A stretch of 54,865 bases of DNA, filler included, from Candidatus Woesearchaeota archaeon (lineage in GTDB: Archaea; Nanobdellota; Nanobdellia; Woesearchaeales; BM511): assembly GCA_023266675.1 (NCBI GenBank). It is 4 parts of 4 records of this genome, joined end to end, with 100 filler letters (N's around TTAATTAATTAA, not from the genome) between each part and the next. Parts side by side here need not be neighbours in the genome. Positions count along the whole stretch, not along the records: positions 34,362 to 50,921 come from JAHFPP010000027.1; 3 more parts are not named here. One strand, written 5' to 3'. The notes beneath the pieces were generated by a model. It did not search any database. It was given only the letters and a program-made list of their open reading frames with translations, and was not told where the DNA came from. Shown here piece after piece: positions 1 through 54,865 of the stretch (position 1 is its first letter; every line of letters begins with the position of its first letter). The position numbers and the translations under genes are program-made.

Positions 1-1
1 C

Positions 2-361
2 ATAAAAAATGCATGGAACCAAAAATCTGGAGAGAAAGATTTGAAGATAAATATCAATTTAAAAAATAAAAAATTCATAATATGCGAAGGTATGTATCTT
101 CTTCATAAGATCATTTCAAAGCATGCTGACATGACAATCTATCTTAACACATCATGGCAAGAATCATTAAAACGGCAGGAATCAAGAGACTCGCACAGAA
201 CCTCAAAAGAATCCAGGCGCTATAAAAAATACCTGGCAAAAGAGTACAGCGTTCCATACTTTAAGAAAAACAGGAAATTTGCAGACATCATTGTCAATAT
301 CAAAAATAACAAGGAAACCACTGCAAAAAAGATATCAAAATATATTTCTGACAAGCTTTAA
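2..361 (+). CDS. Uridine kinase-like P-loop protein, C-terminal part (5'-truncated by window edge)
   Basis: Frame is open from position 2. IICEGMYLL..ADMTIYL..R..RD resembles the uridine/phosphoribulokinase C-terminal half. Confidence 0.5.
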   Translation: MKNAWNQKSGEKDLKININLKNKKFIICEGMYLLHKIISKHADMTIYLNTSWQESLKRQESRDSHRTSKESRRYKKYLAKEYSVPYFKKNRKFADIIVNIKNNKETTAKKISKYISDKL

Positions 362-387
362 ATACTAACTTAATTTCATCATAAATA

Positions 388-1167
388 ATGGTGCGGTTAA
401 CAATAGACTTAAAGAAAAGCATTGAAGAGAATGCAGGCGACTACTTTGAGCGCGCAAAAAAACTTAAGCGTAAAATTGAAGGCGCAAAAAAAGCTGTATT
501 TGACCAGAAAAAAAAGCTTGAACAGCTTGAAAAGGAAACTCCAAAAGAGGAAGTTAAAGAAAAAGTTGAGGCGCGAAAAAAGCAGTGGTATGAAAAATTC
601 AGATGGTTCATATCATCAGAAGGATTTCTCTGCGTTGGCGGACGCGACGCAACAACAAACGAGATAATAATCAAGAAGCATGCAGAAAAAAATGACCTGA
701 TATTTCACACAGACATGGCAGGAAGCCCGTTTGTTGTTTTAAAGATAAAAGATAAATCGAATTATCCAACACAAAAAACAATGCAGGAAGCGTCAGACTT
801 CACGGCAGTAAACTCCAAAGGATGGAAGCTTGGAATGTCGTCACTTGAAGTCTTCTGGGTAACACCTGACCAAGTAACTAAAGAAGCCAACAGCGGCGAA
901 TACCTAACAAAAGGGGCGTTTATGATACGCGGAAAAACCAATTATATCACTCCATCTATGAACTATGCCGTAGGAATATATGATGGGGCAGTTATGGGCG
1001 GACCGATTAACGCAGTAAAGCATAACTGCAAAGAATATATTGAGATAGCTCAGGGAAATGAGAAGACAAGCGACGTTGCAAAGCTAATCCAGAAAAAACT
1101 TGGCGCAGATTTGGATGAGATAATAAGCGTGCTTCCACCTGGATGCAAAGTAAAAACCAAAGTTTGA
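388..1167 (+). CDS. NFACT RNA-binding (DUF814) domain protein, short Rqc2/NEMF-like
   Basis: IDLKKSIEENA..YFERAKK, WYEKFRWF.SS.GFL.VGGRDA..NE, FHTDMAGSP and EYL.KGAFMIRG motifs. Confidence 0.9.
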   Translation: MVRLTIDLKKSIEENAGDYFERAKKLKRKIEGAKKAVFDQKKKLEQLEKETPKEEVKEKVEARKKQWYEKFRWFISSEGFLCVGGRDATTNEIIIKKHAEKNDLIFHTDMAGSPFVVLKIKDKSNYPTQKTMQEASDFTAVNSKGWKLGMSSLEVFWVTPDQVTKEANSGEYLTKGAFMIRGKTNYITPSMNYAVGIYDGAVMGGPINAVKHNCKEYIEIAQGNEKTSDVAKLIQKKLGADLDEIISVLPPGCKVKTKV

Positions 1168-1193
1168 AATAGGAATTAATCATCTCTTCTTCT

Positions 1194-1961
1194 ATGAAAC
1201 AAGAAATAAATCCTGCCAAACAAGAAATAAAGACTCTTGAAGATTTTGTTCAAGCACTTTCCGAGAATTCAGGTTATGAAGTAACTAATGATAACCTATT
1301 ATTATCAAAACCAAAGAAAGATGACAAATCGGTTATAGGTATGTTGCTTCCAGAACGCATTCACGCGTTTAATCTTAAATCTACACTGGATGATTATCTT
1401 CTTCTTACAAAAAATGAAGAAAGAACCGTGGTATTGCTTCATAAACGAATTATCTTCCCAAAAAAAGTAGATATCATTCTTGAAGCAGAAAAAGAGTTAG
1501 CATCACACGGGGTTTATATAGCTCACATATTTCAAGTTGGAAATTACAAAGTTGGCCGATATGTTTTGGGTATTAAGCCAAGTGAATCAGTAATGCCGCT
1601 TGTGCTCTCGCGTTTTGAAACTGAGATTTCATCAAGACAACATAATCTTATGGCATACTTTTCACCTGAAAACCAATCGCTTGGGATATATCATGTTAAA
1701 AATGGAGTTGCAAGGAGAATTTATGAAATTGCTGAGCTCTACAAAATTACAGAGAAAGATAAATCAGGCGCAACACTTAATAAATTTGAGGTTAAAGGAG
1801 AACTTTATTTTCCACATGCCAATCAAAATTTTGGAGCAGTTGCTTATCACACGCCATCAATTGAAAGATCAGCAGAAGTTATTGATTTTCCTAAGAGACT
1901 TAGCATTTCTCAAGATAAAGAAGCAATTGGTGCGGATGTTTCTAAATTAGCAAAATCATGA
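1194..1961 (+). CDS. Hypothetical protein
   Basis: 255-aa ORF with no recognised motif. Confidence 0.7.
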   Translation: MKQEINPAKQEIKTLEDFVQALSENSGYEVTNDNLLLSKPKKDDKSVIGMLLPERIHAFNLKSTLDDYLLLTKNEERTVVLLHKRIIFPKKVDIILEAEKELASHGVYIAHIFQVGNYKVGRYVLGIKPSESVMPLVLSRFETEISSRQHNLMAYFSPENQSLGIYHVKNGVARRIYEIAELYKITEKDKSGATLNKFEVKGELYFPHANQNFGAVAYHTPSIERSAEVIDFPKRLSISQDKEAIGADVSKLAKS

Positions 1962-2034
1962 TTAGATTATCTTCTCCTATTGTAACTCTCGCTTTAAAAC
2001 AAAGTAATATAAATAGGGGCATCATGGTATATTC

Positions 2035-2586
2035 ATGACTGCAAACGAAGCGCCTTATGATGGCAAAATACTTGAAATAAAAATAAAAAACATAAATCAA
2101 TTATTCAATTCTTTAGACCCCTCCCCTTTCATAGAAAAAGATTTGGATGATGACGCAGTTGAGTACATCTTTACATACTATGGTGAGTTCCATCTTAAAA
2201 CAAAAATAAAGATGATGATTCACCTTCCTGAATCAAAAAGAGGAAAATTCAATGAGAATCATATTAAAAGCTCTATAAAAAACTTTTTTGTATACAGAAA
2301 CATGATTGCAAACAATAATATCATCCTAAAAATAGCTGAAGGAAAACAAAGCATCTTTGTAGGGCTTGGATTTTTAATAATGTGTCTTTCATTAAAATAT
2401 ATGATATCAACTTATCTAGTAAATAATATTTTTACAATAATCGCATCAGAAGCATTGATGATACTTGGATGGGTGGCAATGTGGAAGCCAATCAACAACA
2501 TATTATATGACTGGTGGCCGCTGCAGCTTCATAAAAAACTTTATGAAAAAATCTCCAAATCAGAAATAGAATTTGTTTATTATTGA
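2035..2586 (+). CDS. Conserved hypothetical membrane protein
   Basis: LFNSLDPSPF.EKDLD motif and two C-terminal hydrophobic helices. Confidence 0.75.
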   Translation: MTANEAPYDGKILEIKIKNINQLFNSLDPSPFIEKDLDDDAVEYIFTYYGEFHLKTKIKMMIHLPESKRGKFNENHIKSSIKNFFVYRNMIANNNIILKIAEGKQSIFVGLGFLIMCLSLKYMISTYLVNNIFTIIASEALMILGWVAMWKPINNILYDWWPLQLHKKLYEKISKSEIEFVYY

Positions 2587-2710
2587 ATATTTTTCTAATT
2601 GTTATTCTATTAACTCTTATTCATGTTAATTAAACAGATACATTTTTATATATAATACTTATTGTGCAATTATTAAATTAAATGTTTAAGTCAAATCTGC
2701 GGGGGTTTGA

Positions 2711-4807
2711 ATGGATGAATATAAAAGACTTAAAATAGGAATATATTGTCTTTTTATTATTAGTCTACTAATCTTGTCAGGATGCAGTGAGCAGTCATCT
2801 AATTTATCAACTTCTTCAAATTTAGATATAGGTACATGTAGAAATATCACGACAACAGATAACCAGGATAATTTAGGTGTCAATGACAAAATTGAATGTT
2901 ATGTTAATTATGGCATGAATAATGGTGCAGACGCCTGTGATGAAAACGAGAAAGAGATATGTAAAATAGGTATAGCTGCTAAAAATAAAGATACCGATTA
3001 TTGTCTTAACTATGACCCACAGTGTTATCTAATATTTGGTTTAGCAGTTAAAGACAATAAAATTTGTCAAAGTATTGTTGATAACTATGGTAAAAAACTT
3101 TGTTTATTTGGTGTAGCAACCTCCCTAAAGGATAAAGGAAGTTGTGATAGGTTAGTAGAGGAGAATAATCCTGAGATGGAATATCTGCAACAGCAATGTT
3201 ATTTAACTATTGCATCAAAATCCAAAGATACGGAGTTATGTGATAACCTAAACGACATTTATAACTCCTCTTGTTATTATAACATAGCCGTATCAACCTT
3301 AAATGTTGAACTATGCGAAAAAGCAGGAGATAAAAAGTATCAATGTTACTCAAATATAGCTGAGATTACAATTAATAAAAGCTTGTGTGAGAAATCAGAC
3401 AGTTTCAAACAAAGCTGTTATGAAAAGATTCTAGAAAAACAAAATGAACTGAGATATCAAAAAGCAGTTAACAGTAATGACTTGGAAGCATGTAAACAAA
3501 TTATTAACAATACCGGTAGGGTTAATCGCTGCATAATCGAAATTGCAATTAATTTAAAAGACATAACTATTTGTAACCAATTTTCCAACTCTGATAAAGA
3601 ACAATGCCTTTATGCTCTTGCAATTCCAACTTTAAATGAAAACTTATGTGAATATGGCAATGAGTATGAAAATTGTATAACTTCTATTGCAATTGGAAAA
3701 AAAGATAATAAACTCTGTGAATTACTTGAAGATGTTCTAATTGAAGTTCCTAAATGTCAATGGAATGTTATGTCTAAAATTAGTTTAGAACCTTTAAATT
3801 ATACAAGATGTTATCAATCTGAACAATTAAATCTAAATAATGCATTTTGTATAGAGTATACCTCGCTTGCTAATAATGAAAGTAAAGGGTGTGACATGAT
3901 TCCTGATAATTCTCGTACAGGTTATGCTAGGTATGATTGTTTTGAAAAATTAGCAATGCAAACAAAAAATCCAATATATTGTGAAAATGCAGACTATCCT
4001 GATGAATGCTTTGATAAATTCATGACAAAAGATATTAGTATATGTAAAAATATGTCCACTGCAGGATCAATAAGGTGCTATTTAAATGGTATTTGTAAAA
4101 TAAAAAATATTAAATCTGATTGTTATAATATATTATATAGTCAAAGTAAAGAGATAACTAGGAAAGCAATTTCAGTTAATGATTCTTCAAAATGTGAAGA
4201 GTTAAAAGAATCTAAAGTACTATGTTATGCGGAATTTGCAAAAAAACTAGGATTTAATCTTGCTGAAGTGTTAAAATATGATATCAGCGGGCAAGATGAA
4301 GTCATATGCAAAAAACTTAAAGATAAACCACAAAATAAATGCTATTTTAATTTAGCTATTGAAGAGAATAACAAGAATTTTTGTGATCTTAGTGGAGAAT
4401 TCAGAACAAGGTGTATCGAAAATATTCAGATTAAACGCGATAACCCAAAGAACTATCAATTGTGGGGAGCAGTAAAAGATCGCTTATATAGTGAAAGAAA
4501 AAATAAAAATATTCATGTTGAAGATTATAATATTGAATTAATTGATAATATTGAACAAGCAAACATAGTAAGTGAAGGGGAAACAAATCTTGATGGATCT
4601 GAGCTTAGAATCTATATGGATCAAAAATTGATGGATATTGATGGTTGTAAAATAATTTACCCAAGAAAATATATTACTGAAGATTGTAATATATCGACAT
4701 GCATTTATAAACTTTGTTCACTTGAGTATGATTCTTATGATCCTTACAGTTCAACTTTAGAAACTGAGTACCAAAATATCATAATCAACACTTTAACGCC
4801 AAAATGA
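2711..4807 (+). CDS. Cys-rich repeat lipoprotein/surface protein
   Basis: Lipobox-like LILSGC. Many C-Y-x3-A-x4-(D/N)-x3-C repeats. Confidence 0.8.
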   Translation: MDEYKRLKIGIYCLFIISLLILSGCSEQSSNLSTSSNLDIGTCRNITTTDNQDNLGVNDKIECYVNYGMNNGADACDENEKEICKIGIAAKNKDTDYCLNYDPQCYLIFGLAVKDNKICQSIVDNYGKKLCLFGVATSLKDKGSCDRLVEENNPEMEYLQQQCYLTIASKSKDTELCDNLNDIYNSSCYYNIAVSTLNVELCEKAGDKKYQCYSNIAEITINKSLCEKSDSFKQSCYEKILEKQNELRYQKAVNSNDLEACKQIINNTGRVNRCIIEIAINLKDITICNQFSNSDKEQCLYALAIPTLNENLCEYGNEYENCITSIAIGKKDNKLCELLEDVLIEVPKCQWNVMSKISLEPLNYTRCYQSEQLNLNNAFCIEYTSLANNESKGCDMIPDNSRTGYARYDCFEKLAMQTKNPIYCENADYPDECFDKFMTKDISICKNMSTAGSIRCYLNGICKIKNIKSDCYNILYSQSKEITRKAISVNDSSKCEELKESKVLCYAEFAKKLGFNLAEVLKYDISGQDEVICKKLKDKPQNKCYFNLAIEENNKNFCDLSGEFRTRCIENIQIKRDNPKNYQLWGAVKDRLYSERKNKNIHVEDYNIELIDNIEQANIVSEGETNLDGSELRIYMDQKLMDIDGCKIIYPRKYITEDCNISTCIYKLCSLEYDSYDPYSSTLETEYQNIIINTLTPK

Positions 4808-6132
4808 GATATAAAATATTAATATTTTTAATTGTTGTATTGAGTCTTGTAGGTTGCTCTAAAATTGATAATTGTCAAAATGTTCAAGATTTGAACTACC
4901 GGGATTTATGTTATTTGCAAAAAGCCATAAATGAAAGTGATTCTAATTATTGCAACAAATTTTCTGCAACAGCTTCAGGATCGCAAATGAGACCATATTG
5001 TTTGTTAGAAATAGCAAAACTAACAGGTGATGAATCGTTATGTAAAGGAAACCAGCAATATGTTGAGGAATGTAAGAATATTATTGCAGTAAAAAATAAG
5101 AATCCAGATATGTGTCTTGGTATAACCCATGATAACAGTGATTGTTTTAGAAAATCAACTATTGCAAAAGCAGTAGACAGATTAGACCCACAACTTTGTG
5201 AGGATGCAGGAGATTTTAATTATGATATCGCTGACTGCTTAACTAAAATTTCTATGATTACAAAGAATGAATCTATATGCAACTTAATGTATGATAGCTT
5301 TGGAGGAGTTAGAAGTCAATGCTTAAATCAAGTAGCAATAGAGAAAAAAGATATTAAGTTATGTAATAGTGAGGAGTGCTTTAGAGAATTAAGCACCCCA
5401 GAAACATATGACATTTGTAGTTCTATGGGTTGGGTCGGAGGAACAGATTGTTATATAAACTCAATATGTAAGATGAACAATATCAGTTATGATTGTTTTA
5501 GTAAAATTGAAGCACTAAGTTCAAGCACAATAGAAAGAGCTATTAAAATTAATAATGCGAGTATATGTGAAGAATTAGGTTCATTAAAACCATTATGTTA
5601 TAGTAAGTTTGCTTCAAAACTTGGTTTTTCTTTTTTTGATACAAATAGATTAAAATTATATGGTCAAGATGCACAAAGTTGTGAGATACTAAAAAATAAA
5701 GGAATTTATGAGAAAAAATGTATATACAATCTTGCAATAATTTCAAAAAATTTAAGTAGATGTCATGAGCTTGATGGATTTTATGAAGACAGATGTAAAC
5801 TCATAGTTTTATTGTTAAAGCGTAATGCTTCTCAGGAAGAAATAAGTCAAGAGATTAACAATCACTTACCTAAAATAGATTTGTCTTTAGATTCAGAGGG
5901 ATATTTAGATTTATATTATAACCCGTTAATGCCTGTCCTTATTGAGTTCGAAAATGCAGGGAATGATGAATTAAGGGGAATAAAATTTAATGTATTCCAA
6001 GGAGGTATATTAACTAATATTGACGGGTGCGGCGAACCTATAAATCCTCTTGATATTTGTAGTTTGTGGATATTAAATGATTTGAAAGAGGCATCTAGAG
6101 AGATAACTTACGATAGAAAAGTTATTGTTTGA
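4804..6132 (+). CDS. Cys-rich repeat lipoprotein, paralog of the upstream gene
   Basis: LSLVGC lipobox and the same repeat. Shares the segment CY..FA.KLGF....GQD with the upstream gene. ATGA overlap. Confidence 0.8.
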   Translation: MRYKILIFLIVVLSLVGCSKIDNCQNVQDLNYRDLCYLQKAINESDSNYCNKFSATASGSQMRPYCLLEIAKLTGDESLCKGNQQYVEECKNIIAVKNKNPDMCLGITHDNSDCFRKSTIAKAVDRLDPQLCEDAGDFNYDIADCLTKISMITKNESICNLMYDSFGGVRSQCLNQVAIEKKDIKLCNSEECFRELSTPETYDICSSMGWVGGTDCYINSICKMNNISYDCFSKIEALSSSTIERAIKINNASICEELGSLKPLCYSKFASKLGFSFFDTNRLKLYGQDAQSCEILKNKGIYEKKCIYNLAIISKNLSRCHELDGFYEDRCKLIVLLLKRNASQEEISQEINNHLPKIDLSLDSEGYLDLYYNPLMPVLIEFENAGNDELRGIKFNVFQGGILTNIDGCGEPINPLDICSLWILNDLKEASREITYDRKVIV

Positions 6133-6204
6133 TTTGTTATTTTGTACTATTCAAATTCAAAGTAAATTAATAAAAATATAAATAAAAAAATATTATTTAT
6201 TTCT

Positions 6205-7269
6205 TTAGTCCCACTTCAGTGTTCCTGTTGAGTATTCTTTGACTTTGCCTTCAAAGAAGTTCACTTCAATCATTGAGCCTTGAGTCATTTCGTCAATCCA
6301 TGGGAACGGGTTTTTTGAGCCCCAGACTTTTGGCAACCCAATTGATGAGAGCCTCATATCGCATACGAAGTGAAGGTACTCCTCTAAATTATTAGGTGTA
6401 AGTCCAAGTATTCCGTTGCCTATGCATGATGCGCCCCATGTGAGTTCGTGGTCAACTGCGTCCTTGAAATTCTGGGTGATTTTCTCCCTGAATTCTTCAG
6501 TCCAAAGCTCAGCCTGCTCTTCTTTTATCGTGTTAGTAATCTCTATAAACAATTTTAAGTGCATGTCTTCATCCCTATTAATAAATTGTATCATCTCTGC
6601 GCTTCCAGGCATCTTATTGTTTCTCTTTAATATATAGAAAATCAGGAATGCGCTGTAGAAGTATATCCCTTCAAGTATTATGTTGCCAACGCATGCCTCC
6701 AAAAACATCTGGTCGTTCTTGAAATTTCCAGTCTTAAAATCATACGCCGCAATCTTTCCAACAGCTGATAAAACATACTTGTTTTTATTATATAATTTCA
6801 AGTCTTTCTTATACATGCCATAAATCTCTTCAGGGTCAAAGCCAAGCGACTCAATCATTGTTGAGTAGCTGTGAACATGAAGCGCTTCCTCGTACGCCTG
6901 CCTTACTATTGCAAGCGATACTTCAGGTGACGTTATCTGTCTAAGCATGTTTTGCACAAGATTATTTGTCTGTATTCCGTCAAGGTTTGAAACAAACGCA
7001 AGGCTTCGCTTATACACTTCCTTCTCCTGCTCACTCAAAGCGTCATTGTCTTTCCACATCTCAATATCCCTATTCATCTGAACTTCCTGAGGCACCCAGT
7101 TATTTTTAATCATTGTCTGGAATATCTCGTTTGCAAACGGATGCTTTAAAGGTGAAACCTGCATAAGGCCGTCATCCTCTCCGTTGATAATTTTTCTTTT
7201 GTTGATTATATCGCTGTTTGACTTGTTTAAGCTTGTAAAATCTTTTTTGAACATATCCAGTGATGCCAT
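6205..7269 (-). CDS. nrdB: Ribonucleotide reductase class Ia beta subunit
   Basis: Di-iron ligand motifs D(GIQTNN), EEALH, EGIYFY and DEDMH. Radical Tyr in HVHSY. C-terminal NFFEGKVKEY. Confidence 0.95.
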   Translation of the reverse strand: MASLDMFKKDFTSLNKSNSDIINKRKIINGEDDGLMQVSPLKHPFANEIFQTMIKNNWVPQEVQMNRDIEMWKDNDALSEQEKEVYKRSLAFVSNLDGIQTNNLVQNMLRQITSPEVSLAIVRQAYEEALHVHSYSTMIESLGFDPEEIYGMYKKDLKLYNKNKYVLSAVGKIAAYDFKTGNFKNDQMFLEACVGNIILEGIYFYSAFLIFYILKRNNKMPGSAEMIQFINRDEDMHLKLFIEITNTIKEEQAELWTEEFREKITQNFKDAVDHELTWGASCIGNGILGLTPNNLEEYLHFVCDMRLSSIGLPKVWGSKNPFPWIDEMTQGSMIEVNFFEGKVKEYSTGTLKWD

Positions 7270-7293
7270 TTTATTTTTCCCCTCACATATATT

Positions 7294-10053
7294 TTACTGA
7301 CATGATTCGCAGTCAGGATTATCTATGCTGCACGCTTTAAATTCTGTTTTAACTGCGCTTTCCTTAATCTCTGCTATCATTTCAGGTTTCTTTTCTTCAA
7401 TCTTTATAACAATGCTTTCTTCGCTTACTGTTTTTGTGACCTGTGACGCTGCCAAAGTTCGTAGATAATAAGTCGTCTTAAGGCCCATATCCCATGCGTT
7501 CACATAAAGGTCATTCAAATATTTCCCGTTTGTTGTTTTTACAAAAAAGTTTGTCGACGCTGACTGATCAATCCATTTTGACCTTGCTGATGCTGTTTTT
7601 AAAACCCATAAAGAGTCAACTTCAAAAGCTTCCTTAAACCTGCTCTTGATGTCGCTTGGTATCTCATCAATGTTTTGAACAGAGCCGTTGTTAAGCTTTA
7701 GCTTTGTCAGAATGCTGTTATTCCACATCCCTACTTTTTCAAGCTCATCAATCAGGAATTTATTTATCAGTATAAAATTTCCTGAAAGGTTCTCTTTCAT
7801 GTAAAGATTCTTAAAAGTAGGCTCTATGCATGGTGTTGTTCCTGCTATGTTTGAGATTGTTGCAGTTGGCGCTATTGCCATGGTGTTTGAGTTACGCATG
7901 CCATGCTCCTTAACATGCTGTTTTAATTTTTCCCAGTCCATCGTTGAGTTTCTGCTCATTATCAAAGCTCGTCCGCGGTTCTCTTCAAGGAGCTTCATTG
8001 TGTCAAAAGGAAATAATCCTTTATCCCACTTGCTTCCTTTATATGAATCGTATTTTCCTTTTTCCTTTGCAAGTTTTGAGCTTCCAAGTATTGCGTAATA
8101 CGAAATCATCTCCATGGATAAATCAGCAAATTCAACGTTTTCTTCGCTGTCAAAATCTATTCCAAGCTGATATAATGCGTCCTGGTAACCCATTATTCCT
8201 AGACCAACAGGTCGATGATTCATATTTGAAGTTTCAGATTCAACAATTGGATAAAAGTTGTTATCTATCACATTATCAAGCATCCTCATTGAAACGCTAA
8301 CAGTCTTTTCAAGAAGTTCATTGTCTATTTTGCCGTTTTTTATCATCCTTGACATGTTAATGCTTGCAAGATTGCAAACGGCTGTTTCTTTCTCAGAAGT
8401 GTTCAATGTAATCTCTGTACATAAATTAGACGAATGAATCACACCGACATGACTTTGAGGATTTCTAACATTCATAGCATCTTTAAACGTAATCCACGGG
8501 TTACCTGTTTCATAAAGCATAGTAAGCATCTTTTTCCAGATGTCGCGAGCATTCACCTGCTTTGAGCCGTGGATATTTGAGTTTTCATACTTAATATACA
8601 ATTCTTCAAAATCTTTTCCGTAAGCATCATGAAGACCTGGCACCATATCCGGCGAAAACAATGTCAATCGTCCATTCTCAATTACTCTCTTCATGAATAA
8701 ATCAGAAACAAAACATGCAGGAAACATGTCGTGAGCACGTCGTCTTTCGTCTCCTGTATTCTTCTTTAATTCCAAAAATTCTTCAATATCACTGTGCCAA
8801 GTTTCAAGATAAGCGGCCATTGCGCCTTTTCTTTTTCCACCCTGATTTACTGCCAAAGCAACATCGTTGTAAATCTTAAGGAATGGGATTATTCCCTGTG
8901 AGCTTCCGTTTGTTCCTTTGATTTTTGAACCAGTTCCTCTCACATATGTCCAGTCTGTTCCTATGCCACCAGCCCATTTTGAAAGCTGTGCGCAGTCAGA
9001 GTATGTCTTGAATATGTTTGTCAAAGAATCGCTTACTGTGTTGATATAGCATGAACTCATCTGGCTGTGAGGAGTCCCACTGTTAAAGAGTGTAGGCGTT
9101 GAGCTAATCATGTTCATTTCTGAAATTGAGTTATAAAATTCTATCGCCCACTTATCCTTGTCTTTCTCTTTAAGAGCGATGCCCATCGCAACTCTCATCC
9201 ACATATACTGCGGAAGCTCAATAACTTTCTTTTGTGTGTCCCTATTTCTTAGAAGATACCTGTCCTGAATTGTCTGTATTCCAAGATAAAAGAAAAGCTG
9301 GTCTCTTTTTGGCATAAGCGCTTCTGAGATTTTTTTAAGGTTAAACTCCTTAAGTTTTGGGTTTAGCATTTCAAGTTCTATTCCCTTATCTATATACTCT
9401 TCAAAATTCGCTCTGTATTTGTTTTCAAAATCATTTGAATAAATATCTGTATCAAGAATCTCATTGTACATCTCATCAAGGATGTATCTTGATGAAAGCG
9501 CAGAATAATCATAATGCTTCTCTATTCTCTGCTTAATCAAGCTTAATGTAAGTTTTTTTACTTCGTTTAGACTCATGCCTTCGTATATGTTTTTGCAGAC
9601 GTCATCAACGATATCATTAATGTCAACTTTCTTTAAGCCAAAGCTTAGTTTACTAAGGTGGTCCTTTATTCTTTTGGAGTCAAAATATATCTCTTTATCA
9701 TTGTCCTTTATCTTGAACTTGTGAAGGCTTATCTCTTCAAGCTTTTTTTCTTCTCTTATCTTTTTATGCTCTTCACGGTAGACTATATATGAACGGGCGA
9801 TTTCAGGATACTCATTCTTTATCAATACAAGCTCAACCATGTCCTGTATTTCCTCGACATTTGGAATTCTGTCTTTTTCGATTCTTTCAGCCATCAACAG
9901 CTCAACATCATTTGTAAGCTTTAGAAATAAATTGTCATCAAATATGTTCTTTGACAAGAATGCCTTTTTTATCGCATTCTTTATCTTTTCAGGATCATAA
10001 AAAGCTTTTTCGCCGTTTCTTTTTTTTACATAGATAACACTGTGTTTTTCCAT
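7294..10053 (-). CDS. nrdA: Ribonucleotide reductase class Ia alpha subunit with tandem ATP-cone domains
   Basis: VKKRNG ATP cone, TPTLFNSG, SSC, NLCTEI, AIAPTATIS and C-terminal CESC. Confidence 0.96.
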   Translation of the reverse strand: MEKHSVIYVKKRNGEKAFYDPEKIKNAIKKAFLSKNIFDDNLFLKLTNDVELLMAERIEKDRIPNVEEIQDMVELVLIKNEYPEIARSYIVYREEHKKIREEKKLEEISLHKFKIKDNDKEIYFDSKRIKDHLSKLSFGLKKVDINDIVDDVCKNIYEGMSLNEVKKLTLSLIKQRIEKHYDYSALSSRYILDEMYNEILDTDIYSNDFENKYRANFEEYIDKGIELEMLNPKLKEFNLKKISEALMPKRDQLFFYLGIQTIQDRYLLRNRDTQKKVIELPQYMWMRVAMGIALKEKDKDKWAIEFYNSISEMNMISSTPTLFNSGTPHSQMSSCYINTVSDSLTNIFKTYSDCAQLSKWAGGIGTDWTYVRGTGSKIKGTNGSSQGIIPFLKIYNDVALAVNQGGKRKGAMAAYLETWHSDIEEFLELKKNTGDERRRAHDMFPACFVSDLFMKRVIENGRLTLFSPDMVPGLHDAYGKDFEELYIKYENSNIHGSKQVNARDIWKKMLTMLYETGNPWITFKDAMNVRNPQSHVGVIHSSNLCTEITLNTSEKETAVCNLASINMSRMIKNGKIDNELLEKTVSVSMRMLDNVIDNNFYPIVESETSNMNHRPVGLGIMGYQDALYQLGIDFDSEENVEFADLSMEMISYYAILGSSKLAKEKGKYDSYKGSKWDKGLFPFDTMKLLEENRGRALIMSRNSTMDWEKLKQHVKEHGMRNSNTMAIAPTATISNIAGTTPCIEPTFKNLYMKENLSGNFILINKFLIDELEKVGMWNNSILTKLKLNNGSVQNIDEIPSDIKSRFKEAFEVDSLWVLKTASARSKWIDQSASTNFFVKTTNGKYLNDLYVNAWDMGLKTTYYLRTLAASQVTKTVSEESIVIKIEEKKPEMIAEIKESAVKTEFKACSIDNPDCESCQ

Positions 10054-10093
10054 TTATGTCGCCTCTTACCCGTTTTTAGACAAATCGTTAAAA

Positions 10094-10140
10094 CCACAAC
10101 ATCTTGTGGCTAATTTATTGTTTAATACAACATGTTGTAT
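10094..10140 (-). promoter_or_regulatory. Two tandem NrdR-box-like palindromes upstream of nrdA
   Basis: CCACAACATCTTGTGG (10094-10109) and ATACAACATGTTGTAT (10125-10140), 31 bp start to start. A TATA-like TATATAAATA lies on the minus strand at about 10153-10162. Confidence 0.65.
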
Positions 10141-10395
10141 TTGCAAACCTCTTATTTATATACTTTATGTTTAACAAGGTTTTACAAAACCTTGAGCAAA
10201 AGAGAGCGAATTCCTACAAAGGAATTCACCTAACTTTTTTTATTAAGAAATCATCTTATCCTAAAAATTTCATCAAAAACCGCTGTTATTGTTTCCCTTA
10301 TTTCTGTCTACCAACCTTTTTAAGAAAAAGCTTGAGCAAAAACACGGCAAATTCATAAAAATATGAACTTACCTAAATCTTAGAAGAAAAATTTA

Positions 10396-10992
10396 TCAAA
10401 AACCGCTGTTATTATTTCCCTGATTGTTGTCTGCTTTTATGGCTTCAGGGTCAGGGGTGTAATAGTCAATAAGCTCAATAAGATAGTAAAAAAGCGGGAA
10501 AAAAAGTATCATTGAGAAAACAGCTTTAAAACTTATCTCAATAACACCATATATAATTGGAGTGAACATTATTATAACGTACGTTATCTCCCTTATTCTT
10601 CCAACGTAATGAGCGTATGCGACGGCCTTAATGCCTAAAACTATCACAAATAACCCATAGATAAATACTACAATGCAGATTATGAATTTGATGAAGATGT
10701 CAAGATTAAAAATTATATCCCTATCTATTAGCCCGGTAACAAGAAATCTTGTCCAGTCAATTCCAACCCACAGCGGCACAACACCGTTTGTTATCGCGTT
10801 TCCAAAACTCGTGCTTTTTTTCTCCTGAAAAAACTCGGAAAAAAACCACGAAAGCCATACTGGAACAAGTATCCAAAGCAGTGTTGGCGACATTATCGGT
10901 GCTATAAGAATGGTACCCCACGTTAAAAATAATGACCATATATAGCTGAAGAATATAACAATCCCAGTCCACAATGCTTTCCAAAACGCCAT
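10396..10992 (-). CDS. Multi-pass membrane hypothetical protein
   Basis: About six hydrophobic segments. ATG start MAFWKAL preferred over the upstream TTG at 11010. Confidence 0.75.
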   Translation of the reverse strand: MAFWKALWTGIVIFFSYIWSLFLTWGTILIAPIMSPTLLWILVPVWLSWFFSEFFQEKKSTSFGNAITNGVVPLWVGIDWTRFLVTGLIDRDIIFNLDIFIKFIICIVVFIYGLFVIVLGIKAVAYAHYVGRIREITYVIIMFTPIIYGVIEISFKAVFSMILFFPLFYYLIELIDYYTPDPEAIKADNNQGNNNSGF

Positions 10993-11158
10993 ATGTCCAT
11001 TCTGATACAACCACTATTTAAGATTTATCATAGAAATATTTTATGCTTAATAAACTAATAATTTAACAATTAAACTATAACTTCATGTTTTCGAAACATT
11101 TAAATACTATGATATGCATAAATATTAAATTAGTATACTAAAACGTATATCAATTATT

Positions 11159-11869
11159 ATGGTTAAACGAACAAAATTAGTAGATTTAGTACAAGACGGT
11201 TATAATTCAAAGCCTGAAACGGCAGCACTTCCTAAAGATTTAATTGAGGCTCTAAAACTCGTTAAATCCTATGGATATACTACTCTAAGTTCTCAAGAAC
11301 ACGAACTTTTAACTAATCAGGCAATAAGAGACCCATTGACATCACTTTTCAATGTACGATATTTTAATGAAGAATTTGAAAGAAGGTTTGGAGAATATAA
11401 AAGAAACGAAAACCATGCTTCTCTTGTCATGCTTGACATAGACCATTTTAAAAGAATAAACACTGATTATGGTCATCCTGGCGGAAACTATATACTTAAA
11501 ATGTTTGCTGGAATACTAATAGATGCTTCAAGAATAGTAGACACTGTAGCAAGACTCGGTGGCGAAGAGTTTGCAATGATTCTTCCAGGTTCAGATGTAC
11601 AAGGAGCATATACCCTTGCAGAAAGGATAAGAACAACAATTGAAAATACAACCTTTAGATACGAGAAAAAGGACATAAAGTTTACTGTAAGCGCAGGAGT
11701 TAGTGAATTTAGAAAAGATGATAATCCTGAAATGATTTACGCACGCGCAGACCTGGCGCTTTATCTCTCAAAAACTAACGGAAGAAATATGGTATCACAA
11801 GACAGCTCAATACATATTCCAGAAAAAGATTTGGAAAAAAGACTTGAATTGCCTATATTAGTTAACTAA
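11159..11869 (+). CDS. GGDEF-domain diguanylate cyclase
   Basis: DPLT.LFN.R, MLDIDHFKRIN..YGH, RxxD I-site (RIVD), ARLGGEEF and ADLALYLSK..GRN. Confidence 0.93.
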   Translation: MVKRTKLVDLVQDGYNSKPETAALPKDLIEALKLVKSYGYTTLSSQEHELLTNQAIRDPLTSLFNVRYFNEEFERRFGEYKRNENHASLVMLDIDHFKRINTDYGHPGGNYILKMFAGILIDASRIVDTVARLGGEEFAMILPGSDVQGAYTLAERIRTTIENTTFRYEKKDIKFTVSAGVSEFRKDDNPEMIYARADLALYLSKTNGRNMVSQDSSIHIPEKDLEKRLELPILVN

Positions 11870-11898
11870 TTCTTTTTGACATTTAATATAAAATACAT

Positions 11899-13965
11899 CT
11901 AAGAACTTACTTTACTCTCATGTTCGCTTTTAACAATTCTAATGACTTTGTCAACAAATCCTTCAACTTTTGATTCATGTGAAACAATTATGACTTGTTT
12001 TAATTCAAGCTCTTCCAAAACTTCTTTCACGCGGTCAAGCTGCTCTGAAGAAAATCCGTCTGTAGGTTCATCAAGTATTATCAAATCTTTTGTATTGACA
12101 TTTGAGACAACGTCGTTAATAACCTTATTTAGTGCAAGTCTGTATGAAAGCGCTACAGCAGTTTTCTCGCCGCCGGAAAGGTTTTCAATCTCTGTTTCGT
12201 AGCCGTTTTGTTCAAGCATTGGTGTGAATTCATTGTTTAATCTTAGCGTTATTGTTTCGTCGCCAATTAATGTTGAGAACCATTTTGCAACTAAATCATT
12301 GAATTCGTAGTATATCTTTGTAAATACGTGCTTTTCCATTGTTATTATAACATTTTCAAAAAAGTCAGAGAGCCAGTTGTAAACATCAGTCATTCTCAGT
12401 ATAGTCTTTTTTAATTCTTCCTTAACTTTAACCTGTTTTTCAAGTTCTCCAATTATTTCTTCAACAGAACTTTTCTGCTCGGACAGTCTTGCAAGCTTTA
12501 TCTCTTCATTTTTTAATACTGCCTGAATCTTCATAAACTCCTGCCGCGCTTCAATATAATCTTTTTCTGCGGCACCTGTGTCTTTAATTTCTTTCTCGCT
12601 TTTTTCTTTGTCTTCATTCAATTTTGAAAGAATCAATTTTTGCTCGTAAATTATTTTCTGGGTATTTTCTATTTCAATCTTCTTTTCTTCAAGCATTCTT
12701 GTTTTTATCTTTACAATTTCCGCTTTTTTCTGGATTGCCTCATATTCATCACGCTTTTGTTCAAGCTCCAAACATTTTTTTTCAAGAATTGTTTTTTCTT
12801 TGATAAGTTCACTAAGAGTTTTTTCTGTCTCTTTTATCTTTTCATTGTTGCCATGGATAATCCTGTGCTTATGCTCGTCGTTAACATCCTGAAGGCATAC
12901 AATACATTTTGTAAGTGATGATATCTTCTGGTTTATTTTTTCGCTTTCGCTTTTCTTGTATTCATCTTTTGCAATAAGTTTTATTATTTCATTTATCCTT
13001 GATTTTGCATCTATGCTCTCTTTTTTTATCTCAGAAATTTTTTGCAGCAGTTTTTCCTCATTTACTTTTCTGTTGTCTTTGATTTCTGCTTCAATCAATT
13101 TTATTCTTTCGCTCTCAGAAATTACCCTTTCTTCATAGGATTTTATGTTTCTTTTTGCGTTTTCAATCTTTGACTCAATAATCTTTAAGTTGTTTTTAGT
13201 CTGCCTTATGACCTCTATTTCTTTTTCCTTTTTTAAAAGATTATCACTTATTATTTTTGAATTCGCACTTATTTTTTCAACATCAACAGCTGCACTTTTA
13301 ATATTTTTATCAATCTCTTCTTTCTGAATTATCCTTTCATAGATTTTTATTTTTATCTCATCAAGGTCCTGCGCCTGCCCTTGCATGTAGCTTATTTTTC
13401 TTTTTAACTCTCTTGTGTAAATTGAAATATTTTCCTTAATTGTTTTGTACTTGTCTATTCCAAAAACGCTTCTTAAGGTGTTTAGACGTTCTTCAGGTGT
13501 TGAGAGAATTATCCGCTTCATATCTTCTTGCGGAGTATATACTGTGTATCTGTATATCAGCGATTTTGATTTATTTAAGAGAAGCTCTGAGTATCCTAAA
13601 AGTTGTAGAACTCTTGCTTTAAGTTCTTTTGAAACAAAGTCAGTTTTTACGCCGTTTGTTATTATATATCCTGATTCCTGCGAGATTCCGTTTGAATTTC
13701 TTTTAAGCGCTCGCTTTATTATTATGTCCTTCCCGCTTATTATTAGATTTAATGTTACGCTTCCATCCTTTGAGCCGTGCCGTAAAAGGTGCGCGCCTGA
13801 CGTTTCCCCTTTCATTATTCCAAAAAGCGCGAACTCAACTGCAAGAAGTATTGTTGACTTTCCACATCCTATGTCGCCAGCCAAAAGAACTGAACCTTCA
13901 GGAAACTCTATTGTTTCGTCAACATATGAGCGGATGTTTTCAATCCTTACTTTTTTTATGAACAT
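11899..13965 (-). CDS. rad50: Rad50/SbcC-like SMC ATPase
   Basis: Walker A GDIGCGKST, coiled coil with central CxxC zinc hook (CIVC), LSGGE signature and LDEPT Walker B. Confidence 0.8.
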   Translation of the reverse strand: MFIKKVRIENIRSYVDETIEFPEGSVLLAGDIGCGKSTILLAVEFALFGIMKGETSGAHLLRHGSKDGSVTLNLIISGKDIIIKRALKRNSNGISQESGYIITNGVKTDFVSKELKARVLQLLGYSELLLNKSKSLIYRYTVYTPQEDMKRIILSTPEERLNTLRSVFGIDKYKTIKENISIYTRELKRKISYMQGQAQDLDEIKIKIYERIIQKEEIDKNIKSAAVDVEKISANSKIISDNLLKKEKEIEVIRQTKNNLKIIESKIENAKRNIKSYEERVISESERIKLIEAEIKDNRKVNEEKLLQKISEIKKESIDAKSRINEIIKLIAKDEYKKSESEKINQKISSLTKCIVCLQDVNDEHKHRIIHGNNEKIKETEKTLSELIKEKTILEKKCLELEQKRDEYEAIQKKAEIVKIKTRMLEEKKIEIENTQKIIYEQKLILSKLNEDKEKSEKEIKDTGAAEKDYIEARQEFMKIQAVLKNEEIKLARLSEQKSSVEEIIGELEKQVKVKEELKKTILRMTDVYNWLSDFFENVIITMEKHVFTKIYYEFNDLVAKWFSTLIGDETITLRLNNEFTPMLEQNGYETEIENLSGGEKTAVALSYRLALNKVINDVVSNVNTKDLIILDEPTDGFSSEQLDRVKEVLEELELKQVIIVSHESKVEGFVDKVIRIVKSEHESKVSS

Positions 13966-13989
13966 AAAATCTCTATTTTCTTGTTTTAT

Positions 13990-14748
13990 TTAAGGTTTTT
14001 GTAAATCACTCGGGTCGTAGTCAGCATTTAAGCCGGTTATTGTGCCGTCAAGAATTGCCTCGGCATTAATTAGCATTTCAATGTCTTTGTCAAAATTCAT
14101 TTTGTTTATTTCGTCATTAATTAACTCTATTTTCAAGTCAAGCCTTTTTCTGTCAACCTTTTCATGCGCAATTCTCATGAGCCTTTTTGCAAGCCTCATT
14201 GACGTCTTGTCATTTTCCTCTGACCTTTTTTTATAAATCTTCAAAAGCCTTTTCAGATCAGGCTCATCTGACAAATCAATTGTCTGCGTTGCGCCAATTC
14301 TCTTTATGAACTCTTCAGTTTCCTTGCCCTGCCGTAAAAGAATCTCGCCGATAACCCGCTCATACGTACGGTATTTGATAAAATTTGCTGGTGATGGTTC
14401 AACACTTTTTATGCAATCAAGATCGTCCTCTATCCTATTTGTTATAAACCAGTAAGGAAACATCCTGCAGTTCATAGGGCGCCCTTCATAAACGCTGCAT
14501 TTGTTATCTATATATAATGGGCAAGGCCTTTTCATGCCAAAATCAACTTCAAAAACAGAGAAGTCTTTTGCTTTAAGAAAAGGTATGAATGTCACGAATT
14601 CTTTTTCAAAAAGCTCCTTTACAGTTAGCTTCATGAAGTCTGAGAGCCATTTTATGTCTAAAAGTGTCATATTTATCTGTGTTGACGGGTCAGTGCAGCA
14701 GAAATTGCAATTTTCGCGGTCGCATACAAAATGATCTCTTTTTGCCAT
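13990..14748 (-). CDS. YkgJ/CxxCxxCC-family putative Fe-S or zinc cluster protein
   Basis: C..NC.FCC, CPLY.DNKCSVYEGRP..CR.FP. Confidence 0.85.
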   Translation of the reverse strand: MAKRDHFVCDRENCNFCCTDPSTQINMTLLDIKWLSDFMKLTVKELFEKEFVTFIPFLKAKDFSVFEVDFGMKRPCPLYIDNKCSVYEGRPMNCRMFPYWFITNRIEDDLDCIKSVEPSPANFIKYRTYERVIGEILLRQGKETEEFIKRIGATQTIDLSDEPDLKRLLKIYKKRSEENDKTSMRLAKRLMRIAHEKVDRKRLDLKIELINDEINKMNFDKDIEMLINAEAILDGTITGLNADYDPSDLQKP

Positions 14749-14876
14749 TTTTAATAAAATTATGTTTATAGATAAAAACTTAACTGATTAGAAAGCAATT
14801 ATTAACTTTGTGTTTATTGTTTAAATCATGATTTATCAATAATAATTTTTGTTATCATTAAATTTTTCTAAAAATT

Positions 14877-16226
14877 TTACGGTCCGCACTTACTATCCAA
14901 ACATTGATATCCATCAAGGTCAAGCACTTCTTTTGCCTTGACAGGGCAGGAATAGTATTTTGGAACGCATTTATTATCTATACAAACATACGTTTTGATA
15001 AAAATGCCACTTGAAGTTCCATCAACAGGGCTTGTGCATGAGTTTTGGTAATCTGAAATATCATCATGGCATGTTGATGCTGTGAATATTGATAATCCAT
15101 GCTCATCTAATGGCGCAACATAACAGTTATTGCTATGCTGTTCACCGCTTCCTCCGCTTGTTTGACATGTCTGGCATACGCCGCCGCAGTCAACGCCTGT
15201 TTCATCCTGATTCTGTATTTCATCGCTGCATGATGACTGAGGTGATACATGGCATGAATTTGAATACCAGTAACCGCCGCATACACCGCCGCAGTCAATG
15301 TTTGTTTCATCCTGATTTCTTATTTCATCACTGCAAGTCGCGTTGATTGATAGCGCTTGAGGTGTTTGATGGCAGCTATTATTATAAAAATACCCTGCGC
15401 ATACGCCGCCGCAGTCAATGTTTGTTTCATCCTGATTTAATATTCCGTCGATGCATGAAATATTTATAGTGGTATTTTGCTGTATATACATTGTAGGTGT
15501 TGAGCATTTATTTGCACCGCACACTGAGTTTGAATCTCCAAAATAAACCAATGAGCTTGATACGCAATTTTTATAAACAGCTGTACATGATGAAGTGTTC
15601 CCATTTTTTTGGCATTTGTATTCCTTAACCCATGTGCTGCTTGCTGCACCAGAAATAGGATCTTCGCACGCATCACCATAATTTGCAGTAGCATCTGCGC
15701 AATTTCCGCTTTCATAAATTGGGTTTGGACTTACAGAAATATCTGAGTCATAACAGTCATTGCCTGACGACCCGCCGCCGCTTGAACCACCTGATGCCGC
15801 TACGCCAGCACTTGCACCTCCTTTCTTATCGCTTGACGATGCACCTCCTCCAGCGTTTGAAGATGCAGTATTTCCTTGATATACACATTCTCCGTTGCTG
15901 CTGCAGACTTCATCATCTTCACATCCGCAGATGCTGCATTTGTCAATAAATGTCCCACTGTCGCAATAACCCGGCTTGTTCTTTGAGCATTTGTCATAAA
16001 ATATTTTTCTTGCAATCTTAGTTTTATCAACCTCAGTGTATTCTATACAGTATCCTTGCTGCTCTTCCAACGCAACTCCTTTATCATTGACAAGCTCTTT
16101 GAGGCTAATAAGTAAATCGCTTGCGTAATTCAGTCCTTTGTATTCTCTAACAAACTCCACAGTTACACCAATTCCAAAGAACACAATCAGCATGAGCGAA
16201 ATTGTAATGACTGTTTTTTTTAGCAT
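14877..16226 (-). CDS. Membrane-anchored Cys-rich extracellular protein with three SCxDxIxNQDETxxDCGGVC repeats
   Basis: N-terminal TM helix, Gly/Ser linker, three repeats at about 15170-15455. Confidence 0.8.
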   Translation of the reverse strand: MLKKTVITISLMLIVFFGIGVTVEFVREYKGLNYASDLLISLKELVNDKGVALEEQQGYCIEYTEVDKTKIARKIFYDKCSKNKPGYCDSGTFIDKCSICGCEDDEVCSSNGECVYQGNTASSNAGGGASSSDKKGGASAGVAASGGSSGGGSSGNDCYDSDISVSPNPIYESGNCADATANYGDACEDPISGAASSTWVKEYKCQKNGNTSSCTAVYKNCVSSSLVYFGDSNSVCGANKCSTPTMYIQQNTTINISCIDGILNQDETNIDCGGVCAGYFYNNSCHQTPQALSINATCSDEIRNQDETNIDCGGVCGGYWYSNSCHVSPQSSCSDEIQNQDETGVDCGGVCQTCQTSGGSGEQHSNNCYVAPLDEHGLSIFTASTCHDDISDYQNSCTSPVDGTSSGIFIKTYVCIDNKCVPKYYSCPVKAKEVLDLDGYQCLDSKCGP

Positions 16227-16911
16227 ATCTATCTTTTTAGCAAAAATCTTATTTAAATCTTTGCAGTTTTTATAGAGTGGTTACTTTTTTTAATGTCTAT
16301 TTACTAATTTTCTAAACTTATTTGTAGAAATATTGTTTAAAAGTTATTTATAACAACTAGTATAATTACTTTTACATCTTTAAAACGAAAAAGTTTCTTA
16401 TTATTTTCTCTTATTAGAAAAATTCATAACATAAAGAGGACCTATAATTAAAATTAAAAATAATATAAAACTAAAATTAAAACCAGCCCATCTTTTTAGG
16501 AGATATCCTCCTTGTAGTATAATTGCTGCTGCAACTATAATATAAACAAAATAATTGCAAAAATTTTCAATTTGAATTTTTTGAATAACACTCTTTTATT
16601 TTACTTAATGGAATATATAATAATTACTATTAATTGTTGAACTAAACTTCTATAAACTTTTATTTTAGATATATAACTTATTTTTCACTGGACATGTATC
16701 TTTTATTAAATTCTGATAGATATTTATCGTGCATAAATATCTAGAACTGTTTTGTTTGACCTTTATTAAAAGGTCACTGGACATGCTCGCGTGAGATATA
16801 TAAATGAATCCAATTTTTAAAAATAAAGAAAAAGCCGCATAAGCGGCAATGCAACGATCTGAAACAATAAGATTAAGTTGTTTGGATATATAAAAGTTGT
16901 GTCGGTTTTAT

Positions 16912-17027
16912 GCCGTGGTCGCATAAGCAGGTATTGCGACGATCTGAAACATCGTTGCCTTAACAGGCTTTCCGGGTTCAAATCTTGCAACATCACTTAT
17001 GTTCGGGTGAAAGTCCCGGCCACGGCG
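16912..17027 (+). tRNA. Archaeal tRNA with Ser-type body, GAA anticodon and a 31-nt BHB intron at 59/60 (16983-17013)
   Basis: Acceptor GCCGTGG/CCACGGC-G73, anticodon arm ACGAT-CTGAAAC-ATCGT, long variable arm GCCT-TAAC-AGGC. T arm CCGGG/CCCGG is interrupted by a BHB (TTCA/TGAA helix, AAT and AGT bulges). TATA-like box at about 16887-16895. Confidence 0.8.
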
Positions 17028-17091
17028 CATTATCTTTAAATTATTCTGTTTCTTAGTTAATTTTAAAAACCCATGATGATTCTAGCATATA

Positions 17092-17245
17092 ATGGCAGCA
17101 ATAGAAAAAGGAGGAAGCAGAATTACTGATTTAGAAGATCAGATTTCTAAAACCAAGTATAACAAGAAAACTTCCCACGCTATAGGTCTAATGAAGGCGC
17201 AGCTTGCAAAGCTTAAAGAAAAAAGGGAGTCTTCAATAGCAAAAT
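17092..17245 (+). CDS. DRG/OBG-family GTP-binding protein, N-terminal fragment (cut by contig end)
   Basis: I.DLE..ISKTKYNK.T.HAIGL.KAQLAKLKE is the conserved DRG N-terminus. Confidence 0.85.
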
Positions 17246-17345
17246 NNNNNNNNNNNNNNNNNNNNNNNNNNNNNNNNNNNNNNNNNNNNTTAATTAATTA
17301 ANNNNNNNNNNNNNNNNNNNNNNNNNNNNNNNNNNNNNNNNNNNN
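17246..17345. other. Artificial contig linker
   Basis: N44-TTAATTAATTAA-N44, with stops in all six frames. Confidence 0.97.
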
Positions 17346-17361
17346 CATATATTTTAATTCT

Positions 17362-18414
17362 TTGGAAGAAGCATTTAATGGACTTGCTTTGTATTCATGG
17401 TGGCGAAATTCAGGATTGTCAATTGAGTCTCCAGACCTATTAATAACGCCTGAGTCAGTGGCGGCATATGATGACGCAAGACTTAGTACAATAAAAGAAA
17501 AACTCATTGAAAATGGAGCATACTGTCAGGAATTTGGTGATCATATCGCTTCATTTTTATCAAATCTCACCTTGCAGATAAAACCATCCAAAGAAAACGG
17601 AGCAATTCTAAAAATTACACCTGATTCAACAAATTCTCTTGATTATGAAGAGTCCATTGTGAGGCTTTTAAACAGGCTTCATTTTGATGACGATCTTTTT
17701 AAAGGAAAACCGTCGAGGTTATTCAAGGATAGAGAGTATCAAAGGATACTTCATAGCACAAGCATTCGCGCAATGGCAGGTCCAAAGGAGAAACTCTCTC
17801 TTGAAAAAATCATTAAAAAAGTAACAGGCATAAAAGAAGTGATGTGGCAACCAAATGATGATACTGGATGGACATATGTCCCTCTTTCATTTGCCGACCC
17901 AACCAGTCGAAATATTGAATTGCAGACGCTTCCTGCAGTACTTTATCAAGTGCGCCTTTCTGTGTCGCTTAAGGATAAAAGCCGTGATTTGTCCGTTTAT
18001 TACCATCGTGGCGAGATAAGCGGATTTGATTATTCTTACAACGCTCTTCAAAGAAGCGGAAAAGAGGAGATGGCAAGTGAACTAGCTTTGCTGCAAAAAG
18101 AATATGTTGGCGAAAATGCCCAACGAAAACAATGGCTTAAAGGAAGATATAACATTATAAAGGCAACTATGCAGCATCTTGAATTAGGAAAATCCGCAGA
18201 GGAACTTATAGAAATGATTGCTGAAAATAAGCTTTACTCAGTAAAAGCGATACGCATTATAGAGAAAAGACCGTCACAAATTGCAACTTTAATATTTACA
18301 CACCCTCAGAGTTTTGCTCATGAATTTTATGATAATTCTCATTACCTTAAATTTGCCAGAAATCAGGTTTACAGAGGAATGCAAGAGCAGATTAAACAAT
18401 CTAAATTGAACTAG
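17362..18414 (+). CDS. Hypothetical protein (probably 5'-truncated)
   Basis: Long ORF starting at the contig edge. Confidence 0.65.
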   Translation: MEEAFNGLALYSWWRNSGLSIESPDLLITPESVAAYDDARLSTIKEKLIENGAYCQEFGDHIASFLSNLTLQIKPSKENGAILKITPDSTNSLDYEESIVRLLNRLHFDDDLFKGKPSRLFKDREYQRILHSTSIRAMAGPKEKLSLEKIIKKVTGIKEVMWQPNDDTGWTYVPLSFADPTSRNIELQTLPAVLYQVRLSVSLKDKSRDLSVYYHRGEISGFDYSYNALQRSGKEEMASELALLQKEYVGENAQRKQWLKGRYNIIKATMQHLELGKSAEELIEMIAENKLYSVKAIRIIEKRPSQIATLIFTHPQSFAHEFYDNSHYLKFARNQVYRGMQEQIKQSKLN

Positions 18415-18471
18415 TTTCTCAATAACTTTATATATAATAACTATTTAATAATAGGTACAAGTGGTGAACGA

Positions 18472-18687
18472 ATGAAGTCAAGCAACCGTGAAATACTTTT
18501 TTTGATAGCGTACCTTATCATATTTGCAGCCCTTTTCCTGCTTTCACTTTACGATTATCATCGCGGAGAATCTTTTGTAAACTTTGGATTTGAGCCAAGT
18601 GTAACAAATATATTTATGATGATACTTTCATTTCTGGGGGTTTTAAAAACAATTTATCACATTTATCGATTTGAAACAGAAAACTAA
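18472..18687 (+). CDS. Small two-TM membrane protein
   Basis: 71 aa with two hydrophobic segments and a GGTGA SD-like site upstream. Confidence 0.7.
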   Translation: MKSSNREILFLIAYLIIFAALFLLSLYDYHRGESFVNFGFEPSVTNIFMMILSFLGVLKTIYHIYRFETEN

Positions 18688-18711
18688 ATTTTTAAGAATA
18701 TACCTTAACTC

Positions 18712-19947
18712 TCATTCATATCTTAAGCTGTCAACAGGGTTTTGCTTTGATGCCTGAATTGCAACCGTAACACCTGATATTGTGCCAACAAATGTTGCAA
18801 AGATTATTAATGCAAGGAACAGCTGCCATGAATATAATGGCGCTAAAAACCCCCAACCAAGGTTTTTTAGTACTGAACCAAGACCGCTTGAAATTAATGC
18901 GCCAATAATAACTCCAAATACTCCAGCAACAAATCCAAGAATACTTGACTCGAAAAGAAATATGTTTCGTATCGTTGAGTTCTTTGCACCAATCGCTTTC
19001 ATTACACCTATCTCTTTTGTTCTTTCAAGAACTGATGTTATCATGGTGTTTGCAGTGTTTACTGCTGACACAACAACTGATATCAATGCAATCAAGATTA
19101 CGAATCCTATAACCACATTTAATGCTGTTGAAAACTGTTTTATCAGGTCATCAAATGTTTGCACAAAGAAATCTTCCTTTCCTATCTCCTGTCCTCTTTC
19201 TCTTCTCAGGCTTTTTTTGACTTCATCAACAACAGAGTTGATATTGTCTTTGTTGCTTACGCGCCCAATAATTTCAGCATAAGAAAGCGGTTTATCGCTA
19301 AACATCTCTTTCATATCTTTTTCATTTAGAAAAATATTCGCGTCATCCTGTGGGTTTCCAACAGATGACATAAACCCTATTATCTCAAACTTTTCGCCAT
19401 TAATAAGAATTTTGTTTCCAAGATTTAGCGGCTTATCAAATATCTTTTTTTCAAGCTGATAATTGTAACCTAGCACTGCTTTTTTTGTGTCAGATTCTTT
19501 TAATTCCCTCCCTTTATCAATATGGATTTGGCTAAGCTCTCTTATCATCTTATTGTTTTCTACGGTTGGTTTATATCCTCCTCCAAAAACATATTTCAGC
19601 TGNNNNNNNNNNTTCAGCTGATTGTTTGATTCAACCTGTAATGGTTTAAGATAGAACCCTAACACCTCTTCAACACCTTTAGTTTTTTCTATTGTTGTTA
19701 GGTCTTTTTCTTCAAGTTTGAAGGTATCATCAATTCCAGGTGCAGAATTTCCTTTCACCATAACAATAAATTTGTCAGCGCCAGACTCTCCTGCAAGCTG
19801 ATTTATATAGGTGTAAAGTCCAAATCCGAAGCTTATAAAAATGAAAATTGTCACAATTCCTATAAATATTGAGAGTATAGTTAGAAAGCTTCGTGACTTT
19901 CTTTTGTACAGGTTTTTCAGCGAATATTTTAGTGTGTCAAGATTCAT
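18712..19947 (-). CDS. MacB/FtsX-family ABC transporter permease
   Basis: RSFLTILSIFIGI, SVLERTKEIGVMKAIGA and NPVDSLRYE. Spans a 10-N scaffold gap at 19603-19612. Confidence 0.9.
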   Translation of the reverse strand: MNLDTLKYSLKNLYKRKSRSFLTILSIFIGIVTIFIFISFGFGLYTYINQLAGESGADKFIVMVKGNSAPGIDDTFKLEEKDLTTIEKTKGVEEVLGFYLKPLQVESNNQLXXXXQLKYVFGGGYKPTVENNKMIRELSQIHIDKGRELKESDTKKAVLGYNYQLEKKIFDKPLNLGNKILINGEKFEIIGFMSSVGNPQDDANIFLNEKDMKEMFSDKPLSYAEIIGRVSNKDNINSVVDEVKKSLRRERGQEIGKEDFFVQTFDDLIKQFSTALNVVIGFVILIALISVVVSAVNTANTMITSVLERTKEIGVMKAIGAKNSTIRNIFLFESSILGFVAGVFGVIIGALISSGLGSVLKNLGWGFLAPLYSWQLFLALIIFATFVGTISGVTVAIQASKQNPVDSLRYE

Positions 19948-20004
19948 TTTAACCTCTGAGTGCACGCAAATTGTCATTGTCTACTTTGCTTGTCTTCATT
20001 TCAT

Positions 20005-21222
20005 TCATCCTCTCAAAGCATCTACAGGGTGCTCTTTTGCTGCACGCATGGCCGGAATTATTCCTGCGACTGCACCAATGAGGAAGCTTCCAAGTAGAGC
20101 TGATGTTATCAAAATAAAATTTATTCCAACGTCAGCAGTTGAGCCGACAAAACTGTTTATTCCTATTGTTCCGATGTATGCAATTAATGTCCCAACTACA
20201 ACACCTATTGCGCCGCCAATGAGTCCAAGGATTCCAGATTCAAAAAAGAATATGAAAAATATATCCTTGTTTTGTGCGCCAATGGCTTTCATTATCCCTA
20301 TTTGGGGTTTTCGTTCCATTACAGCTGTAAGCATTGTATTAACTATACCTATTGCGCCAACAATGATTGATATGCTTGCAATTAGTACAATGAATATCTG
20401 AACTCCTGTTAGTATAGAATTAACGCTTGAAAGTGCCGCCTGAGGAGTTTGAACACTAAAATCTTCATGTCCTTCTTTTACGTTTCTTGTTTTTCGCAGA
20501 AGTTTCTCAACCTCTTCTTTTCCTTGGTCTATCACTTCTTTGCTTTTTACCTTGACACCAATCATTGAAACAGTGTCCTTATTTCCTGTAACATCAATGA
20601 GTTCCTGGTCATTGATGAATGCTGCATTGTCAAAAATGAAGCTTCCTTTCTTTTTGAGTATGCCAATAACTTCAAATTGATAATCATCCATTGATATTCT
20701 GTCTCCAACAGAAATCTTCTTGTTAAACATGTTTTCGTCAAGTGCAAAATTGCTTCCTAAAACAACTTTGGTTGTGTCGCCATCTTTTAGAAGCCGTCCA
20801 TATTCTGCTTTAATATCCATTATCTCTTCGCCAAATTTTCTCTTATCTTTGTCAGGCATGCTTATAGCATAAACAATGCCACGATTTCTGTTATAATCAA
20901 CTTTTAGAACTGCAATGTTTCTTGGCACTGCAAAATCAACATATGTTATTTTTTCAATATCTTTTACATCATCACGCGTCAATGGTTTTGTGACACCAGT
21001 TCCCGGAGGGCCGACATTGCTAAGACCTCCTGCCTGAACTGTCAGAACTTCTGTTGAGGAGATTCCAAACTGTGAAGTTATCGCTGTTTTTAACCCGTTT
21101 CCAAGGCCAATAAGCGCAACAACTGTTGCTATGCCTATAAATATGCCAAGTAGTGTTAGCCAGCTTCTAAGCTTCTTACCTTTAAGGTTTACAAGCGCGA
21201 GTTTGAAATAGTCTAAAATCAT
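20005..21222 (-). CDS. MacB/FtsX-family ABC transporter permease
   Basis: RSWLTLLGIFIGI, AVMERKPQIGIMKAIGA and PVDALR. Confidence 0.92.
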   Translation of the reverse strand: MILDYFKLALVNLKGKKLRSWLTLLGIFIGIATVVALIGLGNGLKTAITSQFGISSTEVLTVQAGGLSNVGPPGTGVTKPLTRDDVKDIEKITYVDFAVPRNIAVLKVDYNRNRGIVYAISMPDKDKRKFGEEIMDIKAEYGRLLKDGDTTKVVLGSNFALDENMFNKKISVGDRISMDDYQFEVIGILKKKGSFIFDNAAFINDQELIDVTGNKDTVSMIGVKVKSKEVIDQGKEEVEKLLRKTRNVKEGHEDFSVQTPQAALSSVNSILTGVQIFIVLIASISIIVGAIGIVNTMLTAVMERKPQIGIMKAIGAQNKDIFFIFFFESGILGLIGGAIGVVVGTLIAYIGTIGINSFVGSTADVGINFILITSALLGSFLIGAVAGIIPAMRAAKEHPVDALRG

Positions 21223-21278
21223 TTTTGCTCCATTTAAAGTTTATAATTATATTAATTAAAAAAATAATAAAAAAGAAT

Positions 21279-22511
21279 TTATTTTCTCTTGTTCTTTCGC
21301 CTAAAATACCAGACAGTTGCAGCAATTACTATTACTCCTAATATTATTATCCATGTGCTTCCTGAGCTTTTTTGTCCGTTTTCCTTGCTTGAAAGAAGCG
21401 CCAATGTTATTGTCTGTGTAATCCTGTGGTCATTATTCAAAGAATCCTTGAAGTCAACAACAACAGGGATTTCAATTTTGTCTTTTTTTGCGCTTATCTT
21501 AAAATCGCCTGTCTTGTAGTCATCGCTGTCAACGCTTCCAATATAAACCTGGTCGTAAGGTGATAATAAGTCAAAATCCTGCGAGTTTTCAATCTTTAAG
21601 TTTGTGAACTGAATCTGACCAAATCCTTTGTTTATTATTTTAAAAACAACATTCCCAATTTTGTTTTCTGATGTAAGTGTTGTACTGTCAACTGTTATGT
21701 ATGCATCAATCTTTGGGTTGACAATCAATGTTATGAATTCAGTTTTTGTGTAATTCTGTCCGGAACCGTCATAAAATTCAAGCGATAAAGGGAGCTTGTA
21801 AATCCCGGGTTTAATCGTTGGGTAACTTTTTATGTTATATTCAATCTTTTCTTCCTGTCCGCTTCGTAGCACTGTTATTGTTTTCTTGCTTACAGAGTCT
21901 TCTACTGCAAAAGGAATATCAGTTACTGTTGTGCCTTGTATTGAATAAGTCCATAATTTTGATGTTATCTGTGACAATGTTGAGTCTTCTGTATTTTTCA
22001 GTGTTATGCTAATCTTTGCGCTGTCTCCGGGGTTTAATGAAGATGGCGTAACTTCAATATTTTTCAAAGTCAAATCTGAATTTAATGGTTTTACATTGAT
22101 GCTGAATTGTTTTTCAACTGAACTTGACGGCTTATCGCTTAAAACAAATTTTATTATATTCTCTCCAAGAACTGCTTTTTCGTCAACCCTTACTTTAAAA
22201 TCAACTATTGTTGTCTGACCTCCACCTATCTTGCCTAGATTAATTATTTTATCTTCAGCTTTATCAATGCTAAACGGATAGTTGTCCTTGAATTCAATAT
22301 TTGCGTCAGTAGTGGATATGCTACCTATATTTTCAATTTGTACATATACAGTAGTATATTCTCCTGCTTGAGCAGGAGCAGGGTCATATCTTAACAGTGT
22401 TGCTTTCAATGCAGGATTATCTGCTGCCAGCGTAATCTGTAAACTTATTATAATAATCAATATACTGCTTAATAATGTTCCAATTTTTTTTGTGTACTTC
22501 AAATTCTTCAC
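21279..22511 (-). CDS. COG1361-like S-layer domain protein
   Basis: Signal peptide, YDPAPAQAGE..V.V.IENIG Ig-like repeats, C-terminal TM with basic tail. Position inside an archaeal ABC operon is typical. Confidence 0.8.
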   Translation of the reverse strand: MKNLKYTKKIGTLLSSILIIIISLQITLAADNPALKATLLRYDPAPAQAGEYTTVYVQIENIGSISTTDANIEFKDNYPFSIDKAEDKIINLGKIGGGQTTIVDFKVRVDEKAVLGENIIKFVLSDKPSSSVEKQFSINVKPLNSDLTLKNIEVTPSSLNPGDSAKISITLKNTEDSTLSQITSKLWTYSIQGTTVTDIPFAVEDSVSKKTITVLRSGQEEKIEYNIKSYPTIKPGIYKLPLSLEFYDGSGQNYTKTEFITLIVNPKIDAYITVDSTTLTSENKIGNVVFKIINKGFGQIQFTNLKIENSQDFDLLSPYDQVYIGSVDSDDYKTGDFKISAKKDKIEIPVVVDFKDSLNNDHRITQTITLALLSSKENGQKSSGSTWIIILGVIVIAATVWYFRRKNKRK

Positions 22512-22583
22512 CTTTTAGTTTATTTTTTTTGTATATTAGTTAGCGACAACAGTTGCTAACTAATGTTTGAAAGACAAATTAAT

Positions 22584-23312
22584 TTATGTTCTGGTCTTGT
22601 CTTTCATTATTTTTCCGTCTTTTAAATATTCAACTCTGTCTGCTGTTTTTGCGACGTTCTCATCATGAGTAACAAGTATAATTGTTTTTTTTTCAGTTTC
22701 GTGAAGTTTTCTAAGGTAATCCATCACTATCTTACCTGTTTTTGTGTCAAGGTTACCTGTTGGTTCGTCTGCGAGTATAACTTCTGGGTCGTTTGCCAAA
22801 GCCCTTGCTATTGCAACTCTTTGCTGCTGTCCACCTGATAGTTCGCCTGGTGTATGGTCTCCTCTATCTTCAAGCTCTACAAGCTTTAACAGTTCAGTTG
22901 CTTTCTTTTCCCTCGCATCTTGAGATATCCCCTGAAAAGTCATTGGAAGCATAATATTTTCTTTAGCAGTTAGTGTTGGTATTAAATTAAATTTTTGAAA
23001 TATAAAACCAATTTTTTGCCCCCTTATCTGTGCAAGGTCTGACTCATGGAGTTTTGATATGTCCATCTCTTCAAGAAGTATCTTTCCTTTTGTCGGTACG
23101 TCAAGGCATCCAATCATATTCATGGATGTACTCTTGCCGGAGCCGGATGGCCCCATTACTGCCAAGAAATCTCCTCGTTTAACTTTTAATGTGAGTCCTG
23201 AAAGCGCGTTAACAACTGTGTCTCCAACATCATATGATTTCCAGACATCTTCAAGTTCAATTACGTATTCACTTAATTTTTTTTTATTTTTATCAGTTAT
23301 AATATAAACCAC
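22584..23312 (-). CDS. LolD/MacB-type ABC transporter ATP-binding protein
   Basis: [34 protein letters not shown] and VTHD. Confidence 0.95.
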
Positions 23313-23374
23313 TTCCCTCTATATTACTCTCTTTCTTAGTATTTAAAACTTTGCTTAAAATAAATTTGTAGATA

Positions 23375-26300
23375 CTATCCGGTTGCTGTTGTTACCCATG
23401 TTTGTATTTGTGTGTATGTGCCGGATGGCATGCCTGTTGGCACGCTTGGCATACAATAGTATATGCTTTGGTTGTTTATAGTTTCTGTAGTGTAAGTTGT
23501 TTTTTGAATGCTTGCACCAATTATATTTACATCTGTGTTGTTTAAGAGTCTTGTTCCTGTAATGTTACTTATTAGATAACTTGTCTGATTGTAATAAACT
23601 TTGATTGTAACGTAATCAAAATAAGCTTTTTCATAAGATGCGTTAACTGAGATTGCTACACCAAAATTTGCGTTATTAATATCTGATGGAGTCCAGTTTT
23701 CTCCCCATAACTCTGTTGAGTTTCCATAAGTGAAGTTTTCATCATTAACACTCCAACTGGTTGAATTGGCTTTATTTGTACTTCCGATTGTGCCGTTGCT
23801 TTTTACAATGCTGATTCTGTTATCTTTAACATCAGGGGTTATATAACGGATAATAACAATACCTGAGCCACCAGCACCATTTCTTGGGTTAGAGCCTGAG
23901 TCTGCAGCTCCTCCGCCTCCTCCAGTATTTGGTGTTCCTGCTGTACCATAATAAAACCCTATTCCTCCACCACCAAGTCCGCCTACGCCATTATCTCCAT
24001 TTCGTGTTGTAGCACCTCCTCCTCCTGCATAATAAACTGAAGTTCCATTAATTGAAGAGATAGAACCATTACCTCCATCCCCTCCTTTAATTGGTGTGTC
24101 TCCGTGTCCATTTACTCCCGGCCCTCCTGCACCTCCACCACCACCGCCGGCGCCATCTGCACCTGTTGTAGCATATCCACTACCTCCATTATATCCTTGT
24201 CCTGAAGTTCCATTTGCGCCAGGATAGGGTGTTCCAGGTGTTCCACCATAGAAACTAGAGCCACCACCTGATCCTCCATTTAAAGGAGGTTCACCATTAG
24301 TTCCTCCGCCTCCTCCGCCTCCTCCTGTTGCAATTATTGAGCCAAAGATAGAAGATGAACCATTCTCTCCATTTCCATCTACGCCAACACCTGGAGGCGC
24401 TCCGCCATTTCCGACAGTAATAGTTATAGAAGAACCTGAAATAACAACATATCCTGTGCCATTTCTAAATCCACCCGCTCCTCCGCCTCCTCCACCATAT
24501 GCTCCACCGCCTCCGCCTCCTCCAACTACTAAATATTCTACTGTACCATTAAAGCTTGGCGTAAATGTACCGTTGCCCTTAAATGTGTGCACGGTGTAAT
24601 TTATTCCATTAACAAGAATTGTAGTTATGTTTCCGCCAGTTGAGTTATTATTGCTTTCTTTTTTGTGTTCGGTTAAAACTTCTATTCCGGTGATGTTTGC
24701 ATTTGTTGGTATGCTAAATCCGTATCCTTGTGTTTTTAGATAATTTGTAGAGTTTGAACCGCTAGGGGTTGCAGTTGCGTAGATGTTGTCATTTACAGAG
24801 GCGTTACTTGTATTTGTCCATGCGGTGTCTCCAATAAAATTATCATTTGTTATATTGGTTGAGGTTCCATATCCTGTGGTGTAACTGATTGTCTGTGTCT
24901 GATTTGAAGACAAGTTTGGTAAGCACGCAGTGCTGCTTTGACTACTTGCGGAAAAGTTGCTTGCTGTTATTACAAATTCAGGGCCAAGTAAGTCGTATGC
25001 TTTTATTGTGATATTGTTTATGTTTATGTTGCCAACATTTGAGATATTAATTGGCGCGTTCGCTGTTTTATTAAACTGTCCAGAGGCTACTCCTGTCCAA
25101 GTCAGTGTTTCCTGTGATAATATTATATTTATTCCTGATGTGATATATGCGTGTGCGGTAGTGTTAGTTGTCTGTCTGCCTCCATTATCTGATATCGAAG
25201 CGTTTATCATCCAATTTCCTGATGAATCATAATATTTCATGTTCACAGTACACGTATAGTTTGCTTTAGTTGATGTCATGCTTGCTATCCTTGTACAGCT
25301 TGCTGTTCTGTTAGCTTCACCGCTTAAATTCAAAATCACGCTTGCTGTTGCGTCGTTTAAATCTGAAACGCCATCAACATCATTTGCTTCAAAGTAAATT
25401 TCTATCGGAGTTGTTGCAGTTGGTCCAGCATTCAAAGTCCATACAGAGTATGTGCTGTTGACAAAAGTTATTATTGGAGAGTTTTGTCCGATGAAATTGA
25501 AGTATACACTGCTTGAAGCTGTCAAATTAACTTGTTTAGACAGATTAGAGTAAGAAGCATTGTAAGTTGCGTTAATTGTATAATTAGTTGAAAAAGTTTT
25601 CCCATTAGCATCCTGCACGTACTCGGTTAGTGTCTGAGTTGTTATCCAACCAGATGTCGTGTTTTTAGTAAAAACTAAAGAGTTAGAATTATTGTATGCA
25701 GTGATAACGGCGTTTGTTAAAGCACCAATTGAATCATTTACAAAAACATCCAAATACCATTGTACTAACAAGTTACTCGTGCTTGTATCAAAGAAAACGT
25801 TATTTTTATTGAAAGATGTATTTATTGCATAATTGTTAGTTGAATCGCTTGTCAAGTTGAAATCTGATGTTGAGCCTGAAATAATAGAGTTTGTAAATGT
25901 GTTATTGTTGCTTCCTAAATAACTGGTCTGATTATAATAAACTTTAATTGTCATAATATCAATATAAGCTGTTGCGTACGATGCGTTAACTGAGATTGCT
26001 ACACCAAAATTTGCGTTATTAATATCTGGTGCTGTCCAGTTCTCCCCCCACAAATCAAAAGACGAACCATAAGTAAAATTCTCATCACTAACACTCCAGC
26101 TAGTTGAGTTTGCTCTGTTAGTAGAACCGATCGTACCATTGCTCTTGACAATACTAATTTTATAATCAGTAACATTAGGAGTTAAGTAACGAATGATAAC
26201 AATACCTGAACCGCCATTACCTCCGTGTGTACCTCCACCCCCACCAGTGTTAGCTGTCCCGCTAGTAGCATATCCGCCGCCTCCTCCAGAACCACCCACA

Positions 26301-27961
26301 CCATTAGATTCTCCTCCACCACCCCCTCCGCCACCTGCGCGAGTTATCGATGAACCAGTGATTGAACTAGTTAATCCGTTACCACCTGTGCCCCCTATAC
26401 CATAAGTTCCACTACTTCCTGCACCAGCAACAGAACCAGCTCCTCCACCTCCTCCTGACCACCAATAAATTGGATTAGGGTCATCATCAAAACGATATCC
26501 TATTCCTCCATTATTTCCCTGACCTGCAGGTGAAGCTGTACCTCCATTATCATTAGTATTAACATCTGGATTTGCTCCAGCACCTCCGCCTGACCCACCA
26601 TTGAGTCCTTGGTTTAATGTCACACGAGCACCTCCACCCCCACCTCCTGTTGAGGTGATAGAAGAAAATGTAGAATCATATCCATTTAGTCCTCTAGCGG
26701 AATCTCCTGAACCAGCAGCTCCGCCATTACCCACAATTATTGAATATGATTGTGCTGTTACATTAAATCCTGTTCCATTTTTATATCCTCCTGCACCGCC
26801 ACCGCCGCCACCATTAACACCACCAGAACCAGAACCGCCACCTCCAGCAATAACTAAATATTCGACTGTTTCATTATTTGTACAATTGAAGGTTCCATTT
26901 ATGGTAAATGTATGAATAGTGTAACCACCTGAATAAGTAATATTTCCTCCTGTGCATTCTGAATCTTTTTTATGTTCAACTGTTGCTTCTATTCCTGTGA
27001 TATTCACTCCGGTTGGTATATTAAATCCGTATTTTTGAGCTTTCAAGTAATATGTTAGATTACTTCCTGATGGTGTTGCTGTTGCGTAGATGTTGTCATT
27101 TGTTGACGCGTTGGTTGTATTAATCCACATGGTGTTTCCAACGCTTGAATCATTTGTTAAGTTTGAAGAAGTTCCTAACCCTGTGTTTTTATTTTGGGTT
27201 GTTTGTGATTGTGATTGAAATAAAACCGCGTTTGCTTGAGAAGTGATTCTTGTGCTTGTAATTGTATTGTTGTTTGAATCTTTTAAATCCACTCCTGTGC
27301 TGACAGTTGTGATATTGTTTTGAAGTAAGGTCATATAATTTGAGGATAATAAGTACACCCCATAAGCTGTATTTGCATATATGTTATTTTGTGTTAAATT
27401 ATTATAGTTAGAAACATTAGAATACACACCTGTATAAAATCCTGATATATTAAAGCAGTTTTTAACTGTATTACTATTTGAACCTGAACCTGCGCTTGAG
27501 AACAGGATTCCATAATCTGTTCCTGTATCATCACCATTTATTGTGTTTCCTATGCAGTTAAAAATAATGTTGTCTTTGCCGCCAAAATCTATGCATGTGC
27601 CTGTCTGCCCGATGATGCTTGTTGTTAAGTTAACAGTTTCTCCGCTGTTGGCATTATTAATTTCTGAATTGCAGTCAGAGCAGCTAATGCATAGATGGTC
27701 ATACGAACTAGTAGTACTTGTACTGCTTCCACCGCCGTAGAAGAATCCAAGTTTAGTCTCATAATTCTGGCTTCCAGTTACGCCGCTAATCGTCCCAACA
27801 ATCACAGTACTCGAATAATTGCCTGAGCTCATAACGCCGCCTCCACTGGAAATAACATAAGAATCCATAGCATAATTAGTGCTGCTAATTGCAAAAACAC
27901 TTATTGCACAAACTAGAAGAATTAAAATTACAAGCAAATGTTTTCTAACCCAAAACCCCAT
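23375..27961 (-). CDS. Large secreted surface protein with a beta-helix (NosD-like) region and two Gly-rich modules
   Basis: Signal peptide, many N-x-S/T sequons, NxIxxN repeats, and two VEYLV.(A/G)GGG...GGSGIVIIRY domains. Confidence 0.85.
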   Translation of the reverse strand: MGFWVRKHLLVILILLVCAISVFAISSTNYAMDSYVISSGGGVMSSGNYSSTVIVGTISGVTGSQNYETKLGFFYGGGSSTSTTSSYDHLCISCSDCNSEINNANSGETVNLTTSIIGQTGTCIDFGGKDNIIFNCIGNTINGDDTGTDYGILFSSAGSGSNSNTVKNCFNISGFYTGVYSNVSNYNNLTQNNIYANTAYGVYLLSSNYMTLLQNNITTVSTGVDLKDSNNNTITSTRITSQANAVLFQSQSQTTQNKNTGLGTSSNLTNDSSVGNTMWINTTNASTNDNIYATATPSGSNLTYYLKAQKYGFNIPTGVNITGIEATVEHKKDSECTGGNITYSGGYTIHTFTINGTFNCTNNETVEYLVIAGGGGSGSGGVNGGGGGGAGGYKNGTGFNVTAQSYSIIVGNGGAAGSGDSARGLNGYDSTFSSITSTGGGGGGARVTLNQGLNGGSGGGAGANPDVNTNDNGGTASPAGQGNNGGIGYRFDDDPNPIYWWSGGGGGAGSVAGAGSSGTYGIGGTGGNGLTSSITGSSITRAGGGGGGGGESNGVGGSGGGGGYATSGTANTGGGGGTHGGNGGSGIVIIRYLTPNVTDYKISIVKSNGTIGSTNRANSTSWSVSDENFTYGSSFDLWGENWTAPDINNANFGVAISVNASYATAYIDIMTIKVYYNQTSYLGSNNNTFTNSIISGSTSDFNLTSDSTNNYAINTSFNKNNVFFDTSTSNLLVQWYLDVFVNDSIGALTNAVITAYNNSNSLVFTKNTTSGWITTQTLTEYVQDANGKTFSTNYTINATYNASYSNLSKQVNLTASSSVYFNFIGQNSPIITFVNSTYSVWTLNAGPTATTPIEIYFEANDVDGVSDLNDATASVILNLSGEANRTASCTRIASMTSTKANYTCTVNMKYYDSSGNWMINASISDNGGRQTTNTTAHAYITSGINIILSQETLTWTGVASGQFNKTANAPINISNVGNININNITIKAYDLLGPEFVITASNFSASSQSSTACLPNLSSNQTQTISYTTGYGTSTNITNDNFIGDTAWTNTSNASVNDNIYATATPSGSNSTNYLKTQGYGFSIPTNANITGIEVLTEHKKESNNNSTGGNITTILVNGINYTVHTFKGNGTFTPSFNGTVEYLVVGGGGGGGAYGGGGGGAGGFRNGTGYVVISGSSITITVGNGGAPPGVGVDGNGENGSSSIFGSIIATGGGGGGGGTNGEPPLNGGSGGGSSFYGGTPGTPYPGANGTSGQGYNGGSGYATTGADGAGGGGGGAGGPGVNGHGDTPIKGGDGGNGSISSINGTSVYYAGGGGATTRNGDNGVGGLGGGGIGFYYGTAGTPNTGGGGGAADSGSNPRNGAGGSGIVIIRYITPDVKDNRISIVKSNGTIGSTNKANSTSWSVNDENFTYGNSTELWGENWTPSDINNANFGVAISVNASYEKAYFDYVTIKVYYNQTSYLISNITGTRLLNNTDVNIIGASIQKTTYTTETINNQSIYYCMPSVPTGMPSGTYTQIQTWVTTATG

Positions 27962-28056
27962 AATAATATAACTTAAAAACTTTTATTTAAATAACTTTCC
28001 TGTTTTTATGCATATTAAAACCTTACTTATATAAATCTGGATAATTTTCTATAATT

Positions 28057-28719
28057 ATGAAGCGAATAATGTTTTGTCCATCTTGCGGAGATTCAATTGA
28101 AGAGAATCAGGAGTTTTGCAGAAATTGCATGCCTGATCAGGATTTAGAGTTCAAGGATATAGGGTTTGACTTATGCGAAAAATGTGGAAAATACAATTTT
28201 AGAAATAAATGGAGAATATCTAATGGGGCAAAACAGGCAATAAGTGAGATTGTCAAGGAAAGCACAAAATCAAAACTTGACAGAATCGCTCCAAAAATAC
28301 CAAACGTTACAATGAAGGCCGGCGTAAATGTTGATTTTAAGGTGATGGTCACTTCAAATTTTCAGGAATATGAGATTAAAGGAAGGTTTTTGATGACTAT
28401 ATGTCCTAAGTGCTCCAAAGATAACACAACATATTTTGAAGGGATACTTCAGTTGCGAAATCCTACGGATGAAGTCAAAGCTTACATTAAAAAAATGCTT
28501 AATGAAGGCAAAGCGAGAGGAGTTTATGCCACAAGCATAAAAGAAGTCACTAATGGGCTTGATTATTATATCACTAATAAAAGCTATTTAAGAAAGATTG
28601 GTAAAGAGCTTAAAAAAAGGTTTGACGGAGATTTCAATGAAAGCGCACAGCTCTTCTCAAGAAACCACCAGACAAGCAAGGATATTTACAGGATAAATCT
28701 TCTTTTTAGATGCAAATAA
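28057..28719 (+). CDS. NMD3-family protein
   Basis: Four CxxC pairs and YFEGILQLR. Confidence 0.88.
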   Translation: MKRIMFCPSCGDSIEENQEFCRNCMPDQDLEFKDIGFDLCEKCGKYNFRNKWRISNGAKQAISEIVKESTKSKLDRIAPKIPNVTMKAGVNVDFKVMVTSNFQEYEIKGRFLMTICPKCSKDNTTYFEGILQLRNPTDEVKAYIKKMLNEGKARGVYATSIKEVTNGLDYYITNKSYLRKIGKELKKRFDGDFNESAQLFSRNHQTSKDIYRINLLFRCK

Positions 28720-28740
28720 TCATATTAAACTATAATCAAT

Positions 28741-29310
28741 CTATAATAATATTCTGCTCTCTCTTAAACATTTTACCTCAAAAGAGTGTTTTGAAGGATC
28801 AGTTCTGTCATTTTCATAGAATAATATGCAGTCTGCAACACTTTGGTCTTTTGTGTGCATCCTAACCTTCTTACTATCAACTTTAACTTCATAAAATCTC
28901 AAACCTTCTTTTCTTCCGGATTCTCCATTCCACGGTCTAAATGAGGAGGCTAAATATCTTTCTGGAGAGATGTATTCATCCCCTAAAATCTTATTTACAA
29001 TTAATTTTCCATACAGCGAATTGCCTTCTCTATTAACTCTCAATTCCCCTTCAGCATTTACACCTAGCCAGAATGTCGGTTTGCCATCAGACTCCGCTAC
29101 CCATTTATCAGCTGGTTTGGAACCAATATAATCTTTTGAAGGTTTATAACTTAAATTATCTAATTTGAAACATAAACTTTTCCCAACACACAGTGCTGCA
29201 ATCTCTTCAAGTGAAAGAACTCCTTTGTAATCTCGCGGGAACATAAGTTCGCTAGGTTGCTCTGAATCTCTCATATGTTCTACATCAGTTAAGATAGTCA
29301 TTTTTATCAC
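28741..29310 (-). CDS. Hypothetical protein, paralog of the neighbouring gene
   Basis: Shares DNLSY.P, VN..G.L, SPE.YL...RP and CLRESR with 29315-29863. Confidence 0.75.
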   Translation of the reverse strand: MIKMTILTDVEHMRDSEQPSELMFPRDYKGVLSLEEIAALCVGKSLCFKLDNLSYKPSKDYIGSKPADKWVAESDGKPTFWLGVNAEGELRVNREGNSLYGKLIVNKILGDEYISPERYLASSFRPWNGESGRKEGLRFYEVKVDSKKVRMHTKDQSVADCILFYENDRTDPSKHSFEVKCLRESRILL

Positions 29311-29314
29311 TTTT

Positions 29315-29863
29315 TCATAGACTTCTGCTTTCTCTTAGGCAATGGACTGACATTGATGCACTTTCAGTTCCATAATCAACATTTCCATAAAAACTAATTA
29401 CTTTTGTTGGTATCCTATTCTGACCTAAATTCATATCTCTGACGGCCGCGTTTCGAATAGTTATTCTTTCATTTCCTACACCATAATTAAATGGTCGTAA
29501 GTTAGAGAATAGGTAATGCTCTGGCGATGTGCCTCTTTTCCCAATTATTTTGGTTATATCAACATTACCTTCAAGCAGAGTTGGTTTAAAATAATCCATA
29601 TTCAATGTTAATTTTCCTTGCACATTAACATGATCCCAAATCTCGTTTCTCCCTATGTATCTTTCAAGTAATTTTGCAGCTTTTTCATGATTATCTGGAG
29701 GAGTGTAACTAAGGTTATCAACGATGAATTCCAGTTTTCTTCCTTTTTCAAGTGTCTTAATCTCATTATGTGAAAGAAGTGTATAGTAATCAAACGGGAA
29801 AACCAATACTTCGGGTTGTTTTACAATTGCAATAGTATTCATTTTAGTTTGAAATTCAATCAC
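29315..29863 (-). CDS. Hypothetical protein, paralog of the neighbouring gene
   Basis: Same shared motifs. Start codon uncertain. Confidence 0.75.
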   Translation of the reverse strand: MIEFQTKMNTIAIVKQPEVLVFPFDYYTLLSHNEIKTLEKGRKLEFIVDNLSYTPPDNHEKAAKLLERYIGRNEIWDHVNVQGKLTLNMDYFKPTLLEGNVDITKIIGKRGTSPEHYLFSNLRPFNYGVGNERITIRNAAVRDMNLGQNRIPTKVISFYGNVDYGTESASMSVHCLRESRSL

Positions 29864-29937
29864 TATTTATTAAGCTTTTCTTTGTAACTACTATTTAGGA
29901 GAAAAGTATATAAATGACTGATAAATGTTAGCGTTTA

Positions 29938-31080
29938 ATGGCGAAAAGAAAACATAATGAATTTATAACTCCACGTCAATATGTCCGCGATAGAGATGAG
30001 CAGATTAGAAGCGATAGGGGTTGGCTTTTAATACTTGATAATGATGATTTTAATGGTGTAGACAGTCTTGCAAAGAGAGTTGTTAAAGAATATGAATCTC
30101 TTTTAGAAACAAATGGTGAACATATTTTAAATGTTCCTTTCATTGATTATTCTTTGGATTCATTTGGTGAGAAAGGACCATTAGTCAGAACTTTTGAAGA
30201 CAGCGAAACTTGTCCAAGAATACCAACGCACATAGCTGGTTCTGATGCTTATTTGTTTGCATCGTCTCATGAATTTATTACTGACAGAACTGTAAATGAT
30301 AATATTTACAGATTATTTCAGACAGTTAGAACGTTAAAATCCCATGGAGCAAACAACATAACCGTTGTTTCACCATACCTCCCTTATGCAAGACAAGATA
30401 AACCTTCTTTTAGTAAACGAGAATGCACAGGCGCAAAACTATTTGCAGATCTTCTTTACGGCTCAGGCGCAAACGGAATACTTTTTTACGACCCCCACAA
30501 CGAAACATTAAGGGGATTTTTTGAACCTAATATAAGAGTAACAACCTTATCTGGTCTTGATCTCTTTGTTGATATATACTCACGATTTAAAAAGAACTTA
30601 GAAACCGTATGTGTTTCTACAGATGCAGGAGGATCAAAACCAATAATAAGAATGGCAGGATTATTGGAATTAGCCTATGCGATAGGGAATAAATATAGAC
30701 CAGAACAGGAAAAAGTAGAAAAAATTGGAATAATAGGTGAAGTAAAAGGTAAAAAAACTGCTTTACTAAGCGATGATGAGACAGTTACATTCAAATCCTT
30801 ATTAGGTATTGCAAGCGGACTAAAAGAGGATTATGGAGTAAAAGAAACTTATGTGGCATTATCTCATATGAAATTAACAAGAAAAAATATTTCCAGAATG
30901 ATAGACGCTCACGAGAATTATGGAGTAAAAGAAGTACATATTACTGACAGTATCCCTCAATCAAACGAACTTCTCAGCTTGGATTTTGTTAAAGTTCATC
31001 CACTTGCAGAACGAGTAATGTATACTATTAATAGACTTCATTATGATAGATCAATAACTGCATTATACCACCGAATCTAA
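29938..31080 (+). CDS. prs: Ribose-phosphate pyrophosphokinase (divergent)
   Basis: F.D.E, PYLPYARQDK, DPH, DAGG, DDE PRPP loop and ITDSIP. Confidence 0.88.
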   Translation: MAKRKHNEFITPRQYVRDRDEQIRSDRGWLLILDNDDFNGVDSLAKRVVKEYESLLETNGEHILNVPFIDYSLDSFGEKGPLVRTFEDSETCPRIPTHIAGSDAYLFASSHEFITDRTVNDNIYRLFQTVRTLKSHGANNITVVSPYLPYARQDKPSFSKRECTGAKLFADLLYGSGANGILFYDPHNETLRGFFEPNIRVTTLSGLDLFVDIYSRFKKNLETVCVSTDAGGSKPIIRMAGLLELAYAIGNKYRPEQEKVEKIGIIGEVKGKKTALLSDDETVTFKSLLGIASGLKEDYGVKETYVALSHMKLTRKNISRMIDAHENYGVKEVHITDSIPQSNELLSLDFVKVHPLAERVMYTINRLHYDRSITALYHRI

Positions 31081-32615
31081 TAATCATCAACGCTTTTCTG
31101 TCCTTTTCGTTTTCCTGTTTTTACTTCTTCAGTTTCCTGTCCTATCTGGGACTTCACGTCTTTGGCAAGTGCCGGTCCTAGCAACTGAACAAGCTTCATC
31201 AAGTCAGCCTTTCCAAGGTCTCCAAGGTCTTTTATTCCATTTTTGTAAAGCATTCTTGCTCTGATTCGGCCGACATTTCTGAGTTTTAACAGTGGTATGA
31301 GTTCTTCTTTGGCGCCGTATTTCATCCTAACCTGTGTTTTTCTAATGTCTTTTATCAAATCAAGAAGTCCAATTAATCTTGCAAACTCTGCAGCAGAATT
31401 CAGCAGCCAGTCGGCTTCTTCAAGCTTTGTGCGAAATTCGCCAGGTCTTACATCATATTTTTCAAGAAGGTCATGTTCATCAAGCTCATTGCACCACTCT
31501 TCAAAAACAATGGCGGTTTTTATTGTTGAGAGATACTCTTCGTACTCTGGTTCATAAAGCGATGGCGGCGGGTTGATTATTGTTTGTTCATTCTCGGCAA
31601 TCTTGCTTTCAACTATCAGTATTTCTTTTACTCTTGCCCTAAACGCTGGACGCATCTCAAGTGTTGACGCTACCATGTGCATATATGAGAATTCTTTCGC
31701 TTCCTTTTTTACTCCGCGACGCATGCAGTTTATCATGAAGTCTGCAGTCAATGGGTCAATGTACAATTCTGCAACTCTTTTTCCAAGAAGCGTGGCTTCA
31801 AGCGGTTCATCAATTGACGCCTGCCGAAAATCGCCTTCCTTTGTTAAAAACTCCCATTCTTCAAGAAGTTTAATCACTTTGTTTAAAAGCATAACAAGCT
31901 TTTGAGTATCTTTATACTGGTGCGCCCAGAATGTTCTAGAAAAAAAGTCAACAAGTTCTTTTTTGTTTTTGACAAACCCAGTTGATATGAGACTTAATAC
32001 ATAAGTTCGAAGAACCGGTTCAACTGCAAGTTTTGAATAAATATTTTCTGGGTCGCCATTGATGAAGTTTTGAACAATATTATCCCTTTCTGACTCACTC
32101 CCTGCAATGCATATCGCTTCGCCATAATCTTCTTTTCCAGGTCGACCAGCGCGCCCTGCCATCTGGTGGTACTCAAGAACCTGTATCCACTCCATCCCCC
32201 AGTGACCGCCATACCTTTTTAGGTCTTTTATTATTGTCCTAAACGCAGGCATGTCTATACCCATTGCAAGCGTTGGTGTACTGCAAATGATTTTTATATT
32301 TCCATTTCGAAAATTGTCCTCAACAATCTCTCTTTGTGCTGATGCAAGCCCAGAGTGATGAAAAGCTATTCCTTTTTCAACGCATTTTGCAAGCCTTTCA
32401 CACTGCTTTGTCGGTCGCGAAAGCGCTTCTCTAATCTCTTTGGCAATCGCTTCAAGTTTAACGTCCTTGACTTTAATCGCAATTTTTTCAGCCAAAGATT
32501 CTGCAGAACGCTTCGTGTTAACAAAAATCAAAGCCTGTTTATTGATTCGGAGTGTATCAAATGATATGTTTAAAGTTGCGTCACTATACTCTTCGTTTAT
32601 CTTTAACGTGTCCAT
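31077..32615 (-). CDS. Hel308/Ski2-like helicase lacking the N-terminal RecA1 (Walker A/DEAH) domain
   Basis: Begins at ALIFVNTKRSAE. Has GIAFHHSGL, TPTLAMGIDMPA, QMAGRAGRPG, a winged helix and the GRIRARMLY HhH. No GKT or DExH motif. Confidence 0.85.
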   Translation of the reverse strand: MDTLKINEEYSDATLNISFDTLRINKQALIFVNTKRSAESLAEKIAIKVKDVKLEAIAKEIREALSRPTKQCERLAKCVEKGIAFHHSGLASAQREIVEDNFRNGNIKIICSTPTLAMGIDMPAFRTIIKDLKRYGGHWGMEWIQVLEYHQMAGRAGRPGKEDYGEAICIAGSESERDNIVQNFINGDPENIYSKLAVEPVLRTYVLSLISTGFVKNKKELVDFFSRTFWAHQYKDTQKLVMLLNKVIKLLEEWEFLTKEGDFRQASIDEPLEATLLGKRVAELYIDPLTADFMINCMRRGVKKEAKEFSYMHMVASTLEMRPAFRARVKEILIVESKIAENEQTIINPPPSLYEPEYEEYLSTIKTAIVFEEWCNELDEHDLLEKYDVRPGEFRTKLEEADWLLNSAAEFARLIGLLDLIKDIRKTQVRMKYGAKEELIPLLKLRNVGRIRARMLYKNGIKDLGDLGKADLMKLVQLLGPALAKDVKSQIGQETEEVKTGKRKGQKSVDDY

Positions 32616-32906
32616 AAATTTGTTTAGTTGAGTGCTATTTAAAAGTGTTTGGTGTGCAAATGTCCAGTGGAAGATATATATAATCAATAAATAAGAATTT
32701 ATATTTTTTATTTGTGAAAAAGAATACCTCGTTGTTTACATCGAGGTTGTGGTATCCTTTTTCCAACTCAACAACCTTGCTTGATGCACTTTCGAATTCT
32801 TTTTCACTTTCAGCATACCTTGCCCTTTATGGCAAGGTTGTTGATTTAAAACTTTTATAAACTTATTATCCCAAAGTATTTATATTAATCTTAAATTATC
32901 TCGTCT

Positions 32907-34261
32907 GTGGTTAAATCATACAAATTTTATAAATATGTTGTCAAAGGGATAGTGCAGGGTGTAGGATTTCGACCGTATATTTATCAAAAAGCAAAGAAAC
33001 TTTTTCTGGTTGGATATATCAAAAATATCGGCGGCGGAGTTGAAATAGTTGTAAATGATAAATATTTTATAAAAAAATTATCTGATTTGCCACCTTTGGC
33101 AAAAATTGAATCCTTCTCAATAAAAACTTTTAATATGAAAAAAGTTTTTAGTGATTTTTCTATATTAAAAAGTGAAAAATTAACAGATAATCTTAAAACT
33201 TCCAAAGGGGTAACGTCGCTTCCTGCGGATATTTATCTATGCGATGATTGTAAAAACGAGTTAAAGGATAAAACCAACAGACGGCATAATTACTATTTTA
33301 TAACATGCACTAACTGCGGCCCAAGATTCACAATAATCGAGGATTATCCTTATGACAGGCAACTAACTTCAATGAATGAATTTGATATGTGCGAAAAATG
33401 CAAAAAAGAGTATGAAGACCCAAATAACAGAAGATACCATGCTCAAACAATTGCCTGCAAAGATTGCGGGCCAAAATTAAAATTATTGATTAAAAATATT
33501 GATAAAACAGAAAAAAATGATGAACTAACAATAAAAAAAGCTGCAGAGATATTAAAAAAAGGAGAACTATTGGCAATAAAAGGTGTAGGCGGATTTCATC
33601 TTTGTTCTCTTACTGACAATAATTCTGTTGAAAAAGTAAGAAAAAGACTCATGCGAGAGCATAAACCTTTTGCAGTAATTGTAAAAGACATGAAAATGGC
33701 AGAAAAAATAGCCTTTATTTCCTTAGCTGAAAAAGAAATTCTTTTAAGCAAAGAAAGACCAATTGTAGTTTTAAAGAAAAAAGAAAAAAACTCGTTTAAA
33801 CAAGTATCTGAACTTAATTCGATAGGTGTAATGCTTCCATATACCGCGCTTCACTACATGCTATTTGAATATATTAATGAACCAATATTGATGACTTCTT
33901 GCAATCTTCCAGGAGAACCTGTTGCGATAAACGAAAAAATTGCAGATAATTTTTTGACTCATGAACGAAGAATAGTGAATCGATGTGATGATACAGTCAT
34001 CAAATTCATTGAAAACAAGGCAGTTTATCTGCGTCGTTCACGAGGATATGCGCCTTTACCATTTTTCCTTTCAATTTCATGTAATGACACACTTTCGCTT
34101 GGAGCAGAGATGAATAATTCAGTTTGTGCTGTGAAAAAATCAAATGCATATCTCTCACAATATCTTGGTGAGACTTCAAAACTTGAAACTTTTGAATTTT
34201 TAAAAGAAACAGCAGATAATCTGGTCAAATTTACACGACTAAACCCTAAAATCATCGTTTC
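32907..34261 (+). CDS. hypF: Carbamoyltransferase HypF (3'-truncated at contig end)
   Basis: GIVQGVGFRPY, zinc fingers CTNCGPRF and HAQTIAC..CGP, KGVGGFHL and RRSRGYAP. Confidence 0.95.
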
Positions 34262-34361
34262 NNNNNNNNNNNNNNNNNNNNNNNNNNNNNNNNNNNNNNN
34301 NNNNNTTAATTAATTAANNNNNNNNNNNNNNNNNNNNNNNNNNNNNNNNNNNNNNNNNNNN
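34262..34361. other. Artificial contig linker
   Basis: N44-TTAATTAATTAA-N44. Confidence 0.97.
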
Positions 34362-34428
34362 TAGAGCAGTTCCATCTGATATTTGAGTTCTGATTTTAGT
34401 TTTCATATTATTATAGGTCAAGGAAATT

Positions 34429-34472
34429 AAAAAAAAGAAAGAGCCTTCCGACATGACTCAAAAGGCTCTTTC
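34429..34472 (-). terminator. Rho-independent terminator fused to a motif copy
   Basis: GAAAGAGCCTT...AAGGCTCTTTC hairpin followed by T8. Confidence 0.75.
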
Positions 34473-34505
34473 AAATAAACAACAAATAAAACGTGGAACA
34501 ACTTG

Positions 34506-34577
34506 TGAGGCAGACAGGAGTTTAACACTGTGACACATGGGCTTTCGGGCCATTGCTCTACACTGAGCTACTACCTC
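34506..34577 (-). ncRNA. Degenerate tRNA-like element
   Basis: Acceptor GAGGTAG/CTGCCTC-A and D arm GCTC/GAGC are intact. Anticodon arm (loop CCGAAAG) and T arm (ACAG/CTGT, no GTTC) are imperfect. Confidence 0.6.
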
Positions 34578-34582
34578 ATCTC

Positions 34583-34614
34583 CAAATATAATCAGGGAGA
34601 CTTTAAAAATCAAT
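34583..34614 (-). promoter_or_regulatory. Bacteroidota-type promoter (ATTG-N20-TATATTTG)
   Basis: Near-match to the TTTG-N19-21-TAnnTTTG consensus, 5 nt upstream of the tRNA-like element. Confidence 0.55.
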
Positions 34615-34620
34615 TGTTTT

Positions 34621-35106
34621 TTAAAAAAGTTCAAATTTAAAGTCATTGCTAAACCTTGTGCCTGCATAACGTCCAATTGATGCTCCTCCTTTTTCAAACC
34701 AAAATTCAACAGTTAAGGCTCCTTGTTTTTCTTCATCTAAAAGAACGTTATAAAAAGGGAGAACTGACAACTTAAATTCAGCAACCATTCGACCACATTC
34801 TTTTTGTGTAAACATTTTATCTCCAACAGTTAAAAGAAAAACAATTTCCTTAAAGACCATTCTTTCAAAACTCATTTTGATTGCTTTCTCTGCAATTGCC
34901 AAGTCATCACATCGTTTCAATCTTGAAGATAGAACATCAAACAATTTTTCTGCTTCTTTGCGGTTTTCTGTATATTTCCTTCCAAACGTTTTTGTTTTAT
35001 CAACAACTTCCACTCCGAATTTATCTCCATCTCTTAACATCATAACGAAAAGCCTATTTCCTTTGTAGTTAAGCGTATTTTCTTGTATTATTCTGAAATC
35101 ATCCAT
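34621..35106 (-). CDS. Phage hypothetical protein
   Basis: 161-aa ORF. Confidence 0.7.
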   Translation of the reverse strand: MDDFRIIQENTLNYKGNRLFVMMLRDGDKFGVEVVDKTKTFGRKYTENRKEAEKLFDVLSSRLKRCDDLAIAEKAIKMSFERMVFKEIVFLLTVGDKMFTQKECGRMVAEFKLSVLPFYNVLLDEEKQGALTVEFWFEKGGASIGRYAGTRFSNDFKFELF

Positions 35107-35122
35107 AAAAACTATTATTCAT

Positions 35123-35373
35123 TTATCTCCTACTTAAAATTTCTTTTGCATTCTCCATTGCTGTTTTGAAATGTCTTGTCCTATCACTCTGTGAGCAATC
35201 TTCATCTGCATTGGTTGTCATATCATCCAAAGCATCAATTAACTCATCAACTGGTTTAAGTGCTCATCGAATATTGAAACATCCAACTGTGTTAAATCTG
35301 TTTGGTCAAGTTGACCATTGATTGCCAATTCAATTAGTTTAGCTTTGATAGATTCTGCTATTTTCTTTTTCAT
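35123..35373 (-). pseudogene. Frameshifted small phage ORF (or sequencing error)
   Basis: MKKKIAESIK...SIFDE continues as ALKPVDELIDALDD...LSRR* after a one-base shift near 35265. The span is 251 nt. Confidence 0.5.
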
Positions 35374-35382
35374 TTTTGTATT

Positions 35383-35742
35383 TTATTTAGTACCTGTAAA
35401 TATTGTTTTACGATTATGAATATATTCTTCAGCAGGAACGATGAATTCATTGTTATCGTTTGCATTAGGATTGTCGTTTAAAAACTTCTCCATAGCTTTT
35501 ACATCTCCTGAATCGGATATTCTATCCATTTCTTGTACCATTTCAGGAGTAATTCCTTCATTGTATTCTTCCAATTCTTCTGGAGTTCTATTAGATAACA
35601 TAGATAGTGCATCATCAAATATTTCCTTCATAGCCTCCTCTCTTGTTGAGAATATGGTTGGGTTGTTTTTTTCATCTACAACTGCTTCCCATCCATCAAC
35701 TAAAGTATCCCAAACGATAATAAATCCTTTTTTCTTTTTCAT
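35383..35742 (-). CDS. Phage hypothetical protein
   Basis: ORF directly downstream of a motif copy. Confidence 0.8.
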   Translation of the reverse strand: MKKKKGFIIVWDTLVDGWEAVVDEKNNPTIFSTREEAMKEIFDDALSMLSNRTPEELEEYNEGITPEMVQEMDRISDSGDVKAMEKFLNDNPNANDNNEFIVPAEEYIHNRKTIFTGTK

Positions 35743-35792
35743 GTTGTTTGTTTATTATTATAGGTCAAGTAAAATAAAAAAAAGAAAGCTCC

Positions 35793-36059
35793 TTATATTT
35801 CTTCTGAGATGAAAACAAATTTCTCATCCAAGTGATTGTAACAGATAACATCAGCAGGGAGACTTAATATTCCTTCTTCAACAAAAAAGTAAATGCTTTC
35901 ATCAATTGAACGTTCAGTTGCTCCTTTAAGTTGACCATTGTTTTTTTGTATAGCCAACTGTAAAGTTTCATCAGCAATTTCAACTGTGATTTCTCCAGTT
36001 TCTCTTGACTCCATTGTGAATGTCCTTGTTGGATATTCTTTTCCTTTGTATGTAATCAT
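35793..36059 (-). CDS. Phage hypothetical protein
   Basis: ORF downstream of a motif copy. Confidence 0.8.
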   Translation of the reverse strand: MITYKGKEYPTRTFTMESRETGEITVEIADETLQLAIQKNNGQLKGATERSIDESIYFFVEEGILSLPADVICYNHLDEKFVFISEEI

Positions 36060-36140
36060 TTTATTTAAGTGTTAGGGTTTCTTATATTCTTATAGGTCAG
36101 ACTTATTAAAAAAAAGAAAAGGGAGACTTACTCCCAATCT

Positions 36141-36713
36141 TTAATCTTCAGGAAGATAACCTTTTAGGTTTTTTGCAGGACAAAACATCAATAATTCATC
36201 AATGGCTGTCATATCTCCAACTCTAACATCTTCTTTGATGCGTTCAAGAACCAAATCAATTACAGCTTGCTTAATAGCTTTTTGTTCTTCTTTTACTTCT
36301 TCAATTGCCTCTATAACAAGTGGGTCTTGAAAATCAGCTTCTGTGATTGTTGGATTTGTGCCTCTAATAACTTCTCCGTCAATGGTAACTTCGGCAACCA
36401 CTCTTGCTGTGTCAGAATTATCATCATCATCAGTATAGCAATCAATTGTAATATTTCCTGTATCAGGGTCAGTATAGTCAGTTTTAACTTCTATAAAGAT
36501 TTGCATTGGTTCTTTTGTTTCAGGCACAACAACTTTCCAGTTTTTTCTATCTAAAGGAATATCGTATTTTATTTGAGCCTCAGTAACTACACAAGTCTTC
36601 CCATAATTAAAATTGCTTACGTGAATACAAATCATTGTATCTCCTGCCTTTGGTTCTACTTCTGAGATAAAGACATTTTTAAATTTCTTAACTACCATTT
36701 TATCTGTTTTCAT
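36141..36713 (-). CDS. Phage hypothetical protein (acidic)
   Basis: 190-aa ORF followed by a GGGAG/CTCCC terminator. Confidence 0.8.
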   Translation of the reverse strand: MKTDKMVVKKFKNVFISEVEPKAGDTMICIHVSNFNYGKTCVVTEAQIKYDIPLDRKNWKVVVPETKEPMQIFIEVKTDYTDPDTGNITIDCYTDDDDNSDTARVVAEVTIDGEVIRGTNPTITEADFQDPLVIEAIEEVKEEQKAIKQAVIDLVLERIKEDVRVGDMTAIDELLMFCPAKNLKGYLPED

Positions 36714-36733
36714 TTTTCTTTTAAATTAAAGGA

Positions 36734-36970
36734 TTAAATTGAACTCCATACAATTGATATTGTGTAACCACTTTGATTAGCGTAATAGCCATTTTCAATG
36801 TGAAAATCAATATCATCAGGGCTTGCGCCATTTATAACTGCTTTATCAACAAAACATTTTTCGGCTTGTTCAACAACATCCTGAGATAATTGTTCTTCTT
36901 CAATTCCAAAGCTTTCAATTGATGAAACAGCATTATCTGTGTTTGATTCAATTACATTTATAATTCTCAT
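36734..36970 (-). CDS. Phage hypothetical protein
   Basis: ORF downstream of a motif copy. Confidence 0.75.
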   Translation of the reverse strand: MRIINVIESNTDNAVSSIESFGIEEEQLSQDVVEQAEKCFVDKAVINGASPDDIDFHIENGYYANQSGYTISIVWSSI

Positions 36971-37024
36971 GTCTTTATTTATTTGTTATATTATTATAGG
37001 TCAAGGAAAAGAAAAAAAAGAAAT

Positions 37025-37342
37025 TTACAATGCTTCAAGTTCTTCCAACAAACATAGTGCATCCAATACAGAAACAACATTTTCATTGATTGCCATACGA
37101 ATAGACAATTCTTTTTTTGTTGCGCCATGTCCTGAATAATAATCGTTTTGAACAAAATATCCATCTTTTGTTACACCAATAATTTCTTGATTTGATATTG
37201 TACCGAAAGAAAAGAATTCAAGATTATCTTCATCCGTTTCTCCAAGGAAGTCCCTGTTGATTCTTTCTAAGTTTTCTCTAATAAGTACAATTGCTTGTGC
37301 TTCAATTTCGGAAACTTGACTTCTAAGTGTTTCTGCTGTCAT
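37025..37342 (-). CDS. Phage hypothetical protein
   Basis: ORF flanked by motif copies. Confidence 0.8.
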   Translation of the reverse strand: MTAETLRSQVSEIEAQAIVLIRENLERINRDFLGETDEDNLEFFSFGTISNQEIIGVTKDGYFVQNDYYSGHGATKKELSIRMAINENVVSVLDALCLLEELEAL

Positions 37343-37396
37343 GTCGTTATTTATTTGTTTATAAAGTTATAGGTCAAGGAAAAGAAAAAAAAGAAA

Positions 37397-37633
37397 CTAT
37401 AAACTCATCTTTCTTTTGATATTGAATATTTGCAGGGTTGAGAAACCTGCTTTTTTCAATTTGCCTTCCCAAATTGTTTTAGCCTGAGTAGGAGTTACTT
37501 CGCCATCGTGATGATAGTTTTCAGGCGCTTCCATTGGTTGAAGCAAAATTTCCTTTTGAAGACTATTCAACTTAGCAGGGTCAAAGCCCAAGGCGTTTAT
37601 TTGTTCGTTTTGATAATTTTCGTATGTATCCAT
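37397..37633 (-). CDS. Phage hypothetical protein
   Basis: 78-aa ORF. Confidence 0.75.
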   Translation of the reverse strand: MDTYENYQNEQINALGFDPAKLNSLQKEILLQPMEAPENYHHDGEVTPTQAKTIWEGKLKKAGFSTLQIFNIKRKMSL

Positions 37634-37646
37634 TTTTGTTTTAAAT

Positions 37647-38027
37647 TTAATTAACGGTCATAAATTTACTAAATAATAGATTCACATTTTTATATCTTTC
37701 AGTCATTACAGCCTGATATTCTGCTTCACGTATTTTTTTATCTTCAGCACTTGTAAGATGATTAACATGAATTGCTTTCAACCACGCTTCCATATCATTA
37801 CCAAAATCTTGTGGGCGTTCTTGTGTTTGTTTGGCGTTGTGATACTTAGATTTATTATAATCAGGTACATAGTCGCTATTTCTACGAATGTCTTGAATTC
37901 GTTTGATTAACGCAGTATGTTTTTGGTCATCAACAAATTGTGCCAGTCTTTCAACTGCAGTTGACTCAGTATTAAGACCAAGTGTGGTTGCTACTTTGTT
38001 TATGAATATTTTGATTTTGTTTTCCAT
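37647..38027 (-). CDS. Phage hypothetical protein (probably leaderless)
   Basis: ATG lies 5 nt after the motif core. Confidence 0.75.
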   Translation of the reverse strand: MENKIKIFINKVATTLGLNTESTAVERLAQFVDDQKHTALIKRIQDIRRNSDYVPDYNKSKYHNAKQTQERPQDFGNDMEAWLKAIHVNHLTSAEDKKIREAEYQAVMTERYKNVNLLFSKFMTVN

Positions 38028-38061
38028 AATATTATAGGTCAAAGAAAATAAAAAAAAGAAA

Positions 38062-38289
38062 TTAATTAGAAATTTCAATTGTATCTAACAACATATTTCT
38101 TGCAACCAAGATAAAATCTTCAAATAAAAGGTCTTCATCTTTTTCAACAATTTTAATTGGTGCGCCAGTCTCATGGTCAGTAAGCATCAAGCTCCTATTA
38201 ACCGTGCTATATATGATGTCTTGCTCAAATCCTATAAGGTGAAAGCAAAATATTTTGTCTGTTATTTTAACTGCTAAGTTTGTGTCCAT
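38062..38289 (-). CDS. Phage hypothetical protein (probably leaderless)
   Basis: ATG lies 5 nt after the motif core. Confidence 0.75.
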   Translation of the reverse strand: MDTNLAVKITDKIFCFHLIGFEQDIIYSTVNRSLMLTDHETGAPIKIVEKDEDLLFEDFILVARNMLLDTIEISN

Positions 38290-38333
38290 AATATTATAGG
38301 TCAAAGAAAAGAAAAAAAAGAAATTGAAATTTA

Positions 38334-38365
38334 TTTGGTTTATATGAAACTATTTTATATATTTG
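38334..38365 (+). promoter_or_regulatory. Bacteroidota-type sigma promoter (TTTG-N20-TATATTTG) for the tRNA island
   Basis: TTTG at 38334-38337 and TATATTTG at 38358-38365. Confidence 0.7.
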
Positions 38366-38433
38366 TCGTATGAATTAGTGAGAATCATTTTTTTCTCATA
38401 TTTAGTAATAGAAAGTTCTTTATAAAAATATAT

Positions 38434-38506
38434 TGCGGGGTGGAGCAGTTGGTAGCTCGCCAGGCTCATAACCTGGAGGTCGTCCGTTCGAGTCGGGCCC
38501 CCGCTA
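38434..38506 (+). tRNA. tRNA-Met(CAT), initiator-like
   Basis: Cloverleaf with CCAGG-CTCATAA-CCTGG anticodon arm. The 1:72 mismatch is typical of bacterial tRNA-fMet. Confidence 0.92.
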
Positions 38507-38572
38507 CAAGTAAAAATAACATTCCTCTTAGTCCCTGTGAAAACAAACTTTGAGGTAAAACAAAAAAATTAG

Positions 38573-38653
38573 ATGAAAGCATTAGTTAACATATTAGTAA
38601 GTGAACGTGAAGAGGAACGCCAAACGGCAGGCTTCACTATGACTATGAGTTAA
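38573..38653 (+). CDS. Putative Glu-rich leader peptide MKALVNILVSEREEERQTAGFTMTMS
   Basis: 26-codon ORF with an A-rich leader and four Glu codons in six, immediately upstream of a terminator and two tRNA-Glu genes. Confidence 0.55.
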   Translation: MKALVNILVSEREEERQTAGFTMTMS

Positions 38654-38685
38654 CAATTAAATAAAGAAACTTAAAAATCAAAGAG

Positions 38686-38714
38686 GATAGCCAGCAATGG
38701 CTATCTTTTTTTTT
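38686..38714 (+). terminator. Rho-independent terminator or attenuator
   Basis: GATAGCCA-GCAA-TGGCTATC followed by T9. Confidence 0.85.
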
Positions 38715-38724
38715 GTACATATAT

Positions 38725-38798
38725 GGCGCTATCTTATAAGGGTAGTAAAATGGGCTTTCACCTCATGAATCGGAGTTCGACTCTCCGTAGCGCTACCA
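38725..38798 (+). tRNA. tRNA-Glu(TTC) with encoded CCA
   Basis: GGCGCTA/TAGCGCT acceptor, ATGGG-CTTTCAC-CTCAT anticodon arm and CGGAG-TTCGACT-CTCCG T arm. Confidence 0.88.
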
Positions 38799-38801
38799 AA
38801 T

Positions 38802-38873
38802 GTTCCCGTCTTCTAACGGTCAGGATGAAATGTTTTCACCATTTCGATGCCAGTTCAACTCTGGTCGGGAATA
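38802..38873 (+). tRNA. tRNA-Glu(TTC), second divergent copy
   Basis: GTTCCCG/CGGGAAT acceptor, AAATG-TTTTCAC-CATTT anticodon arm and GCCAG-TTCAACT-CTGGT T arm. Confidence 0.85.
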
Positions 38874-38874
38874 C

Positions 38875-39360
38875 TTATTTACATAGCTTACTTATGATTA
38901 ACTTTTCCTGCTTAATTCTTAAATTTGCTATTGAATCTTCAGATTTCTGTTTTGCAGCTTCAATTTTACTATAATCTGGTTTATCGAAATAATCATATTT
39001 AGCTAATGTTATATCTGTGTCTTCTTCATGATTAAAATCCAATGAATCAGGAGAAATCAAGGTAAGTGAAGTACCTATTGCACTTGTCAATTGTTTTATT
39101 TTAATATTACAATTTTTGTTTTCCCAAAATTCAATTGTGAAAAATTCATCATCCATAGCAAACATATTGTTTTTATGAGATATTGTATCTTCCTTATTTA
39201 TAAAAGTCCAGTCAGATGAATGTTCTTTCATATTTTCAATGATTATTTCTGAAAGTGTTTTTGGAGTTTCAGGAGAGTTTTTTATTGATGTTTTTATGAA
39301 CAATGCTAAAATAGTTCCAAGAAATGCTACTGTCAATATTGTGCCTAATACTTTTTTCAT
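38875..39360 (-). CDS. Phage membrane-anchored hypothetical protein
   Basis: N-terminal hydrophobic helix. Downstream of a motif copy. Confidence 0.75.
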   Translation of the reverse strand: MKKVLGTILTVAFLGTILALFIKTSIKNSPETPKTLSEIIIENMKEHSSDWTFINKEDTISHKNNMFAMDDEFFTIEFWENKNCNIKIKQLTSAIGTSLTLISPDSLDFNHEEDTDITLAKYDYFDKPDYSKIEAAKQKSEDSIANLRIKQEKLIISKLCK

Positions 39361-39532
39361 AATTTATTAATTAGATTGAAACTTTATTGTTTCTTAATCT
39401 TATAGGTCAGACAAAACAAAAAAAAGAAACCTTCTTGGATTTCTCAGGAAGGTTTCTCGAATACAGATATATGACAATTTTTATTTTCCATGTTATCAGG
39501 GAGTTTTCTCTGTTATAGAAATATGACGATTT

Positions 39533-39994
39533 TTATTTTTCATTTGTTTCATGTGTATTTTTAGATACAGGTTTTAAGCTATACTCAAATAATCTTTTTC
39601 CTACTGGTGTTCGGACAATTAATCCTTCTTTACTCAGATAAGATGCAGAATTATAGATTTGTTGCATCAACACTTTTTTGTCCTTTGGGAATTTTACTTC
39701 TGGATGAACAAATTTAATTCTGGCTGCAATCTCTTTGGTCATTGCAGGTCTTCCCATTTGTTTCAAAGTATCAATAAATACTTCATAAGAAGATAATTTA
39801 TGAGCTTTCTCTTTAGCTGGCTCAATAGCTTTTACTTTTTTTCCTTTTAGCTTAGAGTAGATTTTTCCTGCTACTCCTACATTTAATTTTTTGAATAGGG
39901 AGAGCAATGAATCTTCGTATGCTCTTGCCATTCCACTAACTAACTCGTTTACGTCTACGTTTCCAAGTTCTAAACTTTTTGATGCTATTTTCAT
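39533..39994 (-). CDS. Phage protein with a possible C-terminal winged-helix DNA-binding domain
   Basis: IDTLKQMGRPAMTKEIA...IYNSASYLSKEGLIVR...EYSL pattern. No phage motif upstream, but TATCTTTG at 40034-40041 (minus). Confidence 0.6.
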   Translation of the reverse strand: MKIASKSLELGNVDVNELVSGMARAYEDSLLSLFKKLNVGVAGKIYSKLKGKKVKAIEPAKEKAHKLSSYEVFIDTLKQMGRPAMTKEIAARIKFVHPEVKFPKDKKVLMQQIYNSASYLSKEGLIVRTPVGKRLFEYSLKPVSKNTHETNEK

Positions 39995-40485
39995 TTTTTT
40001 GTTTTTTTAAATGTTTATAATTAATTTACAATACAAAGATATATTCAAAATGTATTCCAAGAATTACAGAATTATTAAAATTAATTACATAATTCACATA
40101 TTAGATAGCCGATTTTCCAATAAAACAGGGAGATTCAGAGATTTGCAGAATAATTCTGGAAAATATAAATAAAGAATAAAGTATAGAATTGAGAGATAAA
40201 AATGTGTGGAAATTGATTCGCATTATCGTGGAGATGAGATAGTTATAAATTTAGTACCATAGCAAAGTGTGTGTATTTTTACTCAATTTTTGATAGTTAA
40301 ACGTATGGAATTATAAATCCAGTCTAAGTTGTACGCCTAGTGCAGATTTTTTATAGCTTTGCTTTGGTGAGTTGCATATTCCAGCATACATAACTAAAAG
40401 GGCAGTAACATCTCTTTCGGATGGTCTGCCCTTGTATCCACAGTGCATTGCTTTGTGTTTCCTTGTGTTTGGATGTCCCATGTTT

Positions 40486-40767
40486 TTAATCTACAAATTT
40501 ACCTTTACCGTGTTTCCCAGCTAATATTTCATTGTGAATTTTCATCGTCATTACAAAAATATCTGATTCAGGATAGTCTCCAGTAAAATAAGGACAAATT
40601 TTTTCAAGAAATACTTTTGATTCTAAGCGACTGCAGAACTTATGTCTTGTGCCACTTTTGATAATATATATCTGATTTTCACGAAAGAATTTAAAGCTGG
40701 TTGAATATTCAACGTTCTTATTGATTCTAAACCATTCTTTTTTCGGTGCTTCTGTTAATGTTTCCAT
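40486..40767 (-). CDS. Phage hypothetical protein (probably leaderless)
   Basis: ATG lies 5 nt after the motif core. Confidence 0.75.
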   Translation of the reverse strand: METLTEAPKKEWFRINKNVEYSTSFKFFRENQIYIIKSGTRHKFCSRLESKVFLEKICPYFTGDYPESDIFVMTMKIHNEILAGKHGKGKFVD

Positions 40768-40808
40768 AATATTATAGGTCAAGGTTATTAAAAAAAAGAA
40801 AGGGAGAA

Positions 40809-41321
40809 TTAAACTTTCCTCCCTTTAACTAATCTCATTCTACTTTTTAGTCGATTTAGCTTTCGTGCCTTAACCAATAGACAAGCATCTCCATTGGCTG
40901 CTGAATATGTTTTACCTGCATATTGCAATTTACCTTTACCTCCAAACCAACTAACTGCTTCAAGGGAGAGCGAGCCTGAATTATCATTGCCAAAGGCTAA
41001 TAACCTATTTGCTCCGTTTTCAAAACTAACAATCAATTGATTTGTCGAAATCATTGTATCTAATATACAGGGAGTGCCACGCTTTATGAAAACTGTTTCA
41101 CTATTCTTTTCATCTAAAAGAAAAATCTTTCCTTCTTTAACGGTAACATTACTTTCATCTTGGACTTTAGATAGAACAATATCCTTTGAACTGTAAAGTT
41201 GAATTTGTCTCAGGGAACTTTCCGAGAAGTTGTATTTCTTAATTATTTCAGTTGTAAGTGCTGTCTTCCGAGCGCATGATGTGAGTAACAGGGAGAGGAA
41301 TATGATTTTAATTAATTTCAT
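40809..41321 (-). CDS. Putative lipoprotein
   Basis: LLLTSC lipobox. Confidence 0.75.
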   Translation of the reverse strand: MKLIKIIFLSLLLTSCARKTALTTEIIKKYNFSESSLRQIQLYSSKDIVLSKVQDESNVTVKEGKIFLLDEKNSETVFIKRGTPCILDTMISTNQLIVSFENGANRLLAFGNDNSGSLSLEAVSWFGGKGKLQYAGKTYSAANGDACLLVKARKLNRLKSRMRLVKGRKV

Positions 41322-41601
41322 TGGCTGCTTTTTGTATTTTTGTGTAAATGACTACTGAGAGTGCTGCTGCAAATATTCCTACAATTCCACCAATAAACCT
41401 ATGTGTTTGTTCTTTGGTATAAGAATTTTTCTTTGTTGAGGTGATTCCATAATTTTCAAGTCCTGTCTTTGGCTCAGACTTCTTCCAGTTATCTTGTGCC
41501 TCTGTCGATGGTTTATAAGCCCCGAATTGTTCTTTTTTGCTTTGTGCATAGGAAAGTGTCATCAGGGCTAATAAAACGATTGTGAGCGTTAATTTTTTCA
41601 T
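41308..41601 (-). CDS. Secreted or membrane hypothetical protein
   Basis: Signal peptide ending SYA-Q and a C-terminal TM. Confidence 0.7.
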   Translation of the reverse strand: MKKLTLTIVLLALMTLSYAQSKKEQFGAYKPSTEAQDNWKKSEPKTGLENYGITSTKKNSYTKEQTHRFIGGIVGIFAAALSVVIYTKIQKAANEIN

Positions 41602-41801
41602 TTCTTTTCTTTGATTTTATAATCAGGTGTTAATTCAATATTGTTTTGTTTTAGAATATTAAACAAAAGTTGTCTTGCATCAGCTACGCCTAAAGATAAA
41701 AATCCGTCTTTTAATGTATCTAATAGTAAAACATTGGTATCAATATCCTTGATTAGCTTTACTACTACCTTTAAAGCTTTTTCTTTTTGTGTCTGTGCCA
41801 T
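41598..41801 (-). CDS. Phage hypothetical protein
   Basis: 67-aa ORF with ATGA overlap. Confidence 0.7.
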   Translation of the reverse strand: MAQTQKEKALKVVVKLIKDIDTNVLLLDTLKDGFLSLGVADARQLLFNILKQNNIELTPDYKIKEKK

Positions 41802-41806
41802 TTTGT

Positions 41807-42211
41807 TTATAAATTATTCATCATTTTATAAGTTTCCTCGTCAATCTCATCAGTAGAATCAACACTTCTTGCATCTTCGCCATCAATTTTTTTTTGTTCT
41901 ACGGCTAATGCAATTATGTCTTCTTCTTCTAATTCAACATCTGATTCAACTGCTACGGAGAAACCGTTTTTTCGACTATAAAATACGTGTGCTTCATAAA
42001 AGAATTTTACAGTTTTTGTTTCTTGTCCGCATACAAGACAATTGTGATTTTGAGAAGGAGAAATTGTTTCACAAGCATTGCAGCGTTCCCAAGCTAATTT
42101 TAATTTTTTAAATTTACTGTCAGAAAAAGAATTGATATGTTCAAATACTGCTGCTTGTCCTGAGTCTTCGTAAAGGTCTTTGCAAGTTTCATTAAGTGTT
42201 TTTTTTGACAT
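41807..42211 (-). CDS. Phage hypothetical protein with a zinc-ribbon-like CxxC..CxxC
   Basis: CNAC...CLVC. Downstream of a motif copy. Confidence 0.75.
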   Translation of the reverse strand: MSKKTLNETCKDLYEDSGQAAVFEHINSFSDSKFKKLKLAWERCNACETISPSQNHNCLVCGQETKTVKFFYEAHVFYSRKNGFSVAVESDVELEEEDIIALAVEQKKIDGEDARSVDSTDEIDEETYKMMNNL

Positions 42212-42252
42212 GATGTTTTTTTATTTGTTTATATTATTATAGGTCAAGGTTT

Positions 42253-42519
42253 TTATAAAAAAGAATCGGCAATTTCACAAAGTTGTTCTAAGGTCAAACA
42301 AGAATGGTTATAAGAATATCCATTATTATCAATCAATATTTTACTGGTTATTTCAGTTAAATAACGTCCACCTTCTAAATTAAACATTTGGTCATCTTGA
42401 ATTTTTAAAACCAAATCGGTTATATGTTCGCTTTCAACGCCTTTTTTCTTAATTAATTTTTCAATCTTAACAGCAACTTCTTTTTCAAGTTCTTGATATT
42501 TTTGTGTTTTTGTTTTCAT
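42253..42519 (-). CDS. Phage hypothetical protein
   Basis: The 3' end overlaps the next motif copy. Confidence 0.75.
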   Translation of the reverse strand: MKTKTQKYQELEKEVAVKIEKLIKKKGVESEHITDLVLKIQDDQMFNLEGGRYLTEITSKILIDNNGYSYNHSCLTLEQLCEIADSFL

Positions 42520-42539
42520 TTTATTTCAGATTAAAATAA

Positions 42540-42863
42540 TTAAATTAATTTTTGTCCCATACGTTCCCATTCAATAGAATCATCTAATGTTTGTTCTGAA
42601 ATAATTTCAGCTATAACCATATTGCTATCATCTCCATATTGTTCTCTGAGGTCTTCAAGTGAATTGTAATATCCACTTACATAATCACGAATGTTTTTTT
42701 CAGTATAATCTGCAAAATCAATTTCTTGCATTACATTTGCATGACGTTCATATACTTCAAAATTCAAGTCAGAACATTTTTTCACCCATTGTTCTGTTGC
42801 TTTGCTGCCATCGGTACAGATAAAACCTGCCTCTTTTAATGACTTTATTGACATTCTTTTCAT
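42540..42863 (-). CDS. Phage hypothetical protein (probably leaderless)
   Basis: ATG lies 5 nt after the motif core. Confidence 0.75.
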   Translation of the reverse strand: MKRMSIKSLKEAGFICTDGSKATEQWVKKCSDLNFEVYERHANVMQEIDFADYTEKNIRDYVSGYYNSLEDLREQYGDDSNMVIAEIISEQTLDDSIEWERMGQKLI

Positions 42864-42897
42864 AATATTATAGGTCAAGATTAATAAAAAAAAGAAA

Positions 42898-43155
42898 TTA
42901 TGGTTGATATTCAAAACCTTCAAAGTCTTCAACATATTTAGAAACTATTGCGTGAATATTTTCTTTTGTATCAGAACAATTGTTGGATAACTTTTGAATT
43001 AAAGTTCCATAAGCAGAACATCCATTGTTATATAGTTCAACAGCATAATGATTTGCAGCAGTCTTTTTATTGTCTCTATAATATTTCACTTCAGGAAAAT
43101 ACTTTGCATCCAATTCTTTATTTACTTTATTGAAGAAGTCATTTACAAGTTTCAT
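42898..43155 (-). CDS. Phage hypothetical protein
   Basis: Flanked by motif copies. Confidence 0.78.
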   Translation of the reverse strand: MKLVNDFFNKVNKELDAKYFPEVKYYRDNKKTAANHYAVELYNNGCSAYGTLIQKLSNNCSDTKENIHAIVSKYVEDFEGFEYQP

Positions 43156-43211
43156 GTTGTTTGTTTTGATATATTATTATAGGTCAGAGAAAAGATAAAA
43201 AAGAAAATATT

Positions 43212-43340
43212 TTATTCCCACATTCCTGGGAAGCGTGGTGTTTCTTTTTTAGAATTTTTATACCTGTGATATAGCGATACTATTATTAGATAGACTACAC
43301 ATAAGCCTAAACAAATTAAAAAAAGAAATAGCATATTCAT
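43212..43340 (-). CDS. Small single-TM phage protein
   Basis: MNMLFLFLICLGL... flanked by motif copies. Confidence 0.65.
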   Translation of the reverse strand: MNMLFLFLICLGLCVVYLIIVSLYHRYKNSKKETPRFPGMWE

Positions 43341-43419
43341 GTCTTTTGTTTTTGATATATTATTATAGGTCAGATAAAACAAAAAAAAGAAAGGGAGACT
43401 TTCGCCTCCCCTTCGTTTA

Positions 43420-43713
43420 TCAATATAGCCATGTTTCATTTAAAATAACTTCTTCTTGATGGTCTTCATCCAGTCCGCAGATTATTACATCAACTTTAAT
43501 TTCAATTGGATTGATAGAAATAACGTGCGGATAAATTATTTTAACTTCACAATCAAAATGACTTTGTAAGGCTTCAACCAATTTTGGTTCTAAAGCACAT
43601 TTTATTCTATTTTTATTATTTGCTTCTTTTAATTTATAGTTAATTTCTCCTAAGTCGATAACTCCGATGTTTGATTCGCCTTTAATCTGAATGTTTACAA
43701 ATTTACCTTCCAT
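43420..43713 (-). CDS. Phage hypothetical protein
   Basis: 97-aa ORF followed by a GGGAGGC-GAAA-GTCTCCC terminator. Confidence 0.75.
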   Translation of the reverse strand: MEGKFVNIQIKGESNIGVIDLGEINYKLKEANNKNRIKCALEPKLVEALQSHFDCEVKIIYPHVISINPIEIKVDVIICGLDEDHQEEVILNETWLY

Positions 43714-43751
43714 AATGTTTTTTTATTTATTTAATTAATTCAAGAATTGAG

Positions 43752-43964
43752 TTATAGATATTTAGTATCACAATGGTCTTCGATAAATTCTTCAACTTCT
43801 TCAGGTGTCATTTCATCATCAAAATGAACACCTATAAGTTCATCAATTAATTCATCATTTACTTTAACTTCTACACCATCAGCAAGGTTTGTTCCATCAG
43901 TATCAATCATTGCATCTCTTAATGTAACTGTTCCGAATTTTGTTTCTACTGTTAATTCTGCCAT
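43752..43964 (-). CDS. Phage hypothetical protein (acidic)
   Basis: Downstream of a motif copy. Confidence 0.75.
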   Translation of the reverse strand: MAELTVETKFGTVTLRDAMIDTDGTNLADGVEVKVNDELIDELIGVHFDDEMTPEEVEEFIEDHCDTKYL

Positions 43965-44018
43965 GTTATTTGTTTTTTATTTATAGGTCAAAGTTATTAA
44001 AAAAAAGAAAGGGAGACT

Positions 44019-44363
44019 TTATAAACTTTTTGCCAATTTTAGCAAATCTCTTTTCCAATCTTTAAAATCTTTTAAGCCCTGAGTAATCGTAAAGGCAGCT
44101 CTATAATCTTTCATTTCACGGTGCAACTCAATTTCTTCATCAATATCAATGCTATTGACACGCTCCAAAAACAATTCTTTAAAATCTTTTTCGTTTTTCG
44201 GGTCTTTATCAGTATCTCTGAAATCAACAAATACAATTTGATTAACACCGCCATTGGTGTATGTATTTAATTCATATCCACAAAGTTTTTTTCCTTCTTT
44301 GTACTCATCAATTGAGATATTAATTAAGTTTGATGCTGCGATTTTATCAAATATTTTTTTCAT
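44019..44363 (-). CDS. Phage hypothetical protein
   Basis: Start MKKIFDK lies downstream of a motif copy. Confidence 0.78.
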   Translation of the reverse strand: MKKIFDKIAASNLINISIDEYKEGKKLCGYELNTYTNGGVNQIVFVDFRDTDKDPKNEKDFKELFLERVNSIDIDEEIELHREMKDYRAAFTITQGLKDFKDWKRDLLKLAKSL

Positions 44364-44412
44364 GTTGTTTGTTTTATTATTATAGGTCAGTGAGAATAGA
44401 AAAAAGAAAGAA

Positions 44413-44604
44413 TTATTTTTTGCCAGGGAAAGGTGCATATTCAACTTTCCACTTTCCTTTTACCCAAGTAACTTTTCCACCTCTTTCGTGTATTATTTTT
44501 GAAATAGCAACAATTGTTTCTGCTTTATCGAGTTTTTCTTCAAGTGTAACAGTTGGAATTTTCTCAACTGAATTTATTAACTTGTTATAGAATTTGAGTG
44601 TCAT
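44413..44604 (-). CDS. Phage hypothetical protein
   Basis: Flanked by motif copies. Confidence 0.72.
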   Translation of the reverse strand: MTLKFYNKLINSVEKIPTVTLEEKLDKAETIVAISKIIHERGGKVTWVKGKWKVEYAPFPGKK

Positions 44605-44654
44605 AGTTTTTTATTTATATAGGTCAAGCAAAAAGAAAAAAAGAAAGGGAGACT

Positions 44655-45398
44655 TTACGCTGCTGTTCGTATTGCAAAATTACTTTCAAATGCAATCTTA
44701 TTGTTTGCGCCTTTATTGGTAACAATCTTATATTTAAGCCCAACAATAACACCTTTCGGGTCAAGATGGCGTAAATCATTCAGGTCGCCATTAATTACCT
44801 TGTATCCATTAAATTTTTTTGGCAATTTATCAAATACGACTGCAACATTAATTCCTTTTTTGATTAGTTCCATAGCAATTGCCTCATTGGTTTCAGAACG
44901 GCTGAATATCAATCTGTAATTTTTAGGCAATTCTTTATTGAATCTAAGATAGTTTTTTGTGTAGTCATAAAATTGAACAGATGGAAACAACTCAAATATT
45001 GTTTTATTATCTACAATCTTAAAGGACTCCCAAGAAATATCGCTTGTTCCATTCAATCGGATTGTTACCTTTGTTCCTTCAAGTCTATGTTTTAATTCAA
45101 TTTGAGCAATCTCAATATAAAGCATATTTAAGAACTTTGTTCTATCTGAAAGAAAAAACTCAGTTTTATTTGTTCTGCCTTTTTGGATATTGGTCATTGA
45201 GCCGTGTCCTGACATAAATAAACAGGCTGCAGCACATCCCGCACTTGCTTTTGGACAAATACTTTTTCCAGTTGAGTTTTGTCTATGTGGAGACATATAT
45301 AAAATATATGTTTTCCAGCCCAGTTTTTCACCTTTGATTGTCTTTGCGTTATTGGTGGTCAGTAAAGACGTTGGTATGTAATAGCTTTTTGGTTTCAT
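44655..45398 (-). CDS. Gp88-like phage protein (radical-SAM-like Cys motif)
   Basis: CPKASAGCAAAC, RLNGTSDI.WE, FYDYTK and GD..DLR.LDP.GVIVGLK. ATG lies 5 nt after the motif core. Confidence 0.75.
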   Translation of the reverse strand: MKPKSYYIPTSLLTTNNAKTIKGEKLGWKTYILYMSPHRQNSTGKSICPKASAGCAAACLFMSGHGSMTNIQKGRTNKTEFFLSDRTKFLNMLYIEIAQIELKHRLEGTKVTIRLNGTSDISWESFKIVDNKTIFELFPSVQFYDYTKNYLRFNKELPKNYRLIFSRSETNEAIAMELIKKGINVAVVFDKLPKKFNGYKVINGDLNDLRHLDPKGVIVGLKYKIVTNKGANNKIAFESNFAIRTAA

Positions 45399-45636
45399 AT
45401 TATTATAGGTCAGGTAAAAGAAAAAAAAGAAAATGCAAGTAATTACTCCACGTTTACTCCCAATCAAAATATAAGGCAGGAGTGGATTACCTCTCGGAGC
45501 CTGTTTCACTTTCCGTGCTTATATCCTTATAGGTCAGAGAAAAGAAAAAAAAGAAAGGATTGAGTTTGGCCCAAAAAGAATGAGGACCGCTCCTTTTGGA
45601 AACGGCCCTCTATTGCTACCCCTAACAATAATATCT

Positions 45637-45894
45637 TTATTTTGTGTGAATGTATGCTGAACTTTTATCTTCTAGGTAACGGTCAACATTTTGATATAGA
45701 ATTTCACAATCATTAACTTGTTCTAGCTTAGCCATAAGTAAATCATCATATTTATTCATTTCGTCAATACCAATGGAATAATCTCCATTTTTGAAGTATG
45801 TGCCTGAATCAAATACTTTTAGTTCATCTTTCTCGATTCTAGAATCAAAGAAGGCATCAAGCATTTTCTTTTGTTTAAGTGTTAGTTGTCTCAT
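45637..45894 (-). CDS. Phage hypothetical protein
   Basis: Downstream of a motif copy. Confidence 0.75.
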   Translation of the reverse strand: MRQLTLKQKKMLDAFFDSRIEKDELKVFDSGTYFKNGDYSIGIDEMNKYDDLLMAKLEQVNDCEILYQNVDRYLEDKSSAYIHTK

Positions 45895-45935
45895 ATTGTT
45901 TTGTTATTATAGGTCAAGGAAAATAAAAAAAAGAA

Positions 45936-46190
45936 TTAAAGTCCTGCAAGTTTTTTGGCCCTTTCGATAGCCAATTCTTTTGTTGTTTCACTTGTTGATA
46001 GATTATTGCCTTGAATAGCAAATTTGTGGCTTGTCATATATTCAGAAGTAACATTATCTAAATTCAGTTGTTCTCTTTCTTTTGAGCCTTTAGGAAAGTT
46101 TTTTGCCTCAAATGTTCTTTTATAAACGGAAAATGTACCGTTTGTTTGTCCAGAAGTTGTTGCTTTAAATGTCGCAATTGGTCTATTCAT
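45936..46190 (-). CDS. Phage hypothetical protein
   Basis: Flanked by motif copies. Confidence 0.75.
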   Translation of the reverse strand: MNRPIATFKATTSGQTNGTFSVYKRTFEAKNFPKGSKEREQLNLDNVTSEYMTSHKFAIQGNNLSTSETTKELAIERAKKLAGL

Positions 46191-46234
46191 TTGTTTTTAT
46201 TATTATAGGTCAAGCAAAAGAAAAAAAAGAAACT

Positions 46235-46417
46235 CTAAACCCTGCTTTCTAAAACTTTAATAAGTTCTTCTAATACAAATTGGGTTTTATAAGGCATTGT
46301 AGATTCAATTTTAACAGCTTCTTTATTTATTTTGCTGCAAACCTCACTTGCTAATTTATTTACCAATCCTTCAAATTCAGGATATTTCTGCAATGATGTT
46401 CGGTTATCTTTAGCCAT
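46235..46417 (-). CDS. Phage hypothetical protein
   Basis: Start MAKDNR follows an A-rich leader. The longer upstream extension overlaps the ncRNA candidate. Confidence 0.65.
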   Translation of the reverse strand: MAKDNRTSLQKYPEFEGLVNKLASEVCSKINKEAVKIESTMPYKTQFVLEELIKVLESRV

Positions 46418-46448
46418 TTTGTTTGAGTTTAAAGTGAAAATTATTTGT

Positions 46449-46648
46449 GGGCTGTGAGTGGCACGACCACCCGACCTATAAACCCTTCCCAACCACTTCA
46501 AGGAGCTGAACTTCCTCCTATGCCTCATTGGTATCGTTTTACGCATCTAAGGCTTAAAACATAATAGCACTTGAAGTTACCTTGATACCCTGTTCAGATA
46601 AGTTTTAACACCTATGAGCATCTGCCTTATAATTAACCTTAACAGTCC
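46449..46648 (-). ncRNA. Candidate multiply pseudoknotted ncRNA (about 200 nt)
   Basis: At least six complementary 6-9 nt segment pairs, in a region richer in GC than its surroundings. Confidence 0.55.
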
Positions 46649-46664
46649 TTGTATTTATTATAAG

Positions 46665-46841
46665 CTAAAAAGAAATATTATTTGATTTCAATACTTCCAT
46701 TAATTCCTCGCAGTCCATAACACACCAGTCTTTCCCATCAAACCAAGCAAGGTCTAAATCAACCAATTCGTTTTTCAACTGTTCAGTTACTTCAATAGTA
46801 CGCTGTGTAGGTTCGGAATCTACTAAAAATAATTTTATCAT
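46665..46841 (-). CDS. Small phage hypothetical protein (58 aa)
   Basis: MIKLFLVDSEPTQ...NNISF*, with an A-rich leader. Confidence 0.6.
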   Translation of the reverse strand: MIKLFLVDSEPTQRTIEVTEQLKNELVDLDLAWFDGKDWCVMDCEELMEVLKSNNISF

Positions 46842-46865
46842 TTTGTTTTTATATTAAAGTAAAAA

Positions 46866-47099
46866 TTAATCTTGTTTTTCTCCATCTATATATACAGTAT
46901 CTTCATCTGCATTTGTAAAGTCTTTAATGATTGTCCCATCGGGAAGTTCAATAAATTCTTCATCCACATAGTACAAATCTTCATCATCAACATCCACAGA
47001 TTCAATGTTTGATACTGTTTTTGTTTCTATGTCAAAGTCGCAGCTTGTTTTAAAAATGCTATCTCCGTTATCCCAACTACTTACAAATGTTGCTTTCAT
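46866..47099 (-). CDS. Phage hypothetical protein (very acidic)
   Basis: Downstream of a motif copy. Confidence 0.75.
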   Translation of the reverse strand: MKATFVSSWDNGDSIFKTSCDFDIETKTVSNIESVDVDDEDLYYVDEEFIELPDGTIIKDFTNADEDTVYIDGEKQD

Positions 47100-47142
47100 G
47101 TTTTTGTTTTTTATTATAGGTCAAGGAATTTAAAAAAAAGAA

Positions 47143-47445
47143 TTAAACTTCGTCTGCATCAACAATTTCATATTTTTTACTTTCAATTTTCTTTGATATA
47201 GAAGAACCTTTAAACATATAATCAAGGTCATCTTTGTCCATATCATTTATAGGATAGCCATCAGAAGTGCCTCTACTTATAACTTTTAATTCGCCATCAA
47301 CTTTTACAAAACCATATATTTTGTCACTTCCATATATTTTGTCACTTCCATCAAGTCCGCCAGTACAAAGAAAAGTATCTTGTCCTAAGTCTAATCCTTG
47401 TCCTTCAGGAAGGAATGATAGCATTTTTATTAATTTCTTTTTCAT
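47143..47445 (-). CDS. Phage hypothetical protein
   Basis: Start MKKKLIK lies downstream of a motif copy. Internal tandem GSDKIY repeat. Confidence 0.75.
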   Translation of the reverse strand: MKKKLIKMLSFLPEGQGLDLGQDTFLCTGGLDGSDKIYGSDKIYGFVKVDGELKVISRGTSDGYPINDMDKDDLDYMFKGSSISKKIESKKYEIVDADEV

Positions 47446-47491
47446 GTGTTTTTGTTTTTTATTATAGGTCAAAGAAAAGGAAAAAAAGAAT

Positions 47492-47869
47492 TTATTTAAA
47501 AAGTTCATCAAATTGTTTCTTGGAATAGACACTTCCTGTTTTATACTCAGCATCTTTTTCTGAAAATTCAAGGTTGCCAGCTTCATCAAGTGCCAAACGC
47601 TCTGCTTCTGCTCTATTTGATGCCTCAACTGTAATTTCTTTTGAAGACCAAGATGTACGAGTTACAGATACAATGAATTTTTCTTTTTCAACATATTCTA
47701 TTTGGCTAGGAGTTACAGCAAATCCAAATACTATGTTATAAAGAGGATGGGCAGTTAATCTATAACGACCATTACCAATACAATGCTCTTCAATTAAAAC
47801 TATTTCTCCTTTTTTAAGAGATTGTCCAAACTTATAGTTCTTGCCTTTTTTTATAATTGCTTTTCTCAT
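47492..47869 (-). CDS. Phage hypothetical protein, C-terminus DpnD/PcfM-like
   Basis: F.VSVTRT.....ITVEA.N..EAE..A pattern. Confidence 0.6.
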   Translation of the reverse strand: MRKAIIKKGKNYKFGQSLKKGEIVLIEEHCIGNGRYRLTAHPLYNIVFGFAVTPSQIEYVEKEKFIVSVTRTSWSSKEITVEASNRAEAERLALDEAGNLEFSEKDAEYKTGSVYSKKQFDELFK

Positions 47870-47948
47870 TGTAGTTATTTGTTTTTGTTTATATTATTAT
47901 AGGTCAAAGAAAAGAAAAAAAAGAAAGGGAGACTTTACTCCCAATCCT

Positions 47949-48359
47949 TTATTCAATTCCAATATATTCACAGGCTGCTTTAACAGTAAAGCTATATTCA
48001 ACATTTTCCCACATTGTAATACCATCAACATAATCCGCTGTTTGGTCGGGCTGTTCTTTTAAGGCTTTACGTAATATTTTAACTTGCATTGAAATTTCTT
48101 CATCATTGCTGCCTGACAATATTTGCCCTGCTTTACGAATGATTAACTTTTCCGTATTTTCTTCTATCTGTGCAGGGAGCGATTGAACTGTACACCAACG
48201 GTGCATAAATTCTCTTTTTTCTCCATCAAACCACACACGCAGAATTAATCCACCATGTAAAAAATTCATTTCAGCTTTCCAATCTTTACCATTGGTAACT
48301 TTTTCCATTTCGGACTTGTAGAACGCTTTTGCTTCTTTAAGAAATTTTGAATTTGTCAT
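47949..48359 (-). CDS. Phage hypothetical protein
   Basis: Flanked by motif copies, with a terminator downstream. Confidence 0.78.
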   Translation of the reverse strand: MTNSKFLKEAKAFYKSEMEKVTNGKDWKAEMNFLHGGLILRVWFDGEKREFMHRWCTVQSLPAQIEENTEKLIIRKAGQILSGSNDEEISMQVKILRKALKEQPDQTADYVDGITMWENVEYSFTVKAACEYIGIE

Positions 48360-48417
48360 TTTTTATTTATTTAGGGGTTTATATGTTATTATAGGTCAAA
48401 GAAAAAGAAAAAAAGAA

Positions 48418-48552
48418 TTAACATCCTGCCATAACATCAACAATTTGATTGTCAAGATTTTTGAGCCATTGCTCGTATGTTAATGGCACTGAATATGCAG
48501 ATGCAGTTTCAACATATAGTTTATAGGCTGCAATATGACAAGTTTTTTCCAT
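48418..48552 (-). CDS. Small phage hypothetical protein (44 aa)
   Basis: TAATG coupling to the upstream ORF. Confidence 0.55.
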   Translation of the reverse strand: MEKTCHIAAYKLYVETASAYSVPLTYEQWLKNLDNQIVDVMAGC

Positions 48553-48839
48553 TATTCGTATAGAGTTGCATAATTAACTTGAAGAAAAATTATATCTTCA
48601 ATATCTTCATAGCTGATACCTGCAATTTTTATAACTTCATCTTTAAGACCACGATATTTTTTTGTAACCTCATAGATTCCATAATTCGCAGAAGCAGAAA
48701 CGCACTTCAGGTCTTTAACCTTAATTTCCATAAGTTTTTCAATTGCAGTTTTAACCTTTTCATCTGCAAAATTTTCTACAACCATTGCTTTGCTTGAACT
48801 GTGCAAGTTTGTAATTAGTACTAAGTTTTTTGTTTTCAT
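48552..48839 (-). CDS. Phage hypothetical protein (probably leaderless)
   Basis: ATG lies 5 nt after the motif core. Confidence 0.75.
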   Translation of the reverse strand: MKTKNLVLITNLHSSSKAMVVENFADEKVKTAIEKLMEIKVKDLKCVSASANYGIYEVTKKYRGLKDEVIKIAGISYEDIEDIIFLQVNYATLYE

Positions 48840-48872
48840 ATTATTATAGGTCAAGGAAAATAAAAAAAAGAA

Positions 48873-49265
48873 TTAGAAGTGGTGTCCGCATTTAAAACAT
48901 ACTTCGTAACCTGAACGTTGACGTACATCAGTATATCCACACGAAGGGCATTTCTGTTCAGGCTCAAAGGAAATAATAACTGGATTGTCGATAATTGCTT
49001 TGCTGATTTTTTTTGAAAATAAATCTGTAATATAATCTTGAACTCTATCATGTTCAATATCTCCATTCAATGAATTAAGTAATGTTTCAAGTCCAACATA
49101 ATCTTGTTTAACGAGTTCTATCTTGCCTCTTACACTTTCAGCTTGTTTTTGCTGAGTTTTTGTCCAACCAATAGAATCGGTGAAGTTTGCAGGATTATGG
49201 TCGAACTCTTCAAGTTCATCATCCAATAAAGCTGCACCTGAAAGATAATTTTTGGAGTAATTCAT
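48873..49265 (-). CDS. Phage protein with a C-terminal zinc ribbon
   Basis: CPSCG...CFKCG. Confidence 0.78.
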   Translation of the reverse strand: MNYSKNYLSGAALLDDELEEFDHNPANFTDSIGWTKTQQKQAESVRGKIELVKQDYVGLETLLNSLNGDIEHDRVQDYITDLFSKKISKAIIDNPVIISFEPEQKCPSCGYTDVRQRSGYEVCFKCGHHF

Positions 49266-49311
49266 TTTGTTTGTTTTTTATTATAGGTCAAGGAAAATAA
49301 AAAAAAGAAAC

Positions 49312-49647
49312 TTATATATCTCTCAGCTCAATATAAATTCCACTTTGATTTAAAAGAAAACCAATATCTCTGATTGCGTTTTTTTCACTTGAAGCAATGA
49401 TTGAAAATCCATGAACATCATATTGTTTCCATTTAGGAAAATCCGTCATTCTTTCTGAATTGTGTTTCTCCAGGCTCAAAAGAAATTTGGCTCGTCTTTT
49501 TTCCAACTCAATAACTTCCTCTTCAGGTGATAATTTTCTTGGCTGTGGTTTATATCTTTGTCTTGGTAAACTCATTCCTGAGCCGCTAACTCCGCCCATT
49601 ATTGCAGCCATAGCCATTATAGAATATATACTTCCTCTCATACTCAT
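49312..49647 (-). CDS. Phage hypothetical protein
   Basis: 111-aa ORF. Confidence 0.7.
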   Translation of the reverse strand: MSMRGSIYSIMAMAAIMGGVSGSGMSLPRQRYKPQPRKLSPEEEVIELEKRRAKFLLSLEKHNSERMTDFPKWKQYDVHGFSIIASSEKNAIRDIGFLLNQSGIYIELRDI

Positions 49648-49669
49648 TGTGTCGTGTTTTATTATAAAT

Positions 49670-49834
49670 TTATGATTTTACTATATAACCAATTGAAATA
49701 AGATAATATGCAAATCCTGTTATTCCTAATAGCAATAGAAATACTTTTACAATCCAATTTAGAAAATCGTTTTTATTCCAAATAATTCCAAGAGCAAGAA
49801 ATGCGATTGCGGATACCAATAGATAAGTGTTCAT
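49670..49834 (-). CDS. Small two-TM phage membrane protein (54 aa)
   Basis: MNTYLLVSAIAFLALGIIW..., downstream of a motif copy. Confidence 0.65.
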   Translation of the reverse strand: MNTYLLVSAIAFLALGIIWNKNDFLNWIVKVFLLLLGITGFAYYLISIGYIVKS

Positions 49835-49874
49835 AGTTTTTATTATTATAGGTCAGAGATAGCAGAAAAAAGAA

Positions 49875-50273
49875 TCACTTTCTTTTTTGATAGCCTTTTA
49901 GTTTTTTTCTTTGTTTAGAAACTTCCCAAGGTTTCTTTTGAGCTTTAATAAAAACTTCAGGTAATTGTTCGGGTGCGGTAATTACAATTGAAATAGGCTC
50001 AATCTTTGAAATATCAAAAGGGAGAGATGGGCGAATATCCTGAATTTTATCTGCATCCATTACTCTTTTTTGGTCAGATATAGGGAGGTCAGCAATATTT
50101 ACCATAATAACATCATGTCGTTTGCTCATAGTAGCCATTAATGCAGCGCGAGCGCCATCTATTGCTCCTTCGCCTATAAGTACGACCTGAAACTTTTTTT
50201 CATCGGCAATCTTGATTATTTCAACAAGGCTCTTGCCAATAACCATTATGTTTTTTCCTGATTCGTTTTCCAT
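49875..50273 (-). CDS. Phage hypothetical protein (probably leaderless)
   Basis: ATG lies 5 nt after the motif core. Confidence 0.75.
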   Translation of the reverse strand: MENESGKNIMVIGKSLVEIIKIADEKKFQVVLIGEGAIDGARAALMATMSKRHDVIMVNIADLPISDQKRVMDADKIQDIRPSLPFDISKIEPISIVITAPEQLPEVFIKAQKKPWEVSKQRKKLKGYQKRK

Positions 50274-50477
50274 ATTGTTATAGGTCAAAGTTATTAAAAA
50301 AAAGAAAGAGCAAAGAAATTAATCTTTGCTCCAATTGGCGAGAGGTTTATTCATGTGCAGACGTTTACGAACCATCTACCCACTTCGACCAAATAGTTTA
50401 CGCTCCTGTACACAAAGCACTATCTGTTCACCCCATCCTTTTCCGCTATGGACGGAACGGGAACCCCTCAATTATCT

Positions 50478-50876
50478 TTAAATTTCTTTGCCATTTTCAT
50501 CAGTGAAGTCCCAAAAGTACAAATAATCTTGCATAACCAATGTTTGACAATCTTTTGGCAGGTCAGAAAACTTTATTTTTTTTCCCAAATGTCCGTATGA
50601 AGGACGGTCAACTGGCTGAAATTCACTTTGTCCGTGCATACCTATACCTTGTGGGTGAAAAGGCGCACCGCTCATACCAACATAATCAAACCAATGTTTT
50701 GTTTTACCTCTGTAATTTCCTGTATAAACAACTGTATAACGGTCAACAGTTCCATTTTCTTTTTCAGAACCACCGTTATCATAACAACGAATATAACGTG
50801 GAACTCCATTTGGAATAAGTCGATTTTTACGTTCTTCTTTTTTTAATTCTTTTTTACTTAAGGTTGCTGTTTCCAT
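50478..50876 (-). CDS. Phage hypothetical protein
   Basis: IRCYDNGG...DRYTVVY. Downstream of a motif copy. Confidence 0.8.
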   Translation of the reverse strand: METATLSKKELKKEERKNRLIPNGVPRYIRCYDNGGSEKENGTVDRYTVVYTGNYRGKTKHWFDYVGMSGAPFHPQGIGMHGQSEFQPVDRPSYGHLGKKIKFSDLPKDCQTLVMQDYLYFWDFTDENGKEI

Positions 50877-50921
50877 TTGTTTTTTGTTTTATCTTATAGG
50901 TCAAGTAAAATAAAAAAAAGA

Positions 50922-51021
50922 NNNNNNNNNNNNNNNNNNNNNNNNNNNNNNNNNNNNNNNNNNNNTTAATTAATTAANNNNNNNNNNNNNNNNNNNNNNN
51001 NNNNNNNNNNNNNNNNNNNNN
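50922..51021. other. Artificial contig linker
   Basis: N44-TTAATTAATTAA-N44. Confidence 0.97.
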
Positions 51022-51023
51022 AC

Positions 51024-51154
51024 AAAAATTTGCCGAACGTGTCAGACCACACCTTAAAAGGTGTGGCTTTACCTGACACGTTCCTTAAAGGCAAATTTTT
51101 GGAACAAGAAATTGCGCACTAAAGTGCGGGGCTTTATACCCCGCGCAATTTCTT
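51024..51154. repeat. Two nested inverted-repeat (REP/IS200-end-like) hairpin structures
   Basis: First structure: AAAAATTTGCC/GGCAAATTTTT, GAACGTGTCAG/CTGACACGTTC and CCACACCTT/AAGGTGTGG. Second: AAGAAATTGCGC/GCGCAATTTCTT. Confidence 0.75.
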
Positions 51155-51351
51155 TGTAACTATACTTACAATGTAAGTACAATTTTATAGCTATAAACAT
51201 TACAATGTAGGTATATATAAAAAGATATATAGAACAATATTTAGAACAATATTTAAAACACGATGGTGTTTAAAGCGAACAATACATGTGAAAAAATGTA
51301 TTCATCAAGAAAAATGATACTGCAAGAAAGATAATATAATAAAAATCAATT

Positions 51352-51885
51352 TTAATAAATTTTCAATACATCCGCCTTTGTTATTATCCCTTTTACCTTG
51401 CCTTTTTCTATCACAAGAACAATTGAATAAAATTTCAGCAGATTTATAACAACGCTGATGGATGTTTTTTCTGAAACAGAAGGAGGCACGTCTTCCATGA
51501 TTTTGTCTACATATTCTGATTTTTTTGTCAAAGCATCTATCAGCCCCGACTCTGTTACTATCCCTATAACTCTATCGTGAACTGTGACGGGTATTTGAGA
51601 TATTGAATGTGTGCGCATCGTTTTGATTGCAGTATGCACTGCTGTAGTTAGAGGTATCGTGATTATTTTTTTCTCCATTATATCTCCTGCTTTTTTCTCG
51701 TGGCCCGACTTCAATGTTTCAAGAGTTTTAAATATCAACTGCGCTTTAGAAAAAGCAGGGTCGATATCGCCTGATTCGATTTTTGCTATCATCGATTGGG
51801 ATACGTTCGATTTTTGCGCAAGCTCCACCTGTGTCAATCCAAGTTGCTTGCGAAGATATTTAACGTCCTTTATTTCTAGCTCCAT
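51352..51885 (-). CDS. XRE-type HTH transcriptional regulator with a CBS domain pair
   Basis: LRKQLGLTQVELA..SNVSQS.IAKIESG.IDP, SQIPV and GIITKAD. Confidence 0.92.
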   Translation of the reverse strand: MELEIKDVKYLRKQLGLTQVELAQKSNVSQSMIAKIESGDIDPAFSKAQLIFKTLETLKSGHEKKAGDIMEKKIITIPLTTAVHTAIKTMRTHSISQIPVTVHDRVIGIVTESGLIDALTKKSEYVDKIMEDVPPSVSEKTSISVVINLLKFYSIVLVIEKGKVKGIITKADVLKIY

Positions 51886-52026
51886 AAAGAGAATAATACG
51901 TCACTCTTTTTATTCTTTTCGGAATATTTCTTTCAACAATATTTTTAAATGAAGTATGAATTGTTTTACAGTATAACAACTTGAATGATATTAAATAATG
52001 CGACTAAAACAAATATGGGTGGTAAA

Positions 52027-53193
52027 ATGGCAAAAGATTACGAATTTACATCAGAATCAGTTACAGAGGGACATCCTGACAAAATATGCGATCAAATAAG
52101 TGATGCTATACTTGATGAGTTAATAAGACAAGATCCAAACTCGCGTGTAGCTGTAGAAACTCTTACAACGACAGGCTCAGTGCATGTTGCTGGTGAAGTT
52201 ACTACAAAAGGTTTCGCCGATGTTCAAAGAATAGTAAGAGAGACGCTTAAAGATATAGGTTATACTGATCCGCGATTTGGCATCGACTGTGAAGATGCGG
52301 GAGTATGGGTTGCAATACATGCACAAAGTCCCGACATAAGCCAAGGAGTTACAGAGGGACAAGGAGCATTTAAAGAACAAGGAGCGGGAGATCAAGGAAT
52401 GATGTTTGGTTTTGCTTGTAATGAGACAAAAGAATTGATGCCACTGCCAATAATGCTCGCTCACGGACTCACAGCAAAACTTTCTGAATGCAGGAAAAAA
52501 GGCACGATAAAAGGAATAGGTCCTGATGGAAAATCGCAGGTTACAGTTCAGTATGTTAATGGAAAGCCCAAAAGAATATCCGCAATAGTAATCGCACAGC
52601 AACATATTGACGACAAACCAGAGGCCGAATTAAAAAAAGAAATAACAGAAAAAGTCGTTAAACCAGTATGCTCAGGATATTTGGATAAAGATACAAAAAT
52701 TTTCATCAATGCAACAGGAAGATTTGTCATAGGCGGTCCTGAAGGAGATACTGGAGTTACAGGAAGAAAGATAATTGTTGACACATACGGTGGCATGGGA
52801 CGTCATGGTGGCGGAGCATTTTCTGGAAAAGATCCTTCAAAGGTCGATAGGTCGGCAGCATATGCTTGCAGATACATTGCAAAAAATATTGTTGCGGCAG
52901 GGCTTGCTGAAAAATGCGAAGTTCAATTGTCATATGCTATTGGCGTCGCTGATCCGATGGGAATATATGTTGATACGTTCGGCACAGGAAAAATTGCGGA
53001 AGATAAAATAGCTACGCTAATAAGAAAACACTTTCCATTGAAGCCTTCCGACATCATAAACACATTAAAGCTTCGTCGACCAATATATCGAAAAACAGCA
53101 GCTTACGGTCATTTTGGAAGAGAAGATCCTGCGTTCACATGGGAACAGACGGATAAAGTGGCAATATTGAAAAAAGAATCTGGAGTGAAATAA
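52027..53193 (+). CDS. metK: S-adenosylmethionine synthetase, bacterial/eukaryal type
   Basis: [37 protein letters not shown] and [10 protein letters not shown]. Confidence 0.96.
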
Positions 53194-53229
53194 GCTACAA
53201 AACGGGAAAATAGAATTTAATTTTCTGTG

Positions 53230-54063
53230 TTAATTTCTTATTTCTTTTGACAGTACGTTTGGAATATCAGAAAATGTTTTCAAGAATCCCATAGGATCTG
53301 TACGTTTTTGTGTCATGAATAATTTTTCAACATTATCCATAATTCCTACAGTAGAATAAGTGTCCTTGCGATACAAGCGTATAGAGTCTTCTGCCTCAAT
53401 ATCAAAATCCTTTTCTTGTTTATTCAATGTATCGATTAATTGAGCCCTTACAAGCGATAGAGAATAATATCTGCTCGATAAGTTTTGGAAACGCGCATGT
53501 AAACCGTAATCTTCTGTTATTGTTGCGCCGTCTTTTAACAAAAGATATGCGATATTTTTTACTTCCAGAGACTGTTTATCAAATATTGGTAGAGTTGATT
53601 TTATAATTGGAAATCCTATTTTTGAAGTTAAATCAATATCTCCAAGTTCTGTGATTGTTTCCATTTTTATATTTTGTTTAACATTATCTGATCCTTCAAA
53701 ATACTTCTCGGCTTTACCATTAAGAACTGCAATTCGCAATCGATCAACTGCGCTGTATGTTTTTCCAGTAGTATCTTTTTTCTGTGACCGTAAATCATAA
53801 TGGAACATTAATAATTTATTTATTAAGCGTAGCATATCAGGTCTCTTTTTCCCTCGGTATTCTGTTACCAAATCGCCAAGGTTTTCAAATCCTTCACGCG
53901 CTATTTCTTCAGGAGTGTTTTCCACAATAAACTTGCTTGTTTTTCTTACGTCTTCCTTGTCTAAGCATAATAACAAATTAAGAAGATAATTTTTACTAGA
54001 GCCGCTTTTTTTTAATTGTTCTCTAAATTCATAATCCAATTTTACAAGTCCTTCAATATCCAT
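53230..54063 (-). CDS. Hypothetical protein
   Basis: ORF with probable start MDIEGL. Confidence 0.65.
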   Translation of the reverse strand: MDIEGLVKLDYEFREQLKKSGSSKNYLLNLLLCLDKEDVRKTSKFIVENTPEEIAREGFENLGDLVTEYRGKKRPDMLRLINKLLMFHYDLRSQKKDTTGKTYSAVDRLRIAVLNGKAEKYFEGSDNVKQNIKMETITELGDIDLTSKIGFPIIKSTLPIFDKQSLEVKNIAYLLLKDGATITEDYGLHARFQNLSSRYYSLSLVRAQLIDTLNKQEKDFDIEAEDSIRLYRKDTYSTVGIMDNVEKLFMTQKRTDPMGFLKTFSDIPNVLSKEIRN

Positions 54064-54165
54064 GATCCATAAAAACAGAAGTCTATTTATAAATGTTACG
54101 GAAGAGTGGTGACAGAACTGTGTGGTGTGTATATTGTATTCTTGCCAAGACACTAAAGCCTTATA

Positions 54166-54777
54166 CTACGGTTTCAACCACTTTATTTCATAATACGTTA
54201 CATCGCCTTCATCGTCGACGATGCCCATCATGAGTCTTTTTTTTGTAGAATGTGCAACCCTATTTTTTGCAGCAAACTCATACCATGTCAACGTGCTGCC
54301 TTCGTGTACGGGATAAATAATCCATCGTGCATGATCCTCACCAGGTTTTATTCCTCGATCATACACTCTAAAATCTGCGCCGAATTTTAAGGCAGTCTTT
54401 ATTATATATCCTCGATTTCTCATATCTTTAAATACACAATATCTTATCCAAAAATTTGGCTCTATTTTTGTAGCTTTTTTGAGAAATGTTTCAAAATTCA
54501 AAATTGTATTTTTAGAGATTCTTATTTCGATTTTATTCTTTTCAACTAAATACAGAGCTTCTAGTAAAGATAATTGAAGTTTTCCATCATCAAGCATAGT
54601 TCCGTATCGTGATTGATTGTACAATTCTCGAACTTCATCAGAATTTTCTGCCAAAACTCTTTCATTCGCGAAAGCAGATTTTATCTTCTCTTTACGTGGC
54701 TTGCTATCTATTATTATATCTCGAACTTTTAATTTCGTGAGATCTGCAGGCTCTGTTTTTACTTCATCATTTGGCAT
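54166..54777 (-). CDS. endA: tRNA-splicing endonuclease
   Basis: LSLLEALYL, KTALKFGADFRVY, GEDHA and RVAHSTKK carry the Tyr/His/Lys triad. Confidence 0.93.
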   Translation of the reverse strand: MPNDEVKTEPADLTKLKVRDIIIDSKPRKEKIKSAFANERVLAENSDEVRELYNQSRYGTMLDDGKLQLSLLEALYLVEKNKIEIRISKNTILNFETFLKKATKIEPNFWIRYCVFKDMRNRGYIIKTALKFGADFRVYDRGIKPGEDHARWIIYPVHEGSTLTWYEFAAKNRVAHSTKKRLMMGIVDDEGDVTYYEIKWLKP

Positions 54778-54865
54778 CGTATAAGGTAAGCGATATTGTT
54801 TTTAAATGTTTGGAAAGCAAAGATTCTGTAGAAAATGTTTGTCGCTCAAGATGAGTTCTTTAGTA

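Follow-up and report, generated by a model that had tools for sequence, protein, structure and literature searches.

One contig placed in the bin of a DPANN archaeon, C68, is a one-direction array of small genes punctuated by a conserved 37-nt motif. We consider it probable that this contig derives from a misbinned large phage of Bacteroidota and that the motif is a promoter, most likely read by a phage-encoded ECF-type sigma factor together with the host core polymerase.

The motif array occupies a misbinned viral contig

The window (the whole stretch of DNA analyzed, 54,865 nt) concatenates four contigs of the bin (C66, C67, C68, and C81) through artificial linkers, N44-TTAATTAATTAA-N44. The motif array corresponds to exactly one whole contig of 16,560 bp:

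34362..50921 (−) contig C68; one-direction array of 29 putative promoter copies and about 43 small ORFs

Such a linker flanks C68 on both sides. The archaeal-looking neighbors in the window have no physical linkage to it. We scanned the whole 1.22-Mb bin with a weight matrix (threshold, at least 18 bits) and found 105 motif copies: 41 on C3, 29 on C74, 28 on C68, and 7 on C10, with none on the remaining 79 contigs. The copies first described on C68 are real, but the array is bigger than was claimed, with four motif-bearing contigs that together make up 56 kb.

Viral contigs of related jumbo phages are G011 (189 kb) and G012 to G014 (88 to 169 kb, one phage), which are 36 to 74% complete by CheckV. 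G014 encodes a terminase, a Dda-like helicase, a ligase, and an endolysin. G011 shares a collinear module with C10 (genes for a ParB-like protein, proteins of 353 and 71 aa, a sigma factor, and proteins of 88 and 157 aa), at 36 to 57% identity. Based on this module, the ECF-type sigma gene, the tRNAs, and the near absence of Shine-Dalgarno sites, we conclude that C68, C3, C10, and C74 are bacterial-virus DNA wrongly binned with the archaeon. Among the genome contigs searched, the only records with multicopy clusters of the motif carry Bacteroidota or Bacteroidetes in their titles, and the nearest cellular sigma factors are mostly from Bacteroidota and relatives. The four contigs probably come from a large lytic phage of Bacteroidota, likely a jumbo phage.

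The motif has fixed spacing and precedes start codons

We counted 29 occurrences of TGACCTATA, all on the minus strand, from 34412 to 50903, compared with 0.39 expected and a maximum of 3 in dinucleotide shuffles (n = 100). The 29 same-orientation copies were thus confirmed. TGACCTATA is the core of the 37-nt motif tTTCTTTTTTTT-n-TTTTCyT-TGACCTATAAtAATATA. The bipartite form reported earlier, here written as TTC-T(5-9)-N(8-12)-TGACCTATA, fits 28 of the 29 copies on C68; the exception, at 50895, is clipped by the contig end. In 97 copies from the four contigs, conservation spans 37 nt, from −20 to +16, and ends there. The three bases of TTC at −19 to −17 are present in 97, 97, and 96 of these copies, the gap from TTC to TGACCTATA is 16 nt, as had been proposed from fewer copies, and an A directly follows CTATA in 96.

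On C68, an ATG opening an ORF lies 5 to 40 nt past TGACCTATA in 28 of 29 copies, and the remaining copy (45528-45536) precedes a small structured RNA. The copies are as follows (P, putative promoter copy; ATG distances are in nt after TGACCTATA):

50887..50921 (−) P, clipped by contig end; ATG +18; ORF 50478-50876, 132 aa
50271..50307 (−) P, hairpin upstream; ATG +5, putative leaderless class; ORF 49875-50273
49839..49875 (−) P; ATG +12; ORF 49670-49834
49274..49310 (−) P; ATG +16; ORF 48873-49265
48837..48873 (−) P; ATG +5; ORF 48552-48839
48382..48418 (−) P; ATG +30; ORF 47949-48359
47890..47926 (−) P, hairpin upstream; ATG +28; ORF 47492-47869
47455..47491 (−) P; ATG +17; ORF 47143-47445
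47107..47143 (−) P; ATG +15; ORF 46866-47099
46196..46232 (−) P; ATG +13; ORF 45936-46190
45900..45936 (−) P; ATG +13; ORF 45637-45894
45520..45556 (−) P before small RNA, not ORF; no ORF start within 60 nt
45396..45432 (−) P, hairpin upstream; ATG +5; ORF 44655-45398, 247 aa
44610..44646 (−) P; ATG +13; ORF 44413-44604
44373..44409 (−) P; ATG +17; ORF 44019-44363
43974..44010 (−) P; ATG +17; ORF 43752-43964
43356..43392 (−) P, hairpin upstream; ATG +23; ORF 43212-43340
43170..43206 (−) P; ATG +22; ORF 42898-43155
42861..42897 (−) P; ATG +5; ORF 42540-42863
42230..42266 (−) P, head of four-gene unit; ATG +26; first ORF 41807-42211
40765..40801 (−) P, hairpin upstream; ATG +5; ORF 40486-40767
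39393..39429 (−) P, hairpin upstream; ATG +40; ORF 38875-39360
38287..38323 (−) P; ATG +5; ORF 38062-38289
38025..38061 (−) P; ATG +5; ORF 37647-38027
37360..37396 (−) P; ATG +25; ORF 37025-37342
36987..37023 (−) P; ATG +24; ORF 36734-36970
36083..36119 (−) P, hairpin upstream; ATG +31; ORF 35793-36059
35751..35787 (−) P; ATG +16; ORF 35383-35742, 119 aa
34404..34440 (−) P, hairpin upstream; ATG +5; ORF runs off contig end

Over the four contigs, an ORF starts at most 60 nt downstream of the motif in 91 of 102 copies, and the preceding stop codon lies 0 to 10 nt ahead of TTC in 58 of 99. Copies do, as first noted, sit just before start codons and often just after the previous stop. In 24 of 102 copies here, the ATG is exactly 5 nt past TATA, as it is in 9 of 71 G012 copies and 4 of 12 G011 copies; further start codons form a second class ~23 to 29 nt past TATA. 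The clustering at +5 nt in all three lineages suggests a fixed transcription start site and leaderless mRNAs, and it agrees with the start site predicted beforehand, ~6 nt past TGACCTATA. If transcription starts at the A six bases past TGACCTATA, about a quarter of the genes would be leaderless, and the others would have A-rich leaders of 12 to 40 nt that lack Shine-Dalgarno sites. Of 83 array ORFs, 2 have a Shine-Dalgarno-like site upstream, versus 312 of 1129 in the remainder of the bin. Most motif copies also contain TATAAT, a perfect sigma-70 −10 hexamer, which we rejected as a −10 element because it is too close to the start codons.

Sigma genes lie behind their own type of putative array promoter

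The preliminary description took the motif for the promoter of a phage-encoded RNA polymerase or sigma factor. A candidate sigma factor was found on C10, a contig linked to C68 only by binning and the shared motif. The protein has 239 aa, contains sigma-70 regions 2 and 4 only, and scores 73.6 bits against TIGR02937 (sigma70-ECF; cutoff, 42.9); its gene lies 42 nt behind a motif copy. Genes of this family start 32 to 42 nt past a motif copy in all four cases with a visible start (C10, L237, L148, and L201).

G011 and G012 to G014 all encode homologues of this sigma factor (E values, 1e-43 to 1e-48). In G012 and G014, 74 and 75 copies, respectively, of GTAACTTTTT-N10-CGTTATA fill one 44-kb one-direction block. 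The layout is that of the C68-type array, but the promoter sequence is different, being the canonical ECF promoter, GTAAC-N15-CGTTATA. At its cut end, G011 has 13 copies of TTCTTTTTT-N9-CCCTATA. The sigma genes of G012 and G011 each start about 30 to 35 nt past a copy of their own promoter type. Three diverged sigma factors pair with three different array promoters, a covariation that spans three lineages only. The putative region 4.2 helix, which we take to be the recognition helix, differs between the G012 sigma factor and those of the two TTC-type lineages. This comparison with relatives supports the sigma factor half of the earlier proposal. Against it, the ECF hallmarks AAC and CGT are absent from the C68-type motif, and the −35 C and TATA are 21 nt apart, versus 18 nt in both sister lineages; no ECF sigma factor is known to tolerate such a shift in spacing.

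In the reading that we favor, the host core RNA polymerase carrying the phage ECF-type sigma factor would recognize the 37-nt motif, with TTC and the T-run as the −35 side and (TGA)CCTATA as the −10 side, corresponding to the CGT box of ECF promoters. The sigma gene itself would be under this promoter, so the array may be activated as a single regulon that reinforces itself and comprises about a hundred units of one to four genes, together with several small-RNA genes.

A host sigma factor as a possible reader of the motif

In Bacteroidota chromosomes, small integrated islands also contain genes preceded by exact motif copies. In islands L063, L065, and L297, the gene directly behind motif copies encodes a resolvase; in L062 and L064, the resolvase gene comes one gene later. 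No phage-type sigma factor was found near the motif-bearing islands or elsewhere in those metagenome-assembled genomes (MAGs), so something else may read the motif there. A candidate is the SigW-like ECF sigma factor of the host (~205 aa), found once per Bacteroidota genome examined; in that case, the phage protein would be a copy serving to boost the same regulon, or it would act at other promoters. All five motif-bearing Bacteroidota MAGs have one strong homologue of this host sigma factor (E values, 1e-32 to 1e-34), and no sigma gene lies in the 19 to 20 kb examined around the island genes, including the resolvase gene, that the motif would drive. In each host examined, the putative 4.2 helix of the one conserved SigW-like protein resembles that of the phage; host and phage sigma factors share FSTWL in region 2 and an LP.GTVKA helix in region 4.2. 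Moreover, some host factor would be required for the first sigma transcript of an infecting phage. We nevertheless consider a host sigma reader unlikely. In host genomes, the motif (at most 1 mismatch) occurs only in islands or arrays and at one stray site, not before ordinary host genes; promoter class tracks the phage sigma factor over three lineages; and phage and host sigma factors are only 24 to 29% identical.

Cassette order is shuffled among relatives

Gene order agrees with the earlier suggestion of cassette exchange. Eleven cassettes common to C68-type arrays and G012 occur in shuffled order, 10 of them at most 84 nt from a G012-type promoter, and array G002:C435 keeps four anchor genes in collinear order, with other cassettes between them. 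The suggested role of the motif itself in exchange did not find the same support: no breakpoints at the motif were mapped at the nucleotide level, no excised circles were seen, and contig joints in the source sample are overlaps of about 30 nt inside the repeat and nothing more. The repeated promoters may also delimit the units, with cassette gain, loss, and reordering taking place at these borders, by analogy with the PeSLs of T4-type phages. We read the C68 array as belonging to known kinds of system, phage sigma regulons and PeSL-like cassette arrays.

The one-direction array of small unrelated cassettes, their shuffled order, and the resolvase genes right behind the motif in several islands could also mean that the motif is primarily a DNA recombination site (an integron-like junction or a small serine recombinase site), with any promoter role secondary. 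This is very improbable. No integrase or resolvase was found among the 118 array proteins scanned, conservation ends at 37 nt without flanking arms or symmetry, homologous G012 cassettes bear a different, canonical ECF promoter, and the motif keeps a fixed distance to start codons and to an RNA gene.

Polymerase and terminator readings

A phage single-subunit (T7-like) or other phage RNA polymerase, initiating at the invariant A that immediately follows TGACCTATA, would suit a motif that is long, contiguous, and nearly invariant, ends with CTATA and then A, and presumably resembles T7/SP6-class promoters. Such a reader is highly doubtful: a sister lineage with the same architecture uses a textbook ECF promoter, the +5 start codon class fits a start five bases further on, and a search with Pfam RNA_pol (PF00940) of the bin and the four related viral records gave no match, the records being incomplete and the search having no positive control.

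That the T-run and box are mainly terminators or RNA-processing punctuation in one long transcript is scarcely credible. A GC-rich hairpin, which would make a normal intrinsic terminator with the T-run, directly adjoins it in 20 of 99 copies (on C68, in 8 of 28), and the other 79 lack one. The invariant box comes after the T-run and keeps a fixed distance to start codons, and at array heads the motif also occurs as divergent pairs placed back to back.

Array genes and a structured RNA

The array ORFs are not strict ORFans, contrary to the earlier claim; BLASTP found homologues of 32 of 142 in other arrays or islands of this kind. ORF 44655-45398 (247 aa) matches Pfam GP88 (141 bits), and ORF 35383-35742 has homologues in a Bacteroidia chromosomal island (50% identity) and in phage G011 (37%). 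The cargo of anti-defense or host takeover proteins suggested earlier is hinted at by a Lar-like match below the Pfam cutoff and by DUF932 and ParB-like proteins. Other features of C68 are as follows:

34506..34577 (−), array strand; fourth tRNA-like match; Rfam tRNA, 39.3 bits; no ARAGORN call
34621..35106 (−) 161-aa gene; 27-38% identity to L062, L064, and L065 genes
38434..38874 (+), opposite array; three tRNA genes (Met, Glu, Glu); ARAGORN; Rfam tRNA, 59, 52, and 46 bits
45457..45527, ends approximate (−) small structured RNA, short variant of array family; core ...GGTAATCCACTCCTGCC, then U-rich tail

Genes of the same family as the 161-aa gene also sit immediately before the resolvase gene in Bacteroidota islands that bear the motif. 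The sole RNA run from the source sample gave no coverage of C68-type contigs except a tRNA-like stretch. The small structured RNA has no match in Rfam. Seven copies of this RNA, without an ORF and behind the same motif, were read in motif-bearing contigs. In its fold, 92.7% of cells are paired, versus 22 to 44% in slid controls, and 9 of 13 pairs show compensatory changes. We conclude that the fold is backed by covariation.

Composition of the window

The window is interrupted at three sites by runs of 44 Ns on either side of the 12-mer TTAATTAATTAA. The four segments joined by these artificial linkers are identical to C66, C67, C68, and C81, four of the 83 contigs in a 1.22-Mb bin, and the array under study is exactly contig C68 (window positions 34362-50921).

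Artificial linkers (N44-TTAATTAATTAA-N44) joining C66, C67, C68, and C81
17246-17345, linker
34262-34361, linker
50922-51021, linker

Because the window consists of contigs joined by artificial linkers, gene-neighborhood readings across the linkers are invalid. An archaeal gene context for the array was dropped, since the flanking segments are separate contigs without physical linkage. Pfam searches identified NMD3, a tRNA intron endonuclease, NFACT, and a Hel308-type helicase on the other segments, whose genes belong to a DPANN-type archaeon. The array element itself is not archaeal, since sigma factors are bacterial. The bin had been scored 95.9% complete and 0.9% contaminated despite holding 56 kb of phage DNA; phage contamination in this bin thus escapes marker-gene checks. 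Pfam searches of 50 ORFs from eight compositionally odd contigs of the bin returned archaeal housekeeping genes and no phage hallmark.

A 37-nt motif is repeated on four contigs of the bin

The preliminary description had reported 29 same-orientation copies of a bipartite motif in the array, and this count was borne out: TGACCTATA occurs 29 times in the window, always on the minus strand, against 0.39 occurrences expected. It occurs another 35, 29, and 7 times on contigs C3, C74, and C10, respectively. Across 97 copies, the conserved block spans 37 nt, tTTCTTTTTTTT-n-TTTTCyT-TGACCTATAAtAATATA. Conservation ends at the limits of this block, the motif is without symmetry, and TTC, six Ts of the T-run, and TGACCTATAA are each invariant or altered in at most one copy. 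The weight-matrix scan that had been proposed as a check (threshold of at least 18 bits) yielded 105 copies on C3, C10, C68, and C74 and none on the other 79 contigs; CGACCTATA is present in 6 of the 105. Lone 9-mer matches on C4, C9, C40, and C55 lack the T-run and were rejected as chance matches. The term "bipartite" is apt, as other motif-bearing elements keep a constant distance between the two halves while the sequence of the spacer varies.

We searched three contig collections for the exact bipartite motif. There were only three single matches in viral_contigs. Samples of groundwater, sediment, soil, and mat in metagenome_contigs gave more than 148 loci, mostly arrays on short contigs, and in genome_contigs there were 54 loci, with multicopy clusters restricted to records titled Bacteroidota or Bacteroidetes. 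Searches of deposited phages (blastn) with the motif and with the small RNA described below gave chance-level matches only.

Position of the motif relative to small genes

The four contigs carry 142 ORFs of at least 30 aa on the motif strand (median, 88 aa), 43 of them in C68. An ORF starts 5 to 40 nt downstream of 28 of the 29 copies in C68, and the remaining copy is followed by a small RNA. For 58 of 99 copies, the gap between the preceding stop codon and TTC is 0 to 10 nt. Only 20 of the 99 have a terminator-like hairpin directly against the T-run, the other 79 having none. Together, these counts indicate that the T-run is part of the conserved signal and not merely the tail of a terminator. 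A Shine-Dalgarno-like sequence precedes 2 of 83 array ORFs, compared to 312 of 1129 ORFs in the rest of the bin.

Measured from the end of TATA, the first ORF-opening ATG lies at distances of the same two classes in all three promoter lineages, namely, that of the window and those of two related phages, G012 and G011, described below. ORFs of one class open at exactly 5 nt (24 of 102 copies in the window lineage, 9 of 71 in G012, and 4 of 12 in G011), and those of the other open at about 23 to 29 nt. The base six positions after TATA is an A in 94 of 97 copies. The sharp fixed-distance class would be best explained by leaderless mRNAs that start at this A, in which case C(C/G)T(T)ATA would be the -10 element. 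The start position predicted in the preliminary description, about 6 nt after the 9-mer, agrees with the class at exactly 5 nt. For ECF promoters of Flavobacterium, one report describes a "CGT box" as the -10 element (PMC9723704), in line with C(C/G)T(T)ATA.

We then asked to which promoter class the motif conforms. The conserved -35 C is 21 nt from TATA in the window lineage versus 18 nt in both sister lineages, and the three extra spacer bases are TGA. ECF promoters combine a -35 "AAC" with a -10 "CGT" at a distance of about 16 nt. This arrangement is absent from the window lineage, which has TTC and CCT; it is present in G012 as GTAAC-N15-CGTTATA, with 18 nt to TATA. A strong sigma-70-like promoter is not indicated: although TATAAT is present, only 3 nt separate it from the start codon in the +5 class, and the -35 position lacks TTGACA.

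Related large phages and a candidate sigma factor

A scan of viral_contigs with the core of the small RNA identified four large records: G011 (188,933 bp), G012 (142 kb), G013 (88 kb), and G014 (169 kb). It appears that G012, G013, and G014 represent a single phage recovered from different samples. CheckV rated the four records 36 to 74% complete, from which we estimate full phage genomes of roughly 220 to 255 kb. Among the genes of G014 are those for a terminase large subunit, a Dda-like helicase, a DNA ligase, and an endolysin, along with many homing endonuclease genes and one for a second, larger sigma factor. The terminase match of G014 is confined to a 300-aa ORF; together with the many homing endonuclease genes, this suggests that the terminase gene may be split. 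Terminase_6C was unmatched in G011, G012, and G014, and terminase was found only via PHROGs.

Genes of G014 (locus L324)
10382-11320, minus strand, second, RpoD-like sigma factor (phrog_351)
11521-12423, plus strand, terminase large subunit

A module of C10, consisting of genes for a ParB-like protein, a 353-aa protein, a 71-aa protein, a sigma factor, an 88-aa protein, and a 157-aa protein, is collinear with G011 at 36 to 57% identity. In addition, comparison with 192 kb of DNA from the related phages gave homologues for 22 of the 142 array proteins. We conclude that the four contigs are fragments of a related large phage.

The preliminary description had called for a search for a sigma factor on linked contigs, and the C10 module supplies one. 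This 239-aa protein matches Sigma70_r2 (36.9 bits) and r4_2 (29.9 bits) in Pfam, both above the cutoff, with region 3 not matched, and thus has the regions 2 and 4 only that characterize ECF sigma factors. In NCBIfam, it scores 73.6 bits against TIGR02937 (sigma70-ECF; cutoff, 42.9), and no equivalog cutoff is attained. Homologues are present in all four viral records (E values of 1e-43 to 1e-48). As a single query against viral_contigs, the C10 sigma returned no match; sigma alignments returned two weak matches or only the four records already found. The genes flanking the C10 sigma gene, including an 83-aa gene after it, had no Pfam match at E values up to 0.01, and no anti-sigma factor was recognized among them, although a novel one may be present. 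A motif copy lies 32 to 42 nt before the sigma start on C10 and at three independent metagenome loci (L237, L148, and L201). The arrangement needed for autoregulation, in which the sigma gene would be transcribed from its own promoter type, is therefore present.

Each of the four viral records has its own repeated promoter of the same architecture. In G012 and G014, this is GTAACTTTTT-N10-CGTTATA, a textbook ECF promoter, with 74 and 75 copies, respectively, of which 71 to 72 lie on one strand in a block of ~44 kb. In G011, it is TTCTTTTTT-N9-CCCTATA, with 13 copies running up to the cut end of the record. The sigma genes of G011 and G012 begin about 30 to 35 nt past a copy of their own promoter type. 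The sigma factors of the three lineages are 32 to 37% identical to one another, and in what we take to be the region 4.2 recognition helix, the two TTC-type lineages resemble each other and the GTAAC-type lineage stands apart. On comparative evidence, three sigma variants and three promoter variants in one architecture, each sigma gene behind its own type, are the pattern expected of a self-activating sigma regulon encoded by a phage.

If this reading is correct, one phage ECF-type sigma factor governs about 100 separately promoted accessory genes plus small RNAs, far above the usual size of a cellular ECF regulon. Three related phages with three sigma/promoter pairs and one architecture would form a natural orthogonal set for studying change in ECF specificity, including an unusual T-tract -35 element and a spacer 3 nt longer, and they raise the question of how about 100 promoter copies change in step with the sigma factor. 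Strong, compact, leaderless-capable promoters with a matching sigma factor would also be useful in Bacteroidota, for which genetic parts are few.

Bacteroidota islands carry the motif and suggest a rival reader

Exact motif copies also occur in small clusters within long chromosomal contigs of Bacteroidota. These clusters mark islands of ~7 to 12 kb (L062 to L065, L296, and L297, from MAG contigs of G001 and G003 to G006) that are bounded on one side by a tyrosine integrase and contain a small serine recombinase plus 5 to 10 small genes, including those for DUF2958 and DUF6876. Each island gene stands behind an exact copy of the phage motif, often with a back-to-back divergent pair at the start, and the islands adjoin defense genes (BREX, restriction-modification, and GmrSD). 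Four protein families are common to islands and phage arrays.

Near the islands we found no sigma gene, and none of the phage type turned up anywhere else in those MAGs. Each of five Bacteroidota MAGs does encode one highly conserved SigW-like ECF sigma factor of ~205 aa (L300 to L304); among cellular proteins, it is the closest relative of the phage factor. The main rival to the phage sigma factor as reader is that this host protein can read the motif: islands bearing the motif without a phage-type sigma factor argue for it, while the paired sigma and promoter variants of the three phage lineages point to the phage protein. If only the phage sigma factor reads the motif, the islands would be silent until infection, at which point all their genes would be switched on together, and they could be either satellites exploiting the phage or phage-triggered defense islands. 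We consider it rather improbable that the promoter is a signal shared by jumbo phages and integrative islands of their Bacteroidota hosts, with cassettes exchanged between them. The SigW-like sigma gene lies directly after a coding region, and we noticed no adjacent anti-sigma gene.

A T7-like promoter would call for a phage-encoded single-subunit RNA polymerase. PF00940 was unmatched in the archaeal bin (G000) and in G011 to G014, of which the viral records are 36 to 74% complete, and a control search likewise matched nothing anywhere.

A structured small RNA follows some motif copies

Several ORF-less motif copies are followed by a conserved RNA of ~55 to 75 nt with CAGGGTTAATCCnCnCCTnCC and a U-rich tail at its end. 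The four contigs yielded seven copies, and other arrays contain more. The RNA has three or four helices and a conserved loop, GUUAAUCCNCU, is present in several copies per genome and in three promoter lineages, and always lies directly behind an array promoter. A four-helix model of 16 sequences had 92.7% of its cells paired, compared to 22 to 44% for slid controls, with compensatory changes in 9 of 13 pairs. Rfam searches at E values up to 0.1 gave no match.

Copies of the small RNA (L003, part of C74; L001, part of C3)
Window about 45457-45527, minus strand
L003 14948-15041, minus strand
L001 3118-3211, plus strand
L001 8081-8174, plus strand
L001 4254-4347, minus strand
L001 9743-9836, minus strand
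C10 (oriented) about 10523-10600

Cargo of the array and turnover of cassettes

Among array proteins of 60 aa or longer (118 in all), 6 scored above the curated cutoff in Pfam: a DUF932 protein, a DUF6900 protein, a ParB-like protein, a UVR-motif protein, GP88, and the 239-aa sigma factor (regions 2 and 4). A Lar-like match was below the cutoff. PHROGs matched 13 of the 118, none of them structural. There are just three paralogue pairs among the 142 array ORFs, all weak, so the four contigs are not copies of one another.

Gene order was compared between relatives. Another array, G002:C435, shares four homologous genes with C3 in the same order, and the intervals between these anchors hold eight, two, and zero genes in C3 versus one, zero, and one in G002. 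Eleven cassettes are shared with G012, in an order that differs on every contig, unlike the sigma-region module, which is strictly collinear. Since 10 of these 11 lie at most 84 nt from a G012-type promoter, cargo is common across lineages while the promoter is always of the resident sigma factor's type. Gene order would fit turnover unit by unit, as for PeSLs (see below). The cassette exchange proposed in the preliminary description finds support in gene order: order is shuffled and cassettes are gained or lost between relatives, but no breakpoint was mapped to the motif and no excised circle was seen. Contig joints and loose ends in the source-sample DNA are overlaps of ~24 to 37 nt within the repeat.

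Comparison with known systems

SigW and RpoE head autoregulated ECF sigma regulons. The phage system resembles these in having a sigma factor with regions 2 and 4 only, whose gene stands behind its own promoter type, and bipartite promoters whose -35 side has C plus a T-run and whose -10 side has a C-N-T box; the sister phage G012 has the canonical GTAAC-N15-CGT. The window lineage differs in having TTC for AAC, CCT for CGT, and a spacer 3 nt beyond that of its sisters. By its own account, the ECF classification does not capture phage ECFs (PMC7826278). The array also has about 100 viral target promoters rather than a handful in a cell, and no anti-sigma factor was recognized.

SPO1 gp28 and T4 gp55 are phage sigma factors that redirect host RNA polymerase. 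As with these proteins and their counterparts in group 2 jumbo phages, the C10 sigma factor would be supplied by a phage lacking its own polymerase and would direct that of the host to phage promoters. Those factors serve middle or late genes through short motifs, whereas here about 100 small accessory genes plus small RNAs are involved. An overview of group 2 jumbo phages describes minimal and RpoD-like sigma factors and does not use the term "ECF" (PMC7824862).

Promoter-early stem-loops (PeSLs) of T4-type phages (Arbiol et al. 2010, PMC2839356; Comeau et al. 2014, PMC4122927) are similar in organization. In both systems, one short promoter motif in many copies splits the small, mostly unknown genes of a large lytic phage, and units are gained, lost, and reordered between relatives. 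Both have a terminator hairpin, but only a fifth of array copies do. PeSLs are sigma-70-like early promoters read by the main host sigma factor, with a stem-loop in each, whereas the array promoters are ECF-like and most likely read by a phage sigma factor. PeSLs lie in scattered regions, and the array is a continuous block of ~100 units. Mini-circles and breakpoints at the motif are established for PeSLs, whereas in the array shuffled gene order is what was observed.

An integron comprises an IntI integrase, an attI site, and hairpin-forming attC sites downstream of its cassettes. In both integron and array, small unrelated genes run in one direction and a junction element recurs between them, but the array has no integrase or hairpin attC, and its junction lies upstream at promoter distance, giving each cassette its own promoter. 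With no recombinase or integrase among the 118 proteins (Pfam), no symmetry in the motif, and the motif upstream of genes, we rejected this identification.

Literature searches on phage ECF sigma factors, on jumbo-phage sigma factors and Bacteroidetes, and on PeSLs turned up no such array among the matches listed. A full-text search with the array 9-mer gave no phage or promoter paper among the matches listed.

Other features of the contigs

GGDEF diguanylate-cyclase domain proteins are unusual for archaea; one is encoded at window 11159-11869 (plus strand) on contig C66 of the DPANN bin. C68 carries tRNA genes, and coverage in an RNA run from the source sample was limited to a tRNA-like stretch.

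tRNA genes of C68
38434-38874, plus strand (opposite the array), tRNA genes Met, Glu, and Glu, without a motif copy of their own
34506-34577, minus strand (array strand), fourth, weaker tRNA match

At the start of C3 (L001, about 600-1000), two motif copies point leftward and the rest rightward, which looks like a divergent array head, as in the islands. Finally, 250 bp at the end of C74 (oriented 15147-15396; L003 1-250) is 84% identical to the start of C68 (oriented 1-244; window 50678-50921), the match beginning within a motif copy. The two sequences could be strain variants or a duplicated cassette, and the match may be the reason for the assembly break at that point.

Follow-up and report, generated by a model that had tools for sequence, protein, structure and literature searches.

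The reading that best accounts for this locus, which we put forward tentatively and with somewhat less than even confidence, is that of a host-style tRNA operon with a leaky internal terminator that works in both directions. The operon runs counter to every other gene of what appears to be a Bacteroidota phage-like element. Host RNA polymerase with sigma-A would initiate at TTTG/TATATTTG, transcribe an initiator-like tRNA-Met gene and a structured spacer of 178 nt, and mostly halt at a strong terminator. The same hairpin would also end the transcript of a convergent gene of 161 aa, which otherwise would run antisense through both tRNA-Glu genes located behind the terminator. These tRNA-Glu genes have no canonical promoter and would therefore be expressed by the polymerases that read through the hairpin. 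Such read-through would be a fixed leak setting the ratio of tRNA-Glu to tRNA-Met, and the Glu-rich ORF present in the spacer would be no proven sensor. The parts and their order, the type and conservation of the promoter and the disposition of the strands are shown by the data below, whereas the expression route by read-through, the use of the hairpin from both sides and the lack of regulation are inferred.

The window, that is, the whole stretch of DNA analysed (54,865 nucleotides, filler included), is not a single phage genome. It is composed of four contigs (C66, C67, C68 and C81) of one MAG of 1.22 Mb and 83 contigs, joined by runs of N, and the locus lies on C68 (window positions 34362-50921). 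Archaeal housekeeping genes are found on C66, C67 and C81, with matches that include archaeal RqcH, Rad50, Hel308 and an archaea-specific SMC-related protein. The G+C content of C68 is lower than that of these three contigs. Four contigs of the MAG are of low GC (C3, C10, C68 and C74), and all of them bear a repeated promoter motif of about 35 nt, TTTCTTTTTTTTnTTTTnnTTGACCTATAATAATAT. The 24-nt form of this motif is present in 76 copies with at most three mismatches, and its core, GACCTATAA, in 106 exact copies on the four contigs, 101 of which are on the gene strand; the 11-nt form YTGACCTATAA has only two matches in the remaining 79 contigs. Almost all ORFs have the motif upstream, and in many cases it is continuous with the T-tail of a hairpin that precedes it. 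C68 has 28 promoters of the element type, every one of them directed to the minus strand, and a motif search of this contig found no element promoter core on the plus strand near the tRNA genes.

The coding content of the element is mostly unfamiliar: among the 36 tiling minus-strand ORFs of C68 that were scanned, 34 had no PHROG family and 35 no Pfam family, and the ORFs with a family match were a GP88 protein and phrog_4496. Taken together, the element contigs (C3, C10, C68 and C74) encode a sigma-70-family factor, two ParB-like proteins, a DUF932 protein and GP88. The search of IMG/VR with the long pattern of the motif family gave no matches, and with the short pattern only single chance matches; the family was found in 49 small contigs (L189, described below, among them) of groundwater, sediment and mat metagenomes, and also in Bacteroidota MAG contigs of GTDB. 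IMG/VR contained no relatives of the two proteins that flank the locus, and the search of the MAG family (4 genomes) and of its phylum (about 400 genomes) returned only low-complexity or motif matches. In the available parts of the phi14:2 preprint, no motif matches the repeated promoter of the element. We conclude that C68 appears to be part of a Bacteroidota phage-like element that was mis-binned into an archaeal MAG. The initial guess of a phage-like context with a Bacteroidota host is therefore supported by the motif relatives in Bacteroidota MAGs, by the sigma factor and by the likeness of the tRNA-Met. An archaeal virus was also considered, and it is ruled out by the sigma-70-family factor, the bacterial initiator-type tRNA-Met and the Bacteroidota MAG relatives. 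The window is thus, as one should bear in mind, a chimera of archaeal and bacterial-virus contigs.

The promoter, the tRNA-Met gene, the small ORF, the terminator and the pair of tRNA-Glu genes were all found, in this order and at most 1 nt away from where they had been placed before. As regards the promoter, the consensus for Bacteroidota sigma-A is TTTG at -33 and TAnnTTTG at -7, according to the accessible portions of two publications (PMC6847099, PMC9723704). Upstream of tRNA-Met both boxes are present within the usual spacing of about 19-21 nt: the promoter (38334..38365, plus strand) has its -33 TTTG at 38334-38337, a spacer of 20 nt and the -7 box TATATTTG at 38358-38365. It stands back to back with the element-type promoter core (38302..38294) of a divergent element gene on the minus strand (38062..38323, ATG at 38289). 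The tRNA-Met(CAU) gene is located downstream (38434..38507, plus strand; found with ARAGORN, 59.2 bits with the Rfam tRNA model); it is initiator-like, and its first pair (1:72) is a mismatched, non-canonical U:U. The single syntenic relative, a metagenome contig (L189) that stops 14 nt past tRNA-Met, keeps both promoter boxes with a spacer of 19 nt. The conservation in L189 of this -33/-7 promoter of Bacteroidota type, with host-like spacing and leader, is an observation on the side of the leaky terminator. A separate scan for sigma-70-type promoters gave counts at chance level (15 against 17.3 expected, and 67 against 73.5 expected), and it is therefore uninformative for this host.

The comparison with host genes was made with the tRNA-fMet units of two Bacteroidota MAGs (L208 and L210). 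The tRNA-Met of the element presents 87% identity to the host tRNA-fMet of one of them, a Bacteroidetes MAG (L208). As in the element, the host units have TTTG, 20 nt and a TAnnTTTG box (TATCTTTG); their leader measures about 70 nt, compared with 69 nt in the element, and the U:U first pair is common to the host initiator-like tRNAs and to the tRNA-Met of the element. The difference is found downstream: in the host units a terminator follows within about 10 nt of the tRNA and there are no further tRNA genes, whereas the element unit has the 178-nt spacer before its terminator and two tRNA-Glu genes behind it. Judged by promoter type and leader length, the tRNA-Met unit appears to be a copy of a Bacteroidota host tRNA-fMet gene.

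The predicted intrinsic terminator (38686..38714, listed without strand) sits between the candidate leader ORF and the tRNA-Glu genes. It has a perfect stem of 8 bp with four G-C pairs (38686-38693/38698-38705), a GCAA loop and a run of nine T (38706-38714), and its predicted energy is -11.3 kcal/mol for the core and -16.4 kcal/mol with the A/U extension. The tail of the hairpin on the minus strand is CTCTTTGATTTTT / CTCTTTGATT, and the terminator scan lists the minus strand only; in our reading the plus strand is omitted probably because its stem extension swallows part of the T-run. The hairpin thus has a U-rich tail on either strand (U9 on the plus strand) and is placed between convergent units, as expected by sequence of a bidirectional terminator. 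The convergent element gene (38875..39408, minus strand; ORF of 161 aa at 39360..38875) has its own element-type promoter, with the core GACCTATAA at 39408..39400, and its stop codon abuts the second tRNA-Glu gene. Past 38875, this hairpin is the first terminator-like site that its transcript meets, none being found earlier. The hairpin thus lies at the meeting point of plus and minus transcription and may be viewed as a two-way insulator.

Bidirectional intrinsic terminators stand between convergent transcription units. The known examples resemble the present one in having a G+C hairpin, A-rich on one side and with a T-run on the other, at the place where the two strands meet. Here, however, the convergent gene ends two tRNA genes away from the hairpin, and therefore the plus-strand terminator is found inside the gene cluster and not at its end.

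The first tRNA-Glu(UUC) gene (38725..38798, plus strand; 52.3 bits with the Rfam tRNA model, CCA encoded) begins 10 nt past the T-run of the terminator. The second one (38802..38874, plus strand; 45.8 bits) is of the usual bacterial tRNA-Glu type and has no encoded CCA, and the two copies are much unlike each other. In line with the earlier statement that these genes lack an obvious promoter of their own, no exact TAnnTTTG box was found from the terminator to tRNA-Glu. In this interval there are only two overlapping matches in seven of the eight positions, TATCTTTT (38702-38709) and TTTTTTTG (38708-38715). Both are at the right distance from the 5' end of the tRNA, so that the pair might have a weak promoter of its own, overlapping the 3' arm of the terminator and its T-run, with transcription starting a few bases before copy 1 and with neither the terminator nor the ORF playing a part. 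The use of TATCTTTG by host tRNA-fMet genes, and the weak conservation of the -33 element in Flavobacterium reported in the accessible portion of PMC6847099, would agree with such a promoter. We nevertheless consider it very unlikely: in the published material at hand six positions of the -7 box are nearly invariant and each of the near-matches breaks one of them, there is no TTTG at -33 for either box, and near-matches of this kind are common in T-rich DNA. An independent tRNA-Glu promoter seems possible but weak, and the expression of tRNA-Glu would most likely need read-through. The presence of a strong terminator 10 nt before genes with no promoter calls for a means of read-through, which is a point against a simple leak.

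One such means, proposed in the first-pass annotation, is ribosome-mediated attenuation, in which an ORF with Glu codons would sense the supply of tRNA-Glu and tune read-through into the tRNA-Glu pair. The candidate leader ORF, which begins with ATG and has 26 codons (38573..38653, plus strand; peptide MKALVNILVSEREEERQTAGFTMTMS), is contained in the 178-nt spacer between tRNA-Met and the terminator (38508..38685, plus strand), a stretch absent from the host tRNA-fMet units. When tRNA-Glu is scarce, a ribosome would stall at codons 11-15 and occupy the Glu-run arm of a hairpin formed within the ORF (1:2); GGCUUCACU would then base-pair with the terminator's 5' arm, and the polymerase would continue into the tRNA-Glu genes. 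With ample tRNA-Glu, or with no translation, the 1:2 hairpin and the terminator would form. Overall we regard this explanation as rather doubtful. Formally, the locus is laid out like a leader-peptide attenuator, with the Glu codons in one arm of 1:2 and the candidate antiterminator strand in the other, and the missing canonical -7 box after the terminator is also in its favor. Regulated read-through would, in addition, account for the ORF, an observation that goes against the leaky terminator.

The codon run expected of a leader-peptide attenuator is there: the sequence GAA-CGT-GAA-GAG-GAA (38603..38617, plus strand) encodes E-R-E-E-E, with four Glu in codons 11-15 and tRNA-Glu(UUC) genes downstream. 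At least four Glu in five codons are found in only one of the 221 short ORFs of the element, namely the candidate leader, and in 6 of the 992 windows of 26 aa taken from its long ORFs (0.6%). This Glu run is the only attenuator feature clearly beyond chance (about 0.5%), and its occurrence just upstream of tRNA-Glu, being that rare, counts against the leaky terminator. The ORF itself is less exceptional: when the 217-nt spacer was dinucleotide-shuffled 5000 times, 13.4% of the shuffles contained an ATG ORF with 26 codons or more (P=0.134), and the opposite strand of the same 217 nt carries an ATG ORF of 25 codons. Between the end of the leader ORF and the terminator stem there are 32 nt.

The translation start of this ORF also argues against attenuation. 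There is an A-rich tract upstream, yet U is found at -3, as in 3 of 73 element genes, and G at -1, as in 9 of 73. In Flavobacterium, according to the available parts of the published work, A at -3, -6, -12 and -13 favours initiation and U at -3 is significantly rarer among the best-translated genes; in the leader ORF, A is present at two of these four positions only, -6 and -13. A position-weight score places its start among the best 9% when compared with 1727 non-start ATGs, but 99% of 91 inferred starts score higher. The start context of the leader ORF seems, then, to be poor for Bacteroidota.

The predicted secondary structures gave a mixed result. The 1:2 helix is an imperfect long hairpin within the ORF (38585..38654, plus strand; -17.4 kcal/mol, z -2.87) in which UUCACU is the partner of AGUGAA/GUGAAG from the Glu run, and its stem base, GUUAAC/GUUAAC, takes in the stop codon. 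It was equalled by one of 200 shuffles; among genomic windows of 76 nt, an equally good fold is reached by 3.3% of 5890, and by 4.4% of the 1859 that are matched in GC, which weakens the case for attenuation. The candidate antiterminator strand GCAGGCUUCACU (GCAGGCTTCACT), or region 2 (38627..38638, plus strand), can pair with AGAGGAUAGCC at 38682-38692. This 2:3 pairing would have 8 base pairs, split into three short blocks and closing a loop of 43 nt, with about -10.3 to -10.6 kcal/mol. Without restriction of position, a pairing as strong occurs in 6.0% of 2000 shuffles and in 17.6% of 267 genomic windows of 62 nt; limited to the expected 24 nt, the figures are 1.2% (5000 shuffles) and 3.8% (9356 genomic windows). 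In the predicted folds the 1:2, 2:3 and 3:4 helices are mutually exclusive, so that the candidate antiterminator excludes the terminator. Exclusive helices are what an attenuator requires and, together with a positioned antiterminator matched in 1.2-3.8% of cases, they count against a plain leak. A gap of 15 nt separates the last Glu codon from the first base of region 2 that is paired, and in our reading the N/D/E run of a comparable module in another tRNA array (module 2 of L211, described below) keeps the same gap, a further point for attenuation.

When the zone covered by the ribosome is masked, the predicted terminator fold (-19.1 kcal/mol) is far stronger than the antiterminator fold (-10.3 kcal/mol). 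A terminator fold that wins at equilibrium would leave a kinetic switch possible, and this comparison is not alone decisive. Of the antiterminator originally proposed, the pairing with the 5' arm of the terminator does exist, but it is only marginal against chance (1-18% depending on the test). Similarly, folding of the alternative structures yields the classical 1:2/2:3/3:4 topology, while the energies of 1:2 and 2:3 are marginal and the terminator is the stronger structure. The ORF, the 1:2 hairpin and the antiterminator are each marginal, at about 1-18% of chance. Apart from the Glu run, no attenuator feature stands out from chance, an observation in line with the leaky terminator. Furthermore, the locus was picked from a very large scan, in which an occasional chance look-alike is to be expected. 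Another stretch, UUCCUCUU (38523-38530), was tried as antiterminator and rejected, since it pairs with AAGAGGA located 5' of the terminator and the core stem stays free. A search of sequencing runs listed no RNA run containing the locus. The metatranscriptome of the same sample covers only the tRNA-Met part, with contigs that are less than 95% alike and come from the tRNA-Met of other organisms, and it favours neither reading.

Leader-peptide attenuators are well known in enterobacteria, where trpL, hisL, leuL, pheL and thrL are examples, together with pheM before pheST. The locus resembles them in the short ORF with a run of cognate codons inside a hairpin, in the alternative pairing to the 5' arm of the terminator and in the position of the putatively regulated genes directly behind it. 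It differs from them in that the genes behind the terminator are tRNA genes and not biosynthetic or synthetase genes, in that an upstream tRNA gene belongs to the same transcript, in the host phylum, which would be Bacteroidota, and in the weakness of the antiterminator, which does not clearly exceed chance. In the titles and opening lines of abstracts examined, we found no paper on leader-peptide attenuation of phage tRNA genes.

A more instructive comparison is offered by L211 (G401:C1123), a 1.8-kb contig of a Bacteroidetes MAG reached via a chance tRNA-Met match. Its order is tRNA-Met, a second tRNA(CAU), an ORF of 28 codons, a terminator, two tRNAs with UUC anticodon and then Tyr, Asn, Asp and Asp, and there is also a paralogous ORF of 22 codons upstream. 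For each ORF, the terminal stretch is predicted to form an antiterminator with the 5' arm of the terminator that belongs to it (-14.0 and -15.4 kcal/mol), and these antiterminators are matched by only 0.6% and 0.65% of 2000 shuffles. Between the two modules there is a compensatory change, GGCUGG/CCAGCC versus GGACUGG/CCAGUCC. L211 and our locus have in common the succession of tRNA-Met, small ORF, terminator and two UUC tRNAs, and an ORF rich in the residues whose tRNAs come next, although there is no sequence homology between them. On the other hand, in L211 region 2 shares sequence with the final codons and the stop, whereas in the window it lies 13 nt before the stop, the ORF extending four codons past it, which disfavors attenuation. 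The antiterminator of the window, at -10.3 kcal/mol and with no paralogue, is also far weaker than those of L211.

Given its covarying modules, L211 makes the class of device plausible beside tRNA genes, a point for attenuation, and the copy in the window is weak by comparison. L211 would show what a convincing switch looks like near tRNA genes in Bacteroidota. The fact that leader/terminator switches with significant, covarying antiterminators precede tRNA genes there is, in turn, an observation against an unregulated leak.

The small ORF and terminator modules of the L211 tRNA array also agree with another explanation, according to which the spacer is a product in itself, either a small RNA from the 3' trailer of tRNA-Met, with its end at the terminator, or a protein of 26 aa. 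The tRNA-Glu genes would then have been acquired separately, being poorly expressed or served by a factor-dependent antitermination of the element, which does encode a transcription factor of its own (the sigma factor). Small RNAs usually consist of a hairpin with a Rho-independent terminator behind it, and the spacer is an insertion relative to the host tRNA-fMet units. The only Rfam matches in it are to small RNAs that align on the terminator, and all of them fall far below the gathering scores; at gathering score, the Rfam scan of the locus and of the other element contigs gave no family except tRNAs. The whole-spacer folding z-score is only -1.58, and neither a family match nor a homologue was found, so we consider this explanation improbable. 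Small RNAs are also cut from the 3' external transcribed spacers of tRNAs, as is 3'ETS-leuZ of E. coli. Like the spacer, this RNA is a structured stretch from the 3' end of a tRNA to the terminator of the operon; unlike it, the spacer has more tRNA genes behind the terminator, and here it is known from sequence alone.

The searches for homologues concern the attenuation and the spacer-product explanations alike. No homologue of 38508-38880 was found in phage records, in IMG/VR, in the 49 metagenome contigs, in about 400 genomes of the MAG phylum or in five motif-bearing genomes, and the lack of a leader homologue in the collections searched counts against attenuation. The phage records gave matches only to tRNA-Met, plus two weak matches to Streptomyces-phage tRNA-Glu genes, and the exact pattern of tRNA-Glu copy 1 had no match in IMG/VR. 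With the 32-mer of the tRNA-Met core, 115 loci were obtained in IMG/VR, 23 of them with further tRNAs, and no spacer homologue was present among the 115. Two relatives of the element (L172 and L177) have a tRNA-Phe gene that is oriented with the gene strand and preceded by a gene of about 170 aa, and neither a leader ORF nor a terminator was found upstream of it. The tRNA-Phe genes of these relatives, carried with no such upstream leader ORF or terminator, are in agreement with the leaky terminator.

The evidence so far does not yet raise the locus above an ordinary leaky terminator. It is a possible, although doubtful, proposition that a phage-like element gauges Glu decoding with an ORF of 26 codons and opens the terminator only on stalling at GAA/GAG, for example after host tRNA-Glu has been cut or depleted. 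If this were true, tRNA supply would be self-regulating at the level of transcription, with a mobile element making a tRNA only when it is short, and the case would bear on the answers of phages to tRNA-cutting defences. If the attenuator is false, the locus would still be a clean case of a host-derived tRNA-fMet unit grafted onto the opposite strand of an element that otherwise relies on promoters of its own type and has a gene for a sigma factor.

The stretch analyzed (window positions 1-54865) is a chimera of four contigs from one MAG, joined through N filler. Contigs C66 (1-17245), C67 (17346-34261) and C81 (51022-54865) carry archaeal genes, and genes on them matched archaeal RqcH, Rad50 and Hel308. 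Unlike these three, C68 (34362-50921) is a bacterial phage-like contig.

Nearly every gene on C68 and on three other low-GC contigs of the same MAG, C3, C10 and C74 (loci L214, L215 and L216, respectively), is preceded by a motif about 35 nt long, TTTCTTTTTTTTnTTTTnnTTGACCTATAATAATAT. On C68, 28 copies lie on the minus strand, for example with cores at 38302..38294 and 39408..39400. The exact core occurs 106 times in the 56 kb of these four contigs; the other 1.17 Mb of the MAG gave 2 matches to the 11-nt form YTGACCTATAA. In many copies the T-tail of a hairpin terminator runs directly into the motif. An ATG is placed 4 nt 3' of the core in 25 of 91 cases, an arrangement suggesting that transcription from the motif would yield leaderless mRNAs. 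When compared with the sigma-70 consensus and with the Bacteroidota sigma-A consensus, the motif fitted neither. It is probably the promoter used by the element's own sigma factor, and a candidate for its reader is encoded on C10 (L215 5779-6498, minus strand): a sigma-70-family protein of 239 aa with regions 2 and 4, assigned to phrog_1740, whose gene is adjoined by ParB-like genes.

The search for the motif family in IMG/VR found no representatives; the motif was found in 49 metagenome contigs and in a few Bacteroidota MAGs. Core copies were also observed in large chromosomal contigs of such MAGs, two in a 547-kb contig (L206) and five in a 135-kb contig (L207), which could stem from a small relative of the element that has integrated there or, alternatively, from a host regulon with the same type of promoter. 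Furthermore, some promoter copies on C3, C10 and C74 are followed by a conserved stretch without an ORF, either AAGACAGAAAGTTTACAACTTGAGTCGACCACC and its variants or another one beginning with AAGAGAGATGCCTT. These stretches recur in the relative L203, at 8315 (plus strand) and 3968 (minus strand), and no Rfam family matched them. We consider them candidates for promoter-driven small RNAs.

Regarding the tRNA operon of C68, in which a Glu-rich 26-codon ORF and a terminator separate tRNA-Met from two tRNA-Glu(UUC) genes, the sequence UUCCUCUU (38523-38530), located early in the spacer between tRNA-Met and the terminator, is a perfect complement to AAGAGGAA (38610-38617), within the Glu run of the ORF. 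It perfectly complements as well AAGAGGA (38681-38687), immediately 5' of the terminator; another set of competing pairings would thereby be added at this locus.

A much better candidate than the C68 locus for a leader-peptide attenuator gating tRNA genes lies on a 1.8-kb contig of a Bacteroidetes MAG (L211, G401:C1123). This contig contains two paralogous mini-ORF modules, of 22 codons (74-200) and 28 codons (783-930), rich in Asn, Asp, Glu and Tyr. At its 3' end, each mini-ORF complements the 5' arm of the downstream terminator, with predicted pairings of -15.4 and -14.0 kcal/mol, respectively, matched by 0.65% and 0.6% of shuffles, and the pairing differs between the two modules in a compensatory way. 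The second module precedes two tRNAs with anticodon UUC, followed by those for Tyr, Asn, Asp and Asp.

Two other features were recorded in the L211 array. ARAGORN assigned anticodon UUC to an 88-nt tRNA at 1018-1105 (Rfam tRNA, 44.3 bits). This tRNA has a long variable arm, and such a body is unusual with a Glu anticodon. The other feature, a second CAU tRNA (571-643), was detected by Rfam only.

Within the element family, the relatives L172 and L177 carry a tRNA-Phe(GAA) (2749-2822 and 634-707, respectively) on the minus strand of these loci, which is the gene strand, about 60 nt downstream of a conserved gene encoding about 170 aa, and directly followed by a module of hairpin, T-run and promoter. 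Therefore, both the tRNA cargo and its position differ across the family of the element.
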